NCBI GenBank assembly: GCA_037719805.1 | Contig: JBBJLZ010000003.1 | Strand: one strand, 5' to 3' | Source of the DNA: Pedobacter sp. | Lineage (GTDB): Bacteria > Bacteroidota > Bacteroidia > Sphingobacteriales > Sphingobacteriaceae | Length of the DNA: 64,000 nt | Shown: piece after piece, positions 1-64,000 of the stretch | Numbering within the stretch: the first letter of the stretch is position 1 | Layout: every line of letters begins with the position of its first letter | Notes under the pieces: generated by a model | The model's input: the letters and a program-made list of their open reading frames with translations, nothing else | What the model was told of the DNA's origin: nothing | The model's database searches: none | Program-made: the position numbers and the translations under genes

Positions 1-2056
1 CTAAATCATATTGATCCGTCGTCTCCCATTTAAGATCAGCCTTTGGATTCCCCAGAGTATACCCCTGATATAGCGTAGGTGTTCCAAAAGAGTACTGCAA
101 TCCTGATAACAATCCCAGACTGCTATATGGGTTTATGCTCTGATTCCCTGTTCTACCCCAGCTTCCCCGGATTTTCAATTCATCAATTGCCTTTATATCT
201 TTAATAAAACCTTCCTCTGAAATCTTATAACCGGCACCAATAGAAGGAAAGTAACCCCATTTATGATTTTGAAATTTTGAAGACCCGTCTGCACGGTAGG
301 TTGCATTTAAAAGAAATTTATCATTAAACGAATAATCTAACCTGCCAACATATGATAAAATTGCCCAATTTGCATATCCTGAACTTATAGACTGCGAAGT
401 ATTTAAACCCAGATTGTTATACCCAGTAGTTACTGTAGTTAGCCCCGATCCTCTTGCAGTAAAGGTATTTGAAGAATTAGAAGTTGCCTCAACAATAGCC
501 ATTGCTTTTAGGTGATGGACTTCATTAAACGTCTTTTGAAAGGTTAAAACGTTACTGTTTTGAAAGGTATAGTTTTCTGAAAGTGACTGACCGGATCCAG
601 CATTATTAGGTACTATCCAGTCATTATTTAAATACGCGCTTTTCAAAGAATTTAAGTCAAGGCCTAAATTAACAGTCAGGTTCAGCCAATCTGTAAAATC
701 ATGTTTTAGCGACCCGTTAAATAGTGCTGAAGTCAAAAAGCTTCGATTATCCTGCTCTAACACTGTCATTAAAGGGTTTGCCCATATAGATGAAACTGAA
801 TTCCGACGGTATACTTGATTTTCGTCGTAGGGAGTCTCCGCCGGACCCCACGCTAAAGAACCTGAAACTGAATTGCCTTTGGAAAGATTACCGTTGTTTT
901 TTGCATTAGCGCGAGAAACGAACAGATTCAGTGTTGCCTCTGTCTTATTCCCTAATTTGCCGGTTAAATTAGATCTTAGCGCATATTTCTTATAATTGCT
1001 GTTTACTACAATTCCTGGCTGATCAATGTAATTCCCCGAAATGAAATATTTTATCTTTTCACTCCCATCAGAGATGGATAGTTGATAATTTTGAAGTGTT
1101 GTCGTCTTAAAAATCAGATCCTGCCAATCGGTTGTAACTGCATTGTCTGGATCTTTAAATACAACTGCTCCTGCTATTGTATTTGCCTGCCTTGCATAGG
1201 CTGGCCCATCCAGCAAGTCATATCTTTTCGCAAGTTTGCTAAATCCTGTAAATGAGTTAAAATTAACAACAGTTTTCCCGCTTCTTCCTTTTTTTGTCGT
1301 GATAATAATAATTCCGTTGGCTCCTCTTGACCCATATATCGCAGTTGCAGATGCATCTTTTAAGACATCAATAGATTCGATATCATTCACGTTTAAATCC
1401 TGAATACCAACACTGCTTAATGCCACTCCATCTACTACGTATAGTGGATCATTCCCTGCATTTATTGAATTTGCACCTCTAATCCTTACTTTTAAGGGTG
1501 CTCCGGGGGAGCCGGAATTTGTATTGATGGCTACCCCAGCAACTCGCCCCTGTAATACGGATTGTACGTTTATCGCCGGTTGATTTTCGAACTCACTAGC
1601 TTGGACAGAAGAGACAGCGCCTGTAAGATCTCATTTCCGCTGCGAGCCGTATCCTACAACAACGACCTCGTTTAATGAATTAGACTCGTCTTTCAGTCTT
1701 ATAAGTAACGAATTATTGTCATTCGGCTTAATCAGATAATTATTAATAGTATACTTTTCATACCCAGAATGGCTAAATGACAGATCATACACTTCATTTG
1801 TTGTAAGATCTGTAAACACAAACATGCCTTCGGCATTTGTAGCTATGTTAAGTATTTTTTTATCAGCACGATTTGTTAGATTCACTGTAACATTTTCTAT
1901 TTTCTTACCAGCTTCATCCAATACCACGCCTCTTAATATAGGTGCTGTTTGGGCGAATGTGTAATTAGATATCAACATCATCAAGGCTACACAGCATACC
2001 TGGAATGTCCGGTTAATTATTGATTTCTTCATGTCAGTTGTTTGATTTTTAAGCAT
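1..2056 (-). pseudogene. SusC/RagA family TonB-dependent receptor (N-terminal part, runs off the window edge), interrupted by an in-frame TGA at 1631-1633
   Basis: ORF 1631-2056 ends VVVVGYGSQRK*. The same frame continues DLTGAVSSV...LQGRVAGV...IRG...PLYVVDG...[18 protein letters not shown] (SusC plug) and reads [12 protein letters not shown] in frame at the window edge. Lies downstream of FecR and ECF sigma. Confidence 0.9.
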
Positions 2057-2107
2057 AAGGGTTCCATTACCATTTTAAGTAGTTTCAATTTTAATTAAGG
2101 TTTACGA

Positions 2108-3139
2108 TTATTTTTTACTAATGATTATCTGATTGCTCTCTTTGGCATAACTTAAATTATTCAGTGCACAAATGGTGGACAAAATATCGTTTAAAGATTC
2201 TCCTGATTTAACTGATCCGGTAAAAGAGAGGCTACTATCCGGATCTATTATATATTCGATATGGACATTGTAACGTTGTTCAAGACTTTGAAATACATTG
2301 CTCAATAATTCTTTTTCAAAAATGAGGTCGGGGTATTTCTTCTTGATTCTTGCAGGCACTTTCGGAACTGTGACAGCCTTATTTATAGTATTTTTTAGGA
2401 CGAACCTTCCATAGTCCAGATTCGCAACTAACGTTTGTCCGGGAATAAGATAAGTATCGATAAAATACTGCTTCTTTTTACGCACGGATCTGACCACAAC
2501 TTTTCCTTCTAAAAGCTTAATCTCCACTTTATTTAAGGCAGTTTTGCTTATGGTAAACGTAGTACCAAGAGCTGTCGTTAGCACATCACTGGAGTTAACT
2601 GTGAAGGGTTTGTTCTTTTGCTTTATAACTTTAAAATAGGCTTCGCCCTTCAACAGGGTTAGGTTCCTTTCCTTAAGGTTATAAGTGCTGGTATAGGAAA
2701 TAGAACTTCCTGGCCTTATTTTAACTATAGACCCATCTTTTAACAATATGGATTTATCAGTTAAGGTCGTGTTGCTTTCGGTAATGACCTTATTTATTAA
2801 GGTTACTGAATGATTGATTTTTTGAGTAGATTCCTTCTTTTGGCCAAAGAATAAAAAAGTACTGGTGATGACAACTATAGCTGCAGCCGTCAAAGAATAA
2901 AGACGGTACAAATATTTTGGTTTACCCTGTTCATGACCAACTTCAATCTGACCCTTTATTCTTAGAAACAAGTCATTATAGTATACATAATCCTTACCCT
3001 TAGGATCCGAAACTATAGTGTTATACTTATTTAATGCATCTCTTTCTAATTGGGAAGGATCTTCCAGGTTTTGTAATAAAAACTTTCGCTCTTCCAACGA
3101 ACATTTGCCCTGCCAAAATTTATCGATTAACTCTTCCAT
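2108..3139 (-). CDS. FecR family anti-sigma factor
   Basis: One TM segment, then L.DGS.V, GEAYFKV and TALGTTF motifs; sits between ECF sigma and SusC. Confidence 0.92.
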   Translation of the reverse strand: MEELIDKFWQGKCSLEERKFLLQNLEDPSQLERDALNKYNTIVSDPKGKDYVYYNDLFLRIKGQIEVGHEQGKPKYLYRLYSLTAAAIVVITSTFLFFGQKKESTQKINHSVTLINKVITESNTTLTDKSILLKDGSIVKIRPGSSISYTSTYNLKERNLTLLKGEAYFKVIKQKNKPFTVNSSDVLTTALGTTFTISKTALNKVEIKLLEGKVVVRSVRKKKQYFIDTYLIPGQTLVANLDYGRFVLKNTINKAVTVPKVPARIKKKYPDLIFEKELLSNVFQSLEQRYNVHIEYIIDPDSSLSFTGSVKSGESLNDILSTICALNNLSYAKESNQIIISKK

Positions 3140-3224
3140 CTTCTTATCATTTGTAAATAGGCTAAAAGCTCCCTTTAGTGATAAAGTAAAAGTTAAGTTT
3201 ATATTAACTAATCAGTCAGGGCAA

Positions 3225-3797
3225 CTAAAGATTTGAAAGGATAACTAGCAGTAAACTATGTACTGTATATATTGACTGACGTTTAATAATGCTTTTTATA
3301 TCATTGGTAGCCTGCTTTAAATAATCATCTACGGATTTTCTGCTTAGCCCCATTATACTAGCTGCTTCATCTAAAGACTTGTTCTCATAGCGAATTAAGG
3401 TAAATGCCTGTCTTTTTCGGGATGATAAACAATCCACCGCTTCAGATAAAATTGCAGATTGGTCTTCCAGTGTTGTGGTACTCTCTTCATAAGATGAATC
3501 TAAGGAGAGGTAATCATCATAATTTTCTATATAGGTGATAGATGTTTTGACTTTTGCTTTTAAATGCGCCAATGCCTTATGATAACTTACAACAAAAAGC
3601 CATCCTTCTATTGATCTTGAAGGGTCAAGAGTCGGCAGACTTTGATGAAGAGAAATAAAAACCTCTTGAAACAGATCTTCAGTCACCTGTTCATCTTTAA
3701 CCAGCTTGAATATATTTTTATAGACTGCATCGTTACACTTTTCATATAATGATTTAAATATCAGATCGAAATCCCTATCATCCGCAAACGCTGCCAT
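3225..3797 (-). CDS. ECF RNA polymerase sigma-70 factor
   Basis: EDLFQEVFISL region-2 motif, C-terminal region-4 HTH, adjacent to FecR. Confidence 0.92.
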   Translation of the reverse strand: MAAFADDRDFDLIFKSLYEKCNDAVYKNIFKLVKDEQVTEDLFQEVFISLHQSLPTLDPSRSIEGWLFVVSYHKALAHLKAKVKTSITYIENYDDYLSLDSSYEESTTTLEDQSAILSEAVDCLSSRKRQAFTLIRYENKSLDEAASIMGLSRKSVDDYLKQATNDIKSIIKRQSIYTVHSLLLVILSNL

Positions 3798-4034
3798 ATC
3801 TATAAATCTTTTTACAAAAGTAATTCGGTAAATGTTAAGAGGAGATTAAATCAGATAGTGTTAGAAACTGCCTTATATAAACAATAGAATGAAAGGATCC
3901 TTTTTCTAGCTTTGACACCAAAGACCAATTCATTTTTAACGATCGATGAATAATTTAATATAAGATTATGCTAATTGCTATTATTCCAGGTGTTTTAAGC
4001 TTAGTATTGGTTTTAATTACTTCTTCTACTTTAT

Positions 4035-4880
4035 ATGTCTGACCGCAGATTATTTATAAAAAGCACTATTACAACATTACTACTTGCAGGGACCTCAAAT
4101 ACTGTCTTTGGATTATCCCAATTCGATCATAACAATTTACCCCAATCAGCACGGAAACTAAAGTTGAGGTTTGCAATTGCATCTGATGGACACTATGGTC
4201 AGCGAGGTACAGATTATAAAAAAGACCATGCGAATATTATAAAGTGGTTAAATGAGGCGCATAGTAGTATTCCACTTAATTTTGTGATTATTAATGGTGA
4301 TCTGGTCCATGATCGTCCGGATTTACTTTTGGAAGTCAAAAATAACTATTATGATCATTTAAACGTTCCGTTTTATGCAATTCCAGGAAACCATGATCAT
4401 ACAGATACGGCAACCTGGAAATCAGTCTTCGGTTATGAAGACAACTTTTCAATGGAGAAGAATGGAGTAGGTTTTGTGTTGGCTAATACATCAAATTCAG
4501 CAGGGGAGTATCTTGCCCCAAATATTGATTTTCTAAAAAAAGAACTTGACAAGTTCACCGCTCTAAAAACAGTTTTCGTAGTCTTACATATCCCACCACA
4601 TCTTTGGGTTGCAGAGAGTGCTTTTGTTGATTCGCCACAAACAGTACAACTATTGCATGATTATCCGAATGTGAAAGCAGTATTTCATGGCCATGACCAT
4701 AACTTAGATGCCGTTTTCTACACCGGCAAACTTCCACACTTTTTTGATTCACATATAGGAGGTAACTGGGGTACCAGCTATCGAGGCTATAGAATAGTTG
4801 AGGTTGATGAGAATGATAAAGTAACAACCTACCAGGTGAATGCTAGTCAATCGCCGACACTCAATCAAACTACACTTTAA
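4035..4880 (+). CDS. Calcineurin-like metallophosphoesterase with probable Tat signal
   Basis: SDGH, NGDLVH, GNHD and HGHDH motifs; N-terminal DRRLFIK twin-arginine motif. Confidence 0.9.
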   Translation: MSDRRLFIKSTITTLLLAGTSNTVFGLSQFDHNNLPQSARKLKLRFAIASDGHYGQRGTDYKKDHANIIKWLNEAHSSIPLNFVIINGDLVHDRPDLLLEVKNNYYDHLNVPFYAIPGNHDHTDTATWKSVFGYEDNFSMEKNGVGFVLANTSNSAGEYLAPNIDFLKKELDKFTALKTVFVVLHIPPHLWVAESAFVDSPQTVQLLHDYPNVKAVFHGHDHNLDAVFYTGKLPHFFDSHIGGNWGTSYRGYRIVEVDENDKVTTYQVNASQSPTLNQTTL

Positions 4881-5074
4881 TATTGAAGTCATTCTAATAG
4901 AATTAAATACTAATAAAGTATAAAGATAGCCAGTCTGCTATTTGTGATGATTTGATTTAAAATGAAATATAAACAGGTGATTATTGTTGTACTTATGTTC
5001 CATATTTTGGCTATTTAAGATAGAATAGGGAACTCTATCCAGATGTTCCCCTTACTAAACCAAATATAAAACCA

Positions 5075-5173
5075 GATGACCAGGTTTGTCGTAGAGGAAA
5101 GAGTCGAACTTCCTTATACCACCAACTGGAACTCTACTTATGGTAATTCTTTACCAATACAAAACTGGTCATC
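5075..5173 (-). ncRNA. Candidate structured RNA (multi-stem, contains a T-loop hairpin); family unknown
   Basis: 14/15-bp stem 5075-5089/5159-5173 encloses stem 5091-5096/5132-5137, hairpin 5141-5156, and a minus-strand GGAAG-TTCGACT-CTTTC hairpin. The G-U pair favours the minus strand. Confidence 0.45.
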
Positions 5174-5292
5174 GCATTTAAACAATAGATTAAGTAAGGG
5201 TCAAATTGCAACAAAGTTCAATTAGTAATATCACTGGAGGTGCTAAAAGATGAAGTTAAAAGAATGTTACTCTTGGAAAGATAAATAACAAC

Positions 5293-5526
5293 TTATGAAT
5301 GCACGCTAAACGAGGCCAAAACTGTTGTAAGCTCCTTGAAGTTAACTGACTCAGGACTTCTGAACTGTTGTTCAAGTAAATACTCGGGCACTATAAGTAT
5401 CCCTCCAGATGAATAAACCAGAACACCTCCTTTGATTTTTTCGTAAGATTCATATGATCCAACCTGTGGGTCAAGCTCATTCAAACTGACTAATAATTCA
5501 TATATAACATACGCTGAAATTTGCAT
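5293..5526 (-). CDS. Hypothetical protein (77 aa)
   Basis: ATG-started ORF in an otherwise non-coding gap; no recognisable motif. Confidence 0.55.
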   Translation of the reverse strand: MQISAYVIYELLVSLNELDPQVGSYESYEKIKGGVLVYSSGGILIVPEYLLEQQFRSPESVNFKELTTVLASFSVHS

Positions 5527-5663
5527 GCGTAAAATTACATAACATTATTTTAGCATCAAGTTATCATTAAGTTAACAAGCAATCTTTTACTTGATTTTTA
5601 TTAACAAGCCTGACACTGAATTCGGCGTTACTATTTAAGATTTTTTAAACATTTGTTCGCAAA

Positions 5664-6143
5664 TTGGCTTTTGCTAAAAATGAAACCTTAGAAATGAATC
5701 TGATCAAATCTATTAATTATAAAAGTATTGTGAACCCGGATTTATCTACTATTGACTGGGATCGAGTTCTACTACTTTTTGTTAAGATAAACTGGAAACA
5801 CAGATTGGTAGATGAAATAGCAAAGGCGTTCAGTATCAGCACCCATACTATATTCATTTATCATAATTATATGATTATCGGATTTGGAAGGGTGGTTGGA
5901 GATGGTCGTTACTATGCGATGTTAGCCGACATTGTAGTTGATCCTGATTTCCAAAATCAAGGCCTAGGAAAGCATATAGTGATGACTTTAAATAGCCTAC
6001 TAATAAATTATCATTTTGTTAATCTTAGTGCTGCACCGGGCGCGGATCAATTTTATAAAAGTATGGGTTGGAAGAAACAATCGACAGCTTTTATCTGGCC
6101 TCAGGGCCCCAAACAATTAAGACAACATTGTGAAATAGAATAG
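5664..6143 (+). CDS. GNAT family N-acetyltransferase (likely start ATG 5694)
   Basis: DIVVDPDFQNQGLGK acetyl-CoA binding motif A; FYKSMGW motif B. Confidence 0.88.
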   Translation: MAFAKNETLEMNLIKSINYKSIVNPDLSTIDWDRVLLLFVKINWKHRLVDEIAKAFSISTHTIFIYHNYMIIGFGRVVGDGRYYAMLADIVVDPDFQNQGLGKHIVMTLNSLLINYHFVNLSAAPGADQFYKSMGWKKQSTAFIWPQGPKQLRQHCEIE

Positions 6144-6295
6144 GGAGGCCGCTTATATGATTTGATAATTAAAACCCGCCGAAAACAGATTTTAATTGCT
6201 CCTATAGGCACAGTAATAAATAATAACTGGTTTTTAAAGTTAACATAATCATAACCTATTATACTCGATCTAAGACCTTCTTTTTTGTTTCATAG

Positions 6296-7204
6296 TTGCA
6301 AACTACCCGTTCAGTTATGGAAATTAAACACATTACATTTATTATCAATCCTGCTTCAGGAAAACAGGAACCAATCCTTTCGCTAATTAATACAGCAATG
6401 GAACAGTTTGATAATCATTGGGAAGTTGAAGTGACAACACGCAACCGTAGCGCAAGTGAAATAGCAGCTGCATTGATCGGTAAAACAGATGTGGTAATTG
6501 TTTATGGTGGAGACGGCACTGTAACTGAAGTGGCTGCTGTTTTGCAGGGAACTGATATGCTTATGGGAATTCTTCCTGGAGGAACAGCAAATGTGATGGC
6601 AAAAGAACTTGGTATTCCGCTGGACAGTACCCAAGCGCTAAATATCCTTAAAGAGGGCGCCTATCAATGCAGAGATATTGACATGGGCCTGGTCAATGGT
6701 ACTCCTTTTTTACTCCGAGTGAACCTGGGTATTATGGCAGATATGGTGCTTGACGCTAACCGGGAACTAAAAGAGAAAGTAGGGCAGCTCGCCTATGGAA
6801 TTACAGCAATGAAGACTGTGGCCAATGCAGATCCAATTAATTACAGAATGGTAATCGATGGGGACGTGATTGAACAAAGTGGAGTGTCACTGACAGTAAC
6901 CAATTCCGGGAATATTGGTATTGGAGACTATGCTTTACAGCCGGACATCAGTATCAGCGATGGTTTCTTAGATGTGCTACTAATGAAAGATACCAGTTTG
7001 TTGTCAATGTTTAAAATAGCTAGCAGTACACTACTTCAAACGGAGACCGAGGCTTTGCTACATTACAAGTGCCGGGAAGTTATAATTATGACGGACCAGC
7101 AGCAGCGCTTTATTTGTGATGATCATGAAGAACAGGGAAGTGAACTGAAGATAAGTGTGCTTCCATCTGCAATTAAGATCTTAACCCCTAAAACTAAAAT
7201 TTAG
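6296..7204 (+). CDS. Diacylglycerol/lipid kinase family protein (YegS/DgkB-like; likely start ATG 6317)
   Basis: NPASG, GGDGTV and PGGTANVMA motifs. Confidence 0.92.
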   Translation: MQTTRSVMEIKHITFIINPASGKQEPILSLINTAMEQFDNHWEVEVTTRNRSASEIAAALIGKTDVVIVYGGDGTVTEVAAVLQGTDMLMGILPGGTANVMAKELGIPLDSTQALNILKEGAYQCRDIDMGLVNGTPFLLRVNLGIMADMVLDANRELKEKVGQLAYGITAMKTVANADPINYRMVIDGDVIEQSGVSLTVTNSGNIGIGDYALQPDISISDGFLDVLLMKDTSLLSMFKIASSTLLQTETEALLHYKCREVIIMTDQQQRFICDDHEEQGSELKISVLPSAIKILTPKTKI

Positions 7205-7759
7205 ATGGTTGCAAGAATAAAAAGCCTGATCACACTGCTCACTATTTTTTGCCATAAAATCTGGGATAATGTCTACCGTGCATTCCGGGGAATGCCCACC
7301 TTAAAGCGAAGCCAGATCACTGCAAATTTATTTTTGGGAAGTCAATACACATTAATGGGTCTACGCAGGATGAAGGCGCTCGGTATTACTGCCATTATCA
7401 ATATGAGAGAGCATTCAGTCTATAGCGAAGCTCAATACGAAGGATTCAAGTATCTGCACCTTCCCACTATTGATAATACTCCGCCTGAACTAAGCGTGTT
7501 AACTGAAGGGGCTGACTTTGCTGATCATGAAATTGCTAATGGTGGCAAAATATACATTCATTGTCGCCAGGGACTTGGCCGGGGACCTACAATGACTATC
7601 GCCTACCTACTAAAGACTGGTCTGAGTTACCAGGATGCTTTCGCACTGGTTAAGAAAGTCCGTACCTTCATAAATCCAAGACCATCTCAGATAAAACGGT
7701 TAAAAGAACTCGAGACGTATTATAAAAACAATAATGATTCAGCGAAGTCAACGCCCTAA
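7205..7759 (+). CDS. Dual-specificity protein phosphatase family protein
   Basis: HCRQGLGR CX5R P-loop; abuts the lipid kinase stop codon. Confidence 0.88.
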   Translation: MVARIKSLITLLTIFCHKIWDNVYRAFRGMPTLKRSQITANLFLGSQYTLMGLRRMKALGITAIINMREHSVYSEAQYEGFKYLHLPTIDNTPPELSVLTEGADFADHEIANGGKIYIHCRQGLGRGPTMTIAYLLKTGLSYQDAFALVKKVRTFINPRPSQIKRLKELETYYKNNNDSAKSTP

Positions 7760-7822
7760 ATTCTTTTCTTTTAAGAAAGTAATGTATTGACTTTAATATA
7801 CCTATATACAAATCAGCTATGT

Positions 7823-8778
7823 TCAGGAATTCGCCAATTGAGTTTTCTCTTTTACCGGAAACAGTCGATTCAACAATCGTTCTATAAAAGGCACTAAAGG
7901 AATAAATATTAATACGCCTGCAGTATTAAAGATCATATGTGCATTTGCAATTTTTTGCTCGATTGCTGCATTACCGGAAATCTGTTCAATAAATGAAGTG
8001 TAAACAGGGAAAATGGCCAGACCAATAGCAATGGAAACAATATTAAACAAAAGGTGAAAGATTCCTGTCTTCAGGGCTTGCCTGTCAGAGCGGATTGTTG
8101 CCAGCAAAGTATCTGAACAGGTACCTAATTCAGCACCTATCATCACGGCAATACCCCCGCCAAGGGTAATTAATCCTTTTTTAGCTAATGTGATAACCAT
8201 TCCAACAGTTGCTGAAGAAGATTGGATAACTAAGGTAACTAAAGCACCAATTGCAGTACCTCGCAGAGGATTGTCCAATTTCTCCATCCATGATAGGAAT
8301 CCAGGATGATCGCGAAGTGGTTCTACAGCACGTTCCATGGTGTAAAGGCCAAAAAATAAGATACCAAAATAAAGGATAACCCTACCTGTATCTGAAATCC
8401 TTTTGCTTTTGGCAAACAGGCTGAGTACTAATCCCAGGAAAATGGGAATCGGAGAATATTGTCCAATATCCAGCGCAATGAGCTGACTGGAAAATGTTGT
8501 CCCAATATTTGCTCCCATTACAATGCCCATTGATTGTCTGAAATAAGCGCCCCGGCATTTACAAGTACAATAGTCATGATAATTACTGCAGAAGACGAAT
8601 CCAAAATAGTAGTGATGACAACACCTGTTAATATTGCGGTAAATATGTTTTTGGTAAAAAAACCAAGCCACTTTTTTGCCTTATCTCCCAGCAGGTATTT
8701 AAGCGTATCTGAAAGGTTGTTAATGGCAAACAGGAAAAGTCCAAGCCCTCCAATAACCATAAGTATGATTTCCCACAT
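7823..8778 (-). pseudogene. Na/Pi cotransporter family protein, frameshifted near 8541-8546
   Basis: ORF 8518-8778 (GGLGLFLF...SSSAVIIM..VNAGAL) and ORF 7823-8671 (FRQSMGIVMGANIGTT...QSSSAT) are two frames of one gene; one base is missing after GCG CTT. Confidence 0.85.
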
Positions 8779-8933
8779 AATTAATTAACAATCTGCTTTT
8801 CAGCAAGTTTCTTCAACTGTGTTAACTTAATATGAACAAATCTGTTTCTTACTCAGTGGTATTATAGCATCCAATTAATTAAAACTAAGTAAGGTTTTAA
8901 GACCACGAAGATTTAAAGATATTACCTTATAAC

Positions 8934-9290
8934 CTAATGATTAGAAATGATTCTGGGCCTTTTTCGTTTTACAGATCCAGTTTCGACCTTAATCACTGAT
9001 AAAGGTGAGCTTAGCTTTGAACCTTTTTTGATTTCTGAATTAATTGCTAAATCAGTAACTAGATTTAGAAACAGTGCTCTCTTCCCCATCTGATTCCCAT
9101 TTAACGCTTCTATGGCATTTTTAGCACCTTCCAGGCTAGTCATTTCGATAAATCCATATCCTTTGCATAGACCAGTGATTTTATCTCTTACTATTTTAAC
9201 AGTTAATACTTCGCCATAAATAGATACTAGTTGAGCAAGCTCAATCTCCTGGATGTTCAAAGGAAATCCGCCTATAAATATTTTAACCAT
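8934..9290 (-). CDS. RNA recognition motif (RRM) RNA-binding protein
   Basis: RNP2 IFIGGF and RNP1 KGYGFIEM; ATG at 9290. Confidence 0.9.
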   Translation of the reverse strand: MVKIFIGGFPLNIQEIELAQLVSIYGEVLTVKIVRDKITGLCKGYGFIEMTSLEGAKNAIEALNGNQMGKRALFLNLVTDLAINSEIKKGSKLSSPLSVIKVETGSVKRKRPRIISNH

Positions 9291-9403
9291 ATTGTAAACC
9301 CACAAAAGACGCAAATATATAAACGAACAAATAATATCATTGAAATCCCAAGCAATTTAACAAAACGATAACTTAAAGCTAGAACAAGCTGACATGGCGT
9401 GTA

Positions 9404-9500
9404 TACCAGAAACCAAGGTATCAACTTGCTATTTTTTCTTTAACTGTGATCTAAAGCATCAATTACGGTAATGAGAAAACATTCTCTCATAAAACGAAGA
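9404..9500 (+). repeat. Dispersed box/palindrome/box element, copy 1
   Basis: Left arm TTTTTCTTTAACTGTG 9432-9448, right arm TACGGTAATGAGAAAA 9464-9479, box TCTCTCATAAAACGAAGA 9483-9500, degenerate upstream box ACCAGAAACCAAGGTA. Confidence 0.8.
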
Positions 9501-9618
9501 TATAACGTCAGTTAGCCACGAATGCTATTTATTTGAACCAATAAAATGGAGGTAATAGTTTTCAGGTGAAATTCTAGTTATATGATATTACGGGTATGTA
9601 TACGGAATTGCTATAATG

Positions 9619-9648
9619 AAAAAAGCATCAGTAATTAAACTGATGCTT
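9619..9648 (-). terminator. Rho-independent terminator of the GIN-domain gene
   Basis: AAGCATCAGT-aattaa-ACTGATGCTT stem; the A-run on plus gives a U-tail on minus. Confidence 0.7.
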
Positions 9649-9673
9649 CTTGAAATCACCCTTACTAATACTA

Positions 9674-10285
9674 CTATTTCGATAAACTACTAAGCGCAAT
9701 TTGGTCAGCCATCATGGCTTCAGAAACATATGATTCTGATCTTAAACTTGCAAAGTCACCCAACTTTACATTTTTTATGTTGCTTGCTACCATGGTACTT
9801 TTATCAGCAGTACCCTTTAGTTTCAGTACTGCATTATCTTTTACTACTGTATATAAACTTCCAACTGTTGTTTTGATTTTGGCAGTTGCGCTTTGATTCA
9901 AGAACAATTGAAGATTTTTAACATCAAAGTTATTGCTTGTCACTACTACGGATTGTCCGTATGCCTCTACCCTTTGCAAATCCTTAACAGTGATGTTAAG
10001 GGTTACCTGGGCCGATTCCGTTGAATTGATATAAAGCGTTTGCCCTTTGCTCAACACGGTTGTCTGGGTTGAATCATAATTGGTGGTCCCTATTACGCTT
10101 GGCTTGTCACCCTGAGTCAAAACGACCTTTACATTACCACTTATCCATATTTTATTAAAACCTTCGGCTGAAGGTGCTGCCAATTCTGTTGCAACTTGTT
10201 CTGTTGCAAAAGTTGTCATTGCTGATGAAGTTAATACTAAAGCTGTTAATGCTGCTGCGAATAATGTTTTTGTTAGCGTTTTCAT
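9674..10285 (-). CDS. Secreted GIN-domain (DUF2807, autotransporter adhesin head-like) protein
   Basis: Signal peptide; FNKIWISGNVKVVLTQG and repeated beta-solenoid-like pattern. Confidence 0.75.
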   Translation of the reverse strand: MKTLTKTLFAAALTALVLTSSAMTTFATEQVATELAAPSAEGFNKIWISGNVKVVLTQGDKPSVIGTTNYDSTQTTVLSKGQTLYINSTESAQVTLNITVKDLQRVEAYGQSVVVTSNNFDVKNLQLFLNQSATAKIKTTVGSLYTVVKDNAVLKLKGTADKSTMVASNIKNVKLGDFASLRSESYVSEAMMADQIALSSLSK

Positions 10286-10481
10286 GTCTTTCTATTTTTA
10301 AGATTTTATTTCGTTTTCTGTTATTAAGACGCCATCAGCACCGAAACGTTGCACGAAAAAACCTTGTAATATACCAGCATGAATAACCCCTAGACCAACG
10401 CCTGCTATTTCTCGACGAACATGGCGAATGTTCACTGACCATCTGCTTGCATTTTATGTTACTGTTGCATAACTAAGCAGC

Positions 10482-10566
10482 ATCACAAAACGAAGTAATC
10501 AATCTAGATCGCAATTTTTCTTTTAGCTGTAAATTCTAAACGGATTTACGACAACAAAAAGAGAAC
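10482..10566 (+). repeat. Box/palindrome element, copy 2
   Basis: ATCACAAAACGAAGT 10482-10496; TTTTTCTTTTAGCTGTA 10515-10531; degenerate right arm TACGACAACAAAAAGAGAAC 10547-10566. Confidence 0.75.
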
Positions 10567-10624
10567 AAGTATATTAGAAAACTTAACTTAAACTTTGGGA
10601 ATAAAGGCATACATAAGCTACACG

Positions 10625-10715
10625 ATTATAGTATTTCGACCGCCTTCGTTCATTTAGCTATAGATCTAAAGCATCAAGTACGGCAAAGAGAAAATAACTA
10701 TCTCAATAAGGAAGA
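10625..10715 (+). repeat. Palindrome/box element, copy 3, preceded by ATTATAGTATTTCGACCGC
   Basis: TTTAGCTATA 10653-10662; TACGGCAAAGAGAAAA 10679-10694; box 10699-10715; the 19-mer 10625-10643 is identical to 24075-24093. Confidence 0.85.
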
Positions 10716-10796
10716 TATAGAGGCTTAATTTAAGCTGATCTTAGATTTGGTAATTTATTACTCTCACATTTATATTTGAGTCTCGATATTTTATAA

Positions 10797-11135
10797 ATGA
10801 TAAAATTGTTTGTTGGAGGATTACCCCCTGAAGTTAAAGAACTAGATCTTGTGCAACTCATAGCTATCTACGGTGAAGTACAATCAATTAAAGTGATTAG
10901 AGATAAGCTTAAAGAACAATGTAAAGGCTATGCATTTTTAGAAATGAAAGACCACGAAGCGGCAAAAAATGTTATTATGTCTCTTAGCGGAGAATTGTTT
11001 AAGCGTAACACTCTTATTTTCAAAATAGTAGAGGAAAAACCTAAATTGGATAAAGTAGTTTTTAATAAAAATTCAAGCAAACCAAAAGATTTAAATCCGC
11101 CAAAAACAAAACGGCCTAGAAAAAGGGTTGTCTAA
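10797..11135 (+). CDS. RRM RNA-binding protein (paralog of 8934-9290)
   Basis: LFVGGL and KGYAFLEM motifs; basic C-terminal tail. Confidence 0.9.
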   Translation: MIKLFVGGLPPEVKELDLVQLIAIYGEVQSIKVIRDKLKEQCKGYAFLEMKDHEAAKNVIMSLSGELFKRNTLIFKIVEEKPKLDKVVFNKNSSKPKDLNPPKTKRPRKRVV

Positions 11136-11164
11136 GAAATATTACACTAAGCACTGAAAGTATT

Positions 11165-11181
11165 TGTCTTAAAAAAGGAAG
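11165..11181 (+). repeat. Isolated box of the element family
   Basis: TGTCTTAAAAAAGGAAG, the same 17-mer as at 19404. Confidence 0.65.
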
Positions 11182-11260
11182 ATTTTAACAGGTGGTATTA
11201 TGGAAAAGAATCTTAAAAGCCTAATTCTTATCTGTACCTGCTTAACTATCTTATGCAAAT

Positions 11261-11803
11261 ATGGAAAACATCGACAAACTTAAATATCCACTAGGAAAAT
11301 TTAAAAAACCAACACATATTGATAAAATCATTCTTCAGGAGTGGATTAGTATCATTGAAGACTTTCCGAAGAAGTTGAGAAGCGAAGTCCACAACTTGAC
11401 AGAAAATGAATTTGAGAAACAATACCGCCCAAATGGTTGGTCGGTCCGCCAAATTGTAAATCATTGCGCTGACAGTCATATGAACAGCTTAATAAGGTTT
11501 AAGCTTGCGTTAACGGAACAAATACCAGTCATTAAACCATATCTCGAAGATCTTTGGGCAGAATTATCCGACACAAAAATATTTCATGTCGAAAGTTCCT
11601 TAAAGATTTTGGAAGGATTACACGAAAGGTGGGTACACTTACTTAATAGCCTCTCAGATGAAGATCTCGAAAGACAATTCGAACATCCTGAAACCGGTGA
11701 ACTAGTTTCATTAAAAATTAACATTGGTATTTATGCTTGGCATTGTGAACACCATTTAGCTCACGTGAAAAATGCAAAATTAGATGTTGAAATAAACAAA
11801 TAG
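11261..11803 (+). CDS. YfiT/DinB family putative bacillithiol S-transferase-like metal-dependent protein
   Basis: KYPLGKF N-terminus, WSVRQIVNHCADSH and YAWHCEHHLAH motifs. Confidence 0.88.
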   Translation: MENIDKLKYPLGKFKKPTHIDKIILQEWISIIEDFPKKLRSEVHNLTENEFEKQYRPNGWSVRQIVNHCADSHMNSLIRFKLALTEQIPVIKPYLEDLWAELSDTKIFHVESSLKILEGLHERWVHLLNSLSDEDLERQFEHPETGELVSLKINIGIYAWHCEHHLAHVKNAKLDVEINK

Positions 11804-11850
11804 AACTTTGTGATCCATTTCAAAATTTAGATTAAAGAAAAAATTAAGAT

Positions 11851-11953
11851 CGTTAAAAAACGAAGTTATCCTTTCCCTGTCTTTCTTTTTAGCTGTAAAT
11901 TCTAAGCGTATTAAGTACCGCAAAGAGAAAATAAGTCTCTAAGAAAAGGAGGG
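11851..11953 (+). repeat. Box/palindrome/box element, copy 4
   Basis: AAAAAACGAAGT; TTTCTTTTTAGCTGTA 11882-11897; TACCGCAAAGAGAAAA 11916-11931; GTCTCTAAGAAAAGGAGGG 11935-11953. Confidence 0.85.
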
Positions 11954-12002
11954 AATAATGGTAAATCATATTAAGCCTAATCAGATAACCAGGATTATGA
12001 AT

Positions 12003-13364
12003 CTATTTACTGATATATTTATCAACTATAATATCTATCCATGCATTGTCTGGATAAGAACTCAGATCTACATCAGGCTTGATACCAGTATTATCTATGG
12101 GATTTGTATCTGTCCAATATGATTTCGTAGTAGGACGCATAAAAAAATAGTCCGGACATGGAAGTTTTTCCGGTTTGAACAATTCGCTATAATCCAGCGT
12201 ACCCGCTGTGTGCCTTCCATACACTCTTACTTTCATGCTATGTTTAGCAAGTTTCAAAAAATACTCTGAACTGCTTGCTGTGTTTTCATTTACAATTATG
12301 CTAATGGTTGCAGGATACTGATAGCTTTCTTTGAGGGCCATCTTAAGAGAGTCTCTTTGCACGAAATTTCCAATGTTTGCTACTAATTTAGGTAACATAG
12401 ATTGACGATATGGGCTCGTAGAGGTCTGATAATCTTTTATCAGATCTGCGGTCGAATATAAAAAATCGCCTGGTAATGAAAAGGGTTTTTCGTAGACAAG
12501 TCTCATTAGAGACAAAAATGAACTATTTCCGCCAACATTATTCCGTAGGTCTATAATCAAATTTTTAACTTTGTTCGCATTCACCTGAGGGATGACTTGA
12601 TTTACTATTATCGAGTCAAATTCTGTAGCATCCACCTTAAATGCTGGTATTCCTAAATAGTAAATATTGTCCGTTATCGGCTTATAAGTAAATTTCGAAT
12701 TATTAGGATATGATGAAGTTTTGATATGCAAATCATCTGTTTTATAAGCTGTTTTCTGCCAAATCCCATCTGGTTCAATTAGTAGGTTTCTTAACCTTCG
12801 TCCTCTTAGTAAGTCGGTAGTTAACCAGCTGTTGTATTTCCGAACCCTAAACTCATGTTCGTTTCCAATGAGTTCAAAATGAATATTTCCAATTCTGCCA
12901 GTGGGTTCTACAATATAACCTTTGTATGTAGATGAAGTACTTTCTTTCGATTCCTTTACAATCTTTACCCTCAGAGAGTCACTACTCCTTCGCCAAATAC
13001 CAATCAGTTGATCGGAGGTATCGTTAACCAAATTCTTTTTGTTTAGCACCTGTTTAGGTTGTGTCTTCCGATCAGTAAAAATAATATGGTTATCGTTAAA
13101 AAACCGAATATAGCCCTCAATTATATAAAAGCATTTTTCGCGATCTGCATTGGTAGATGCTTGTTCAATAGCTTTAGTTTTCAACTTCTTGTATTCTCTC
13201 TCATTGTATACCTTCAATTTTGCCTGGTAACCAGGATAATTATTTTCGATATCGAGTATAATTTCCTTTAAAACTATTGAGCAATGGCAATTATCTTTAT
13301 TTTGAGCTAAGGCATAATTAAAACATAAAACAAGTAGAAAAGAGATTGTAATTTTATATACCAT
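12003..13364 (-). CDS. Secreted S41 family peptidase
   Basis: IIDLRNNVGG, TASSSE and GRHTAG motifs. The signal peptide follows ATG 13364; the ORF-track extension to 13688 is probably spurious. Confidence 0.85.
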   Translation of the reverse strand: MVYKITISFLLVLCFNYALAQNKDNCHCSIVLKEIILDIENNYPGYQAKLKVYNEREYKKLKTKAIEQASTNADREKCFYIIEGYIRFFNDNHIIFTDRKTQPKQVLNKKNLVNDTSDQLIGIWRRSSDSLRVKIVKESKESTSSTYKGYIVEPTGRIGNIHFELIGNEHEFRVRKYNSWLTTDLLRGRRLRNLLIEPDGIWQKTAYKTDDLHIKTSSYPNNSKFTYKPITDNIYYLGIPAFKVDATEFDSIIVNQVIPQVNANKVKNLIIDLRNNVGGNSSFLSLMRLVYEKPFSLPGDFLYSTADLIKDYQTSTSPYRQSMLPKLVANIGNFVQRDSLKMALKESYQYPATISIIVNENTASSSEYFLKLAKHSMKVRVYGRHTAGTLDYSELFKPEKLPCPDYFFMRPTTKSYWTDTNPIDNTGIKPDVDLSSYPDNAWIDIIVDKYISK

Positions 13365-13572
13365 CTGACAATTTTTATAGAAGACGAAGTTTGAGATTAT
13401 AAAGTTGCATCTGAATTTTAGATTATCATTAAAGGGTGAAATAATGGAGGATACAAGGACCAGGCACAAGCTAGGAATTGTCTCAAAAGCGAAGATTTCT
13501 CTTTTTGCAGTAAAGCTGTACAGGCTAATTAATGATACCCTCTTAAAAATGGAGGGAATAATGAATTGTAGC

Positions 13573-14976
13573 CTATAGATTTCGGAATGCTTTAGCAGGA
13601 TTGATTTCGTTGACAACATTTGCTTCAAATTCCCTCCAGACAGATAAAGGAATTCCTGCTTCTTTAACAATATTTGTGAGAAAGGCATAATTAGAGTTCT
13701 GGTCTTTGTTTTTCAAGGCATTTTGTAAAACCCGGAATGTTTTCTCTTCACCTACTCTTTTTTCAAGAGCTAAAAGCACCAATGGTCCATAAGCATATCG
13801 ATACGCATCATCCATTTCGTCTTTATCAGTAAACTGAGATAAGGGAATGATCTTGTTTTCTGCAAGCAGCCCTTTTTTAAACTTTATAGAACTTCTAGTT
13901 GAATCTTTGCCATATTCATGTTCTGCTGCTTTCATGGAAAGATATTCTGCTGTCGATTCAATGAAAAAGTCTCTAAGCGTTGAATTAGGCACGAAGACAG
14001 CGCCAAAGTAATAATGGGCCAGTTCATGTGCGTAAAATGAGAACCTTACAAAATGATTCAACTTTCCTGTTTTTGGATCTATAGTTTTGCTAAATGGTAG
14101 ACCTGCCACTGCAATGGTTGGGAAAGTTACAAAGCCCCAGGATTGATTAGGTCCATAAGTCTGAATAGCTTTATGTTCTAAAAATATAATTTTTTCTTTA
14201 TACGGAACCTTTAATTTTTTTTCATAGAAAGTTTTTATCCCGGTTATTTGATGGTCGAACGCAGCAGCAATATCATCTTGCATTTTGGCATTCAGAAAAT
14301 CACTCCCGGGAAATTCCTGCTTACTATAATTCCCCATGAAAAGGAGCAAAGCCCTCGGTGTTGTGCTTTTAAAATTTGCAGAAGGACCAGGTTTGGCTGA
14401 AGTTCCGTTGATGTATATCGTCTTACAATCCTGACAGTCTACGCTAATATTATAGCTAAGTTTCTCTATTTCCCGGTCATGTTTGGTATCATATATTACT
14501 GGATACCACTTGCTCTCCTCGGTAGCTCTTAAGGTTTCACCATTAAATGCAATAATGGATTTATAGTCCACCAAGTTCATGGTGTCTGTATAAATTGGAA
14601 AAGCACCAGTATAGCTAACTCGGATTGTCCTAGGTGAAACAAGATAGCTTTGACTACGATATGGCCTATAATCCATTACATCTCCTAATGATTTGCTGTT
14701 GAATCTAACGAAACCGACACTGTCCTCCATAAATTTGATGTTCATGCCATGATGTAGACGTATTCTGAAAGCTGTATCAAGTGCTGGCAAGTTAGAAAGC
14801 TTTAAATTTGCCTGAATAGTGCCCGCTTTCATATTGATGGTCAGTTTTCCGGCAATAAGAGGAGACAGATCCTCGGAAAGAGATTTTTTAAAACCAAGGG
14901 ATGATGTTTTTTCCTGTGCTATGCTCGCTTGGATTGAAAGAATAAATAGAACTAGTAGTAGGTGCTTAAGAATCAT
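13573..14976 (-). CDS. Secreted M1-like (gluzincin) Zn metallopeptidase
   Basis: HELAH HEXXH motif with downstream ESTAEY glutamate; signal peptide. Confidence 0.85.
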   Translation of the reverse strand: MILKHLLLVLFILSIQASIAQEKTSSLGFKKSLSEDLSPLIAGKLTINMKAGTIQANLKLSNLPALDTAFRIRLHHGMNIKFMEDSVGFVRFNSKSLGDVMDYRPYRSQSYLVSPRTIRVSYTGAFPIYTDTMNLVDYKSIIAFNGETLRATEESKWYPVIYDTKHDREIEKLSYNISVDCQDCKTIYINGTSAKPGPSANFKSTTPRALLLFMGNYSKQEFPGSDFLNAKMQDDIAAAFDHQITGIKTFYEKKLKVPYKEKIIFLEHKAIQTYGPNQSWGFVTFPTIAVAGLPFSKTIDPKTGKLNHFVRFSFYAHELAHYYFGAVFVPNSTLRDFFIESTAEYLSMKAAEHEYGKDSTRSSIKFKKGLLAENKIIPLSQFTDKDEMDDAYRYAYGPLVLLALEKRVGEEKTFRVLQNALKNKDQNSNYAFLTNIVKEAGIPLSVWREFEANVVNEINPAKAFRNL

Positions 14977-15110
14977 GTCTACTTAATGTCTTTTGATATA
15001 GTGCCAAGTTAAAATAAAGGTTTGTATACGTTTGTTCTTTTTATAAATACCGTGGAATAATGGAGGATATAGTTTTGGCGCAAGCACGACTTGCCGCACA
15101 AACCGACATT

Positions 15111-15174
15111 ATTTGCCGTAAAGCTTCAATGAAAGTCAGTTCCGCCAAGCGTCTTTTTAAAGGAGGGAATAATG
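15111..15174 (+). repeat. Degenerate element copy
   Basis: TTTGCCGTAAA (exact reverse complement of the right-arm core), AGTTCCGCCAAG, then GTCTTTTTAAAGGAGGGAATAATG matching the 11935-11960 tail. A collapsed TTCTTTTAGTAAATTACGG follows at ~15212-15230. Confidence 0.6.
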
Positions 15175-15370
15175 ATAAAGTTCCAATTTACTTCGGTTGG
15201 GTGGCTGCAGATTCTTTTAGTAAATTACGGTAGATCAAATTTTGAAAAGCCAGGACAGTTTCATTCTTTTCAAATACTTAGGGACATATTATTATAATTC
15301 CTATTCAGGAAAGGTCATTTAGCACGTAACTAAAATTTTTATTATCTCGTCAAACCCGTAAATTTATTAC

Positions 15371-16672
15371 ATGAAGCATTTATATCTTTTAGTTTTCGCC
15401 CTTTTATTTCCGCTTTTGACTAAATCACAACACATCCAGACATCACTAATTTACACATCGGATATCGACCGTTTTTGGATAGCCTATGATAGTGTAAAGA
15501 CCACTATTGACACAGCCATTCAGAGAAATTATATGCAAAAGCTATATATAGATAAAGGATCTGAAGGACTACAAGCTTTTATGAAGGCGCGTGATTATGA
15601 CGCAGAACTTTGGGTTCACATTATAAATAAATATCCTAAGTTTTGGACTAGCATAAGAAAAAACACTTTGCAAGCTAAAAGGGATGCTAAGCGCATTGAA
15701 GTAAGCATTAATCAATTTAGAAAACTTTATCCAGAATTACGTCCTGCTAAGATGTATTTCACTATTGGAGGATTGCGGTCTGGTGGCACAACAACAAATG
15801 ATATGGTTTTGGTGGGAGCCGAAATTGCGACAGCCGACCAAACAACTGATGCTGCAGAATTAAGCGATTGGTTAAAAAATGTTTTTAAAAATCAGCAGGG
15901 AGCCAATTTAGTTAGCGTAAATGTTCACGAGTACGTTCATACTCAACAACAACCAAAAGGACAGACTTTACTTGCCCAGAGTATCAGAGAGGGTTCTGCA
16001 GACTTTATTAGCGAAGTAGTAACCGGAAAAATAGATAGCAGTGCTTATACTGTGTATGGAAGACAACATGAAGCCCGATTAAGGGAATTGTTCAAACTAG
16101 AAATGTTCAGTACTGAAACGTCTAATTGGTTGTATAATGGCTCTAATGCACCACATGCCGACTTAGGTTACTTTATGGGATATGCTATTTGCCAATCTTA
16201 CTACAAAAACCAGCCAGATAAGAGAAAGGCCATAAAAGATATTATTGAGCTGAACTACCAGAATTTGCAGCTTTTGAACGATTTTTTGACGGCTTCTAAA
16301 TATTATGACAAGCCTTTGAACCCAACCGAATTGCTTAAAGATTTTGAAGCCCTGAAACCCTCTGTTGTAAACCTCTCACCCGACATTAATTTAAAAACTG
16401 ACGTGGATACAACTTTAACTGAATTAACATTCAATTTTTCTCAAACGATGGGAGAAGGAAAATCTATCACTTTTGGTAAAGGAGGTAAAGATCACTTCCC
16501 ACTTACTAGTATTATTGGCTTCAGCGAGGATCGAAAATCTTTCAAAGTTAAGCTTGCCTTAGTGCCAGACAAAGATTATAATTTTGTAATTACTGGTAAA
16601 GGATTTAAGTCCAAAACTGGATACCCGCTTAAAGAATATACTGTTCAGTTCAACACGAAGAAGGCTAGATAA
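15371..16672 (+). CDS. Secreted DUF2268-like predicted Zn-dependent protease with C-terminal Ig-like domain
   Basis: HEYVH...REGSADF; LGYFMGY; Ig-like C-terminus; signal peptide. Confidence 0.75.
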   Translation: MKHLYLLVFALLFPLLTKSQHIQTSLIYTSDIDRFWIAYDSVKTTIDTAIQRNYMQKLYIDKGSEGLQAFMKARDYDAELWVHIINKYPKFWTSIRKNTLQAKRDAKRIEVSINQFRKLYPELRPAKMYFTIGGLRSGGTTTNDMVLVGAEIATADQTTDAAELSDWLKNVFKNQQGANLVSVNVHEYVHTQQQPKGQTLLAQSIREGSADFISEVVTGKIDSSAYTVYGRQHEARLRELFKLEMFSTETSNWLYNGSNAPHADLGYFMGYAICQSYYKNQPDKRKAIKDIIELNYQNLQLLNDFLTASKYYDKPLNPTELLKDFEALKPSVVNLSPDINLKTDVDTTLTELTFNFSQTMGEGKSITFGKGGKDHFPLTSIIGFSEDRKSFKVKLALVPDKDYNFVITGKGFKSKTGYPLKEYTVQFNTKKAR

Positions 16673-16712
16673 TTCTACATACAGCTTCCCTCATTCTTAT
16701 CAAAAAATGGTG

Positions 16713-18367
16713 GTGGCTGTTGCACAACTCCAATAAATGTAAAATTCTGCTTTTATAAAATTGCCAGAATGCGTAAATTAAAGGCATGCAAGGCAGAAGG
16801 ACTATACCGAAAAGCTGTTCACCAGCTTCCAGCTCTCGAGCCGGGTTCCCAAGGGAAACCTGTACCGCAAACTCCGCGAAACGCTTGATCTGAGCTTTTT
16901 ATATAAAGACACTAAAGAACTTTATGGCAAGACCGGAAACCCGTCAATTGACCCAGTGGTCTTTTTTAAGCTTCTGCTAACAGGCTATCTGGAGAACATT
17001 ACCTCTGACCGTAAACTTGTGGAGCATTGCTCCATGCGAATGGACGTGTTATATTTTCTTGGATTTGATATAGACGAAGACTTACCCTGGCATTCAACAA
17101 TTAGCAGGACAAGGCAGCTTTACCCGGCCTCACTGTTCGAAACATTATTCAACAAGGTATTTACCCTTTGTGTAAACAGTGGAATGGTTTCCGGTCATAC
17201 TCAGGCGGTAGATTCAGCGCCCGTTAAAGCAAACGCATCAATGGAAAGCGTGGAATTGAAAACACCAGTAATCTCTATTAATAACCACTTGAAAAAAGTA
17301 GAGGAAGAAAATCAGGAAGTTAAAAAGAATAATGATCCACCTAGCTCAGTGCAAATAACTGCGCCGGAGCACGAGTTAAGTCGGGTTAAAAAACGCCATC
17401 AAAACCTGCTTGATAATCCAGTTGGGGCACCCGGGGCATCACACGAAAAAGCACAGTTACTTAGCAACAAAACACATTACAATCCACATGATCCGGATGC
17501 CCGTATATCAGTAAAGCCTGGCAAAGCCAGAAAACTGAACTACCACTGCAGTATGGCAGTGGATACAGCAGAAGGTGTAATCTCGCATATTCAGGCAGAC
17601 TTCGCCGATGGCAGAGACAGCCAGTATCTCCCTAGCATTGGAATGCAGTTGCAAAACCGATTAAAGAAAAACGAACTATCAATGACGGACCTGATTGCAG
17701 ATGCAGGTTATTCTAACGGCTTCAATTACAAGTTTCTTGAACAAAGAAATGTTACCGGATGGATACCCGTATTTGGCATGTATAAACCTGAAATTGAAGG
17801 CTTTCCTTACAACAAGGAAAAGGATGAATACAGTTGTCCAATGAACAAGCCTTTACCATTCACGGGATTTCATACGAACAAGGATGGTACTGTATTGAAA
17901 AACTACTATGCAGCATCCAAGGATTGCAAAGTTTGCCCCATGAAATCTACCTGTGTACCAAATATACCATGCAGAAAGATCACCAGGACGGTTTATGACG
18001 AGCAGTATTTGAGGGCTTACAGCAGACAAAAAAGTGAACGAGGAAGACAGATGAAGAAACTCCGGCAAAGTACAGTGGAACCTGTCTTTGGAAGTTTGAC
18101 TCAGTACTATGGTTTAAGAAAAATAGGGGTACTTGGTAAAGCCGGTGCCCATAAAGTCATGCTGATGGCGGCAATTGCCTTCAATTTGAAGAAGTACCTG
18201 AAAAAAGGAAGAAGAAAGACTTCTAGCACCTTTCTAAAAGTCATTATAGACACCTTTCAGCGGTACTTATTAGCATTTTCAGTTAATCAGTATCAGTTGT
18301 CCTAAAGCCTGAATAAATGATCTGATAAATCGATGTTTAAGAAATGTAGCCATTGTGCAACAGCCAC
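16713..18367 (+). mobile_element. IS1182 family insertion sequence
   Basis: 15-bp terminal IR GTGGCTGTTGCACAA (16713-16727 / 18353-18367); 4-bp flanking duplication GGTG (16709-16712, 18368-18371). Confidence 0.88.
16786..18305 (+). pseudogene. IS1182 transposase with a frameshift at about codon 4-5
   Basis: The ATG 16786 frame (MQGRR...) stops early. The frame starting GAC at 16800 (DYTEKLFTSFQL...SIDPVVFFK) joins ORF 16956-18305, which has DDE-type motifs (AVDSAPVKANAS, ADAGY, RQSTVEPVFG). Confidence 0.8.
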
Positions 18368-18410
18368 GGTGGTTTTATGATAGGCTACTTTGGGTAGCAA
18401 TGCTAGATCT

Positions 18411-18511
18411 TGTCTCAAAAAACGAAGGAATGGCCCCTGCATTTTTCTTTAGCTGTAAATATGCAGCATCAACTACGCCCTAGAGAAAAGAAGTGTCTTA
18501 CAAGACGAATG
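18411..18511 (+). repeat. Box/palindrome/box element, copy 5 (clearest architecture)
   Basis: TGTCTCAAAAAACGAAGG 18411-18428; TTTTTCTTTAGCTGTA 18442-18457; TACGCCCTAGAGAAAA 18474-18489; TGTCTTACAAGACGAATG 18494-18511. Confidence 0.85.
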
Positions 18512-18514
18512 AAA

Positions 18515-19330
18515 TTAGAATTGCCCCCAGTCCAAATCTGCTTCTTCAACTTTCTTGCTCTTATTCTTTGCTTCCATTGCTTGAATAAACTTAACCATGG
18601 AGGAAATGTTACTGAATATCAGAACACTTTCATCATAATTTAGAATTTGGTTATCATGCGCATAACTTCTATTATTACGGATGTCATTAAAAGCATCCAT
18701 AATTTGGAAACTAAATTGCACTATCTTTTCTGCCATTGCAGATTCTAGAAAGCCCTTTTCTCTGATGGCTTTTATATATTTCCCAAACAGCGCGTTAACC
18801 GTTTCCCCCTTAGTTAAAGTAATTTTATGAAGGTCACAAAGTTCTTTCAGGAACTTAATTGTGTAGGTGTGTAATCTGTCGAGCGCAGCTTCTGGCTCGT
18901 TTTTTTCTATACTCTCTCGTATGAGTTTCGCTAGTGAATGGAAGTCTTTGTCTTCATTTGTAGCCTGGATGGCGTCAATATGTTCAAGAACATTTCCGCC
19001 ACTTATTAGACGGTCAAAGATTTTAGTATACAAGCTGTAATAATTAGAATCTCTTAATTTACCTTGTTGCTTATTGAAATCAACCAATTCTTCAAACAGA
19101 GCTTTGAGCAAAAGTCCAACAGTATAATCTGATTCAAGTTCAATAAACTTAAGTAAACGTTGCCCTTTTGATCCTGAGTTGTTCTCTGAATACTTCGGGT
19201 CATCAGCGTTCATTCCGGTTACATCGTATATGAAATCGTTAAAGCTAGGGTTTGAAAAGTTAAGAACATACCCGGCCTGGACAAGGTTGTCTTTAATAAT
19301 TTTCTTTTCCTGGAACGACAAGTTTGCCAT
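18515..19330 (-). CDS. Abortive infection family protein (AbiJ-like N-terminus, Abi_C/HEPN-like C-terminus)
   Basis: GYVLNFSN N-terminal motif, ALDRLHT, RNNRSYAH RxxxxxH-type motif; ATG at 19330. Confidence 0.75.
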   Translation of the reverse strand: MANLSFQEKKIIKDNLVQAGYVLNFSNPSFNDFIYDVTGMNADDPKYSENNSGSKGQRLLKFIELESDYTVGLLLKALFEELVDFNKQQGKLRDSNYYSLYTKIFDRLISGGNVLEHIDAIQATNEDKDFHSLAKLIRESIEKNEPEAALDRLHTYTIKFLKELCDLHKITLTKGETVNALFGKYIKAIREKGFLESAMAEKIVQFSFQIMDAFNDIRNNRSYAHDNQILNYDESVLIFSNISSMVKFIQAMEAKNKSKKVEEADLDWGQF

Positions 19331-19388
19331 GCGCCAATATACTAATAGTTGGATACCCAAGCAATTATTGGAATTAGCTTAGAGCAAC

Positions 19389-19421
19389 TTTCATCTGTAA
19401 TATTGTCTTAAAAAAGGAAGG
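19389..19421 (+). repeat. Partial element (degenerate left arm plus box)
   Basis: TTTCATCTGTAA directly followed by TGTCTTAAAAAAGGAAGG 19404-19421. Confidence 0.65.
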
Positions 19422-19618
19422 CTATCTCAAGCTTTTTTACGGGCTAATCTTAGATTTTTAAAGAAATCTAATTTTGGATCTTTTCTAATTCCTTCTCCTT
19501 TAATCGAACTTTCAGAAACTACAAGCGTATTATTATCAGTTAATACCGCTTCAAACGGAGTATTCTTGTAAGTGCGATTGTAAGCTTCCCGTAAAATCAG
19601 ACCATTCAAAAGTAGAAT

Positions 19619-20407
19619 TTAGCTGCTAATATCTAGCAACAAATCAGCTGGCGTTTTAAAGCCTAGTGCTTTGTGTGGCCTATGATTATTGTAATCATAC
19701 ATCCATTCTTCAGCTTTTTCTCTTACTTCGTCCAGTGTTCTGAATATGTAAGCATTCAATAATTCCCTACGCATACTCCCGTTAAATCGTTCCACATATG
19801 CATTTTGAGTTGGTTTACCGGGTTGAATAAATATCAAGGTAATCTTTTTCTCATTACACCAATCCCCTAGCTTATCTGAAATGAATTCTGGACCGTTGTC
19901 GACTCTAATCATGCTTGGTAGACCTCTATACTGCTCTAACGCTTCCAATGCTCTTACAACCCTATGAGCTGGTAACGACAGATCAGGCTCGATGCACAAG
20001 ATTTCCCTGTTATAATCATCTACTATGTTCAGTACTCGAAATTTCCTTCCGTCCCATAAGCTGTCGCTCATAAAATCGATTGACCATACCTGGTTGATGG
20101 CTTCAGGAGTAGACAGAATTTGTTTTACTCTGGCGGGAAGTCGTTTTCTTGCTCGCCGTCTTATATTCAATTTCATAGCAGTATAAACCCTGTATACCCG
20201 TTTATGATTCCAAAGAAAGCCTTTGCGTCTCAATCTGTGGTAACATTTCCAAAACCCAATAACAGCATGCTTTTCAACGAGCACTTTCAGCTCATCAATA
20301 ATCTCATCATCATCTTTCTGCTTATGAATATAGAAACAACTACTTCGAGGAACGTTTACACATAAACACGCCTGACGATGGCTGATTTTCTTGACCATTT
20401 CTTCCAC
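19619..20407 (-). CDS. IS3 transposase OrfB (rve/DDE), reached by -1 frameshift
   Basis: WSIDF, VDNGPEF and NAYVERFNG motifs; A7G slippery sequence at 20437-20444. Confidence 0.92.
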
Positions 20408-20430
20408 CAGCCCGCGTTTTTCATCAGACG

Positions 20431-20697
20431 TTAACGCTTTTTTTCTACAGCTTCTTTAAAAGTTTCATGTACCAGACTCAGATTTGCATACATTTTTTTA
20501 AGCCGGGCGTTTTCATCTTCCAGCTCCTTTATCCTTTTCAGTTCGTTAACTTCCAGACCACCATAACGCTGACGCCACTTGTAGAAGGATGCAGTGCTTA
20601 CACCTAAATCACGGCATAGCTCATTAACATTCCTACCATTTTCATGTTCCTTGATTGCTTTGACAATCTGAGTCTCCGTAAATCTTGACTTTTTCAT
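20431..20697 (-). CDS. IS3 transposase OrfA (HTH)
   Basis: [17 protein letters not shown]...[10 protein letters not shown]...[12 protein letters not shown]. Confidence 0.92.
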
Positions 20698-21337
20698 ATT
20701 ACACATTTAAAGTTAAAAATTCTTTTTATCGCCCGCGCTACGCTTGGTCGAGAATTCTACTTTTAAATGGTCAGCTTTTAGGGAAGCTTACACGATTATC
20801 GCTGATGTTGAGTATGATTTTATTTTCGTTACTTCTATCTGCTTGTGCATAAATGGAAGAAGTCGCAAGTGCATCTATTATAGTTTTGCCATTTTTTTCT
20901 AATTTGTAACCTCCTGATAATGTTTCAAATGAATATATCATCTGTGTAGTTGCTGTAAAACTGATTTTTAATTCTAGAATGAGCTGTGTTTCATTATTGC
21001 TATATACCCATGTTCCGGCAAATTTCCTAAATGCCTTCTCCGAGATTACTGTTCCAGCCTTTAAATTTTCATTACCAGTAAAAACCTTACTTTCTACAGT
21101 ATCCTTAAGCTGTGCTGATGCGCTTAGGCCAAATAGTATACCAATGGAAAACATTAAGATGAATTTTTTCATATACACATTATTAGTGAGCTTTGTCTAC
21201 TCATAAGAAGTAAAGAAAGAGGGACCGTGATCTGTGATCATAGTCCCTCCTATCTAAATTAACGCTCTCTCGCTTACTATAGCGTTTAAAGCTTGATTAT
21301 TGTTATACAACGAAAGTTTATTTTAGTATCAAAGGAA

Positions 21338-21435
21338 ATCTCATAAAACGAAGGAATCAATCCTATTCTTTTAGCTGTAAATTTTTATGGCATTAAGTAC
21401 GGCAAAGAGACAAGAGGTCTTTAAGAAAACGAGGG
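21338..21435 (+). repeat. Box/palindrome/box element, copy 6
   Basis: ATCTCATAAAACGAAGG 21338-21354; TTCTTTTAGCTGTA 21366-21379; TACGGCAAAGAGACAA 21398-21413; GTCTTTAAGAAAACGAGGG 21417-21435. Confidence 0.88.
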
Positions 21436-21639
21436 TTAACTATAATCTTCCTAATGCGACTAGTTCTTACAGCAATGACCTGGTAAACCATTTGATGAAC
21501 CGCCAAATATAGAACCGGATTTACACGTTTGACCTCTTATGATAACGACTTGGCGGAGCGTTTTCAAATTCTTATTTTTCCTACAAGTAAGCATTTAAAA
21601 ACCTTTTTGTATTTTTAAAGACTAAGCTCCGAATTTGAT

Positions 21640-23028
21640 ATGAAGAATATTCTATCTAAAGCCATATTGCTTGTACTATTCCTAGGAAGTAACTTAAATA
21701 TCTATGCGGATTGTAATATCACTGGAAACATGACTTCTTTTAAAGGCGCTAATTTCCATATTAACAACAACGAATCTGCACTAAATGAACACCATGGGGA
21801 GTTACTTGACCAAGGCATTATTGACAAGGATGGAAAATTTGTATCTGTGTTCAAAGTATCAAAATCAGGAGAGGCGATCCTGTATATTGGCAAGACTTTT
21901 TTCAGAATTTGGATTGATAATGGTGAATTAATAATTTCTGCCACAGACTCTGGATTGAGTTTTAGTGGGAGCCTTGCCGGTGAAAACAAGTTTATGTTTG
22001 ATTCAAAGTTTATGCAACCTTATTTGATTCCAAATGCGCTTGCATATAAACCAAACCAGATTAGTGCTTATATCTCTAAATGGAATGCCTTTCAGAATGA
22101 ACGTCTGGAACTAATAAAAGAAGGTAAACAAAATCGATTATCTGAAAGGTTTATTCAAAGAATGGAAGGTGAAATCCTTAATAGCACCATATATGCGAAA
22201 AACCAGTTTCCTTTACTACAATCAATGATCCCTGAAGCATTACCACCGGACTATTATAACTTTTGGAGCGATTTTCATATCCTTGAAGATGACCCAAGCC
22301 AAAAGGCATATATGAGTGCCCTATTGGACTATGCTGAATTTACGGTAAAGAAAAGTTACCCTTTGGAAACCTCAGATAGATCCCTGTTGATCAAAAAAGA
22401 GATATTTTTTCTGGATTCAGTGTTATCCGAGAGACCTCGGACACTGGAGGTGATAAAAGGAGAACTTACGCTGTTCTTGATAAAGTACTTTGACGACAAA
22501 ACCCTTCTGGAAGAACTTAGAAAAAACTTTAAATTGGATTACCCTAACTCTTCGTACACCAAACTAAGTGACACAAAGTGGTTTGAAAAAGAATTTAGGC
22601 AAAATAAAAAAGTCAGCTTCACGCTGAAAAACATATCAGGACAGGAAGTCAAGATTGAGGAATTTTTAGGGAAACTCGTTTATGTAGATTTTTGGGGAAG
22701 CTGGTGTAAAGCATGTCTTGAAGAAATGCCCTCTGCTGTTAAATTGAGAAAAAAGTTTGAAGGCACTGATATCGTGTTTCTTTATTTGGATTTTTATGAT
22801 TCAAAGAGCCAGTGGCTAAATGCGGTAAATGTCCACAGAATTGATGGCGTAAATCTTAAAGCAGAAGATACTGATTTACCATATTTTGATGCCTATTTTG
22901 GTGTTAGGCAGGGATTTCCACGGTATGCGCTTATAGACAAAAAAGGCATTCTTAAAACGACAAGCGCACCATCGCCAAGCGACACGAGCGTTATTGCATT
23001 TCTTGGAAAAGCCCTTAAAGACTTATGA
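21640..23028 (+). CDS. TlpA family protein disulfide reductase (secreted, C-terminal thioredoxin fold)
   Basis: GKLVYVDFWGSWCKAC; GFPRYALIDKKG. Confidence 0.88.
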   Translation: MKNILSKAILLVLFLGSNLNIYADCNITGNMTSFKGANFHINNNESALNEHHGELLDQGIIDKDGKFVSVFKVSKSGEAILYIGKTFFRIWIDNGELIISATDSGLSFSGSLAGENKFMFDSKFMQPYLIPNALAYKPNQISAYISKWNAFQNERLELIKEGKQNRLSERFIQRMEGEILNSTIYAKNQFPLLQSMIPEALPPDYYNFWSDFHILEDDPSQKAYMSALLDYAEFTVKKSYPLETSDRSLLIKKEIFFLDSVLSERPRTLEVIKGELTLFLIKYFDDKTLLEELRKNFKLDYPNSSYTKLSDTKWFEKEFRQNKKVSFTLKNISGQEVKIEEFLGKLVYVDFWGSWCKACLEEMPSAVKLRKKFEGTDIVFLYLDFYDSKSQWLNAVNVHRIDGVNLKAEDTDLPYFDAYFGVRQGFPRYALIDKKGILKTTSAPSPSDTSVIAFLGKALKDL

Positions 23029-23117
23029 GGGCAGGGTTGCACCTAAGTTTTGAGAGTATACATTATCAAAAAAAGGTCTTTTAAAAAGATAGGATTGGGA
23101 GGTTGAGGATAGGCATT

Positions 23118-23135
23118 TGTCTTAAAAAACGAAGG
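23118..23135 (+). repeat. Isolated box
   Basis: TGTCTTAAAAAACGAAGG. Confidence 0.7.
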
Positions 23136-23190
23136 GGTGTCGAAGTAAATGCATTCTCCATTCTTTCCGACAATTTTGTTATTTTTAAAT

Positions 23191-23601
23191 ATGAAAGTTT
23201 ACTCCACAAACTACTACGATACTTTTATTGAAGTTTCGCAAGACTCAAAAGCAAACTGTGGGACAAGGCCGCCCTCAAAAGCAAATCGAACAATTGCGGA
23301 ACGTCAATACGATTTAATTACTGGTCACCCTTATGCATTCACATCAGATGAGATATTTTTTAAAGTCTTTGTAGAAAGAAACGATTTGCTCGAGCAAGAG
23401 ATAAATCAAGCTAAAGAACTATTTTTCTCTAAAGGCCAACCATGTTTTCGGGCTTCTCCATTAGCCAAAACTTATGGCTTCAGGATCCATTGTAATGAGG
23501 AAGGAAAAGTATCTATTTATGGAGTAGAAACTGAAGAATACCGAAAATTAGTAGAAAACAAATCTATTAAAATGTTAAAGGCAACGAGATCAGGCAAGTA
23601 A
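23191..23601 (+). CDS. DUF6157-like conserved hypothetical protein
   Basis: TNYYDTFIEV N-terminus and FSKGQPCFRASPL motif, recalled from this family; ATG at 23191. Confidence 0.65.
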   Translation: MKVYSTNYYDTFIEVSQDSKANCGTRPPSKANRTIAERQYDLITGHPYAFTSDEIFFKVFVERNDLLEQEINQAKELFFSKGQPCFRASPLAKTYGFRIHCNEEGKVSIYGVETEEYRKLVENKSIKMLKATRSGK

Positions 23602-23612
23602 GAAGTGTACAT

Positions 23613-24170
23613 TGCCTCAAAAGACAAAAATGTGTTCTTTACTTTTTTAGCTATCTTAAATCACGGCAAAAATAGGTAGTTGTCTAATAAAACGAAGCTA
23701 TTCAATGTCAATTTTTCTATTAGCTGTAATTTAATAGATCCATAAGGGATATATTAATATCATTATATATTTATATCTTGATATTTATTATTTAGTCAAC
23801 CGCGATTAGGAAGGCAGGATTTTGTCTCAAGAAAGGAGGGTAACAACCTGTTTTTTAGCTGTTATTGTAACTTCGAATAAGTCGTTAATATATTTTATAT
23901 CTTTATATATTTAGATCACTAGTAATCTAAGCATCTTATCTCAAAAACGAAGGTATGGTCCCCCATCCAATATTATTTTTCTTTTAGCTGTATAATTTGA
24001 ACGCTTAGAACGGCAAAAAGTACATGGTCTCACAAAACGAAGCTTATAAATTATTAATTTAGTAAAGCTGTACTATTATAGTATTTCGACCGCTTTCCTT
24101 TTCTCTTTTAGCTGTTAAACCTACATATCAAGTACGGCAAAGAGAAAACAATTATTTCACTAAACGAAGG
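23613..24170 (+). repeat. Gene-free stack of about five element copies
   Basis: Boxes at 23613, 23681, 23823, 23937, 24026 and 24154; left arms at ~23643, 23711, 23851, 23976 and 24099; right arms at ~23663, 24009 and 24132. Confidence 0.85.
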
Positions 24171-24255
24171 TATACGTCCCCTACGCATAGTTACGATCTA
24201 AGATTTGAAAGCTGCAGTCGCTGTGAAGTAAAGTTACTTTCATTGTTTCCACAAG

Positions 24256-24288
24256 TACCAGATTCAAGAAGAATAATACCAGATTCAA
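24256..24288 (+). promoter_or_regulatory. Putative LytTR binding site (direct repeat, 21-bp period)
   Basis: TACCAGATTCAA at 24256-24267 and 24277-24288, upstream of the TlpA-HK-LytTR operon. Confidence 0.55.
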
Positions 24289-24343
24289 ATATTGATGATA
24301 AAGACGATTACCTGTTTTCCATATTTGTTACAAACAAACTCAT

Positions 24344-25498
24344 ATGAAAAACCTGACGGTCTGCCTATTGCTAATTTTAACTGCTAATTACTGCTTCGGA
24401 CAAGAAATCGACAAAAATGCGCTAGCCATTATGCAAAAGTCTTTTGATAAAATCGCCAACTTAAATATCGTTAAGTACAATTTAATATTCAAGGACACGA
24501 TGTTAAGGGCACCAAACCCGATGATAACCGAACAGACAACCATCAATGGATTAATAAAAAAGAATGCATACTGGTACTTATCATTCGAAGACAAAGCTCG
24601 ATGGCTAATCCAAGCGGATACATTGTTTAAGCGTGAAGTGAAAAGCCTCTCACTCAGCTATTCAACTAACTGGAGCGAGCATGAAATAGCCAAATACAGC
24701 ATATATAATCTTTTAGGCAACGATCGTTCAAGCTTTAGCTCTAAGAACGTGGCATCATTAAAATTTGTTCAAGATACTTCGTTGGCAGAATTTTATGTTA
24801 TTGATGAGGTTCGGATCAAAAGGGATTTCAAAACAGATGAGGTACAGGATGTGAAGTCTTATGACAGGCATTGGATTAATAAAAGTACGTTACTTCCGAT
24901 GCGTCGAACAAAATATAGTGAGACAATCCAAAATAAAAGACAGGCTATTGATATATATGACTTTGCTTTTAGAATAGAAGAATTGGCTAAAGCGCCTAAG
25001 GAAGTCACTAGCTTTTTTGATTCGATAACAGTAGTAACAAAAGAAAAAGAGGCAGATAGTCTTAAAATTAATTCTGCTGCTCCAATGTTTTCAGCTGTTA
25101 ACCTTGACAATAGTAAAATTGTAACGCTTAACAATCTTAAAGGAAAAGTATTATTATTAGATTTCTGGTATATGTCCTGCATGCCTTGTAGAATATTGAC
25201 TCCCAAAATTCAGAAATTACATGAAAAATTTGCCAAACAGAATGTTGCTGTAATTGGTGTGAATCTAATAGATACATCTTCTCAAGAGATAAAGGCTTTC
25301 TTAAAGAAAAAACAAATTACTTTTCCACAATACTACAAAGCAGCTAACCTTGCGAAAGACTATAAACTTTATGCGTACCCAACAATAATAATTGTAGGAA
25401 AGGATGGAAAGATTAAACTTGTGGAGTTAGGTTTTAACGATGATATAGAGACAAGATTAGAGCAACTTATTAATGTTGAATTGACAAAATCAATCTAA
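24344..25498 (+). CDS. TlpA family disulfide reductase with an additional N-terminal domain
   Basis: GKVLLLDFWYMSCMPC; YPTIIIVGKDG; signal peptide. Confidence 0.88.
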   Translation: MKNLTVCLLLILTANYCFGQEIDKNALAIMQKSFDKIANLNIVKYNLIFKDTMLRAPNPMITEQTTINGLIKKNAYWYLSFEDKARWLIQADTLFKREVKSLSLSYSTNWSEHEIAKYSIYNLLGNDRSSFSSKNVASLKFVQDTSLAEFYVIDEVRIKRDFKTDEVQDVKSYDRHWINKSTLLPMRRTKYSETIQNKRQAIDIYDFAFRIEELAKAPKEVTSFFDSITVVTKEKEADSLKINSAAPMFSAVNLDNSKIVTLNNLKGKVLLLDFWYMSCMPCRILTPKIQKLHEKFAKQNVAVIGVNLIDTSSQEIKAFLKKKQITFPQYYKAANLAKDYKLYAYPTIIIVGKDGKIKLVELGFNDDIETRLEQLINVELTKSI

Positions 25499-25522
25499 CA
25501 TCAGATTAATTTATCATTTTAA

Positions 25523-27340
25523 ATGCTATACAATATAAACCGCAAAAAATATTTAAATCCCTATATGGAAAACATAGTTCATGCATTAAAAAATATGTTT
25601 TTCTTGATAATCATAATTTGTTTGGTTGGTGACTTATCGAATGCTCAACCAAACGTATCAAACAAAAGACCGCTATCACTTCCATTTAATTCCGTCCTAG
25701 TCAAAAAAAATATCAATGGTAAAATTTGCGATAACTGTCCGGTAGATTTTGCCTTGAATGCTGAACTTGATTTTAGTTATATACTTACTGGCGTAGAACA
25801 TGCATCCGGCCGTTTATCTAAAAACCAATTTCCAACCCGGTATGGAACAGATAATAACTACACAAATATCCATGTAATATCAAATGCGAAAGTTGGCATA
25901 ACTTTTCTTCCAAACTATCTTATAAAAGATGGAAAATACTTTCAACTTCTAAGGAATTTTAAGGGCATACCCTATAAACAACTTGAATTTGAGATTAGAC
26001 AAAATAATAGTGTTATCAGAAACTGGGAACGAATTCGCACTCTAAAAGAAATACAGGATTATACCATCTTTGGAATTGGGAGTGACGATCCGTCTACTAT
26101 TGCGCCTTGGGAACAAACCTTCCATGCCGGAAGTTTTGAGCTAAAGGTTGATGATTTGTTAAGCATCACTGTCAGAACGATAGAGACAAAGGAAATCATT
26201 AGGAAAATAGCAATCTTTCGTCCCGTTGATAAAGCTTCAGATTTTATCTACTATCAAATTCCTTTAACAAATGATGATTTAGGTCACAGTCTTCAAAATA
26301 TTTTGAACCTTAATATTGACACATTCAAAGCTTTCAAGGGAGACTCTTCTACCACATTTATAAAAGAATACAATTCACTCGGGATTTTAAGATTTACGAA
26401 CCTCCAGGAAAATGAGGTATTAGAATATTCATTTGGGAATAACCCCTTGGAATGGAAGTCTATAAAAACAAGAGATCCAAGAACTGGTATATTCCTGGTG
26501 CTTCCAAGTACTATGAAGGATGGAAAAAGACAAAGAATATTTCTTCGTTACCAGAGCCAACCCGAAACAATCCACTCAATAGAAGTTCAAGTAAATAAGC
26601 GCCCATTTAAGTTTCCATGGTTTCAGCTATCATTCATTTCCATTATAATCTTAGCTATTATCGTAATAGGATTTAACATTAGGGAACGGAGGAATAAGAA
26701 GAAATTAGCGGCCCTCACTAAGAAAAATATTGAAACCGAAACTTACCTTGCATTACTTAGTGGCCAATTAAATCCTCATTTTCTATTTAATACGCTTAAT
26801 GCTATTCAGGGTACTATCGGAAGTAATAATCCAGATATCTCTAATGCTTATATTGGTAGCGTAGCTAAATTTATGCGTGATGTGATGGACAGCGGTAGGA
26901 AAGAATTTATTTCCTTAAAAGAAGAACTTAAAATGGAAGAAGATTACCTTCAACTTGAGCAGCAACGATTAGCTTTTCAATATACCATAACTATTAGTCC
27001 TGATCTTGACCCTGACCTAATTGACATCCCACCCTTGCTTTTACAGCCAATATTGGAAAACAGTATCCGTCATGGATTTGGTAGTAACCATCATGCTTCA
27101 ATGATAAAAATTACCGTCAATAGGTTAGATAATGCATTAGTTATTAGGGCGATAGACAACGGTGATTCAGTTTGGTATTCAAGTGAAGTATCGGAGGGTC
27201 ACGGTCTTTCGCTTACCAGGAAACGCCTTTCAATTTATAACGAAAAGCTTCAAAATATGTTAATTTTTCTGGATGTCTCTTATGTAGAAATGGAAATGGG
27301 CACAGTTGCTACCTTTACTCTAAACAATTGGTTACTATGA
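25523..27340 (+). CDS. LytS/YehU-type sensor histidine kinase
   Basis: QLNPHFLFNTLNAI, PPLLLQPILENSIRHG, DNGD and GHGL motifs; large periplasmic domain plus TM. Confidence 0.9.
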   Translation: MLYNINRKKYLNPYMENIVHALKNMFFLIIIICLVGDLSNAQPNVSNKRPLSLPFNSVLVKKNINGKICDNCPVDFALNAELDFSYILTGVEHASGRLSKNQFPTRYGTDNNYTNIHVISNAKVGITFLPNYLIKDGKYFQLLRNFKGIPYKQLEFEIRQNNSVIRNWERIRTLKEIQDYTIFGIGSDDPSTIAPWEQTFHAGSFELKVDDLLSITVRTIETKEIIRKIAIFRPVDKASDFIYYQIPLTNDDLGHSLQNILNLNIDTFKAFKGDSSTTFIKEYNSLGILRFTNLQENEVLEYSFGNNPLEWKSIKTRDPRTGIFLVLPSTMKDGKRQRIFLRYQSQPETIHSIEVQVNKRPFKFPWFQLSFISIIILAIIVIGFNIRERRNKKKLAALTKKNIETETYLALLSGQLNPHFLFNTLNAIQGTIGSNNPDISNAYIGSVAKFMRDVMDSGRKEFISLKEELKMEEDYLQLEQQRLAFQYTITISPDLDPDLIDIPPLLLQPILENSIRHGFGSNHHASMIKITVNRLDNALVIRAIDNGDSVWYSSEVSEGHGLSLTRKRLSIYNEKLQNMLIFLDVSYVEMEMGTVATFTLNNWLL

Positions 27341-28083
27341 AAAATCTCACTTGCTTTATTGTGGACGATGAACAAGTCGCAGTTGAAGCTTTGTCTACAA
27401 TAATCCGAAGATATTGCCCGGACCTTACAATTTCTGGCACTGCAAATTCGGTCAAGGATGGATTGGAATTACTAAATAGCCAGATAGTTGATATTTTATT
27501 TCTGGATATTAAGATGAAACAAGAAACAGGTTTTGATCTTTTGAAGCAACTCCAAATAGATAACTTTCACATCATTTTCGTAACTGCGCATGATCAGTAT
27601 GGTATACAAGCCATAAAGTTTTCCGCTACAGACTATCTACTAAAGCCAATAATTCCGGAGGAACTAATTGCAGCTGTATATAAAATAAACCATAAAAGAA
27701 AGACGTCCGTTGGTGAGATTGATATGCTTTTACAATCTTACGATCATCAAAGAAATAATTTACAAAAACGAATTGCCTTAGCTGACCAGAATGAGATCCG
27801 CTATGTACTTATCGAAAACATTGTATGTTGTAATGCAGATAATAGCTACACCAGCTTCTATATTTCTAATGAAACTGCGCCAATTATAGTATCCAAATCA
27901 ATTTCTGACTATGAACAGATCCTATCCATTTATGGATTTCTACGAACTCATCAATCATGGCTGATCAATAAGAATCGGATAGAGTCATTTAAAAAAGCAG
28001 ACGGAGGATATCTCGTTATGGATAATAAGATGAGTGTGCCAGTGAGCCGCCAAAGAAGACATTTGTTAAATAATAATGCATAA
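27337..28083 (+). CDS. LytR/AlgR family response regulator (REC + LytTR)
   Basis: VDDE, FLDIKM, YLLKP and FLRTHQSWLIN motifs; ATGA overlap with the kinase stop. Confidence 0.92.
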   Translation: MKNLTCFIVDDEQVAVEALSTIIRRYCPDLTISGTANSVKDGLELLNSQIVDILFLDIKMKQETGFDLLKQLQIDNFHIIFVTAHDQYGIQAIKFSATDYLLKPIIPEELIAAVYKINHKRKTSVGEIDMLLQSYDHQRNNLQKRIALADQNEIRYVLIENIVCCNADNSYTSFYISNETAPIIVSKSISDYEQILSIYGFLRTHQSWLINKNRIESFKKADGGYLVMDNKMSVPVSRQRRHLLNNNA

Positions 28084-28090
28084 AAATTGG

Positions 28091-28128
28091 CGCAGCAAAA
28101 AGGAAATAAATGTCTCAGAAAACGAAGG
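28091..28128 (+). repeat. Right half of the element (degenerate right arm plus box); last copy seen
   Basis: CGCAGCAAAAAGGAAA-taaa-TGTCTCAGAAAACGAAGG. Confidence 0.7.
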
Positions 28129-28186
28129 TCATTCTAAGAATTATATCGAAGTTGTGGACACATAAAAATTTCAAGCGACGTGTCGC

Positions 28187-28864
28187 TTATTTCACCAAAT
28201 ACTTGACCAGCTCCTCTACACCTAAAGAAGCGGTTTTGTTAATCTTAATAGAGTTAAAGTAGTCTATACTAGGGTCGGGGTCTATGATAAATTTTTGTGC
28301 ATATAAAGGTACTTCATCAACTAAACTTGCCGCAGGCATTACCATTAAACTAGTTCCAACGACAGCAAATATATCTGCGCTGCTACACAGTGATATTGCA
28401 TAGTTCATATTTGACACCGATTCGCCGAACCAAACAACGTTAGGTCGAAGACTCATTCCATGAATGCACTTGTCATTAGAAGTAATTTCAGAACCAATAA
28501 TATTGTATGTTAATGAGGGGTCGACATCAGATTGTGCTTTAGTAATTTCACCATGAAGGTGCAATACATTTTTGGAACCGGCTCGTTCATGGAGATCATC
28601 TACATTCTGTGTTATTATATGCACATTGAAAGCGCGTTCCAGGTGAACTAAAGCTAAATGTGCCAGGTTAGGCACTGCCTTCAATACCTTACCTCTTTGT
28701 AAGTTGTAAAACTCCTGAACTAGCCCTGGATTTCTTTTCCAGCCATCAAGGGTAGCTACATCTAACAAGTTATAGCCCTCCCATAAACTATCGACACCTC
28801 TAAACGTTTCTAAGCCGCTTTCTACACTAATACCAGAGCCAGTCAGTATTACGATATTTTTCAT
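28187..28864 (-). CDS. cobB: SIR2/CobB family NAD-dependent deacylase
   Basis: TGSGISVESG.TFRG, TQNVDDLHERAG, HLHG, RPNVVWFGE and VGTS motifs. Confidence 0.85.
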   Translation of the reverse strand: MKNIVILTGSGISVESGLETFRGVDSLWEGYNLLDVATLDGWKRNPGLVQEFYNLQRGKVLKAVPNLAHLALVHLERAFNVHIITQNVDDLHERAGSKNVLHLHGEITKAQSDVDPSLTYNIIGSEITSNDKCIHGMSLRPNVVWFGESVSNMNYAISLCSSADIFAVVGTSLMVMPAASLVDEVPLYAQKFIIDPDPSIDYFNSIKINKTASLGVEELVKYLVK

Positions 28865-28951
28865 AATTGATGTTTAATGATAACGTTATTAATTGAGAAT
28901 GGATTATTGGTTTGTATCAACAATAAATATTTCGTAGCCGAATCTTTGCAC

Positions 28952-29875
28952 TCATTTAGTTGCAGTCTTTTTTGAGTTTGCTATCTCGATCTTCTTCTTC
29001 AAGTGTTGGAAGATAAGCCTGTAATCGTCAGAATGTCTTTGACTTACCCTTACTACAATCCCTGCTGGATGTCTCAAGGTGAGTAAAAAGATTCGTTTAT
29101 TTTCTGTAATGTCATCAATGTTGTTTTTCTCAATGATCTCTCTTCTATTTATTTCCAGGTATTTCCCAACTTCTAAATGAGACAAGGAGTCACAAATAGG
29201 GTGTGGCCATTCAAATTGATCTCCACTTTTCGTGTATGCGATGCGAGTTCCTTGGAAACTCTTGATAAAGCATATTTCTCGAAAGTTCTTAATTTTAGAA
29301 GTAAGTGGTAACTTCACATATTTAACTATCGTTTTAACTTCGTCAGCGTTTTTGTCGATACGCAGTTCAGAAGCGAAGTCAGGCTGTGGTTTAATGATTA
29401 AAAAAAAAGCATCTTTAGCCACATACAATAAGTTAAGCACAAATATAAGTAGTGCAATTGGCATGAAATAATGAGTGAACCAGGCAGTGTCGGAAATTAC
29501 GATGCGATACCTACCGTAGTATATTGTAGCGGATAGGAATGCTATTACTATTGGAGCTAAAATGCACTGCGAAAATTGCTTTGTTAGTCTTTCCTTATAA
29601 GACTTTTCCCAAGGGTATGCTTTATTTAAAGTCTTATTTTGAATGTGAACATATTGTAAAACGATGAATGAAGCTAAAGAAGTAGCAATCATTGCGGGCA
29701 TAAACCCTTTCAATTGAACCAAAGCTGTAAGCTCAATAGTCTCTGCATGCATTACCAAGGCAAAAGCCACCGGTATTGAGAATAGAAGTCTCAACACGTT
29801 GTTTAATATTAAGAAGGTCCCGCTTAAGGTATTGAGTGCGTTGTATTTGGTCATTGGGATTGTAAGGTTAGTCAT
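28952..29875 (-). CDS. Membrane protein (~4 TM) with C-terminal LytTR-like DNA-binding domain
   Basis: Hydrophobic N-terminal half; C-terminal YLEINRREII and VRVSQR pattern of LytTR domains. Confidence 0.65.
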   Translation of the reverse strand: MTNLTIPMTKYNALNTLSGTFLILNNVLRLLFSIPVAFALVMHAETIELTALVQLKGFMPAMIATSLASFIVLQYVHIQNKTLNKAYPWEKSYKERLTKQFSQCILAPIVIAFLSATIYYGRYRIVISDTAWFTHYFMPIALLIFVLNLLYVAKDAFFLIIKPQPDFASELRIDKNADEVKTIVKYVKLPLTSKIKNFREICFIKSFQGTRIAYTKSGDQFEWPHPICDSLSHLEVGKYLEINRREIIEKNNIDDITENKRIFLLTLRHPAGIVVRVSQRHSDDYRLIFQHLKKKIEIANSKKTATK

Positions 29876-29911
29876 TATTTATGGTAATTCTTTTTAATTG
29901 ACGATTAATGG

Positions 29912-29942
29912 TTTTATCGTTCATGAATTTAATTTTATCGTT
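29912..29942. promoter_or_regulatory. Direct repeat TTTTATCGTT x2 at 21-bp period (LytTR-type site)
   Basis: 29912-29921 and 29933-29942, in the divergent promoter region. Confidence 0.5.
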
Positions 29943-30024
29943 GGTAATTTTGAGGCATGCATTTTTAAAAAGATTAGGCGGTTCACATGTACTTTCGATT
30001 ATTGAAATTCCTTAAACGATACGT

Positions 30025-30255
30025 ATGAAAGATGTTCTATTACGAATTGAGTTGCTATTGACTCGGATACTTGAATCTTCTGAAGTGAACCCAAGCTCCC
30101 TGGATGTTTCTAAGCAAGATGTTTGGTTAGATGGAGTAGAAGTCAAAGCTCTACTTCATATAGGCGATATGACTCTATTTAGAAGAAGAACTGATGGGAC
30201 ATTCAAATGCAAAAAGATTGGGAAGAAGTGGTTTTATGCAAAGTCTACTTTATAA
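30025..30255 (+). CDS. Small excisionase/MerR-like helix-turn-helix protein
   Basis: WLDGVEVKALLHIGDMTLFRRR..G...KKIGKKWFY, an HTH_17-like pattern. Confidence 0.75.
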   Translation: MKDVLLRIELLLTRILESSEVNPSSLDVSKQDVWLDGVEVKALLHIGDMTLFRRRTDGTFKCKKIGKKWFYAKSTL

Positions 30256-30280
30256 CCTGTAAAAAGCATTCTTTTAATAG

Positions 30281-30316
30281 ATCAAAAACTATCAAATCCT
30301 ATCAAAATATATCATA
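30281..30316 (+). repeat. ATCAAA phased repeats (10-bp period x4)
   Basis: ATCAAA at 30281, 30291 and 30301; ATCATA at 30311. Confidence 0.7.
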
Positions 30317-30443
30317 AATAACTGATCAACAAATAGTTAAGTAATTGTCATTACGTTTGATTCAGCAATTGGAAACACCTTACCGGCCGGATGGTTAACT
30401 AGTGCTTTAAACAACAAAATAATTTAACTTAAAAAAGAAGATC

Positions 30444-31082
30444 ATGGGATTTTTAATGGGTGGACCTTACTACGATTTAATCGGGAGAACAGGTAACAAC
30501 GTTGGACGCAGAAGAAAAGGGAAAAATGTTTTCTCAATGCGTCCGTCAAAATCAACAAAACAGCCGACAATTTTACAATTGAATCAAAGGCTAAAATTCG
30601 GATTAGTAACAAGGTGGTTGAGCAATGCACTCAACGTCATCCAAATTGGTTATCAAGCTTACCAGACTACTGGTTCATCTATGAACTCCGCTGTAAAGCA
30701 AGTATTGGACGATGCGATCACAGGAGTCTCACCCAACTTTGCGCTCGACTACTCACGAGTGCAGCTAAGCAAGGGACCATTACTTGGAGCCCGCAACTGG
30801 GTAATGTCAGCCATAGCAAGTGCTGAAGTCGAGCTTACCTGGGATGCTAACGTTGGTTCAGGAAAGCATAATGTTACTGACAAGTTGATCATTTTTGCTT
30901 TTTGCCCAGTGGTTGGTGAGTTCTTAGAACTAATTGCTCCAGTTACCAGAGGCGCATTAGCGTACACATTAAGCGTTCCAGCTTCGATGAGTACTGAGCT
31001 ACTTCATGTTTGGATTTCATTCATGAATCATGAAGAGGATGTCGTTTCAAGAAGCGAATTTAGATCGATAACTCTGCTCTAA
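30444..31082 (+). CDS. DUF6266-like protein
   Basis: Gly/basic N-terminus (GRTGNNVGRRRKGK), Q..QRLKF helix, LDYSRVQLSKG and C-terminal beta-rich part; family recalled, not searched. Confidence 0.65.
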   Translation: MGFLMGGPYYDLIGRTGNNVGRRRKGKNVFSMRPSKSTKQPTILQLNQRLKFGLVTRWLSNALNVIQIGYQAYQTTGSSMNSAVKQVLDDAITGVSPNFALDYSRVQLSKGPLLGARNWVMSAIASAEVELTWDANVGSGKHNVTDKLIIFAFCPVVGEFLELIAPVTRGALAYTLSVPASMSTELLHVWISFMNHEEDVVSRSEFRSITLL

Positions 31083-31088
31083 CAATTT

Positions 31089-31145
31089 AGATTGGCCTTT
31101 GAGACAAAAGAAAAGAACGTTTCGGATGGTCTAAAAGGCCAATCT
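31089..31145. other. 17-bp inverted repeat hairpin between DUF6266 and the membrane-protein gene
   Basis: AGATTGGCCTTTGAGAC 31089-31105 and GTCTAAAAGGCCAATCT 31129-31145 (16/17 complementary). Confidence 0.7.
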
Positions 31146-31186
31146 TTCTTTAACAAAAAAGTAAACAAATTTTAAACTGAAAAAAA

Positions 31187-31558
31187 ATGAAAACAATAGC
31201 TAATGGAATACGAGAGAAGCAAATAATTGAACTTTTGAAGCCAGTGTTGGTACTCATTATTTTGATATTAGCATGGCCCTTAGTACAAATGTTACTGTTC
31301 ACTAGTGATCAGACAACTGGTTATGTGGACCCCAGCATATTAATATTGATTGTCTTAAGCTTAATATGCTTTATAGGAATGGTGGGATTAAGTGGTTGGC
31401 TCTTTATAAAGGCACTCAAATCAGTAGGATTACCAATTATTGGAAATATGGTTTCACAATTTAATACTATGGCAGTATGGCAACAAATAGGCTTCTATTA
31501 TGCTTCTTATGCGTTACTTCTTTTAGCGGGAGTTGGGTGTTTGGTAGCAGTTTTATAA
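31187..31558 (+). CDS. Small 3-TM membrane protein (holin-like by context)
   Basis: Three hydrophobic segments; overlaps the CHAP gene. Confidence 0.6.
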   Translation: MKTIANGIREKQIIELLKPVLVLIILILAWPLVQMLLFTSDQTTGYVDPSILILIVLSLICFIGMVGLSGWLFIKALKSVGLPIIGNMVSQFNTMAVWQQIGFYYASYALLLLAGVGCLVAVL

Positions 31559-32004
31559 GAAAAAACGAAAATGGTTATGGAAGAATTATCAAGTACGCCC
31601 GAGAAGAAATCGGGGTCAGGGAAACAAATAATGCAAACAGTGGTATACGTGTTGAAGCTTATCTTGCTTATGTGGGTTTCGAAAAAGGAGCGCCCTGGTG
31701 CGCGGCGTTCGTAAGTTGGGTTTATAATAAGGCTGGCTACAAACTTCCCAAATCAGCATGGAGCCCCGCGCTATTCCCGCATTCAAAACGTTCGAAAGAA
31801 CCAGAGCCTGGAATGATCTTTGGAATTTATTTTCCTAATCTTAAAAGGGTCGGACACTGTGGAATCGTAGAGTCTATCCGAAATGACTGGCTGACAACGA
31901 TAGAAGGCAACACGAACGCTTTAGGGTCCAGAGAGGGAGATGGCGTATATAGAAAGCTGAGGAAGAAGCAGACAATACGTTATTATTCAAATTGGATCCA
32001 TTAA
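31477..32004 (+). CDS. CHAP-domain peptidoglycan hydrolase-like protein
   Basis: PWCAAFVSW catalytic Cys, GHCGIV His and IEGNT motif; hydrophobic N-terminus. Confidence 0.8.
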   Translation: MATNRLLLCFLCVTSFSGSWVFGSSFIRKNENGYGRIIKYAREEIGVRETNNANSGIRVEAYLAYVGFEKGAPWCAAFVSWVYNKAGYKLPKSAWSPALFPHSKRSKEPEPGMIFGIYFPNLKRVGHCGIVESIRNDWLTTIEGNTNALGSREGDGVYRKLRKKQTIRYYSNWIH

Positions 32005-32065
32005 ATGTTTGAAAGAGATTAACAATCTTGGATCCAAATCAATTAAACTTAGTGTCTCTGTTTAC

Positions 32066-32100
32066 AAGCCTGCTCACCATTATTGGGGCAGGCTTATTTT
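32066..32100 (+). terminator. Rho-independent terminator after the CHAP gene
   Basis: AAGCCTGCTC...GGGCAGGCTT stem followed by ATTTT. Confidence 0.6.
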
Positions 32101-32218
32101 GTTTGAGCTAACATATGATTCGTTTTTTAGCTTGAGAATTTTATTAGAGTTTGGCATAAAATATAGTCTCTGATTATCGGTACTTTTGCATTCAACAGTA
32201 CTTGAATATAGAAAAATA

Positions 32219-33214
32219 ATGAACGTCGCAATAAATGGTTTTGGTCGGATCGGTCGTATATTCTTACGCACAGCCCTCGAACGAAACATAAATGTTGTCG
32301 CCATAAACGACCTCGGTGATCCCGCTACTCTTGCTCACCTCTTTAAATATGATACGGTGCACCGTGGTTTTAAAGGTCAGGTTTCCTTCGCAAATGATCA
32401 CCTGCTCATCAATGGTAAGTCCATCCGGGTATTCAGACAGCCCAATCCCGCAGCGCTTCCCTGGAAAGAATTAGATATTGATCTGGTCATCGAATCTACC
32501 GGTAAGTACATCACACGGTCCGGCGCTGAACTACACCTCCTCGCCGGTGCAAAACAGGTCATCATCTCTGCACCTTCTCCGGATAAGGATGTGCCCATCG
32601 TGGTGCTCGGTGTCAATGATGCAGATATTGATTTGAAATCAGCCATCCTTTCCAACGCTTCCTGTACCACCAATAATGTTGCACCAATGGTAAAAATTCT
32701 CGACGACAATTGGGGTGTGCTTGAAGGATACATCACCACCATACACTCCATGACTGGTGATCAGAACCTGCACGATGCCCCACATAAAGATCTTCGCAGA
32801 GCCAGAGCCGCTTCTGCTTCCATTATTCCAACCAGTACTGGCGCGGCGAAAGCGATCACCCGCATATTCCCGCAACTTGACAATAAACTGGGTGGGGCCG
32901 GGATCAGGGTTCCGGTCCTCAATGGCTCCCTCACAGATTTCACCTGCCTCCTCAAAACGCAAACTTCCATAGAAGCCATCAACGCAGCTTTTAAAAAGGC
33001 GGCCGACAATGAAATGAGCACCATCCTCGAATACACGGAAGATCCAATCGTCTCCGTAGATATTCTGGATAACCCGCATTCTTGTATATTTGATGCACAG
33101 CTAACTTCCATCGTAGGTGATATGGTCAAAGTAGTAGGCTGGTACGATAATGAATTCGGCTACTCCGCAAGATTGGCCGACCTTGTTCAAAAGATAGATC
33201 AACAAAATGGTTAA
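32219..33214 (+). CDS. gap: Type I glyceraldehyde-3-phosphate dehydrogenase
   Basis: INGFGRIGR, ASCTTN and WYDNE motifs; ATG at 32219 after a TACTTTTG -7 motif at 32181. Confidence 0.95.
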   Translation: MNVAINGFGRIGRIFLRTALERNINVVAINDLGDPATLAHLFKYDTVHRGFKGQVSFANDHLLINGKSIRVFRQPNPAALPWKELDIDLVIESTGKYITRSGAELHLLAGAKQVIISAPSPDKDVPIVVLGVNDADIDLKSAILSNASCTTNNVAPMVKILDDNWGVLEGYITTIHSMTGDQNLHDAPHKDLRRARAASASIIPTSTGAAKAITRIFPQLDNKLGGAGIRVPVLNGSLTDFTCLLKTQTSIEAINAAFKKAADNEMSTILEYTEDPIVSVDILDNPHSCIFDAQLTSIVGDMVKVVGWYDNEFGYSARLADLVQKIDQQNG

Positions 33215-33638
33215 GTACATCTCCGCAGCACAAACACTGCCCCTTAGAAGTAAGGTCCTCAGAAATGGGATCGAATTGCAGAGATGCATCTTCCCCACAG
33301 ATGCCAATGAAGATGGTTTTCACCTCGGCTTCTATACCGGAGCGGAAGTCACCTCCATAGCTACCTTCTTTTGGGAGGATTACCCCGATCAACCGGTCGG
33401 CGGAGTCCGCCTCCGGGGTATGGCCACTCATCCTGATTACAGGGGCCAGGGCCAGGGGGCAGCCATCATAAATTTTGCGCTGAGCGAGCTCAGTTCTCAG
33501 AATGCTTCTTATATTTGGTGCAACGCCCGTGTTGGCGCAGTAGGCTTTTATGAGAAATTAGGCTTCCGCATCGCCTCCGAAGAGTTTGAAATTCTAGGGA
33601 TAGGCATGCACTTTAACATGATCAAAACTTTAAGATAA
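33207..33638 (+). CDS. GNAT family N-acetyltransferase
   Basis: LRGMATHPDYRGQGQG; WCNAR..AVGFYEKLGF. Confidence 0.9.
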   Translation: MVKYISAAQTLPLRSKVLRNGIELQRCIFPTDANEDGFHLGFYTGAEVTSIATFFWEDYPDQPVGGVRLRGMATHPDYRGQGQGAAIINFALSELSSQNASYIWCNARVGAVGFYEKLGFRIASEEFEILGIGMHFNMIKTLR

Positions 33639-33656
33639 CCTTTTACTTCAAAAATA

Positions 33657-34850
33657 ATGAGAACAGTAGACGATTGTAATTTCAAAGATAAAAAAGCCCT
33701 GATCAGGGTCGATTTTAATGTACCCCTGGATAAGGAGTTTAATATTACCGATGATAAACGCATGCGCGCCGCATTGCCTACCATCAATAAAATCTTAAAA
33801 GATGGTGGCTCCGTGATCTTAATGTCACACCTCGGCCGACCAAAAGGTGGTCCGGAAGACAAGTATTCTTTGAAACACATCTTAGCTGATCTTTCAAAAA
33901 TGCTGAATGTAGAAGTTAAGTTCTCTGCCGATTGTATCGGTGAGGAAGCTGAATCTGCTGCAGCTGCGCTTGCTCCAGGTGAAGTGTTGTTGCTGGAAAA
34001 CCTTCGCTTCTACAAAGAAGAAGAGAAAGGCGACAAAGATTTCGCTGGTAAATTGGCGAAGCTTGGTGATATCTATGTGAATGATGCCTTCGGTACCGCT
34101 CACCGTGCTCATGCCTCTACAGCTATCGTAGCAGAATTCTTCCCTAATGATAAATACTTCGGTTACCTGATGGCCGAAGAGCTTAAAAATGCCGAAAAAG
34201 TAAATCATGGTGCTGAAAAACCTTTTACTGCCATCATGGGTGGCGCCAAGGTTTCTGATAAGATCTTATTGATCGAAAGCCTCCTGGATAAAGTCGATAA
34301 CCTGATCATCGGTGGGGGTATGGCTTATACTTTCGCTAAAGCTCAGGGTGGTGAAATAGGTACTTCTTTATTGGAAGCAGATAGAATGGCGCTTTGCCTC
34401 GAATTGCTGGATAAAGCTAAAGCTAAAGGGGTAAACTTATTGCTTCCACTCGATACGGTGATCGCAGATGATTTCAATAACGATGCGCAAAAAGATACGG
34501 TCGACTCTGGTCAGATCCCAGCAGATTGGATGGGTCTTGATATCGGTCCGAAGTCTATCGAGCTGTTTTCTAAGGTGATCAAAGAATCAAAAACGCTGTT
34601 ATGGAATGGTCCAATGGGCGTGTTTGAAATGGCTAATTTTGAGCAGGGAACGCGTGCAATCGCAGACGCAGTTGTAGCGGCTACTCAAGACAATAATGCC
34701 TTCTCTTTAATCGGTGGCGGCGACTCTGCCGCGGCGATCGCAAAATTCGGTTTAGAAGATCAGGTAAGTTATGTTTCTACCGGTGGTGGTGCATTGCTCG
34801 AATATATGGAAGGCAAGGAATTGCCTGGGGTTAAGGCGATTAACGACTAG
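33657..34850 (+). CDS. pgk: Phosphoglycerate kinase
   Basis: [25 protein letters not shown] and STGGGA motifs. Confidence 0.97.
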
Positions 34851-34871
34851 CCCTCAGATGAACTTTTAGAG

Positions 34872-34904
34872 CAGGCGTTCCCTTTATACCGGAACGCCTG
34901 TTTT
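34872..34904 (+). terminator. Rho-independent terminator after pgk
   Basis: CAGGCGTTCC/GGAACGCCTG stem followed by TTTT. Confidence 0.8.
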
Positions 34905-34982
34905 GTTTACCACCGGGTTTTCGGCCTCTAAAGGGTCGCTAAGGCGCATGGTATACGCAAAATAATATGTTGAAAACTTTTT

Positions 34983-35008
34983 GTGGTAGGATGTGGTAAA
35001 AAGTGGTA
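34983..35008 (+). promoter_or_regulatory. MraZ-binding direct repeats (GTGGTA x3, 10-bp period)
   Basis: GTGGTA at 34983, 34993 and 35003 upstream of mraZ; resembles known GTGG/TGGG 10-bp-phased MraZ boxes. Confidence 0.7.
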
Positions 35009-35051
35009 GAAGTATCTATTTTTACACTAGATAAAAAGCGCATATTATATT

Positions 35052-35525
35052 ATGGTTCAGTTGTTAGGAGAGTTTGATTGTAAATTAGATGCGAAAGGCC
35101 GCTTGATGGTGCCTTCCAAGCTAATTAAGCAATTGCCTAACGTTGACAAAGAGGGACTTATCATCAAACGTGGATTTGAGCAACACCTCACCATCTATCC
35201 TCGGAAAGTCTGGGAAACGATCGTCGAAGACCTTTCCACCCTCAACCAATACGAACAAAAAACAAGAGAATTTATTCGCTATTTCACCCGCGGCGCATCA
35301 GATCTTCCTCTGGATGCTACTGGTCGTGTCAATCTGCCCAACTCTCTAATGGAGTCGGTAGGTATCGAGGTGAATGCAGAAGTAGTGCTGGCCTGCCAGT
35401 TCGATAAGATCGAGATCTGGTCGAAAGCTGCCTATGAAGCGCAATTTGATAAAGAGCCAGCCGATTTCGCCAACCTGGCGGAAGAGCTTTTAGGCAACAA
35501 GAACAGGAGGCCAAATGGAGAATAA
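35052..35525 (+). CDS. mraZ: Division/cell wall cluster transcriptional repressor MraZ
   Basis: KLDAKGRL and LDATGRV repeats; first gene of the dcw cluster. Confidence 0.95.
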   Translation: MVQLLGEFDCKLDAKGRLMVPSKLIKQLPNVDKEGLIIKRGFEQHLTIYPRKVWETIVEDLSTLNQYEQKTREFIRYFTRGASDLPLDATGRVNLPNSLMESVGIEVNAEVVLACQFDKIEIWSKAAYEAQFDKEPADFANLAEELLGNKNRRPNGE

Positions 35526-36420
35526 TTACCACGTCCCTGTATTATTACAAGAATGCATCAACGGATTGGACATCAAACCCAACGGGGTTTATGTGGATGT
35601 GACGTTCGGTGGAGGTGGTCACTCCCGCGAAATCCTGAAGCATCTGGGCAAAGACGGCGTTTTGATCGCCTTTGACCAGGATCCTGATGCGCAACGCAAT
35701 GTGATCGAAGACCCACGCTTTCATTTCGTAGATCAGAACTTCGCTTTTATGAAAAACAACTTGCGCTTATTGGGTTACAAAACGGTAGACGGTATTCTTG
35801 CTGATCTTGGCGTTTCCTCTCACCAGTTCAATGAGCCGGAACGTGGTTTCTCTACCAGGTTTGAATCGGCGCTGGACATGCGGATGGATAAGCAAGGTAA
35901 GTTAACTGCCGCTGAGGTATTGAATACCTATGCGGAAGATAAGCTGCACAAGATCTTCGGCATCTACGGGGAAGTTAAGAATGCCAGGTCGCTCGCTAAA
36001 GCAGTGGCCACTGGTCGCGTCGAAAAGCCAATCGTAACGCTTTCAGATTTTAAAAAAGTAATTGAAGCTCAGATCCCTAAAGGAAAAGAGAATAAATATA
36101 TGGCCCAGGTCTTCCAGGCACTTCGCATTGAAGTGAACGCGGAGATCGAGGTGCTCGAGAATTTCTTGTTGCAAACCGCCGATGTTTTAAAACCGGGTGG
36201 AAGGTTAGTCGTCATGTCTTACCATTCGCTGGAAGACAGGCCGGTTAAAAGCTACCTGGCCAAAGGAAAATTTCGTGGTGAGGTGGAGAAAGATTTCTTC
36301 GGCAACGAGGAAAAGCCTTTCAAAGTCATCACCCGTAAGGCGGTCATTGCTGATGAAGAGGAACTGCTTAGGAACAGCAGGTCCAGAAGTGCGAAACTTA
36401 GAATTGGGGAAAGATTATGA
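35515..36420 (+). CDS. rsmH: 16S rRNA m4C1402 methyltransferase
   Basis: HVPVLL, DVTFGGGGHS, DLGVSSHQ and SYHSLEDR motifs. Confidence 0.97.
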   Translation: MENNYHVPVLLQECINGLDIKPNGVYVDVTFGGGGHSREILKHLGKDGVLIAFDQDPDAQRNVIEDPRFHFVDQNFAFMKNNLRLLGYKTVDGILADLGVSSHQFNEPERGFSTRFESALDMRMDKQGKLTAAEVLNTYAEDKLHKIFGIYGEVKNARSLAKAVATGRVEKPIVTLSDFKKVIEAQIPKGKENKYMAQVFQALRIEVNAEIEVLENFLLQTADVLKPGGRLVVMSYHSLEDRPVKSYLAKGKFRGEVEKDFFGNEEKPFKVITRKAVIADEEELLRNSRSRSAKLRIGERL

Positions 36421-36821
36421 GTAACCGGTTTAGAGGAGATATAGAAGAGGAAGAGCTTCCAGAGGAGCTGGAGCCCAAGCCTAAAAGGAAATCGCCGGAG
36501 AAGGATAATATTTTTCGGAAGTTTTTGACAGATGGGGTAGTGAGTAAAGAAGCAGCAACGGAGGCATTGCCTTTCCTGATCTTCATCTCCGTGTTATGCA
36601 TGTTATACATCGCCAATAGTCACATGGCAGTGAAGAACATCCGCAACATTGATAAATTGAACAAAGAAGTAAAAGAATTGAGTTGGGAGTATAAATCGCT
36701 AAAGGCCGACCTGATGTTTAAGAGTAAACTGACGGAAGTAGCCAAAAAAGTAGATACGCTGGGAATTAAAGAATTAACTGAACCACCAAATAAAATTGTA
36801 GTCAGCAGAAATGAACATTAG
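36417..36821 (+). CDS. ftsL: FtsL-like cell division protein
   Basis: Single TM plus coiled coil, between rsmH and PBP. Confidence 0.8.
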   Translation: MSNRFRGDIEEEELPEELEPKPKRKSPEKDNIFRKFLTDGVVSKEAATEALPFLIFISVLCMLYIANSHMAVKNIRNIDKLNKEVKELSWEYKSLKADLMFKSKLTEVAKKVDTLGIKELTEPPNKIVVSRNEH

Positions 36822-38898
36822 ACAGAACATAATATTAAGGGTTTACCTTTCCTTTGGACTGATCGTGCTGTTTGCCGTGGCAGTATTAGTTAGGCTTGGT
36901 GATGTGCAATTTGTAGAGGGACAAAAATGGCGTGCCATGGCCGATAGTCTCTCTACAAAGTACGTCACTGTAGAAGCTGCCAGAGGAAATATTTACTCGG
37001 TAGACGGTAGTCTGCTGGCAACGTCTATACCAGAGTACGAACTGCGCATGGATACGTATGCAGGTGGAATTGCCGATGACAAGGTGTTCAATTCAAAGGT
37101 AGATTCTTTGGGATTGGCGATGTCTGATTATTTCAAGGACAAAAGTGCGAAAGCCTATTCCCGTTACCTGCGTTCTGCCAGACGGGATAGAGAACGTTAC
37201 CTGTTGATTAAACGTAAAGTAGGGTATCAGGACCTGAAAGCGGTTCGCGCATTCCCATTATATAATATTGGAAAGCATACCGGTGGTTTGATCGCCGTTC
37301 AACAAAACAAAAGGATCAGGCCATTTAAATTTCTTGCGGCCCGTACCATTGGTTACAAGAATGAAAACGTAGCGAACGGGGTTGGTCTGGAAGGGGCATA
37401 CGGACAATACATCAACGGGGAATCAGGTAAACGCCTGATGCAAAGGATCGCCGGTGGGGTTTGGATGCCAATTAATGACGAAGCTGAAATTGCACCTCAA
37501 GAGGGTGCCGATATCATTTCTACCATTGACATCAACATGCAGGATCTTGCGCAGTCAGCGTTGGAGAAACAGTTGATTGCCAGTGATGCGCATCATGGTG
37601 CCGTTATTTTAATGGAAGTGAAAACCGGAGAGATCAGGGCTATTGCCAATTACACGAAAGTGGCTAAAGGAGAATATAAGGAAACCTTCAACTATGCAAT
37701 TGCAGGTAACCAGGATCCGGGTTCTACTTTTAAAGTGGCATCTTATATGGCGCTGCTGGAAGACGAAATGGTAGATACCAACTCTATGATTGGAACAGGA
37801 AACTACAAAGTTCCAGGTAAACTCATCAAAGATTCCCACGGAAGTATTGGTGTGGTTACCGTTAAAAGGGCTTTTGAAGAATCGTCCAACGCAGCTATCG
37901 CCCAGATGGTGAACACGCATTATAGAAATGATCCGGCGAAGTTTACAGATCATTTGTACGACTGGCACCTGAACGAGAAACTGGAGTTGCAGATTCCTGG
38001 TGAGGCTCAACCGGTGATTAAGAATCCTAAGAATAAGAGCTGGAATAAAAATCAGACACTGGCGCAAATGGCTTATGGTTATGAGATGTTACTTACGCCT
38101 TTGAAAATGCTTTCGTTTTACAACGCAATCGCTAAAGACGGCAAGTATGTGGCTCCTATATTCGTGAAAGAAATTCGCAAGCTGGGCAATCCAATCAAGC
38201 AGTTTCAGGCAAGGGTGATCAATGATCAGATCGCTTCCCCGAAAACGATTAAAAAGATGCAAGCCATGTTGGAAGGTGTCTTTACCAATGGTACCGGAAA
38301 AAGCCTCGCTTCTAAATTCTATCCTATCGCAGGTAAAACAGGTACTGCACAGGTGGCAGACGGCAAAAACGGTTATAGGGCGAAAAGACAATACCAAAGT
38401 TCTTTCTGCGGGTATTTTCCGGCAGATAATCCTAAATATTCGTTGATCGTCGTGATCAATGATCCTAAAGGGGAGTACTATGCTGCATTGGTAGCTGGTC
38501 CGCCATTTAGAGAAATTGCCGACAGGATCTACGCCAGTGATGCGCAGATGTACAACAAGATCTCCACTCATCTGGTAGGGAATACAGTTAACCCGGAAGC
38601 GAAGATCGGTCCGACCAAGCAGGTGAAAAAGGTGTACAGTGCTTTAGGAATTAAGGCCCTTTATGCTTCAAAAACTGCGAAGCTGGATACGAACAACGGG
38701 GTGGCTTATGAGGAATTTAATACGGTAAAAGGGCTCATGCCGGATATCAAAGGCATGGGGCTGAAAGATGCGCTTTTCCTTGCTGGAAATGCCGGTCTGA
38801 GAACGAAAGTTAAGGGAAGCGGAAAGGTAGTGGCGCAATCCATTGCTGCGGGCTCCAGAATAGGTAAAGGCCACGCTTTAATTATAGAATTACAATAA
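36811..38898 (+). CDS. ftsI: Penicillin-binding protein (FtsI/PBP3) with C-terminal PASTA domain
   Basis: PGSTFK SxxK, SSN and KTGT motifs. Confidence 0.93.
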   Translation: MNIRQNIILRVYLSFGLIVLFAVAVLVRLGDVQFVEGQKWRAMADSLSTKYVTVEAARGNIYSVDGSLLATSIPEYELRMDTYAGGIADDKVFNSKVDSLGLAMSDYFKDKSAKAYSRYLRSARRDRERYLLIKRKVGYQDLKAVRAFPLYNIGKHTGGLIAVQQNKRIRPFKFLAARTIGYKNENVANGVGLEGAYGQYINGESGKRLMQRIAGGVWMPINDEAEIAPQEGADIISTIDINMQDLAQSALEKQLIASDAHHGAVILMEVKTGEIRAIANYTKVAKGEYKETFNYAIAGNQDPGSTFKVASYMALLEDEMVDTNSMIGTGNYKVPGKLIKDSHGSIGVVTVKRAFEESSNAAIAQMVNTHYRNDPAKFTDHLYDWHLNEKLELQIPGEAQPVIKNPKNKSWNKNQTLAQMAYGYEMLLTPLKMLSFYNAIAKDGKYVAPIFVKEIRKLGNPIKQFQARVINDQIASPKTIKKMQAMLEGVFTNGTGKSLASKFYPIAGKTGTAQVADGKNGYRAKRQYQSSFCGYFPADNPKYSLIVVINDPKGEYYAALVAGPPFREIADRIYASDAQMYNKISTHLVGNTVNPEAKIGPTKQVKKVYSALGIKALYASKTAKLDTNNGVAYEEFNTVKGLMPDIKGMGLKDALFLAGNAGLRTKVKGSGKVVAQSIAAGSRIGKGHALIIELQ

Positions 38899-38899
38899 G

Positions 38900-40357
38900 A
38901 TGCAATTACAGGAAGTATTATATGGCGTAGCAATCAAGGAACTCGTTGGGACCACCAACAGGGAAGTGGCTGCGCTTGTATTTGACTCCCGGAAGGTGGT
39001 GGCAGGCTCGGTTTTCTTTGCAATCAAAGGGACGCTTGTCGATGGCCATGGCTACATTGCGACAACCATAGCAGCGGGTGCAGAAGTGATCATTTGTGAG
39101 CACTTACCTGAAGATAGGGTGGATGGCCTTACTTATATCCAGGTAGCAGATCCGTCTGCTGCGCTTGGTGTAATGGCTTCGAACTTTCATGGCAATCCAT
39201 CCGCTAAGATTCAGCTGGTCGGTATTACCGGTACCAATGGAAAGACGACCATCGCTACGCTATTGTTTAAATTGTTTATGGAGTTGGGCTATAAGGTTGG
39301 TTTGATCTCCACAGTTCAGAATCAGATCAACGACGAGGTCATTACTGCTACGCATACTACACCAAATCCTTTGGCGCTGAATGAACTGTTGGATAGAATG
39401 GTAGCTGAAGGTTGCGGGTATTGCTTTATGGAAGTGAGCTCTCATGCGGTAGTTCAGCACCGGATTGAGGGAATTACTTTTGTTGGCGGCGTCTTCTCTA
39501 ACATCACTCATGATCACCTTGATTTTCATGGGACATTCGATAACTATATCCGCGCGAAAAGGGGCTTCTTTGATATGCTGCCTAAAACGGCCTTTGCTTT
39601 AACCAATGCCGATGATAAGAACGGCATGGTCATGCTGCAGAATTCAAAAGCAACTAAAAAAACATATGCTTTAAAGCAACTGGCAGATTACAAGGCTACC
39701 GTTATAGAAAACAGTTTCAATGGTCTCCACCTCGATGTAGACGGGATAGAAGTGTTTTTTAAACTGGTGGGCTCATTTAATGCCTATAATTTACTGGCCG
39801 CTTATGGCACTGCCTTATTACTTGGTCAGGATCAATTGACGGTACTGACGACTTTAAGTCGCCTGGATGGGGCAGAGGGCAGGTTTGAATATGTGAGCTC
39901 TAAAAATGGCGTGATCGGGATTGTGGATTATGCGCATACGCCGGATGCTGTTCAAAATGTATTGAGTACGGTTCAGAATATCCGCAAGGGTAACGAGCAG
40001 GTGATCACGGTGATCGGCTGTGGCGGCGACCGGGACAAAACAAAACGTCCGATCATGGCTCAGGTGGCTTGTGACTGGAGCGATAAGGTGATATTAACGT
40101 CTGATAACCCAAGAACGGAAGATCCGCAAACGATCATCCAGGAAATGGAGCAAGGAGTGTCACCAACAAACAAAAGAAAAACATTGAGTATCACAGATAG
40201 AAAGGAAGCGATCAAGACTGCTTGTCACCTGGCAAAACCGGGAGACATTATTATAGTCGCAGGAAAAGGGCACGAGAAATACCAGGAGGTAAATGGGGTT
40301 AGGCATCATTTCGATGATAAGGAGATTTTATTGGAACAATTTAACTTAATCAACTAA
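38900..40357 (+). CDS. murE: UDP-MurNAc-dipeptide:DAP ligase
   Basis: [27 protein letters not shown] and GKGHE motifs. Confidence 0.97.
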
Positions 40358-41604
40358 TGCTATATTATCTATTCGAGTATTTGAATCAGAATTATGATTT
40401 TCCCGGATTAAGGTTGTTTCAGTACATCACCTTCAGAACCTCTCTGGCTATTATTATCTCCTTGCTGATTACTACTGTTTTCGGTAGGAGCATCATCAAC
40501 TATCTGCAGCGGATGCAGGTGGGTGAGCCGGTAAGAAATCTCGGTTTAGAAGGACAAATGCAAAAGCAAGGTACGCCTACAATGGGTGGTATTATGATTC
40601 TGTTGGGAATCCTGATCCCTACTTTACTGTTGGCCAACCTCACGAACATTTACGTGATCCTGATGATCGTTACCACAGTATGGATGGGCGTCATCGGTTT
40701 TGTTGATGATTACATTAAAGTATTTAAGAAAAACAAGGAAGGTTTAGCAGGCAGGTTTAAAGTAGTCGGACAGGTTGGTTTAGCGATCATCATTGGCTGG
40801 ACCATGTATTCGAATCCTAATATAGTAGTAAGGCAAACGGTTGATGAAGTTAGTCCGACCAAAGCCGCCGCACCCATGGTATTGCGTCAAAAAGGAGAGA
40901 GCTTCTACTATACCCAGGACGTGAAGTCTACCCTAACCAACTTTCCGTTTTACAAAAACAATGAGTTTGACTACGCCAAAGTCCTTAAGTTTTTAGGTCC
41001 TGGTTATGAGAAATATGCGTTGTTTGTGTTCATGCTGTTTGTGATCGTTATTGTTACCGCGGTGTCAAACGGTGCAAACATTACGGATGGGATTGACGGT
41101 CTTGCTACGGGTACCTCTGCAATTATTGGGCTGACGCTTGGCATTTTGGCTTATGTAAGTGGTAACACGGTTATCGCCGATTACCTGAACATCATGTATA
41201 TCCCGAACTCCGGCGAGCTGATGATCTTTGCTGGAGCATTTGTGGGTGCCTGTGTCGGTTTCCTTTGGTACAATTCTTATCCGGCCCAGGTTTTTATGGG
41301 CGATACCGGAAGTTTAGCTATTGGTGGGATCATCGCCGTTTTTGCGATTTTGATCCGCAAGGAGTTGCTAATTCCTATTCTTTGCGGGGTGTTCCTTGTC
41401 GAGAATGTTTCCGTGATGATCCAGGTTGGTTATTTTAAATACACGAAGAAACGGACAGGCGAAGGCAGGCGCGTGTTTTTGATGGCGCCATTGCACCACC
41501 ATTATCAGAAGAAAGGCTTTCATGAGGCGAAAATTGTAACCAGGTTCTGGATCATTGGAGTCTTGCTGGCTATCATTACCCTCATCACTTTAAAACTCAG
41601 ATAA
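40357..41604 (+). CDS. mraY: Phospho-N-acetylmuramoyl-pentapeptide transferase
   Basis: [21 protein letters not shown] and APLHHH motifs. Confidence 0.97.
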
Positions 41605-42950
41605 TGCTAGATAAAGGGAAGATCGTTGTTTTAGGTGCCGGTGAAAGCGGTGTGGGTGCGGCAATGCTGGCGCAGAAGCAGGGCTTTGACGTGTTTGTAT
41701 CTGATTTCGGCGTTATTCCTGGTCAATATAAAAGTCAGCTGGAAGCTTTGCATATCCCTTTCGAAGAGCAGCAACATACGTCATCGCTTATTTTGGAAGC
41801 AATCGAAGTGATCAAGAGCCCGGGGATTCCCGATACGGTTCCGATTATCAAGGAGATCAAGCAAAAGCAGATCCCGGTGATTTCGGAGATCGAGTTTGCA
41901 AAAAGATATACCAATGCAAAAACGGTATGTATTACCGGGTCGAACGGTAAAACGACCACAACGATGCTGACTTACCACATTTTGAAGAATGCGGGTTTGA
42001 ATGTAGGCTTGGCGGGCAATGTTGGAAATAGCTTCGCCGCACAGGTGGCTACTGCAGATTTTGAATGGTATGTGCTGGAACTCTCCAGTTTTATGCTGGA
42101 TGATATGCATGAGTTCAAGGCAGACATCGCCGTGCTGTTAAATATTACGCCTGATCATTTAGACAGGTACGATTACAAGCTGGGCAACTATGCGGCCTCA
42201 AAGATGCGCATCACAAGGAACCAGTCGGCCAATGATGTTTTCATCTACTGTGCCGACGATGAAGAAACGATAAAGATGCTGAAGAAGAACAGAATCAATG
42301 CAAAGGCTTATCCTTTTTCTATCCGTAAGAAGATTGAGAACGGTGCCTATTTAGAGAACGACAACATACAGATCAATATAAACCAAAACGAGCCATTAAC
42401 CATGTCGATATCAGAGTTAGCCTTACAGGGCAAGCACAACATTTACAACTCTATGGCTTCGGGCATAGTTGCCAAAGTACTGGAAATTCGCAATGCTACC
42501 ATTCGGGAGAGCATGGGGGATTTCAAGAATATCGAGCATAGACTGGAGCACGTAGCGAAGATCTCGGGTGTGAATTACATTAATGATTCTAAGGCTACCA
42601 ACGTAAACTCTACCTGGTATGCATTGGAAAGCGTAAGCAACGGTGTGGTTTTGATCATGGGTGGCGTTGACAAGGGCAACGACTACGAGATGCTGAAAGA
42701 TATGGTGCATCAGAAGGTTAAGGCGATCGTATGTTTGGGTAAAGACAACAAGCGCATTCACGAGGCTTTTGAGGATGATGTGGAGATCATAGTGAACACT
42801 TTCTCTGCCCATGAAGCCGTGCAGGTTGCTTACCACCTTGCGAAAAAAGGAGATACGGTATTGTTATCACCAGCTTGTGCAAGCTTTGACTTATTTAAGA
42901 ATTACGAAGACAGGGGTAACCAATTTAAGGCTGCCGTAAAAGAATTATAA
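41604..42950 (+). CDS. murD: UDP-MurNAc-L-Ala:D-Glu ligase
   Basis: ITGSNGKTT, ELSSF, NDSKATN and LSPACASFD motifs. Confidence 0.97.
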   Translation: MLDKGKIVVLGAGESGVGAAMLAQKQGFDVFVSDFGVIPGQYKSQLEALHIPFEEQQHTSSLILEAIEVIKSPGIPDTVPIIKEIKQKQIPVISEIEFAKRYTNAKTVCITGSNGKTTTTMLTYHILKNAGLNVGLAGNVGNSFAAQVATADFEWYVLELSSFMLDDMHEFKADIAVLLNITPDHLDRYDYKLGNYAASKMRITRNQSANDVFIYCADDEETIKMLKKNRINAKAYPFSIRKKIENGAYLENDNIQININQNEPLTMSISELALQGKHNIYNSMASGIVAKVLEIRNATIRESMGDFKNIEHRLEHVAKISGVNYINDSKATNVNSTWYALESVSNGVVLIMGGVDKGNDYEMLKDMVHQKVKAIVCLGKDNKRIHEAFEDDVEIIVNTFSAHEAVQVAYHLAKKGDTVLLSPACASFDLFKNYEDRGNQFKAAVKEL

Positions 42951-42951
42951 T

Positions 42952-44118
42952 ATGATCGCTATCAGTACCATTCTGGATAAGACAAGAGGTGACCGCTGGA
43001 TCTGGCTGATCATTATCCTGTTGTCTATGATTTCTATTCTCACTGTTTACAGTGCTACCGGCACAATTGCGTACAACAAGGGGATGGCTGTGGAAAAGTA
43101 CTTATTGTATAAACACGTGATCTTTGTAATTATTGGTATTGCCATGATCTATGTGGCGCATTTACTGGATTATAAGTATTACGCAGGGATTTCAAAGATC
43201 CTGATGATCATCACCATACCTTTGCTTTTGTATACTGCAGCGTTTGGGGAGCACATTAACGATGCTTCCAGGTGGGTTAAAATTCCAGTGATCGGCTTGA
43301 CCTTTCAGACCTCCGATTTGGCGAAGCTAGCGCTGATTACCTTTTTGGCAAGGATGCTGACCCGCAAGCAGGAGAATATTAAAGATGTGAAAGAGGCCTT
43401 TTTACCCATAATGGGCTCTGTATGTGCGGTAGTTGCCTTGATTGCCTGGGCCAACTTGTCAACCGGGTTAATGCTCTTTGGTGTAAGCATCTTATTGCTG
43501 ATCATAGGACGAATAAGTATTAAGCAAATTATGATGGTTTGCGCTGGAGGCGGGGTCTTGTTGCTGTTTATTGTGTTCTTTGGCCCCCGGTCTGCTACTT
43601 ATAAATCGAGGGTAAACTCCTATTTACATCCGGAGTTGCAGAACTCTGATAAAACGTATCAGGCGGATCAGTCAAAGATAGCTCTGGCTACCGGTGGAGC
43701 TTTTGGAAAAGGGCCAGGAAACAGCACACAAAGGAATTTCTTACCGCATCCTTATTCAGATTTTATCTTTGCAATTATAGTGGAAGAATATGGCACGTTT
43801 GGCGCTTTAGTAATGGTGATGCTTTATGTCACCTTGCTGTACCGATGTGTGCGGATTGTGACCAAGGCACCCAAGGCATTTGGGGCCCTGCTGGCCGCAG
43901 GGTTAAGCTTTAGTCTGACGATACAGGCCTTTGCAAACATGGCAGTAGCGGTCGGACTGGGACCGGTTACCGGGGTTCCATTACCGCTGGTAAGTATGGG
44001 CGGTACCTCCCTGCTCTTTACAAGTATTGCTTTTGGGATCATCCTGAGTGTAAGTAAAGATGTAGAAGAGTACGGAAGTAAAAAAATAATTGTAGGTGAG
44101 ATCCCTGCAATGGCGTAA
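42952..44118 (+). CDS. ftsW: SEDS peptidoglycan polymerase FtsW
   Basis: FQTSDLAK, DFIFAIIVEE and LPLVSMGG motifs. Confidence 0.95.
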   Translation: MIAISTILDKTRGDRWIWLIIILLSMISILTVYSATGTIAYNKGMAVEKYLLYKHVIFVIIGIAMIYVAHLLDYKYYAGISKILMIITIPLLLYTAAFGEHINDASRWVKIPVIGLTFQTSDLAKLALITFLARMLTRKQENIKDVKEAFLPIMGSVCAVVALIAWANLSTGLMLFGVSILLLIIGRISIKQIMMVCAGGGVLLLFIVFFGPRSATYKSRVNSYLHPELQNSDKTYQADQSKIALATGGAFGKGPGNSTQRNFLPHPYSDFIFAIIVEEYGTFGALVMVMLYVTLLYRCVRIVTKAPKAFGALLAAGLSFSLTIQAFANMAVAVGLGPVTGVPLPLVSMGGTSLLFTSIAFGIILSVSKDVEEYGSKKIIVGEIPAMA

Positions 44119-44123
44119 AGGAT

Positions 44124-45239
44124 ATGGGAGCAGCAAGAATAATTATTTCAGGAGGCGGTACTGGCGGACATATATTTCCGGCAATATCCATAGCGAATGC
44201 GTTGAGGCGCATGAGGCCCGACTGTGAGCTATTATTTGTTGGTGCGACTGGCAGAATGGAGATGGAGAAAGTTCCTGCTGCCGGATATAAAATTGTAGGC
44301 TTGAACATCAGCGGAATTCAACGGGGTTCCATTGTAAAGAACCTGGGTTTACCATTTAAAGTTCTTGGAAGCGTACAAAAAGCTTTACAACTGATCCGTG
44401 ATTTTAAACCTGACGTGGTTGTAGGTGTTGGAGGTTATGCTTCAGGACCGATTCTTTTTGCAGCTTCTTTAAAAAGTATTCCATACCTGATTCAGGAGCA
44501 AAACTCCTACGCGGGACTTACGAATAAATGGTTGGGCAAGAAGGCAGCTAAAGTTTGTGTTGCTTTCGATGATATGGATCAGTTCTTCCCTTCGTATACT
44601 TTATTAAAAACCGGAAACCCTGTCCGCAAAGACGTGGTCGATATCATAAACAAGCATCACCATGGTGCAGAGATGCTGGGCCTTGATCCTTTAAAAAAGA
44701 TTATTCTGGTAACAGGTGGTAGTCTTGGTGCTGGAACGTTGAATAAAAGTGTAGAGAAACACCTTTTGGACCTCATCGCTGCGGATGTACAGGTGATCTG
44801 GCAAACAGGGAAGTTCTATTATAAAGGAATTATTGAACGTCTTGGTGTCGATTTTCACCCTAATGTGAGGATACTTGAGTTTTTAAATAAGATGGACATG
44901 GCCTATGCTGCTGCGGACCTTATTATCTCGAGGGCAGGTGCAGGCACCATAGCGGAATTGTGCCTGATTAAAAAACCAGTGATCCTGGTGCCTTCACCGA
45001 ACGTTGCCGAAGACCACCAAACAAAGAACGCAATGGCCTTAGTAAAATATAATGCTGCATTGTTGATTAACGATCGCTCTGCGGAAGATACGTTGCTAAG
45101 CGAAGCCTTGTTATTGCTGAAAGATGAGAACAGGATGCGCAAGCTGGCGGAAAACATTGGTAAAATGGGACTGCCTGATGCGGATGACCTGATCGCTTTG
45201 GAAGTACTGGCACTGGCAGAAAGGGGGCAACAGAGATGA
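44124..45239 (+). CDS. murG: Lipid II GlcNAc transferase
   Basis: GGGTGGHIFP, GGYAS, GGSLGA and SRAGA motifs. Confidence 0.97.
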   Translation: MGAARIIISGGGTGGHIFPAISIANALRRMRPDCELLFVGATGRMEMEKVPAAGYKIVGLNISGIQRGSIVKNLGLPFKVLGSVQKALQLIRDFKPDVVVGVGGYASGPILFAASLKSIPYLIQEQNSYAGLTNKWLGKKAAKVCVAFDDMDQFFPSYTLLKTGNPVRKDVVDIINKHHHGAEMLGLDPLKKIILVTGGSLGAGTLNKSVEKHLLDLIAADVQVIWQTGKFYYKGIIERLGVDFHPNVRILEFLNKMDMAYAAADLIISRAGAGTIAELCLIKKPVILVPSPNVAEDHQTKNAMALVKYNAALLINDRSAEDTLLSEALLLLKDENRMRKLAENIGKMGLPDADDLIALEVLALAERGQQR

Positions 45240-46594
45240 TGAAACTGGAAGCAATCAAAACAGTATACTTTGTGGGCATTGGCGGAATTGGAATGAGTGC
45301 TATTGCCCGTTATTTTCTGAACAGAGGATGTGCGGTATCTGGCTACGATAAAACGAAAACTAATCTGACTGCTCTTCTTGAAGAGGAGGGTATGGCCATT
45401 TCTTATCTGGATGAGTTAAGTACGCTTCCTGAGAATTTGCAGGCTGATGACGTAGAGCTCCTGGTTGTATATACGCCTGCCATACCTAAGGATTCAAAGA
45501 TTTTAAATTACTTCCAGGACCAGGGCTTTGCATTGAAGAAAAGGTCTGAAGTGCTTGGGATTATAAGCAGAGGTCAGTTTTGTATCGCTGTTGCGGGTAC
45601 TCACGGCAAAACGACTACCTCTTCTATTATTGCGCATCTTTTAACAGATACGGGTTTTGGCTGTACTGCTTTCCTTGGTGGTATTGCCACTAATTTCGAG
45701 AGTAACTTTATACTTGGAAACAATAATGTGGTGGTTGTTGAGGCAGATGAATATGACCGGTCCTTTTTAACTTTAAACCCGGATATCGCGGTTATCACTT
45801 CTATGGATGCTGATCACCTGGATATTTATGGCGATGAGGCACAGCTGCATGAATCTTTTAGAATGTTTGCCGGTCAGCTGAAGGAAAGCGGTTCGTTATT
45901 TGTGAAAGCAGGGCTGCCGATGGATGCTGGAATTAGTTACGGAATAAACAATATACCTGGCATCAGCGCTTTTAACATAAGGGTGGAACATGCACGTTTC
46001 CTTTTTGATTATTCGGATGGCAAACACTCGATCAGCGACTTAGAACTACTGCTTCCCGGTAGACATAATATTGAAAATGCAGTGGCTGCAATTGTTGTTG
46101 CCTTGGAGTTGGGCATCGCTAGTGATTTGATCAAGAAGGCGATCGCAAGTTTCAAAGGTGTGAAAAGACGTTTTGAGTATGTCGTGAACACTCCCGAAGT
46201 AGTTTACGTAGACGATTATGCACATCATCCTGAAGAACTGAGGGCCTGCTTTGATGCGATAAGGGAACTGTACCCGGCGAAGAAGCTGACGGTGATTTTC
46301 CAGCCTCATTTGTTTACGCGGACTCGTGATTTTGCAGATGGATTTGCGGAGGTATTAAGCAGTGTAGATGAGCTTTTGTTGTTGGAGATTTATCCTGCCA
46401 GGGAACAGCCTTTAACCGGAATTGATTCCAACTTTTTACTAGGTAAGATTACCCTTGATGAAAAAGCCATTTACACGAAATCGCAAATATTAGATGCAGT
46501 AGCAGATAAAAGACCAGAACTACTGGTTACCGTAGGGGCGGGCGATATTGACACATTAGTTCAACCACTTAAAAAATTGTTTAGTCATGCTTAA
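45236..46594 (+). CDS. murC: UDP-MurNAc:L-Ala ligase
   Basis: GIGGIGMS, GTHGKTTT, EADEYD and DDYAHHP motifs. Confidence 0.97.
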   Translation: MMKLEAIKTVYFVGIGGIGMSAIARYFLNRGCAVSGYDKTKTNLTALLEEEGMAISYLDELSTLPENLQADDVELLVVYTPAIPKDSKILNYFQDQGFALKKRSEVLGIISRGQFCIAVAGTHGKTTTSSIIAHLLTDTGFGCTAFLGGIATNFESNFILGNNNVVVVEADEYDRSFLTLNPDIAVITSMDADHLDIYGDEAQLHESFRMFAGQLKESGSLFVKAGLPMDAGISYGINNIPGISAFNIRVEHARFLFDYSDGKHSISDLELLLPGRHNIENAVAAIVVALELGIASDLIKKAIASFKGVKRRFEYVVNTPEVVYVDDYAHHPEELRACFDAIRELYPAKKLTVIFQPHLFTRTRDFADGFAEVLSSVDELLLLEIYPAREQPLTGIDSNFLLGKITLDEKAIYTKSQILDAVADKRPELLVTVGAGDIDTLVQPLKKLFSHA

Positions 46595-47519
46595 GCGGAT
46601 CAACTGGAAATTAGTGTTCAAGGTTTTCGCCTGGGTGCTTTGTCTGAGCGGAACAGTCGTATTGATGAGTTTTGTGGGGGCCAAGCAGAAAACGGTTACC
46701 TGCAAGGATATCAAGATCCTGATACCGGGGGCTGATAATTTTATAGAGCGGGAAGAGATCGATGCCATATTGAGACAGAGTCAGGGTAATTTGATTGGCC
46801 GCCAACTAGAGGGCATCAACCTGGAAGAAATTGAGAAGAGCATCAAGGCCAATCCATACATCGCTTTTGCGACCGTTTACGCGGATATGGATGGGGTGAT
46901 TCACATCGAAATACAGCAACGTCAGCCAATATTGAGAGTCATAAATTCAAATGACCAGGATTATTACATTGACAGAGATGGATTAAAGATGCCGGTATCA
47001 GGCAATTTTACTGCTAATGTATTGGTGGCAAACGGCAGGATCATGGAACATTTTAGTGGTAAAGTAGACACGTTAATTACCAAGCTTGCCGCAGATCTAT
47101 ATAAGACTGCCTTGTATATTAAGACTGATACCATCTGGGACGCCCAGATTGAACAGCTGTATGTGAACGACAGAAATGATATTGAGCTGATTCCAAGGGT
47201 AGGGATCCAGAAGATTATCTTAGGGACAGCGGATTCTCTGGATGTAAAAATGAACAACCTGCTTGCCTTTTATAAGCAGGCAATGCCAAAAGTGGGATGG
47301 GACACTTACAAAACCATTAACATTAAGTACACCAATCAAATTGTGTGTGAAAAGAATATCATTGACTCTGTAGCATTGCGGGCGCAAATTAAGAAAGATG
47401 CGGCCGACAGCGCTGTGAAGAAGCCGATTCCGATTGACTCCATTATTCGTGAGGACATCAGAAAGCAGATCACGGCAGAGGAAGAAAAAACAAAGACAAA
47501 TACCAGGAAAAACAAATAA
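46587..47519 (+). CDS. ftsQ: Cell division protein FtsQ
   Basis: N-terminal TM plus POTRA-like domain; position in the dcw cluster. Confidence 0.85.
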   Translation: MLKRINWKLVFKVFAWVLCLSGTVVLMSFVGAKQKTVTCKDIKILIPGADNFIEREEIDAILRQSQGNLIGRQLEGINLEEIEKSIKANPYIAFATVYADMDGVIHIEIQQRQPILRVINSNDQDYYIDRDGLKMPVSGNFTANVLVANGRIMEHFSGKVDTLITKLAADLYKTALYIKTDTIWDAQIEQLYVNDRNDIELIPRVGIQKIILGTADSLDVKMNNLLAFYKQAMPKVGWDTYKTINIKYTNQIVCEKNIIDSVALRAQIKKDAADSAVKKPIPIDSIIREDIRKQITAEEEKTKTNTRKNK

Positions 47520-47545
47520 TATACACTCAACAAAATATTACCGTT

Positions 47546-48904
47546 ATGGGCAAAGAAAAACCATCTGTACAATCTCCAATAGTAGTAGGCTTGGATATTG
47601 GTACAACCAAAATTTGCGTAATCGTTGGACGGAGGACGCAGCATGGGAAGATCGAAGTATTGGGCATAGGTAAAGCCGAATCTGCGGGAGTTACCCGTGG
47701 GGTAGTTTCGAACATCCAAAAGACAGTGCAGGGGATTTCACAAGCAGTAGAGGTTGCCAGTGGGCAATCTAACGTTGAGATCCGCGTTGTTAACGTAGGA
47801 ATTGCTGGTCAGCACATCAAAAGCTTGCAACACAGAGGCATCCTGACCAGAAGAGAATTAAATAATGAGATTGGCAAAAAAGATATAGATAAATTAATTG
47901 ATGATATGTTCAAACTGGTTATGCCGCCGGGAGAAGAAATCATCCACGTATTACCTCAGGAGTTCACAATTGACAATGAGCCTGGGATAAAAGATCCGAT
48001 TGGAATGGCTGGTGTTCGGTTAGAAGCGAACTTCCATATTATTTCTGGTCAGGTGACGGCGGTAAAAAACATTATGAGGTGTGTGACCCATGCAGGGTTA
48101 CAAACTCAGGAATTGATATTAGAGCCATTGGCTTCTTCAGAATCGGTGTTGAGTGATGAGGAAAAAGAAGCTGGTATTGCTTTGGTAGATATAGGTGGTG
48201 GTACTACTGATATTGCAATTTTCCATGAAGGTATTATCCGCCATACCGCAGTGATCCCTTTTGGTGGTAACAGCGTTACAGAAGATATCAGAGAAGGTTG
48301 CTCTGTAATGCGTAACCAGGCAGAGTTACTAAAAACGAGGTTCGGATCTGCATTGGCAGAAGAAAATAAGGAGAATGAGATCATTTGTGTTCCTGGATTG
48401 AGAGGAAGAGAGCCAAAAGAGATCTCTGTAAAAAACCTCGCCTTTGTGATCCAGGCCCGTATGGAAGAAATCATTGAGCATGTTTATTATGAGATCAAAT
48501 CTTCAGGCTACGAAAAGAAACTGATTGGTGGAGTAGTCATCACAGGTGGCGGTGCCTTGTTGAAGCACTTGTCGCAGTTGGTAGAATATGTAACCGGGTT
48601 AGATTGCAGGGTTGGTTATCCAAATGAGCATTTATCGAAGTACGAGGACATGCCTAAAACCATTTATGACGATTTGAAGAGCCCGATGTATGCGACTAGT
48701 GTTGGGTTACTGATAAAAGGAATTCAGAAAGCGGAAGAGTTGGTGGAAGAAATGAAGCAACCGGGTGTTTTTGTAGAACGACCAAAAGATAAAGAGAAGA
48801 TTAAGCGCCCGGGTGGTGGCTTATTTGATAAATTATTAGCTAAGACGAAAGATTTCATCAAAGACGACATGAGCGTGAGTGATGAGGATTATATTAAGCC
48901 ATAA
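47546..48904 (+). CDS. ftsA: Cell division protein FtsA
   Basis: GLDIGTTK and DIGGGTTD motifs. Confidence 0.97.
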   Translation: MGKEKPSVQSPIVVGLDIGTTKICVIVGRRTQHGKIEVLGIGKAESAGVTRGVVSNIQKTVQGISQAVEVASGQSNVEIRVVNVGIAGQHIKSLQHRGILTRRELNNEIGKKDIDKLIDDMFKLVMPPGEEIIHVLPQEFTIDNEPGIKDPIGMAGVRLEANFHIISGQVTAVKNIMRCVTHAGLQTQELILEPLASSESVLSDEEKEAGIALVDIGGGTTDIAIFHEGIIRHTAVIPFGGNSVTEDIREGCSVMRNQAELLKTRFGSALAEENKENEIICVPGLRGREPKEISVKNLAFVIQARMEEIIEHVYYEIKSSGYEKKLIGGVVITGGGALLKHLSQLVEYVTGLDCRVGYPNEHLSKYEDMPKTIYDDLKSPMYATSVGLLIKGIQKAEELVEEMKQPGVFVERPKDKEKIKRPGGGLFDKLLAKTKDFIKDDMSVSDEDYIKP

Positions 48905-48925
48905 TATTTGTCAACAAATCACGAC

Positions 48926-48967
48926 TTTTCCACATTATTAACAGTTGTGGAAAAGGCCTGTTAATAA
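48926..48967. promoter_or_regulatory. Cluster of DnaA-box-like 9-mers forming interleaved inverted repeats upstream of ftsZ
   Basis: TTTTCCACA 48926-48934, TTATTAACA 48935-48943, TGTGGAAAA 48946-48954, TGTTAATAA 48959-48967. Confidence 0.45.
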
Positions 48968-49032
48968 TTGTTAATATTACATAGGTGGATGAACAGGTAA
49001 AACTAATTTTTAAATAACTGATTCATAAAGAT

Positions 49033-50670
49033 ATGCAGTTCGAAATGTTAAAAGATAAGTCGTCAATCATCAAAGTAATTGGTGTTGGTGGCGGTGGAGG
49101 TAATGCGGTAAACCATATGTACCGTCAGGGAATTACAGGTGTTGATTTCATCATCTGTAATACTGATGCTCAGGCGCTAGAGTTTAGTCCGATTCCTAAT
49201 AAAGTGCAGTTGGGCGCAAGCTTAACAGAAGGCATGGGTGCAGGATCTATTCCGGAAGTTGGTAAAAACTCAGCTATTGAAAATATAGATGACATCAAGC
49301 AAATGCTTGGCAGCACTACAAAAATGCTGTTTATCACAGCAGGAATGGGTGGTGGTACTGGAACAGGTGCGAGTCCGATTATCGCTAAGGCGGCAAAGGA
49401 GTTGGATATTTTAACTGTGGCCATTATTACTACGCCCTTTGCCTTTGAAGGTAAAAGACGTAAGATGCAGGCAAATGACGGTTTGGATGAGTTAAAGAAA
49501 TACGTCGATTCTTATTTGGTGATCTCCAACGATCGCTTAAGAGAGATCTTTGGTAACCTTACTTTGGGTTCAGCATTTGCGCAGGCAGATGATATTTTAA
49601 CAACTGCAGCCAAAGGTATTGCAGAGATCATTACAGTTCCTGGATACATCAACGTGGATTTTAAAGATGTACGTACGGTAATGAAAGACAGTGGTGTATC
49701 TATCATGGGCAGCTTTGCCTGTGACGGTGAAAATCGCGCCTTGAATGCGGTAGAAGGAGCATTAGCTTCTCCGTTGTTGAAAGACAATGAGATTGAAGGA
49801 GCCCGCTACATCCTGTTGAACATTAGTTCAGGTTTACGCGAAGTAACGATGGACGAAGTGACCATAATTACTGATTACATACAGGAAAAAGCTGGGTTAT
49901 CGGCAGACCTGATCTGGGGTAACTGTATTGACGAAAGCCTGGAAGATAAGCTTTCTGTAACCATCATAGCCACTGGTTTCCAAACTTTAGAGCAACGCGA
50001 GGAAGACAAGAAAAACGTTAAAAAGATTTCTTTGTTAACTCCTGAGGAAGCCCCATTAGTGAGAGCAGTTGAACCTGTTAACTCTTTTATGGCGCCTAAG
50101 ACAGAAACTGTCAACAGTATGGAGCCGGTGATGAAGCTCAAAGATGAAACGAAACAGTCTGATCTTTTTGGAGACTTGTACGGTGGAAGTAAGAGCAAGG
50201 CAAATGAGGAGCAGGAAAACAAATTTGTTAAGCATACCTTAATCGAAGAAGAACCTTCCCTTGCAGAATCACCTGCAGATGCGGGCTTTGAATTCGAGGT
50301 GAAGGTAGCGGAAACCAACTTTGTATTTGAAACTCCGGCAGCGGTATTTAACAATGACGCAAAGCCGCATGAGGAGGAACTTGCAGAAGTAGGAGAAGAC
50401 GATGACAAAAGCGATGAGTCTATCGAAGATCAGCTTAAAAAATCTAAGGAACGGATACTTCGTTTAAAGGACTTAAGTATGAAGTTGCGTACGAGCAATG
50501 GATTGCAGGAGTTGGAAAATGAGCCTGCCTATAAGAGAAAGCAAATGAATTTGCAACAGGTACCTCATTCTTCAGAATCTCAGGTGTCCAGGTTCACTTT
50601 AAGCAATGACGAAGACGGATCGACTGAGATCAGACCAAACAACTCCTTTCTTCACGATAACGTTGACTAA
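49033..50670 (+). CDS. ftsZ: Cell division protein FtsZ
   Basis: GVGGGGGNAV, GMGGGTGTG and NVDFKD motifs; long acidic linker and Bacteroidota-type C-terminus. Confidence 0.98.
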   Translation: MQFEMLKDKSSIIKVIGVGGGGGNAVNHMYRQGITGVDFIICNTDAQALEFSPIPNKVQLGASLTEGMGAGSIPEVGKNSAIENIDDIKQMLGSTTKMLFITAGMGGGTGTGASPIIAKAAKELDILTVAIITTPFAFEGKRRKMQANDGLDELKKYVDSYLVISNDRLREIFGNLTLGSAFAQADDILTTAAKGIAEIITVPGYINVDFKDVRTVMKDSGVSIMGSFACDGENRALNAVEGALASPLLKDNEIEGARYILLNISSGLREVTMDEVTIITDYIQEKAGLSADLIWGNCIDESLEDKLSVTIIATGFQTLEQREEDKKNVKKISLLTPEEAPLVRAVEPVNSFMAPKTETVNSMEPVMKLKDETKQSDLFGDLYGGSKSKANEEQENKFVKHTLIEEEPSLAESPADAGFEFEVKVAETNFVFETPAAVFNNDAKPHEEELAEVGEDDDKSDESIEDQLKKSKERILRLKDLSMKLRTSNGLQELENEPAYKRKQMNLQQVPHSSESQVSRFTLSNDEDGSTEIRPNNSFLHDNVD

Positions 50671-50688
50671 ACCCCAGCGGTTCAAAAT

Positions 50689-50722
50689 AAAAAGCCTTAG
50701 CAAGATCTGCTAAGGCTTTTTT
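50689..50722 (+). terminator. Rho-independent terminator after ftsZ
   Basis: AAAAGCCTTAGCA-agatc-TGCTAAGGCTTTTTT. Confidence 0.85.
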
Positions 50723-50786
50723 GTAACTATTGGTTATCAGACATATTAACCTTAAATTTGTCGCATTAAAACTTAATACTAGAACA

Positions 50787-52028
50787 TTGGATATTTTTGA
50801 AAAGATAGCGAAGCATATGGGCCCAATCGGGCAGCACCACAAGTGGTCACATGGATACTTCTCATTTCCGAAATTGGAGGGTGAAATAGCCCCACACATG
50901 CAGTTCAGGGGTAAAGAACATTTGGTTTGGAGCTTAAATAATTATTTGGGACTGGCAAATCATCCTGAGGTCAGAGAAGCTGATGCCCGCGGAGCTACGG
51001 AATTTGGAATGGCCTATCCAATGGGGGCCAGAATGATGTCTGGAAACTCTAAATACCATGAGCAACTGGAACAGGAACTTGCCGCTTTTGTCGGTAAACC
51101 GGATGCCTTCCTTTTAAACTTCGGTTATCAGGGAATGGTATCTATTATAGACAGTCTGGTAGATAGAAACGATGTGATCGTGTATGATGGCGAGTCTCAT
51201 GCTTGTATCATTGACGGACTGCGTTTACATATGGGTAAGCGTTTTGTTTACCAGCACAATGATATTGACAGTGCGCGCAAGCAGCTGCAGAGAGCCACCA
51301 AATTAGTTGAGCAAAGTGGTGGAGGTATTCTATTGATTACTGAGGGTGTATTTGGAATGTCAGGTGCGCAGGGAAAAATAAAAGAACTGATCGATCTTAA
51401 AAACGAATTTAATTTCAGGATTCTGATAGATGATGCACATGGTTTTGGAACAATGGGTCCGACCGGTGCTGGTACGCATGAAGAGCAGAACTGCATTGAG
51501 GGTGTGGATGTTTATTTTGGAACGTTTGCAAAATCCATGGCAGGCATTGGTGCATTTGTTGCGTCAAGTGTAGAAATCACCAATTTCTTCCGTTACAATA
51601 TGCGTTCACAGACCTTCGCAAAGGCATTGCCTATGCCGATGGTTATTGGCTTGCTGAAGCGCTTAGAATTGCTAAAGAACAATCCGGAGTTAAGAGAAAA
51701 ACTGTGGATGATAGCGACTACCCTCCAGACCGGATTAAAGGAACGGGGCTTCGATATCGGTATGACAAATACGATGGTTACACCTGTGTTCTTAAAAGGG
51801 GAACTATTGGAGGCAACCGCATTGACTATGGACTTAAGAGAGAATTACAGTATCTTCTGTTCCATTGTTGTTTATCCCGTTATCCCTAAGGGGCTAATTG
51901 AGTTAAGACTAATACCTACAGCCATGCATACTTTAGAAGATGTACAACGCACGTTAGATGCCTTTACTGAGGTTTCTGAGAAACTTCAAAACGGATACTA
52001 TAGACACAACCAGTTTCCTGTCGAATAA
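50787..52028 (+). CDS. PLP-dependent alpha-oxoamine synthase family acyltransferase (BioF/SPT fold; resembles cysteate acyltransferase SulA/CapB)
   Basis: NNYLGLANHP, HACIIDG, DDAHG and GTFAKS motifs; probable TTG start at 50787 after TAAATTTG (-7 motif) at 50753. Confidence 0.8.
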   Translation: MDIFEKIAKHMGPIGQHHKWSHGYFSFPKLEGEIAPHMQFRGKEHLVWSLNNYLGLANHPEVREADARGATEFGMAYPMGARMMSGNSKYHEQLEQELAAFVGKPDAFLLNFGYQGMVSIIDSLVDRNDVIVYDGESHACIIDGLRLHMGKRFVYQHNDIDSARKQLQRATKLVEQSGGGILLITEGVFGMSGAQGKIKELIDLKNEFNFRILIDDAHGFGTMGPTGAGTHEEQNCIEGVDVYFGTFAKSMAGIGAFVASSVEITNFFRYNMRSQTFAKALPMPMVIGLLKRLELLKNNPELREKLWMIATTLQTGLKERGFDIGMTNTMVTPVFLKGELLEATALTMDLRENYSIFCSIVVYPVIPKGLIELRLIPTAMHTLEDVQRTLDAFTEVSEKLQNGYYRHNQFPVE

Positions 52029-52032
52029 GCAT

Positions 52033-52069
52033 AAAAAAAAGGCGGTCTGAGTATCAGGCCGCCTTTTTT
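52033..52069. terminator. Bidirectional terminator between the acyltransferase and dapA
   Basis: A8-GGCGGTCTGA-gta-TCAGGCCGCC-T6. Confidence 0.85.
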
Positions 52070-52082
52070 CTTTAAAAGTATA

Positions 52083-52964
52083 TTAGTTTTTTATTCTATT
52101 ACATTCCGTTATAATTTCGCTTGAAAGCTGCGCTGAGACTTTTACCAACGGTAGTCTCAAATGGTCTTCGCACACTCCAAAGTGTTTTAATGCTGCTTTA
52201 GCACCTGCCGGGTTGCCTTCTAAAAACATAAGCCTTGTGAATTCAATTAGGTTGAGGTGCAAGGGCAAAGCTGCGTTATAATCTCCCTGAAGACAAAGAC
52301 GGACCATATCAGACAGTTGCTTTGGTAAGGCATTCCCGATCACGGAAATTACCCCTACAGCTCCCAGTGAGATCATAGGCAATGCTACCGGGTCATCGCC
52401 AGAGATCAACAGGAAATCTTTAGGCTTGTCCCGCATAATTTGATTAAACTGATCAAAGCTACCTGATGCTTCTTTCATCCCAATAATGTTCTTGCAATCG
52501 GTTGCCAATCTGCAGGTCGTATCAGAAGTCATGTTGCTACCAGTTCTTCCAGGTACGTTATAAAGAAATAGTGGAAGTTCTGAAGACTCGCTTAAATACT
52601 TATAATGTTGATAGATACCCTCTTGTGTTGGCTTGTTGTAGTATGGGCTTGCAGAAAGAATCGCGTCATAGCCGGTGATGTCAAATTCCTTTATTTCTTT
52701 AGCAACCGCAAGCGTATCATTACCGCCAATGCCGGCTACTAATGGTAAGCGGCCGTTGTTTATTTCTGCTGTAAACTCCCAAATCTTTTTCTTTTCATCC
52801 TTATTAAGGGTTGACGCTTCTCCTGTAGTACCAAGGGATATCAGGTACTCTACTTTCCCGTCGACAAGATAGTTGATCAGATTGCTCAACCCGTCAAAAT
52901 CTACCGATCCATCTGCCTTAAATGGGGTAACCAACGCTACACCCGTTCCATGAAATTTGTTCAT
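52083..52964 (-). CDS. dapA: 4-hydroxy-tetrahydrodipicolinate synthase
   Basis: GTTGE, YNVPGRT and GMKEASG motifs. Confidence 0.95.
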   Translation of the reverse strand: MNKFHGTGVALVTPFKADGSVDFDGLSNLINYLVDGKVEYLISLGTTGEASTLNKDEKKKIWEFTAEINNGRLPLVAGIGGNDTLAVAKEIKEFDITGYDAILSASPYYNKPTQEGIYQHYKYLSESSELPLFLYNVPGRTGSNMTSDTTCRLATDCKNIIGMKEASGSFDQFNQIMRDKPKDFLLISGDDPVALPMISLGAVGVISVIGNALPKQLSDMVRLCLQGDYNAALPLHLNLIEFTRLMFLEGNPAGAKAALKHFGVCEDHLRLPLVKVSAQLSSEIITECNRIKN

Positions 52965-52973
52965 TTTATTTTA

Positions 52974-55684
<2,711 letters not shown>

Positions 55685-55750
55685 TATTTAAAAGTAGCGA
55701 TTTTTATTGGTTAAGGATGCTTTTCCTATATTTGGCGAAAAGTAAATACA

Positions 55751-57037
55751 ATGACTAATTTTGTTGAAGAGCTACGCTGGCGCGGTATGTTGCAGGATAT
55801 TATGCCTGGAACAGAAGATAAATTGAACGAAGGCATGACAGCCGGGTATATTGGATTTGATCCCACAGCAGACTCTCTACATGTTGGTCACCTTACTCAG
55901 ATTATGACTTTAATTCACTTCCAAAGAGCAGGGCATAAGCCTTTTGCTTTGGTTGGTGGTGCGACTGGTATGGTTGGTGATCCCTCCGGGAAATCAGCAG
56001 AACGAAACCTGCAAACTGAAGAAATGGTGGAGCATAATCTGAACGAGCTAAGAAAACAACTCAGCAGGTTTTTAACGTTTGAGGATGCCGGTAACGGAGC
56101 CGTTATGATCAATAATGCTGACTGGTTTAAGGACATGACTCTTTTCACCTTTATCCGTGACATTGGTAAGCACATCACAGTAAATTACATGATGGCTAAG
56201 GACAGTGTTAAAAAGAGGCTGGAAGGTGATTCTGGTTTATCCTTTACTGAGTTTTGCTATCAGTTGATACAAGGTTATGACTTCTATTACTTATGGAAAC
56301 ACCACAAATGCCTAATCCAGATGGGCGGCTCTGACCAGTGGGGAAACATTGTTACCGGCACAGAGTTGATTAGAAGAAAGGATGCTGGAACAGCCTACGC
56401 CCTTACTACTCAATTGATCAAGAAAGCAGACGGCACCAAGTTCGGTAAGACTGAAAGCGGTGCAGTATGGCTTGATGCGGTCAAAACTTCTCCTTACAAA
56501 TTCTACCAATTCTGGTTGAATGCCTCAGATGATGATACTAAAAAATGGATCAGAATATTTACATTAAAGAGTCAGCAAGAAATAGAAGCGTTGGAGGCTA
56601 TGCACAATGAAGCACCACATCAGCGCAGTTTACAGAAAGCACTGGCAGAAGATATAACGGTAAGAACACATTCTGAAGAAGCTTTACAGACAGCTATTAA
56701 AACTTCAGAGTTTTTATTTGGCAACGGCTCTTTGGATTTCTTTAAGACCTTAAATGATGAGCAGGTTTTAGAGATCTTTGAAGGTATTCCTCAGTTTGAA
56801 GTTGCTACAGCTGAATTGGCTGAAGGCTTAGATGCAGCCACACTGCTTGCCGAGAAGTCGGCAGTGTTCGCGTCGAAAGGGGAGGCTAAAAAGCTGATTC
56901 AGGCAGGTGGTGTTTCGATCAATAGAGAAAAGCTTGCTAGTCCTTCGGATGTGATTACTTCCGCGAGTTTACTGAATGATAAATTTATTATTGCTCAGAA
57001 AGGCAAGAAAAATTACTATTTAATTATTGCAGTTTAG
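55751..57037 (+). CDS. tyrS: Tyrosine--tRNA ligase
   Basis: [21 protein letters not shown] and KFGKT motifs; S4-like C-terminus. Confidence 0.97.
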
Positions 57038-58020
57038 CTGATCAGCAGGTTGCAGCCACGAATGTCAGCGTTATCAAACCGGCCGAGCACTTCAAAGGAC
57101 CCATCTGGATACACCCGGCCAAGGTCTTGAGTTGCAATGAAGGAACAGGAGTTGATATTTGCCAGGTCGATGACGTTTATGCCGCCGGTTTTGTGCTTTT
57201 CGGCTGCTGATAAAGGATCATTTGTATCCCTTAAGGTGATCTTCATCCAGGGTGGACAATTGAAGATGCCCTCTCCTTTGGAGTAACCTTGCGAAAGCAG
57301 CTCGGTCATGCCATACTCACTATGAATTGCAGTAACGCCGAAGCCTGTCGTTAATATCTCATGGAGCTCTTCGCGAACCATTTCTTTGCGTTTGCCTTTC
57401 ATGCCGCCGGTTTCCATAACAATTAACTCAGGAAAATTTAGATGGTAACTCTCCACGAAGTCAAGCAGCGCATAGGTTACCCCAATAAGGAGCGTTTTCT
57501 GACCCGCTTGTTGCAGCGCTTCCAAGTTGTTTTTTAAATCATCATGATTGTGCAAGAAGTAACCACTTTGAGGATGGCCGCTATCTTTTATCAGTTCGTC
57601 AATCATGTAAATTAGCGATGAGCCGTCACGTTCCAGGTAGGAGGGTAACAATGCTAAGATGCATATCTCGGAAACGGGACCGTAGAATAGCTCAAAAGCA
57701 TTTTTAAAGCTTTGCTCATAAATTGCAACGTCTGTGACAAAGTGTTTGCTTTGGGACATCCCTGTGGTTCCTGAGCTACTAAAGGTGATCTGAGGCGTTG
57801 AAGACAGGTCGCTTAAAACGTCGTGCGACTTAAAAAAGGCTATGGGAAGATAGGGCACTTGTTTTAACGACCCGATACTGGAAGGTTCAATGCGCAAATT
57901 CCTGATATAATCCCGGTATACTGCACAGTGCTCGGCTTGATGGCGAAAGACTGCCAGGCCAACCCTTTCAAAGTCTTCATTGTCTAAAATCGAAAATACT
58001 TGATCTGCTAACTCGTTCAC
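57034..58020 (-). CDS. LuxE-like acyl-protein synthetase/acyl transferase
   Basis: [24 protein letters not shown] and RGCN motifs. Confidence 0.85.
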
Positions 58021-58047
58021 CTTGCAAAAATACGTAACAACTTGTAA

Positions 58048-58398
58048 TTAGGAAGTCGATTTGTTGCTAAGTACGGCTTTTCTAAAATGGTAGCCACAGA
58101 ACCCGCTTACACCTGCTACAAATGCACCCAATACTGCACTTAAAACCAGCACCAGCCACCAGGCTTTTACGCGGAGCATTTCGCCAACCCGTGAAGCCAG
58201 TAAGTGTTCATTGGGAATACTCTTATATAGCGCCATTGCTGTCCATAATAATAAGATTGCAAAGAAAGGTGACCACAAGGATATTTTGCCTGTTTTACCG
58301 ATTAAACCGCAAGTTGCGAAGGAGATGAGGACGATTACCCACCAAGGTAAAACCAATTGCAATAAGAACGCTGCGATGATGACTACGAGGAATACCAT
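58048..58398 (-). CDS. Hypothetical membrane protein
   Basis: Hydrophobic 116-aa ORF co-oriented between the acylase and LuxE-like genes. Confidence 0.7.
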   Translation of the reverse strand: MVFLVVIIAAFLLQLVLPWWVIVLISFATCGLIGKTGKISLWSPFFAILLLWTAMALYKSIPNEHLLASRVGEMLRVKAWWLVLVLSAVLGAFVAGVSGFCGYHFRKAVLSNKSTS

Positions 58399-58402
58399 AT
58401 TA

Positions 58403-60838
58403 CTATTTTTTAGAAATCTTAAGGTTTGAGATTATTTTAGCGGAGGGGTCATCCGGGCTTTGCATAAAATACAGATCATATAGCTCGCCATTTGCCCAGG
58501 TATCAATCATATTGTCGTAGTACTTACTACCGGGATTGCCTGATTGTCCACCCGGAAACACACCATGACCTTTCGGTGTCTTGCCTAATTCAATAACCAT
58601 TCGCCATGAGGGTCCATTTGTTTCACTCTGAGCATTTATAGTCATTTTACCACCGCCAGTTAATAAGCTCTTAGATCCGAAACCCGGTATTTTAGCCAGG
58701 TGAGGTACGTTTGTATGCTTAACATTTGCCCATTCCCAGGATTTACCAATCGGTCCATACGTTTCTTCGAGACTGTTGCAAGCCCACTTAAAGGATTCAT
58801 TAACCAAATCGCTAAGCGTCTCCTTAGCTGAAGTGTTAACGTTGTCAATCCAGCGCGACTTGGGTTCATTCAATATCAAATGAAGTGTCCTGTCTCTCGA
58901 AGGATAACGCATAGGCACGTTCTCTACTGTAAATTCATCATCCCAGATACTAAATATTAGCCTTTTATTCCAAAGGTCGAAAACACTAGCTCCAATTGAT
59001 TCAGCATCATAATATTTATTCCAGTCTGCCACTTTGGACAGCGCTTCTTGTTCGGTTGCATTTAGGCTTGCCTTGTTTACGTTGGCTACGAAAGTGGATA
59101 CCACGTTTTGAGCAAAGATGCTGTAGTTGTCGGTTTGCATTAACCTGATACTATCTGCTGTTGCGCCTTTCATTGCGGTAAGGCGGTCGTTAATGCGTTT
59201 CCCACGTTCGTAAGGGGCAAACTCCCAATTGATATAATAGGGATAGCTCTGATTAGTAGAGGATTGGTTAGCTGAGCTTACGAATTGTCTTGGAGGGTTT
59301 TTTACCGTTGGATTTTGAGCCGCTGGTATCCATCCCTGCCAGTCGGTTTTAGGATCTGTGCCATCTAATATGAACTTACCCTGGTCTTTGTACTTTAACG
59401 GGAGACGACCATTTGCGGTAATGGCGATATCATTTTCTGAAGAAGCAAAGATGAAGTTCTGGGCTGGTGCGGAATAATAGGTCAGTGCTTTGCGGTAATC
59501 TGCATAGTTTTTTCCCCTATTCATGAGGTAAAACGTTTTTAACTCATTCGACTCATCATGTGCAATCCAGCGAAGCGCGTTGCCTGTTGGCACGTTCGTA
59601 GACTTGCTAAAATTCTCCGGTTTTTGGGTGTAAACTACCGGGCCGTGATGGGTATAGAATACGGTGTCTGTCTCTGTTCCACCACCTCGCACAACAATCT
59701 TCTCATAACGTACTTTAGTATCATTCCATTTGTTGTTATACCAATAGCTTTTATGAGAATTGTCTTTGAATTTTATTTGATAGAAATCCAAAACGTCAGC
59801 AGCTACGTTTGTGACGCCCCAGGCGGTGTTCTGGTTGAATCCGATAACGATCCCCGGGGCACCCGGCAGCGAAACGCCATAAGCGTTTATTCCCGGTGCA
59901 TTAAGCTGGATCTGGTACCAGATAGACGGAAGTGACAGATCCAGATGTGGGTCATTAGCCAATATTGGAGAACCAGAAGCAGTTTTTTGACCAGACAAGG
60001 CCCAGTTGTTGCTACCGATACCTTCCTCAAGTTCTTTGGTTATAACATTTTTAACGGTCTCTTCTGCGAATGGCTGCGGCGCTTGTGGGATAGGCAGCGG
60101 GTTGAAGTCCCATTTTGTTCCTGCCGGGATAATCGGGTCCTCCTTAAAAGGGTAGTCTGGAAATAGATCCTTAAGTACCTCAGTACCAAATTTCTTTCTG
60201 ATGTTGGTCATGTAGAATTCATTCGAACCCATGGCAAGAACAGCCGACATCTGTTTTAATAGTAAGGCACATTTGATTGGAGTCCAGTCTTCTGGCTTGA
60301 AATCCAGGAGCTTGTATTCTAACGGAAGTTTTGAAGCCGATAGAGAATGGATGTATGCATTAATACCTGCCGTGTAAGCAAGTACCATTTCTTTAGACTG
60401 GGGATCAGCCATCATCCCTTTCAAAGAATTTTCTGCGCCATAAACCATCCCCATCCGACGTTGATAACGATCCAGTTCGATTGCTTTCTTACCGACAACC
60501 TCAGATAGTCTTCCCGCAGCATATCTCGTTTGGAAATCCATTTGCCAAAGTCGATGCATAGCGGTAATGTACCCTTGTGCATAATATAGATCATGATCAT
60601 TCTTTGCAAAGACATGTGGGATCATGCGGTCGTCAAAAGCAATTTGAACGTCTTGCCTGGTATCCTTTAAGACAACTTGACTGTTCTTGTGGGCAGTAAG
60701 TCTTTCGGCATTTTGCCAGAATCCTGAAAAGGGGTTTAGAAACTTTAGGAGAGGAGGCGCATCACCGAACTTAGTATTGAGAGAAAAGGCTAATAAAACA
60801 GGTATTACAATGGTTATGATGGCTTTTATTTTATTCAT
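58403..60838 (-). CDS. Penicillin acylase family (Ntn-hydrolase) protein
   Basis: GSNNWA beta-chain start, ANDPHL, SANQ and PGGQSG motifs. Confidence 0.93.
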   Translation of the reverse strand: MNKIKAIITIVIPVLLAFSLNTKFGDAPPLLKFLNPFSGFWQNAERLTAHKNSQVVLKDTRQDVQIAFDDRMIPHVFAKNDHDLYYAQGYITAMHRLWQMDFQTRYAAGRLSEVVGKKAIELDRYQRRMGMVYGAENSLKGMMADPQSKEMVLAYTAGINAYIHSLSASKLPLEYKLLDFKPEDWTPIKCALLLKQMSAVLAMGSNEFYMTNIRKKFGTEVLKDLFPDYPFKEDPIIPAGTKWDFNPLPIPQAPQPFAEETVKNVITKELEEGIGSNNWALSGQKTASGSPILANDPHLDLSLPSIWYQIQLNAPGINAYGVSLPGAPGIVIGFNQNTAWGVTNVAADVLDFYQIKFKDNSHKSYWYNNKWNDTKVRYEKIVVRGGGTETDTVFYTHHGPVVYTQKPENFSKSTNVPTGNALRWIAHDESNELKTFYLMNRGKNYADYRKALTYYSAPAQNFIFASSENDIAITANGRLPLKYKDQGKFILDGTDPKTDWQGWIPAAQNPTVKNPPRQFVSSANQSSTNQSYPYYINWEFAPYERGKRINDRLTAMKGATADSIRLMQTDNYSIFAQNVVSTFVANVNKASLNATEQEALSKVADWNKYYDAESIGASVFDLWNKRLIFSIWDDEFTVENVPMRYPSRDRTLHLILNEPKSRWIDNVNTSAKETLSDLVNESFKWACNSLEETYGPIGKSWEWANVKHTNVPHLAKIPGFGSKSLLTGGGKMTINAQSETNGPSWRMVIELGKTPKGHGVFPGGQSGNPGSKYYDNMIDTWANGELYDLYFMQSPDDPSAKIISNLKISKK

Positions 60839-61022
60839 TGTTGCTAAATTAAGTGCTTTGCCAAGATCAGTAGGTAAGGAATTCGGTCTTGCAATTTACT
60901 ATAAAACTTATAGTTTTTAAATATTTTGAATCCATGTAAATAATAATAAGCGTTAGTCAATTTGCATAATTGATTATTTGTTTTAGATTTAGAATTTAAT
61001 TAACCATTTATATTCATCCGGT

Positions 61023-63902
61023 ATGATAAAAACGTTTACCAAAGCCTTTTTTACGCTTCTATTTTTGTGTTTTACAATGGTAATAGCACAAGCACAAAGT
61101 GTAACAATAAGTGGAACAGTCAGGGACAAAGCCACGAATTTACCGATGCCTGGCGTAGGCATAACTGTCAAGGGTAAAGTGACAGGTACTGCTACTAATA
61201 ATCAAGGCAGATACGCACTAACAACGACAGAAAAAACTCCTTTTACACTCGTCATCACCTACGTTGGTTTTACTCAAATTGAGAAAGAGGTTAGTGGTAG
61301 CGCTTCAAATGTAGACTTCCAGTTGGAGTCTGCTACCATTCTGGGGCAGGAGGTAGTTGTATCTGCTTCGCGTACTCCTGAACGGATTCTGGAATCACCT
61401 GTTTCGATCGAGCGAATGGGCCAGGCTACGTTAAGGGAACTCCCTGTACCGTCCTTCTATGATGCCTTAACTAACATGAAAGGTGTGGAGGTAAGTGCTC
61501 AAAGTTTGACTTTTAAATCAGTAAATACAAGGGGCTTCAACTCCAATGGAAATACTCGTTTTAACCAGTATGTTGACGGAATGGACAACCAGGCTCCTGG
61601 CTTGAATTTTTCCGTTGGGAATATTATAGGTTTAAATGATCTTGATGTAGATAATGTGGAACTGTTACCAGGTGCATCCTCTGCGTTATATGGTGCCGGA
61701 GGTATTAATGGGACAATGCTAATGAACTCTAAAAACCCATTTGCCTATCAGGGTGCAAGCTTCCAGGTTAAAACAGGGATCAATCATGTAAATGATGACA
61801 ACACGGGGAATCAGGAGTATAAACAATTCGACGTTCGTATGGCTAAAGCCTGGAACAACAGATTTGCTATAAAAGGAACCTTCTCGTTCCTACAAGCTAA
61901 AGATTGGCAAGCAAGCAACTACGATAACTTTGATAGGAATGCGCGCACGTTCAAAGCTGGTAACAGACAAACAGATCCTAATTACGACGGTGTAAACGTT
62001 TACGGCGATGAGACAAATATCAATCTAAGAACGGTAGCATTAGGTCTTGCGAGCGGGTTTGCTACAGCCTCGCCTGCTGGCTTCGCAGCGTTTAACCAGT
62101 TGATCGGATCGGGTGCCACTTACCCTCAACTGGCAGCTATTGTTGGTGGAAACCCAAATTTGCGCCCTGCACTTCCTTATCTTCCAGTTCTGTACAGCTT
62201 GGCGAAAGGAACTACGCCTTCTCAAGATGTATCAAGAACAGGTTACAATGAAGTGAATCTGGTTGACTATGATACACAATCTTTGAAAGCATCTGGTGCG
62301 ATGCACTACAAACTCACTTCTACCATAGAAGCAATCGCTCACGCAAGCTGGGGAACGGGAACTTCGGTTTACACCGGTTCCGATCGTTACTCTTTAAAGA
62401 ACTTTAGTATCGGACAATACAAACTAGAGCTGAAAGGCGAAGACTTCTTCGTAAGAGGCTATACTACTCAAGAACGTTCAGGTGATTCGTATATCTCGTC
62501 TATCCTTGGCTCATTCATAAACGAGGCCTATCGCCCGAGTGCTGGTCCTGCTAATAACCCTACATCGGGTTGGTTTGCTCAGTATGCATTGGCTTATTCT
62601 AATGCGCGTGCGCAAGGTGCTGATGAGGCGACTTCACACAACACTGCTCGCGGTTTTGCGGATCAAGGTCGCCTGGTACCAGGTACTCCTCAATTCGAGA
62701 ATGTGAAAAATGGTATCATTAACAGTACTATTTCTTCTGGCGCAGGTGCTAAATTCGATGATAAAACCAACCTTTATCATTATGAAGGATTGTATAACTT
62801 CTCAAACGCTCTAAATAATGTCGTAGATTTTCAAGTTGGAGGATCTTACCGATTGTATCAATTAAGGTCAGGCGGTACCATCTTCGATGATTTAAATAAC
62901 GAAATCAACATCAGAGAATACGGCGCTTTTGCGCAGGTAGGCAAAAAGTTGTTTGAGGACAAATTGAAATTAACCGTTGCAGGGAGGTATGACAAGAACG
63001 ACAACTTTAAAGGTCGCTTTACTCCAAGAGTAACTGGTGTGTTTACAGTAGCTCCTAATAACAACATTCGCGTTTCCTATCAAACAGGTTACCGTAATCC
63101 GACAACACAAAACCAATACATTGACTTATCAGTTGCCGGCGGTCGCCAGCGTTTAATTGGTGGTTTGCCCGGCAGTTTGAATAAGTATGGCTTATTGACT
63201 GATAACATTGCATTTACTGATGTAAGTTACAGAGCTTTCCAATCTTCGGTTGCCACCGGTACGCCTAATTTTGCGCTATTACAACAATATAAATTTGATC
63301 CTGAAGGAGTAAAACCCGAAAGTGTACAAGCTTATGAGATCGGATACAAAGGTTTGCTGGGAGGCAATCTGTTGATCGATGCTTATGGTTATTATAACAA
63401 GTACAAAAACTTCATTACTGCAGTTGACGTTTACCAACGAAACGGTACTGATTTTCCAAAATTCGGTGTTCCCGTAAACGCTGAGGGTGAAGTAACCTCA
63501 TATGGTGCTGCATTTGGACTGGACTACAGAATCTCGAACTACAATTTAAGCGGTAACGTTTCCTACAATGAGATCGGTGATCTGCCTACAACTTACATCA
63601 ATGATTTTAATACACCTACAGTGCGTTATAACCTTGGATTAGGTAATAGCGAGATTGTTAAAAATGTAGGTTTCAATGTTAACTACCGCTGGCAAGATGC
63701 TTTCTATTGGAACTCTTCCTTCTCTTCTGGAGACGTTCCTGCCTTTGGAACAGTGGATGCTCAGATCAACCTGAAAATACCTTCAGTTAAAACAATGCTT
63801 AAGCTAGGTGGATCGAACATACTTAACAAATACTACTATACTTCTTACGGTAACCCTTCTGTAGGGGCACTGTATTACGTTGGCCTCACTTTCAACCCTT
63901 AG
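61023..63902 (+). CDS. TonB-dependent receptor with N-terminal CarboxypepD_reg-like domain
   Basis: Signal peptide, VVVSASR, plug RGFN and ALYG motifs, C-terminal aromatic (YYVGLTFNP). Confidence 0.92.
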   Translation: MIKTFTKAFFTLLFLCFTMVIAQAQSVTISGTVRDKATNLPMPGVGITVKGKVTGTATNNQGRYALTTTEKTPFTLVITYVGFTQIEKEVSGSASNVDFQLESATILGQEVVVSASRTPERILESPVSIERMGQATLRELPVPSFYDALTNMKGVEVSAQSLTFKSVNTRGFNSNGNTRFNQYVDGMDNQAPGLNFSVGNIIGLNDLDVDNVELLPGASSALYGAGGINGTMLMNSKNPFAYQGASFQVKTGINHVNDDNTGNQEYKQFDVRMAKAWNNRFAIKGTFSFLQAKDWQASNYDNFDRNARTFKAGNRQTDPNYDGVNVYGDETNINLRTVALGLASGFATASPAGFAAFNQLIGSGATYPQLAAIVGGNPNLRPALPYLPVLYSLAKGTTPSQDVSRTGYNEVNLVDYDTQSLKASGAMHYKLTSTIEAIAHASWGTGTSVYTGSDRYSLKNFSIGQYKLELKGEDFFVRGYTTQERSGDSYISSILGSFINEAYRPSAGPANNPTSGWFAQYALAYSNARAQGADEATSHNTARGFADQGRLVPGTPQFENVKNGIINSTISSGAGAKFDDKTNLYHYEGLYNFSNALNNVVDFQVGGSYRLYQLRSGGTIFDDLNNEINIREYGAFAQVGKKLFEDKLKLTVAGRYDKNDNFKGRFTPRVTGVFTVAPNNNIRVSYQTGYRNPTTQNQYIDLSVAGGRQRLIGGLPGSLNKYGLLTDNIAFTDVSYRAFQSSVATGTPNFALLQQYKFDPEGVKPESVQAYEIGYKGLLGGNLLIDAYGYYNKYKNFITAVDVYQRNGTDFPKFGVPVNAEGEVTSYGAAFGLDYRISNYNLSGNVSYNEIGDLPTTYINDFNTPTVRYNLGLGNSEIVKNVGFNVNYRWQDAFYWNSSFSSGDVPAFGTVDAQINLKIPSVKTMLKLGGSNILNKYYYTSYGNPSVGALYYVGLTFNP

Positions 63903-63919
63903 GTTGATTAAATGATATT

Positions 63920-63951
63920 GAAAGGCTCTGGCGCAATCGTCAGGGCCTTTC
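63920..63951 (+). terminator. Hairpin/terminator after the receptor
   Basis: GAAAGGCTCTG...CAGGGCCTTTC. Confidence 0.65.
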
Positions 63952-64000
63952 TTGTATAAAAAGGTTAATCTTTCGATATTCCTTTGGTATTACTGGAAAT

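Follow-up and report, generated by a model that had tools for sequence, protein, structure and literature searches.

The window, by which we mean the whole 64-kb stretch of soil Pedobacter DNA that was analysed, is of low G+C content (0.36) from position 1 to 32000. Confined to 9.4–28.1 kb of that tract is an array of gene modules and short repeats, the latter built from a box, alone or together with the two arms of an imperfect palindrome (a unit). Motif counts and a profile scan placed all true boxes and units of the window on the + strand, between 9404 and 28128. From left to right, the array reads as follows.

9404–9500, +: unit U1, the left end of the array (nhmmer E 3e-14), with degenerate box 9404–9418, arms 9433–9449 and 9464–9479, and box 9483–9500
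9674–10285, −: module, DUF2807/GIN-domain protein (Pfam)
10480–10587, +: unit (E 5e-13) with box 10480–10496, palindrome 10516–10565 (right arm of the long-form type) and degenerate box 10570–10587
10588–10715, +: long-spacer unit with the iteron 16-mer TTATAGTATTTCGACC at 10626–10641, arms 10648–10662 and 10679–10694, and box 10698–10715
10797–11135, +: module, RRM RNA-binding protein (Pfam)
11165–11182, +: solo box in the RRM/DinB_2 gap (28 bits)
11261–11803, +: module, DinB_2 protein (Pfam)
11849–11953, +: full unit (E 1e-17) with box 11849–11866, arms 11882–11897 and 11916–11931, and box 11935–11953, which extends as ...GGAGGGAATAATG
12003–13400, −: module, S41 peptidase (Pfam); the mechanically called ORF runs to 13688, across the next unit, and the true start probably lies before ~13400
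13478–13556, +: unit in the S41/M1 gap, with box 13478–13495, left arm 13497–13512 and box variant CTCTTAAAAATGGAGGG 13540–13556
13573–14976, −: module, M1-family peptidase (Pfam); the homology of an X2 contig to this gene begins at 13552
15053–15167, +: degenerate unit of the same subtype as 13440–13556, with box GTCTTTTTAAAGGAGGG at 15151–15167
15371–16672, +: module, DUF2268/GldB-like lipoprotein (Pfam)
16713–18352, +: IS1182/IS5-type insertion sequence (DDE_Tnp_1_6 and DUF772; Pfam)
18411–18511, +: full unit (E 8e-17) with perfect consensus box 18411–18428, arms 18442–18457 and 18474–18489, and box 18494–18511
18515–19360, −: module, Abi_C abortive-infection-type protein (Pfam)
19404–19421, +: solo box
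19579–20792, −: IS3-family insertion sequence (Pfam; orfA 20431–20706, orfB 19619–20407)
20771–21178, −: module, DUF6705 protein (Pfam)
21337–21435, +: full unit (E 4e-18) with box 21337–21354, arms 21364–21379 and 21398–21413, and box 21417–21435
21426–23078, +: module, TlpA-like thiol-disulfide oxidoreductase (gene 21640–23028), from the 3' part of box 21417–21435 to the box-like TTATCAAAAAAAGGTC at 23063–23078
23118–23135, +: box, left edge of the DUF6157 module
23136–23698, +: module, DUF6157 (true gene 23191–23601, 136 aa), then a short palindrome (23643–23672) and box 23681–23698
23699–24170, +: four segments without genes, with terminal boxes 23823–23840, 23936–23953, 24026–24043 and 24152–24170; two have a left arm and an AT-rich long-form piece, one is a short unit and one a long-spacer unit (55-nt spacer, iteron 16-mer at 24076–24091)
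24021–28128, +: three-gene block, the right end of the array, from box 24026–24043 to the last base of box 28111–28128, with TlpA (24344–25498), histidine kinase (25523–27340) and LytTR response regulator (27328–28083) genes and a right-arm remnant at 28091–28106

The modules are mostly single ORFs, and 7 of the ~15 genes lie on the − strand, whereas every site lies on the + strand. The cargo of the window and related loci is of accessory or defence type: Abi, TIR, RES, an MmeI-type restriction-modification enzyme, AAA_21, TlpA and peptidases. The IS1182/IS5-type element, whose limits were taken from an X2 contig that spans 16713–18333 and from a joint that connects 16729 to 18353, is a later insertion outside the array proper. 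The depth of the IS3-family element (83.6 versus ~20) corresponds to ~4 copies in the source sample. An initial annotation had already described an island delimited by repeat copies, which holds, but it overlooked both insertion sequences and the unit at 13478–13556. Because this unit separates the S41 and M1 genes, they are two modules and not the one that was listed. Two product labels were also replaced: "YfiT" is DinB_2, and the "secreted protein" is DUF6705.

The box is 17–18 bp long and asymmetric (consensus TGTCTCAAAAAACGAAGG), with no dyad symmetry; some boxes terminate in AAGGAGGGAATAATG, which resembles a ribosome-binding site with a start codon. By eye there are ~24 in the window, shorter, longer and degenerate ones included. 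Ten matches with at most 3 mismatches were found, all on the + strand, against 0.07 expected from shuffles. As an independent scan we used a weight matrix trained solely on boxes of other genomes, which gave 12 matches on the + strand, all within 9481–28130, and 1 on the − strand (4424), with 0.65 per strand in shuffles. At least one box is present in ~12 of the 13 gaps of the island that are neither operon-internal nor IS-associated, and box orientation is independent of the strand of neighbouring genes. Successive boxes are 60 nt to 4 kb apart with genes in the intervals, an irregular spacing that rules out a CRISPR array. The 36-kb core region of the window contains no box or palindrome, and the 45 kb of the window outside 9.4–28.1 kb, taken as a whole, no true box or unit; the restriction to the island was assessed on ~60 kb of non-island sequence together with neighbouring loci, which were negative. 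The counts against shuffles and the independent scan bear out the initial description of a real, co-oriented, island-restricted family that delimits unrelated modules and is absent from the core. Neither a uniform scatter through core intergenic regions nor a match to the ends of known IS or MITE elements was seen.

The 48-bp imperfect palindrome is present in ~12 copies or half-copies, counted by eye and all on the + strand. Its left arm (TTTTCTTTTAGCTGTA) has 11 matches in the window where shuffles expect 2.1, and its right arm (TACGGCAAAGAGAAAA) has 12 where they expect 1.1. The arms are internal to the unit, 15–30 nt apart, and each copy has the same box as its flanking direct repeat, with a constant gap of 4–6 nt from palindrome to next box. 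The order of box, arm, arm and box first proposed, with spacers of 10–25, 15–18 and 4–6 nt, fits four full units (11849, 18411, 21337 and 23936); in the one that terminates at 24170 the spacer is 55 nt long. The palindrome, rich in A and T, forms a weak fold (z −0.5 to −2.6), with energies no better than those of shuffles. RNAalifold returned no consensus structure, and there were no compensatory changes among 28 copies: the sequence is conserved and the structure is not. Because compensatory change is absent, the proposed analogy to an attC-like hairpin with extrahelical bases is unsupported. The "bulged A" of the arms is in reality a conserved A·A mismatch, and the T:G pair described as conserved occurs in about half of the copies, with T:A in the rest.

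The palindrome belongs to a longer form of ~260 bp, which also contains the 16-mer and an AT-rich perfect palindrome. The 16-mer, found in a minority of units only, matches exactly the iterons that occur in clusters on conjugative plasmids of Sphingobacteriaceae. Copies of the long form are 85–87% alike, within species and between species alike, a similarity that suggests constraint on the sequence. The covariance models of Rfam 15 gave no match to the repeat, even at E values up to 1–5.

At least 8 further genomes or metagenomes of Pedobacter type contain the repeat family, and there it is likewise restricted to variable regions, with boxes co-oriented per contig and about one per intergenic gap regardless of gene strand. 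In the locus L228, 17 boxes, all +, occupy nearly every gap across 17 kb irrespective of gene strand; L220, L236, L237 and L269 are co-oriented in each case, as are three separate loci (L066, L235 and L242) of one Pedobacter UBA1654 contig. Co-orientation is strict over ~100 copies in ~10 contigs. Only 3 stray near-matches fell outside box-bearing loci in the 2.7 Mb of DNA examined, and loci of related Pedobacter species had no copies. Tandem arrays of shuffled sub-modules without genes occur at 23600–24170 of the window, at 1–290 of L102 and at 2850–3320 of L228. Divergence among copies inside one genome (87%) is equal to that across species; a recent burst has therefore not taken place.

The comparison of strains and species that the initial annotation had suggested was positive, and placed module breakpoints at the element. 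The window from 24021 to 28128 matches L269 9678–13788 at 96.5% over 4.1 kb, and L273 shares the block at this identity too. Both flanks are unrelated, and at the L269 junctions the sole common sequence is the box. In this pair the right-hand box is identical (17/17) and the left-hand one has 3 mismatches over its 17 positions, within a block of 96.5% identity, which fits each cassette carrying its own terminal box. The TlpA-like module (21426–23072) matches L218 and L219 at 97% over 1.65 kb, in an unrelated context there; X2 contigs, from the sample of L218, match the core genes of the window mostly at below 90% (~85%). The DUF6157 module occurs in four different contexts with homology beginning at the box, and the homology of the window to L253 and L228 begins at box 23118. 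Likewise, the match of L220 4495–5012 to L228 3304–3821 begins at a box; on the left side of this pair the whole unit is common, not the box alone. Contigs L220, L223 and L222 are 99.3–99.5% identical and then unrelated, diverging exactly at the 5' edge of one box or just 3' of it.

At the junctions resolved best (the L269 block at either end, L220/L223, window/L253 and the L218 block on its right), nothing is shared but the 17-nt box or a degenerate version of it. Certain module edges are less sharp or coincide with degenerate boxes, as at 23063–23078 and upstream of DUF6157 in L220. Since the mapped breakpoints are all at boxes and none in the palindrome, and since many junctions are solo boxes, we assign the junction to the box; the palindrome is dispensable. 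This reverses the layout proposed initially, in which the palindrome was the core and the boxes its accessory arm sites.

The ORFs scanned (the island, both flanks and most of the core) encode no recombination enzymes apart from two IS transposases, in keeping with the earlier expectation that a recombinase is not encoded nearby; none was found in the 64-kb window or in ~100 kb of related loci. No IntI tyrosine recombinase, which in integrons is encoded with attI beside the array, was found among those ORFs. The sole adjoining resolvase, in L237, was rejected as the cognate enzyme: it is part of a primase-resolvase plasmid backbone whose relatives are without boxes, and it is unlinked to the repeat family.

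Because blocks common to different genomes begin and end at boxes, we favor, at somewhat better than even confidence, the reading of the region as a non-integron gene-cassette array that arises through recombination at the box, catalysed by an enzyme encoded in trans. The initial cassette/att-array reading keeps its co-oriented, island-restricted, module-delimiting sites and their breakpoints, but loses the palindromic core and the attC-like hairpin. We infer a site-specific exchange, a circular intermediate, and a role of the palindrome and iteron as binding sites. Conservative recombination in the box or at its edge would insert, remove and exchange modules, that is, 1–3 unrelated accessory genes on either strand between successive boxes. 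A circle bearing a single box would integrate at a resident one by recombination, leaving its module between two co-oriented boxes; repeated insertion would place one box in each gap, and recombination of box with box would excise the intervening DNA. The 48-bp palindrome, the iteron 16-mer and the AT-rich perfect palindrome are probably accessory protein-binding sites, and the palindrome with the long-form parts may make up either a composite site of att/res type or a non-coding cassette. The putative recombinase would be encoded elsewhere. Only tentatively do we go further and propose a recombinase dedicated to the asymmetric 17-bp box, aided by the palindrome and the plasmid-shared iteron-like site, that serves integron-independent, one-gene cassette capture in Sphingobacteriaceae, the cassettes possibly being delivered by the conjugative plasmids of the family. 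Such a system would insert, excise and shuffle accessory or defence cassettes in either gene orientation. Against the main reading stand the failure to find a recombinase in the sequence scanned and the absence of dyad symmetry from the box; nor was an excised circle or an empty site seen in the assembled contigs. The junctions may also be long-standing alleles that homologous recombination of the ordinary kind in the flanking DNA has shuffled, in which case the breakpoints would reveal where joining once occurred, not how.

By analogy with Neisseria intergenic mosaic elements and minimal mobile elements, the units could instead be mosaic intergenic repeats that act as mere homology anchors, with RecA-dependent recombination between 80–260-bp units after transformation or conjugation swapping genes and no dedicated enzyme. 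The tandem gene-less arrays, the absence of recombinase linkage among the ORFs scanned and the junctions that share an entire unit, such as the left side of L220/L228, are in its favor. We nevertheless think it unlikely: 17 nt, all that the best-resolved junctions have in common, is too short for efficient RecA exchange, and anchors need no strict co-orientation, so that inverted ones should sometimes persist among the ~100 copies. More doubtful still is that the units are small non-autonomous mobile elements (REP, MITE or palindrome-associated) with a transposase elsewhere, found in gaps as a by-product of tolerance. The coexistence of short (~80–100 nt), long (~260 nt), solo and tandem forms does resemble decaying small-element families; the constant palindrome-to-box gap is consistent with it, and the uniform strand could follow replication direction; movement, possibly as single-stranded DNA, would also bias the strand. 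However, near-identical strains show replacement of flanking genes at the box, rather than conserved flanks with a unit present in one strain and missing from the other, and the within-genome divergence speaks against a recent burst. REP, BIME and REPIN elements have a stable G+C-rich hairpin, genome-wide dispersal at high copy number, alternating orientation and a linked RAYT gene, whereas the palindrome here is AT-rich and weak, the copies are clustered on one strand and missing from the core and from related Pedobacter loci, and the window has no Y1/RAYT-type transposase gene. MITEs have terminal inverted repeats and a short target-site duplication that varies by copy; here the arms are internal and the same box flanks each copy.

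Two further readings leave out recombination. The repeats could be chromosomal binding sites with a function in tagging or silencing foreign DNA, in insulating transcription or in titrating a protein that binds plasmid iterons, as the iteron identity of the 16-mer, the conservation of sequence rather than structure and the low-G+C accessory setting would suggest; we hold this improbable, since it leaves unexplained the block ends at boxes across genomes, the one box per gap and the single orientation, and most units lack the iteron. A structured non-coding RNA or cis-regulatory RNA leader would make sense of the T:G positions, as U:G wobbles on the + strand only, and of the boxes ending like a ribosome-binding site and start codon. 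It is hardly credible and already largely refuted by the lack of Rfam match, consensus fold, folding energy beyond shuffles and compensatory change, and by an orientation independent of neighbouring genes.

Compared with known systems, the gene-cassette array resembles several in part. Neisseria mosaic elements are arrays of repeat units flanked by dRS3, an inverted repeat, and share with the Pedobacter sites the modular short repeats in tandem gene-less arrays beside variable genes and a flanking repeat that separates sub-modules; they and pneumococcal BOX elements are, however, scattered genome-wide in both orientations, whereas the Pedobacter sites are co-oriented, clustered and at gene-block breakpoints, with no sequence similarity to either. 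The pdif sites of Acinetobacter plasmids, 28-bp XerC/XerD dyads of alternating orientation, also bound discrete modules that occur in several contexts, with a recombinase elsewhere (proposed here); the Pedobacter box is never inverted and lacks the dyad symmetry typical of them and of tyrosine and serine recombinase core sites.

Integron attC sites are imperfect palindromes with inverse cores (RYYYAAC ... GTTRRRY) in which the fold and not the sequence is conserved, and CALINs are attC clusters without an integrase, so that integrase adjacency is not required. The array is like both in its mostly single-gene, unrelated accessory or defence modules with one co-oriented site per junction, in the recurrence of the same cassette in different arrays and in arrays without a nearby integrase. 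It is unlike integrons in its junction, a 17-bp asymmetric box conserved in sequence and not a hairpin conserved in fold, in its genes on both strands, where integron cassettes are mostly single promoterless ORFs co-oriented with their site, in its tandem gene-less units and in the absence of IntI among the ORFs scanned. An integron or CALIN was rejected: as the initial annotation held, attC features are absent (the island has 2 core pairs, each of them within coding sequence at 25377, where shuffles average 4; none is at a unit), and neither a consensus fold nor compensatory change was seen.

Composite ICE/CIME islands, such as ICESt1 and ICESt3 of Streptococcus thermophilus, are accretion arrays of att-flanked elements. 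The Pedobacter modules are much smaller, at 0.1–4 kb and mostly a single gene each, and much more numerous, their array is not anchored in a tRNA or the 3' end of a conserved gene, and no cognate integrase or ICE was found in the loci examined. As in those arrays, short direct repeats flank modules without recombination genes of their own, which we propose are moved in trans; boxes lie at both module ends, and shared blocks end at them. There is a link to conjugative plasmids as well, through the iteron 16-mer and the units of L237 that adjoin a plasmid-type backbone.

All three motifs behind the repeat family in the initial annotation proved strongly over-represented in the window. The box, an asymmetric repeat of 17-18 bp, matched 10 times at up to three mismatches, always on the + strand, against 0.07 expected from shuffles; the left and right arms of the 48-bp imperfect palindrome found near many boxes matched 11 and 12 times, against 2.1 and 1.1 expected. 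A repeat finder, a motif scan and a copy-derived profile agreed in placing all true copies at 9404-28131 on the + strand; inspection of the intergenic DNA by eye gave about 24 boxes, together with about 12 complete or half palindromes. The family listed at the outset is thus real, with one unit (box, palindrome, box) at 13478-13556 overlooked. A weight matrix trained exclusively on boxes from other genomes and then applied to the window returned 12 matches on the + strand, all inside 9481-28130, and one on the - strand (4424), with 0.65 per strand in shuffles. The match at 4424 (15 bits), the sole box-like match outside the array, lies inside a metallophosphoesterase gene and is probably due to chance. 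With within-operon gaps and those created by insertion sequences set aside, about 12 of 13 island gaps hold at least one box, and the other 45 kb of the window hold none.

The island carries a mix of unrelated accessory genes, oriented both ways, and two insertion sequences among them had gone unrecognised in the earlier reading:

DUF2807/GIN, RRM, DinB_2, S41 peptidase and M1 peptidase genes
DUF2268, Abi_C, DUF6705, TlpA-like and DUF6157 genes
operon of TlpA, histidine kinase and LytTR response regulator
16713-18352, IS1182/IS5-type insertion sequence inside the array
19579-20792, multi-copy IS3-type insertion sequence (orfA/orfB) inside the array

In the source sample, depth at the IS3 copy is about 4x that of neighbouring sequence, and 100% of the island's words are present in one soil-metagenome run. 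The first 32 kb have a G+C of 0.36, which rises to 0.44 in the core that follows, with its glycolysis and cell-division genes. The window is Pedobacter DNA, and its Na/Pi transporter shares 87-88% identity with the P. lithocola and P. psychrotolerans proteins. The named Pedobacter species have neither synteny nor repeats around this gene. We found no tRNA gene in the 64-kb window and therefore rejected a tRNA anchor.

Examination of the gene calls yielded several further observations. The S41 call (12003-13688) is too long, crossing the unit at 13478-13556 and overlapping the M1 gene, as is the DUF6157 call (23149-23601), for which relatives give 136 aa and a start at 23191. Three boxes (11944-11960, 13547-13563 and 15158-15174) extend into AAGGAGGGAATAATG, a strong Shine-Dalgarno-like motif with an ATG; this is unusual for Bacteroidota, and only tiny or overlapping ORFs are opened, such as 11958-12122. 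To the right of the array, 29001-31700 encodes a 307-aa protein without a Pfam match, a DUF6266 protein and a CHAP-domain protein. Because this stretch has no boxes and is likewise missing from two related metagenomes (X2 and X4), the variable region is wider than the array. An 11-bp perfect hairpin (GGGACCNTGATC...GATCANNGTCCC) with TATCTAAATTAACGCTCTC...TAGCGTT after it forms another conserved non-coding element; this element shares arrays and orientation with the boxes and could be a terminator or a further non-coding cassette. It occurs at:

21208-21309 in the window
3458-3556 in L066, a Pedobacter sp. UBA1654 locus
9935-10029 in L220, another box-bearing locus
8438-8532 and about 12560-12630 in L228, a further box-bearing locus

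Relatives were recovered by pattern scans and by look-ups of island-protein homologues. The box family is carried by:

Pedobacter sp. UBA1654, at three non-overlapping loci on one 135-kb contig
P. antarcticus ATCC 51969, a culture-collection strain
Pedobacter sp. SAFR-022
Pedobacter sp. UBA2067
two Bacteroidota MAGs and several soil metagenomes

Within a contig the copies never differ in strand. L228, for example, has 17 boxes, all +, along 17 kb where genes point both ways and almost no gap lacks a box, and only three stray near-matches lie outside box loci in 2.7 Mb of fetched DNA. The neighbouring genes are again of accessory or defence type (TIR, AAA_21, RES, putative AbiC, sensor kinases, GIN, TlpA and an MmeI-type restriction-modification enzyme). 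As for the scans themselves, a strict exact-pattern search of genomes gave no matches, and looser ones returned chance matches for the most part, along with a few genuine Pedobacter loci; the scan of metagenomes recovered just two true contigs, both short, and that of viral contigs yielded only chance matches in coding DNA. Mapping of contigs onto a single unit was too insensitive for copy counting.

Comparison of these loci allowed us to map where homology breaks. Window 24021-28128 is 96.5% identical over 4.1 kb to 9678-13788 of the box-bearing contig L269, in a block that runs from the box at 24026 to the final base of the box at 28111-28128. The flanks are unrelated on both sides, the box being the only sequence shared at the junctions, and the L269 context is stable across several samples. 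Within this pair the right-hand box is identical at 17/17 positions and the left-hand box differs at 3/17. Similarly, the TlpA-like gene at 21426-23072 is 97% identical to a phyllosphere MAG (L218/L219), both ends of the matching block lying inside box-like motifs; contigs from the same sample (X2) are mostly below 90%, about 85%, identical to the window's core genes. The module with DUF6157 is present in four settings (the window, L220, L228 and the box-bearing locus L253). Homology begins at a box in three of these; against L220 it ends at the next box. A match between L220 4495-5012 and L228 3304-3821 begins at a box as well, and the L220, L223 and L222 contigs are 99.3-99.5% identical before becoming unrelated exactly at one box's 5' edge or just 3' of it. 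None of the mapped breakpoints falls in the palindrome. We note separately that in L253, a metagenome variant, an IS21-type element (2573-4969; Mu-transposase-like protein and IstB) sits in the short palindrome downstream of DUF6157.

The original observation is therefore confirmed and extended, and its interpretation as a cassette system or att-site hotspot is partly supported: the modules are site-delimited, the junction is the box and not the palindrome, and no tyrosine or serine recombinase was found in the 64-kb window. The simplest account is that a resident box would recombine with one carried by an incoming and presumably circular module, that repeated rounds would build the array and that the reverse reaction would lead to module loss. 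We infer this from the single orientation, the presence of about one box per gap whatever the gene strand, and the box-bounded blocks in unrelated contexts. Crossover would take place within the box or at its 3' edge, since the box halves segregate in the L218 pair, and in the L269 pair only the right box belongs to the block, the left one being foreign. Neither a circle nor an empty site appeared among the assembled contigs. Alternatively, the junctions could be old alleles shuffled by ordinary, RecA-type exchange; this fits less well, given that the sequence shared at several junctions is only about 17 nt long. We take the palindrome, together with the iteron and AT-rich palindrome described below, as probable accessory binding sites or else non-coding cassettes.

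Relatives carry the unit in a long form of about 260 nt, with these parts in order:

box
conserved stretch of about 75 nt ending ATTATAGTAT(A/T)(C/T)CGACC
left arm
30-nt loop
right arm of type ACAACAAAAAGAAAAG
perfect AT-rich palindrome (CTGATATATAGATAT ... ATATCTATATATCAG)
tail
box

Long-form copies are 85-87% alike, within a genome as between species, and the window has short forms and long-form fragments only (10588-10715 and 23699-24170). In one copy (L228 3240-3265) an expanded (TA)n microsatellite replaces the loop of the AT-rich palindrome.

Two window units (10626-10641 and 24076-24091) contain the 16-mer TTATAGTATTTCGACC, which is identical to clustered iterons in a family of Sphingobacteriaceae conjugative plasmids and elements, including pA27BH1, two Mucilaginibacter plasmids and Pedobacter conjugative plasmids. 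There, 5-8 copies with 21-nt phasing adjoin an unclassified protein of 407-430 aa, as in the following clusters:

2507-2752 in L243
32-224 in L245
around 62650-62933 in plasmid NZ_MN657144.1

This protein belongs to no Pfam or NCBIfam family, has no homologue near box arrays and may be a new replication initiator. We rejected plasmid carriage of the units, as PLSDB has no unit match and pA27BH1 has iterons and no boxes; the iteron-bearing plasmids as a group lack both boxes and units.

Only one recombinase lay beside units, a serine resolvase of 184 aa in P. antarcticus (L237). We rejected it as the box enzyme, since the backbones around five relatives, of primase-resolvase plasmid or ICE type, have neither box nor unit. 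Homology of these backbones ends exactly at the resolvase stop codon, with differing cargo after it (L237 6913-8000, L243, L245, L246 and L251). Just downstream of the resolvase genes in these backbones are TGATAGTA/TGATAGCA repeats, which may be a res site.

The family is neither attC, REP, MITE nor known RNA. Neither the window units nor the long form matched Rfam at gathering or E-value thresholds, and single-sequence and alignment folds of both strands were not significant, so a known or structured RNA was rejected. Rich in AT, the palindrome folds weakly whichever strand is taken (z -0.5 to -2.6 on +), and RNAalifold found no common structure among the copies. Across 28 palindrome copies there are no compensatory double changes, an A.A mismatch is constant at one position and the right arm varies on its own. 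The weak fold, the lack of a common structure and the lack of compensatory change indicate that sequence, not fold, is conserved. Inverse core pairs of attC type were not above shuffle frequency, with none at units. The searched literature, like Rfam, holds no description of the box family. The box resembles the half-sites of the Hin/Gin/Cin invertases (TTATCAAAAACC), a likeness that we regard as a lead only; the box has no second, inverted half-site.

On this analysis we rate the box arrays as belonging among site-delimited gene-cassette arrays. Were a second cassette system to prove true, cassette capture would have evolved more than once, the assembly of hypervariable accessory and defence regions in soil Bacteroidota would be explained, and, with the box as a simple sequence tag, metagenomes could be searched for mobile genes and for their recombinase. 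The case is directly testable, since the family is present in no fewer than two isolates (P. antarcticus ATCC 51969 and Pedobacter sp. SAFR-022). To our knowledge, integrons are the only well-established builder of single-gene cassette arrays, and they are rare in Bacteroidota; the box arrays differ from them in having a different kind of site and in leaving gene orientation unfixed.

What the first reader, a model, noticed from the sequence alone, without database searches (positions are those of the whole stretch)
28952..32100. Possible undescribed regulatory-lysis module: membrane LytTR, divergent excisionase-like HTH, DUF6266, holin-like protein and CHAP hydrolase
Seen: a 4-TM protein with a LytTR-like C-terminus faces a 76-aa HTH gene, with 21-bp-period repeats between them. 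After the HTH gene come 10-bp-phased repeats, then an operon of a DUF6266-like protein (basic Gly-rich N-arm, helix, beta-rich C-terminus), a 3-TM protein and an overlapping CHAP hydrolase, closed by a terminator. No integrase, capsid, terminase or replication gene is visible. Knowledge: LytTR proteins bind ~21-bp-period direct repeats, streptococcal LytTR regulatory systems control bacteriocin and lysis genes, and holin/endolysin pairs overlap like this. Inference: a self-contained cascade controlling cell-wall lysis or release of a DUF6266 particle or filament, rather than a plain prophage remnant.
Basis: partly seen in the sequence, partly recalled or inferred. Interest (0 to 1): 0.65.

Follow-up and report, generated by a model that had tools for sequence, protein, structure and literature searches.

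The report
Regulated lysis cassette coupled to DUF6266
A soil Pedobacter-like bacterium keeps, next to its core cell-division genes, a small conserved five-gene unit in which two regulators appear to control an unknown protein (DUF6266) followed by phage-type cell-wall-lysis genes; it is probably a domesticated lysis cassette that releases that protein, a moderately interesting and so far undescribed variant of a known strategy.

Summary

- **Regulators:** the 307-aa protein has four TM helices and a C-terminal LytTR domain, detectable only through its family profile. The 76-aa protein is HTH_17-like, below the Pfam threshold.
- **Conservation:** the five genes recur together in four other loci, in two unrelated genomic contexts. 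All are under purifying selection (dN/dS 0.06-0.25).
- **No mobile element:** no prophage, ICE or plasmid genes surround them. DUF6266 is absent from phage, IMG/VR and plasmid collections.
- **Footprints:** the 21-bp-spaced repeat, the helically phased repeats, two Bacteroidetes -7 boxes and a leader palindrome are conserved.
- **Wider family:** the stable core is DUF6266, leaky terminator, orphan 3-TM protein, CHAP hydrolase and, in 5 of 11 cassettes, a unimolecular-spanin-like protein. The 3-TM protein never occurs without DUF6266, but about half of DUF6266 loci lack lysis genes.
- **Fold:** DUF6266 has a novel N-terminal part and an FN3-like C-terminal sandwich, not a capsid or filament fold.

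Best reading: a domesticated, T10SS-like lysis cassette that releases DUF6266, switched by a membrane-LytTR to HTH cascade. It is a new variant of a known kind, and function is inferred, not shown.

The parts
28952..29875 (-). Membrane-anchored LytTR-type regulator: four predicted TM helices (about residues 21-41, 56-74, 100-120, 133-153) and a C-terminal LytTR domain (about 195-290). The conserved start is Met8 (ATG at 29854).
   Evidence: ORF. No direct Pfam hit. 322 relatives found by exhaustive HMMER. 54 of 60 relatives carry PF04397. The family profile hits PDB LytTR domains 3d6w at 9e-12 and AgrA 3bs1 at 1.2e-5. Orthologues are in L018, L019, L021 (43-50% identity) and L001 (24%). The AF2 model is poor (pLDDT 41) but shows four long helices.
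29913..29942 (.). Two direct repeats TTTATCGTT, start-to-start spacing 21 bp, in the divergent intergenic region. Candidate LytTR binding site.
   Evidence: 1 match against 0.02 expected. The repeats are conserved in L018, L019 and L021 while the spacer varies. L001 has TGTTCCAT twice, also 21 bp apart. The geometry matches LytTR sites: repeats separated by 11-13 bp (PMC6193735).
29990..29997 (+). Candidate Bacteroidetes-type -7 promoter box (TACTTTCG, consensus TAnnTTTG) for the HTH gene.
   Evidence: TAnnTT(T/C)G is conserved in all five aligned loci. The consensus itself is taken from my own knowledge of Bacteroidetes promoters.
30025..30255 (+). 76-aa HTH_17-like (excisionase/AlpA-type) DNA-binding protein. 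Candidate activator of the DUF6266 promoter.
   Evidence: HTH_17 E 0.0087, below the Pfam cut-off. All five orthologues hit HTH_17, best 2.2e-5. The C-terminal 45 residues are strongly conserved. dN/dS 0.09-0.13.
30280..30314 (+). Four (G/T)ATCA units at 10-bp phase, about 40-80 bp upstream of the -7 box of the DUF6266 promoter. Candidate binding array for the HTH protein.
   Evidence: 1 match against 0.00 expected. Conserved in L018, L019 and L021. L001 has six GCCA units at 10-12 bp phase in the same place.
30352..30359 (+). Conserved -7 promoter box TACGTTTG of the DUF6266 operon.
   Evidence: TAnnTTTG is present at the same place in the window, L001, L016, L018, L019, L013 and L014.
30379..30393 (+). 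Conserved leader palindrome CTTACCGGCCGGATG. Either an operator or a short 5'-UTR hairpin; its role is unexplained.
   Evidence: One copy per locus, only at this position, in the window, L001, L016/17, L018, L019/20 and L021. A symmetrical double change in L007 keeps the palindrome. It is weak as an RNA hairpin. No Rfam match.
30444..31082 (+). DUF6266 protein (subfamily A), 212 aa, with no signal peptide. It has an invariant Gly/Arg-rich N-terminal beta-hairpin arm, a helical segment and an FN3-like C-terminal sandwich. Proposed cargo.
   Evidence: Pfam 5.8e-36. Alignment. AF2 pLDDT 84.6 and pTM 0.75. Foldseek finds only FN3 domains, best E 3.5e-5. No sequence match in the PDB. dN/dS 0.10-0.16.
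31089..31153 (+). Strong stem-loop (17-nt arms) followed by a T-run, directly after the DUF6266 stop codon. Candidate leaky intrinsic terminator that sets the ratio of DUF6266 to lysis proteins.
   Evidence: dG -25.2, z -5.3, 0 of 200 shuffles fold as well. An equivalent hairpin with a different stem sequence is present in all 11 loci that carry the cassette.
31187..31558 (+). Orphan 123-aa protein with three TM segments, in the holin position. It has a conserved periplasmic GYVDPSI motif and no charged C-terminal tail.
   Evidence: ORF. No Pfam, PHROG, NCBIfam or PADLOC hit. No phage tblastn hit. Only 16 relatives in 5.8 billion proteins. In all 11 contexts examined it lies between DUF6266 and CHAP. 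dN/dS 0.06-0.25.
31477..32004 (+). CHAP-domain peptidoglycan hydrolase (endolysin type) that overlaps the 3-TM gene. The start is either ATG 31477 (which gives a signal/SAR-like N-terminus) or GTG 31537.
   Evidence: CHAP 9.4e-9, above cut-off. PHROG endolysin 4.6e-18. 92 phage hits, mostly annotated endolysins at 35-38% identity. Catalytic Cys and His are conserved. dN/dS 0.10-0.15.
32066..32105 (+). Intrinsic-terminator-like hairpin (AAGCCTGC...GCAGGCTT) followed by ATTTTGTTTG. It closes the operon before gap.
   Evidence: Sequence. Centroid structure.

Best explanation
The block is a chromosomally fixed, phage-derived lysis cassette that has been domesticated and coupled to one cargo gene, DUF6266. 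It is placed under its own two-tier switch.

Proposed mechanism (inferred):
1. The membrane-embedded LytTR protein senses an envelope or extracellular cue. It binds the 21-bp-spaced direct repeats between itself and the HTH gene, and so controls the HTH promoter and probably its own.
2. The small HTH_17-like protein binds the helically phased repeat array upstream of the DUF6266 promoter and activates it.
3. Transcription yields abundant DUF6266 mRNA, which mostly stops at the strong hairpin after the gene.
4. A fraction reads through into the 3-TM protein and the CHAP hydrolase. Once the membrane protein permeabilises or depolarises the inner membrane, the hydrolase cuts peptidoglycan.
5. The cell, probably a subpopulation, lyses or blebs and releases the signal-less, cytoplasmically folded DUF6266.

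This is the logic of type 10 secretion systems (T10SS) and colicin operons.

Shown here: the gene content, domain assignments, co-occurrence, purifying selection, conserved regulatory DNA and the absence of a mobile element. Inferred: who binds which site, that the 3-TM protein acts as a holin, that lysis occurs, and that DUF6266 is the released product. The function of DUF6266 outside the cell remains unknown.
For: **The module recurs and is maintained.**
- The five-gene module recurs in L018, L019/20, L021 and, with different flanks, in L001.
- All five genes have dN/dS of 0.06-0.25, like the flanking sir2 and gap genes.

**The downstream genes are lysis-type.**
- The CHAP protein is endolysin-type with intact catalytic residues.
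- In L001, L007, L025, L026 and L027 the CHAP gene is followed by a protein with an N-terminal lipobox and a C-terminal TM anchor. That is the defining architecture of a unimolecular spanin (PMC10954549).
- The ancestral cassette therefore has the order holin position, endolysin, spanin.

**The coupling is asymmetric.**
- The 3-TM family (16 members) was always found directly after DUF6266, in 11 of 11 contexts.
- DUF6266 also exists without it. This is the pattern of a dedicated release device and a more widespread cargo.

**DUF6266 looks like an abundant, signal-less product.**
- A structurally conserved terminator hairpin separates DUF6266 from the lysis genes in all 11 cassettes.
- DUF6266 has no signal peptide.

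**The regulatory sites are footprinted.**
- The LytTR-type repeat geometry and the phased repeats are conserved, and they co-vary with the regulators in L001 (PMC6193735).

**There is no mobile element.**
- No prophage or ICE genes lie within +/-10 kb in any locus examined.
- DUF6266 is absent from phage, IMG/VR and plasmid collections.

**Precedent.**
- Holin/endolysin/spanin clusters outside phages that release transcriptionally coupled, signal-less cargo by lysis of a subpopulation are established (PMC10847048).
Against: - There is no experimental or transcript evidence; no RNA runs exist for this organism.
- The 3-TM protein has no homology to any known holin. It lacks the charged C-terminal tail typical of holins, and its predicted topology (N-in, C-out) differs from class I holins.
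- The window's clade lacks the spanin-like gene, so complete lysis of a diderm cell is not assured.
- About half of DUF6266 loci have no adjacent lysis genes, and many instead carry a tandem second DUF6266 paralogue. Release by an adjacent cassette therefore cannot be a general requirement.
- Two cassettes (L003, L015) are decayed.
- Nothing shows that DUF6266 is extracellular.
- The assignment of each repeat array to a particular regulator is by position only. A second LytTR regulator (REC-LytTR at 27328-28083) lies 1 kb away in the window, although it is not conserved in the syntenic relatives.
Confidence: 0.45

Rival explanations
1. DUF6266 is not cargo but a component or regulator of the lysis device itself. 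It could be a cytoplasmic partner that gates the 3-TM protein (antiholin-like or trigger), or a non-catalytic cell-wall-binding subunit of the single-domain CHAP enzyme, as in the two-gene PlyC endolysin. The module would then be a programmed autolysis, eDNA or vesicle-release switch comparable to Cid/Lrg or to explosive cell lysis.
For: - The 3-TM protein never occurs without DUF6266.
- The CHAP protein has no binding domain of its own.
- DUF6266 has an FN3-like domain, a fold common in carbohydrate-binding and phage structural proteins.
- The N-terminal arm is nearly invariant, which suggests a conserved macromolecular partner.
- LytTR regulators control holin-like autolysis genes in Firmicutes (own knowledge: LytSR-lrgAB).
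Against: - DUF6266 is intact and conserved in many loci without any 3-TM or CHAP gene, often as tandem A/B paralogues.
- It has no signal peptide, so it could reach the wall only after membrane permeabilisation.
- The conserved terminator implies that much more DUF6266 than lysis protein is made. That fits an abundant product better than a stoichiometric regulator.
Confidence: 0.2
2. The block is an inert prophage remnant: a leftover lysis module plus one late gene, with no present function for the host.
For: - The CHAP protein is closest to phage endolysins.
- The gene order is that of a phage lysis cassette.
- The block has lower GC than the adjacent core genes and sits at the edge of a variable region with IS elements and defence genes.
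- Decayed copies exist in L003 and L015.
Against: - All five genes are intact and under purifying selection across orthologues with saturated synonymous divergence.
- The position is conserved across species, and the promoters, operators and terminator are conserved too.
- No other phage gene is present in any of about 25 loci.
- DUF6266 and the 3-TM protein have no relatives in 50,697 phage genomes or in IMG/VR.
Confidence: 0.08
3. The module is an anti-phage abortive-infection or altruistic-suicide system. The regulators or DUF6266 sense infection and trigger premature lysis through the 3-TM and CHAP proteins.
For: - In relatives the block adjoins a defence island with type I RM, GmrSD and SocA/Panacea.
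- The window has an Abi_C gene nearby, and L022 has AbiEi/AbiEii nearby.
- Lysis genes as effectors would fit an abortive-infection logic.
Against: - None of the proteins matches a PADLOC model.
- The adjacent Sir2 is a short CobB-type deacetylase conserved in synteny, not a defence Sir2 fusion.
- The defence island lies beyond Sir2 and is not conserved with the block.
- Many DUF6266 loci sit next to SusC/SusD and metabolic genes rather than defence genes.
Confidence: 0.1
4. DUF6266 is the subunit of a particle, capsid-like shell or filament that is assembled in the cytoplasm and released by lysis.
For: - It is a small, probably abundant protein with a basic, Gly-rich, invariant N-terminal arm, as in some capsid proteins.
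- It is encoded upstream of lysis genes behind a leaky terminator.
- Tandem A/B paralogues could form hetero-oligomers.
Against: - The confident AF2 model shows no jelly-roll, HK97, pilin or tube fold. Foldseek against the PDB and against viral structures returns only FN3/Ig domains covering the C-terminal half.
- No nucleic-acid packaging, scaffold or assembly genes are present in any locus.
Confidence: 0.07

Closest known systems
Type 10 secretion systems: domesticated holin/endolysin/spanin cassettes (Serratia ChiWXYZ, Yersinia entomophaga YenLC; PMC10847048)
   Same: - A lysis cassette outside any prophage and next to essential genes and transcription factors.
- A peptidoglycan hydrolase preceded by a small membrane protein and, in relatives, followed by a spanin-type protein.
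- A signal-less protein encoded in the same transcription unit.
- Dedicated regulators.
   Different: - The host phylum is Bacteroidota.
- The membrane protein belongs to no known holin family and lacks a charged C-terminal tail.
- The hydrolase is a CHAP peptidase, not the ChiX-type endopeptidase or a muramidase.
- The spanin, where present, is unimolecular, and it is missing in the window's clade.
- The cargo is a 212-aa protein of unknown function, not a chitinase or toxin.
- The regulators are a membrane-LytTR and an HTH_17 protein rather than ChiR or RoeA.
- Nothing has been tested experimentally.
Colicin operons (colicin gene, terminator, lysis gene)
   Same: A cytoplasmic, signal-less product is encoded first. 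A terminator hairpin before the release gene means the release protein is made only by read-through (my own knowledge of ColE-type operons). The hairpin after DUF6266 is conserved in all 11 cassettes.
   Different: - The release genes here are a membrane protein plus a CHAP hydrolase, not a small lipoprotein.
- There is no immunity gene, no SOS box and no plasmid.
- DUF6266 has no recognisable toxin, receptor-binding or translocation domains.
LytTR regulatory systems (HdrRM, BrsRM) and the Bacteroides LRS-like operons with TM-LytTR regulators (PMC6193735)
   Same: - A LytTR DNA-binding domain, with direct repeats at about a 21-bp period beside the promoter.
- The Bacteroides variant likewise has several TM segments fused in front of the LytTR domain.
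- The streptococcal systems control bacteriocin, competence and cell-death genes.
   Different: - There is no separate membrane inhibitor gene (no DUF2154 or NfeD partner).
- The regulator is divergent from, not in an operon with, its neighbour.
- An extra HTH_17 tier lies between it and the output genes.
- The window protein itself is too diverged to hit the Pfam LytTR model.
Pneumococcal competence fratricide cascade (ComE, a LytTR regulator, then ComX, then the CHAP murein hydrolase CbpD)
   Same: A two-tier cascade from a LytTR regulator, through a second small transcription factor, to a CHAP-domain murein hydrolase (own knowledge).
   Different: CbpD is secreted and kills non-competent siblings. 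The second tier there is a sigma factor. No holin-position gene or DUF6266 is involved.
Phage lysis cassettes with a unimolecular spanin (phage T1 type; PMC10954549)
   Same: The gene order is small membrane protein, endolysin, then a protein with an N-terminal lipoprotein signal and a C-terminal TM anchor. This is seen in L001, L007 and L025-L027.
   Different: There is no phage around it. No sequence similarity to phage holins or spanins was found. The window itself lacks the spanin-like gene.

Membership tests
DUF6266 (Pfam PF19781) | Match to the family HMM above the gathering score. | tested here: met
   124.3 bits against 23.4, covering residues 15-204. 40 homologues all carry PF19781.
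LytTR-domain DNA-binding proteins (PF04397) | A recognisable LytTR domain. | tested here: met
   Not detected in the window protein alone. However, 54 of 60 full-length relatives match PF04397. The family profile aligns its C-terminal 100 positions to the solved LytTR domains 3d6w (9e-12) and AgrA (1.2e-5). The window sequence keeps the FxxINRxxI and VSQR motifs.
LytTR-domain DNA-binding proteins (PF04397) | Cognate direct repeats of 9-11 bp separated by 11-13 bp next to a promoter. | tested here: met
   TTTATCGTT occurs twice with a 12-bp spacer. It is conserved in 4 loci, and L001 has the same spacing with a different sequence. The rule comes from PMC6193735. Binding itself was not tested.
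LytTR regulatory system (LRS) in the sense of PMC6193735 | A soluble LytTR regulator plus a separate transmembrane inhibitor protein in one operon. | tested here: not met
   The TM segments and the LytTR domain are fused in one protein, and no inhibitor gene is adjacent. It resembles only the 'LRS-like' Bacteroides variant mentioned in that paper.
HTH_17 / excisionase-AlpA family (PF12728) | Match above the Pfam gathering score. | tested here: inconclusive
   16.8 bits against a cut-off of 27 for the window protein. All five orthologues hit only this family, best E 2.2e-5. No PDB sequence match.
Excisionase (functional class) | A partner integrase/recombinase and att sites. | tested here: not met
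   No tyrosine or serine recombinase lies near the block in the window or in any relative. No tRNA gene is present in the window.
Holin | A small membrane protein with at least one TM segment, encoded next to an endolysin. | tested here: met
   123 aa, three hydrophobic segments, immediately upstream of and overlapping the CHAP gene in 11 loci.
Holin | A hydrophilic, highly charged C-terminal tail. | tested here: not met
   The protein ends inside TM3 (...GVGCLVAVL) in all orthologues.
Holin | Homology to a described holin family. | tested here: not met
   No Pfam, PHROG or NCBIfam hit. No tblastn hit in 50,697 phage genomes.
Holin | Forms lethal membrane lesions that release or activate the endolysin. 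| not testable with these tools
   This needs expression and lysis assays.
CHAP peptidoglycan hydrolase / endolysin | A CHAP domain above cut-off with catalytic Cys and His. | tested here: met
   36.1 bits against 26. Cys in PWCAAFVSW and His in GHCG are invariant in 11 orthologues. PHROG endolysin 4.6e-18. Phage endolysins at 35-38% identity.
TIGR02594 family | Score above the NCBIfam cut-off. | tested here: not met
   47.1 bits against 70.55.
Type 10 secretion system | A holin-type protein plus a peptidoglycan hydrolase encoded outside a prophage. | tested here: met
   No phage genes lie within +/-10 kb in the loci examined. The caveat is that the holin identity is positional only.
Type 10 secretion system | A spanin component. 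| tested here: not met
   Absent in the window, L018 and L019. A u-spanin-like gene is present in L001, L007 and L025-L027.
Type 10 secretion system | Cargo release depends on the cassette. | not testable with these tools
   This needs knock-outs and secretome analysis.
Prophage, ICE or plasmid-borne element | Integrase, terminase, capsid, portal, tail or conjugation genes nearby; relatives in phage or plasmid collections. | tested here: not met
   None were found in about 25 loci. DUF6266 is absent from phages, IMG/VR and plasmids.
Capsid, filament or tube protein | A fold match to a known capsid, pilin or tube protein. | tested here: not met
   Foldseek against the PDB and BFVD returns only FN3/Ig domains (TM-score to the query 0.3-0.4, C-terminal half only).
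Known anti-phage defence systems (PADLOC) | Match to a PADLOC model. | tested here: not met
   No hits for any of the five proteins, for Sir2 or for C1.

The most novel reading that the evidence does not exclude
DUF6266 with its exclusively coupled 3-TM protein defines the first lysis-based (T10SS-like) protein-release system of Bacteroidota. A membrane-embedded LytTR one-component sensor commits a subpopulation to altruistic lysis. The lysis releases a new class of extracellular protein, possibly a self-associating A/B matrix, adhesin or antagonistic factor, whose invariant N-terminal arm is a new functional motif. The 3-TM protein would be a new holin class without a cytoplasmic tail.
Probability: 0.3. 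Interest if true: 0.7.

Novelty: new variant of a known kind. Interest (0 to 1): 0.5.

Why it matters
- **Function for an unknown family.** DUF6266 has no literature at all. This locus gives the family its first testable context: a compact, regulator-equipped operon that couples it to lysis-type genes.
- **Reach of lysis-based release.** If the reading is right, lysis-based 'secretion' extends beyond Proteobacteria and Clostridia into soil Bacteroidota.
- **New protein classes.** It would add an unrelated membrane protein to the holin repertoire.
- **A tractable sensor.** It would provide a simple example of a membrane-anchored LytTR one-component sensor with an identifiable operator and output. 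That class has been noted but not characterised (PMC6193735).
- **Direct experimental handles.** The conserved promoter, operator, leader palindrome and leaky terminator can each be tested directly.

Tried and rejected
- **AF2 of the membrane-LytTR protein** with a two-sequence alignment gave pLDDT 41 and was not used for fold search.
- **PDB sequence searches** found nothing for the DUF6266 profile, the HTH profile or the C1 profile. The single PDB hit for CHAP was a spurious antibody match.
- **PADLOC** found nothing for any protein.
- **Rfam** found nothing in 28000-33000 at E <= 1.
- **Sequencing runs:** only soil-metagenome DNA runs hold the region, with no RNA, so expression could not be examined.
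- **Collections:** DUF6266 gave no hits in phages, IMG/VR or plasmids. The 3-TM protein gave no hit in phages.
- **PHROGs** gave nothing significant for C1, the spanin-like proteins, the 3-TM orthologues or the B-type paralogue.
- **The look-up of P0009** was not on record.
- **The leader palindrome as a stable RNA structure** was rejected (dG -8.1, z +0.56).
- **Sir2 as a defence Sir2** was considered and rejected. It is a 225-aa CobB-type protein, conserved in synteny, with no PADLOC hit.
- **The nearby REC-LytTR response regulator** as the binder of the 21-bp repeats was considered less likely, because that gene pair is absent from the syntenic relatives that keep the repeats.
- **The metagenome-contig scan** was not used, because about 25 contexts were judged sufficient.

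Full report
**1. What is there**

- The 212-aa protein is a clear member of Pfam DUF6266 (5.8e-36).
- The 175-aa protein has a CHAP domain above the Pfam cut-off and matches PHROG endolysin families (4.6e-18). It has 92 phage relatives, most of them annotated endolysins. Its catalytic Cys and His are invariant in 11 orthologues.
- The 76-aa protein matches HTH_17 only below threshold, but all five orthologues hit that family and no other.
- The 307-aa protein gives no Pfam hit of its own. An exhaustive HMMER search found 322 relatives of the same length and architecture. 54 of 60 sampled relatives carry PF04397 LytTR. The family profile aligns its C-terminal 100 positions to the solved LytTR domains 3d6w (9e-12) and AgrA.
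- Four N-terminal TM helices are evident from the sequence and from the otherwise poor AF2 model.
- The 123-aa protein has three hydrophobic segments and no detectable relatives in Pfam, PHROGs, NCBIfam, PADLOC or phage genomes.

**2. The DNA features are real and not chance**

- TTTATCGTT occurs twice, 21 bp apart, at 29913-29942. This is one match against 0.02 expected.
- Four (G/T)ATCA units at 10-bp phase lie at 30280-30314, against 0.00 expected.
- The hairpin after the DUF6266 stop codon (31089-31145, then a T-run) folds at -25.2 kcal/mol with z = -5.3.
- A GC-rich 8-bp stem plus ATTTTGTTT at 32066-32105 closes the unit.

**3. Context**

The window shows a GC step at about 32,000.
- To the right lie gap, an acetyltransferase, pgk, mraZ and the dcw cluster.
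- To the left lie a Sir2 (CobB-type) gene, a LytS-type kinase with a REC-LytTR regulator, thioredoxin-like lipoproteins, IS elements and an Abi_C gene.
- There is no integrase of the phage or ICE type, and no capsid, terminase, portal or conjugation genes. There is no tRNA gene.

**4. Comparative evidence**

DUF6266 homologues are confined to Pedobacter and other Sphingobacteriaceae genomes and to metagenomes.

*The five-gene module.*
- In the closest relatives (59-70% identity: L018, L019/L020, L021) the order is identical: Sir2, membrane-LytTR(-), HTH(+), DUF6266, 3-TM, CHAP, gap, pgk, dcw. The region beyond Sir2 is a variable defence island.
- L001 (56% identity) has the same five genes, plus a sixth, between entirely different neighbours.
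- The five genes therefore form a unit that has persisted through speciation and occurs in two genomic contexts.
- Where synonymous divergence is not saturated, dN/dS is 0.06-0.25 for all five genes, like the flanking sir2 (0.11-0.17) and gap (0.05).

*The wider family.*
- Among 20 informative loci retrieved through DUF6266, 8 have an intact 3-TM plus CHAP pair downstream and 2 have a decayed pair (L003, L015).
- Most of the remaining loci carry a tandem second DUF6266 of a distinct B subfamily instead.
- Upstream, the usual partner is an orphan ~125-aa protein (C1), often preceded by a Crp-like regulator, rather than the LytTR and HTH pair.
- Conversely, the 3-TM family has only 16 members in 5.8 billion proteins. 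In all 11 contexts seen it lies between DUF6266 and the CHAP gene.
- In L001, L007, L025, L026 and L027 the CHAP gene is followed by a 119-134-aa protein with an N-terminal lipobox (LVAC|S, LLGC|R, LLSC|S) and a C-terminal TM anchor. That is the architecture that defines unimolecular spanins (PMC10954549).
- The fuller cassette is thus membrane protein, endolysin, u-spanin, which is the canonical order of lysis genes in phages of diderm hosts. Yet no locus has any other phage gene.
- DUF6266 is absent from 50,697 phage genomes, from IMG/VR and from 72,556 plasmids.

**5. Regulatory footprints**

Evidence comes from an alignment of the two intergenic regions and inspection of the upstream regions.
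- (a) The 21-bp-spaced direct repeat is conserved in the four syntenic loci while its spacer varies. L001, whose LytTR protein is only 24% identical, has a different repeat (TGTTCCAT) at exactly the same spacing.
- (b) A TAnnTT(T/C)G box about 30 nt before the HTH start codon is conserved.
- (c) The phased TATCA array is conserved in the syntenic loci. In L001 it is replaced by six GCCA units at 10-12-bp phase.
- (d) A TAnnTTTG box (TACGTTTG, 30352-30359) is conserved in front of DUF6266, even in distant loci.
- (e) The palindrome CTTRCCGGCCGGRWG lies about 20 nt further on. It occurs once per locus, and only there, from the window to P. heparinus. L007 has a symmetrical double substitution. 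It is not a stable RNA hairpin and remains unexplained.
- (f) A strong stem-loop with a T-run sits immediately after DUF6266 in all 11 cassettes, with unrelated stem sequences.

The geometry in (a) is the one reported for LytTR regulators (repeats separated by 11-13 bp). TM-fused LytTR regulators have been noted in Bacteroides (PMC6193735).

**6. DUF6266 itself**

- The AF2 model is confident (pLDDT 84.6, pTM 0.75). It shows a beta-hairpin arm (residues 14-32) carrying the nearly invariant GGPYYxLxGRTGNNVGR...GKNVFSMRP motif, three helices (43-90) and a seven-stranded sandwich (117-210).
- Foldseek against the PDB and against viral models returns only FN3/Ig domains for the sandwich, and nothing for the N-terminal half.
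- There is no jelly-roll, HK97, pilin or tube fold, so the particle or filament idea has no structural support.
- The protein has no signal peptide. There is no literature on the family.

**7. Most likely mechanism**

The pieces fit a domesticated lysis cassette that releases a co-transcribed cytoplasmic product:
- an endolysin-type hydrolase in phage gene order;
- a spanin-type gene in relatives;
- a dedicated membrane protein that is exclusive to DUF6266;
- a leaky terminator that would make DUF6266 abundant and the lysis proteins scarce;
- a signal-less first gene;
- private regulators with footprinted sites;
- purifying selection;
- no mobile element.

This is the logic of T10SS, meaning holin/endolysin/spanin clusters outside phages that release coupled cargo by lysis of a subpopulation (PMC10847048), and of colicin operons.

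Upstream, a membrane-LytTR one-component sensor probably acts on the divergent promoter region. The HTH_17-like protein probably activates the operon through the phased array.

All functional steps are inferred. I put this reading at 0.45.

Its main weaknesses are these:
- The 3-TM protein is not demonstrably a holin: it has no charged tail and no homology to known holins.
- The window's clade lacks the spanin.
- Half of DUF6266 loci lack lysis genes.

**8. Rivals**

- DUF6266 is part of the lysis machinery, as a gate or a wall-binding subunit (0.2).
- The module is an abortive-infection suicide module (0.1).
- The block is an inert prophage remnant (0.08). This is contradicted by selection, by the conserved regulatory DNA and by absence from phage databases.
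- DUF6266 is a particle or filament subunit (0.07). This is contradicted by the fold.

**9. Verdict**

- It is a new variant of a known kind, of moderate interest (0.5). Its main value is as the first functional handle on DUF6266 and as a candidate lysis-based release system in Bacteroidota.

Noticed in passing
window 1-32000 versus 32000-64000: There is a sharp GC step, about 0.33-0.39 on the left and 0.42-0.46 on the right. The left half is a variable region holding an IS3-type element (19619-20706), a DDE transposase (16956-18305) and an Abi_C protein (18515-19360). The right half is core genes (gap, pgk, mraZ, dcw cluster).
   Followed up: partly
window 25523-28083: A classical LytS-type histidine kinase (PF06580) and a REC-LytTR response regulator lie 1 kb from the block. 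This is a second LytTR protein that could in principle use the same repeats. The pair is absent from the syntenic relatives that keep the repeats.
   Followed up: partly
window 30379-30393; also L001 9927-9941, L016 9935-9949, L018 9936-9950, L019 9938-9952: The palindrome CTTRCCGGCCGGRWG in the DUF6266 leader is invariant, occurs once per locus and is conserved down to 45% protein identity. L007 keeps the symmetry through a double change. It is weak as an RNA hairpin, so it may be an operator. It remains unexplained.
   Followed up: partly
L005, L009, L010, L012, L013, L014, L023, L024, L026 (directly after or near the first DUF6266 gene): DUF6266 has two subfamilies: A (GRTGNNVGR) and B (G[RK][VL]GN[LT]V.Y). 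They often lie in tandem, which suggests a heteromeric pair. Only 13 columns are invariant across both subfamilies (for example G14, G17, N18, V20, Q45, W133, R169).
   Followed up: partly
L002 9577-9945, L003 9539-9910, L007 5844-6242, L010 9511-9885, L012 1841-2215 and 3936-4325, and others: An orphan ~125-aa protein family (C1) lies directly upstream of DUF6266 in at least 10 loci, often preceded by a Crp-like regulator. It has no significant Pfam, PHROG or PDB match. These loci also share a different leader: GCCTTTnnnAAGGCATC, a variable hairpin, then GTAAAGCA.
   Followed up: partly
L001 11747-12151, L007 8250-8645, L025 8883-9260, L026 8974-9333, L027 8839-9210: A fourth cassette gene has an N-terminal lipobox and a C-terminal TM anchor, which is the unimolecular-spanin architecture. 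It has no sequence similarity to known spanins and is lost in the window's clade.
   Followed up: yes
window 31477-31558: The CHAP reading frame is open through the last TM segment of the 3-TM gene (+2 frame). From ATG 31477 it would add a signal- or SAR-like N-terminus (MATNRLLLCFLCVTSFSGSWVFG). The extension is open in 8 of 11 loci but absent in L025 and L027, so it is either dual coding or a frame artefact.
   Followed up: partly
L001 10640-10929, L009 10646-11177, L026 7575-8000: Long, repeat-rich, highly structured insertions (MITE- or REP-like, for example GCAATGACG repeats) lie between DUF6266 and the 3-TM gene in some loci.
   Followed up: no
L003 10832-11307 and L015 9926-11406: These are decayed copies of the cassette: split DUF6266, and truncated 3-TM and CHAP genes. 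The module is lost in some lineages.
   Followed up: partly
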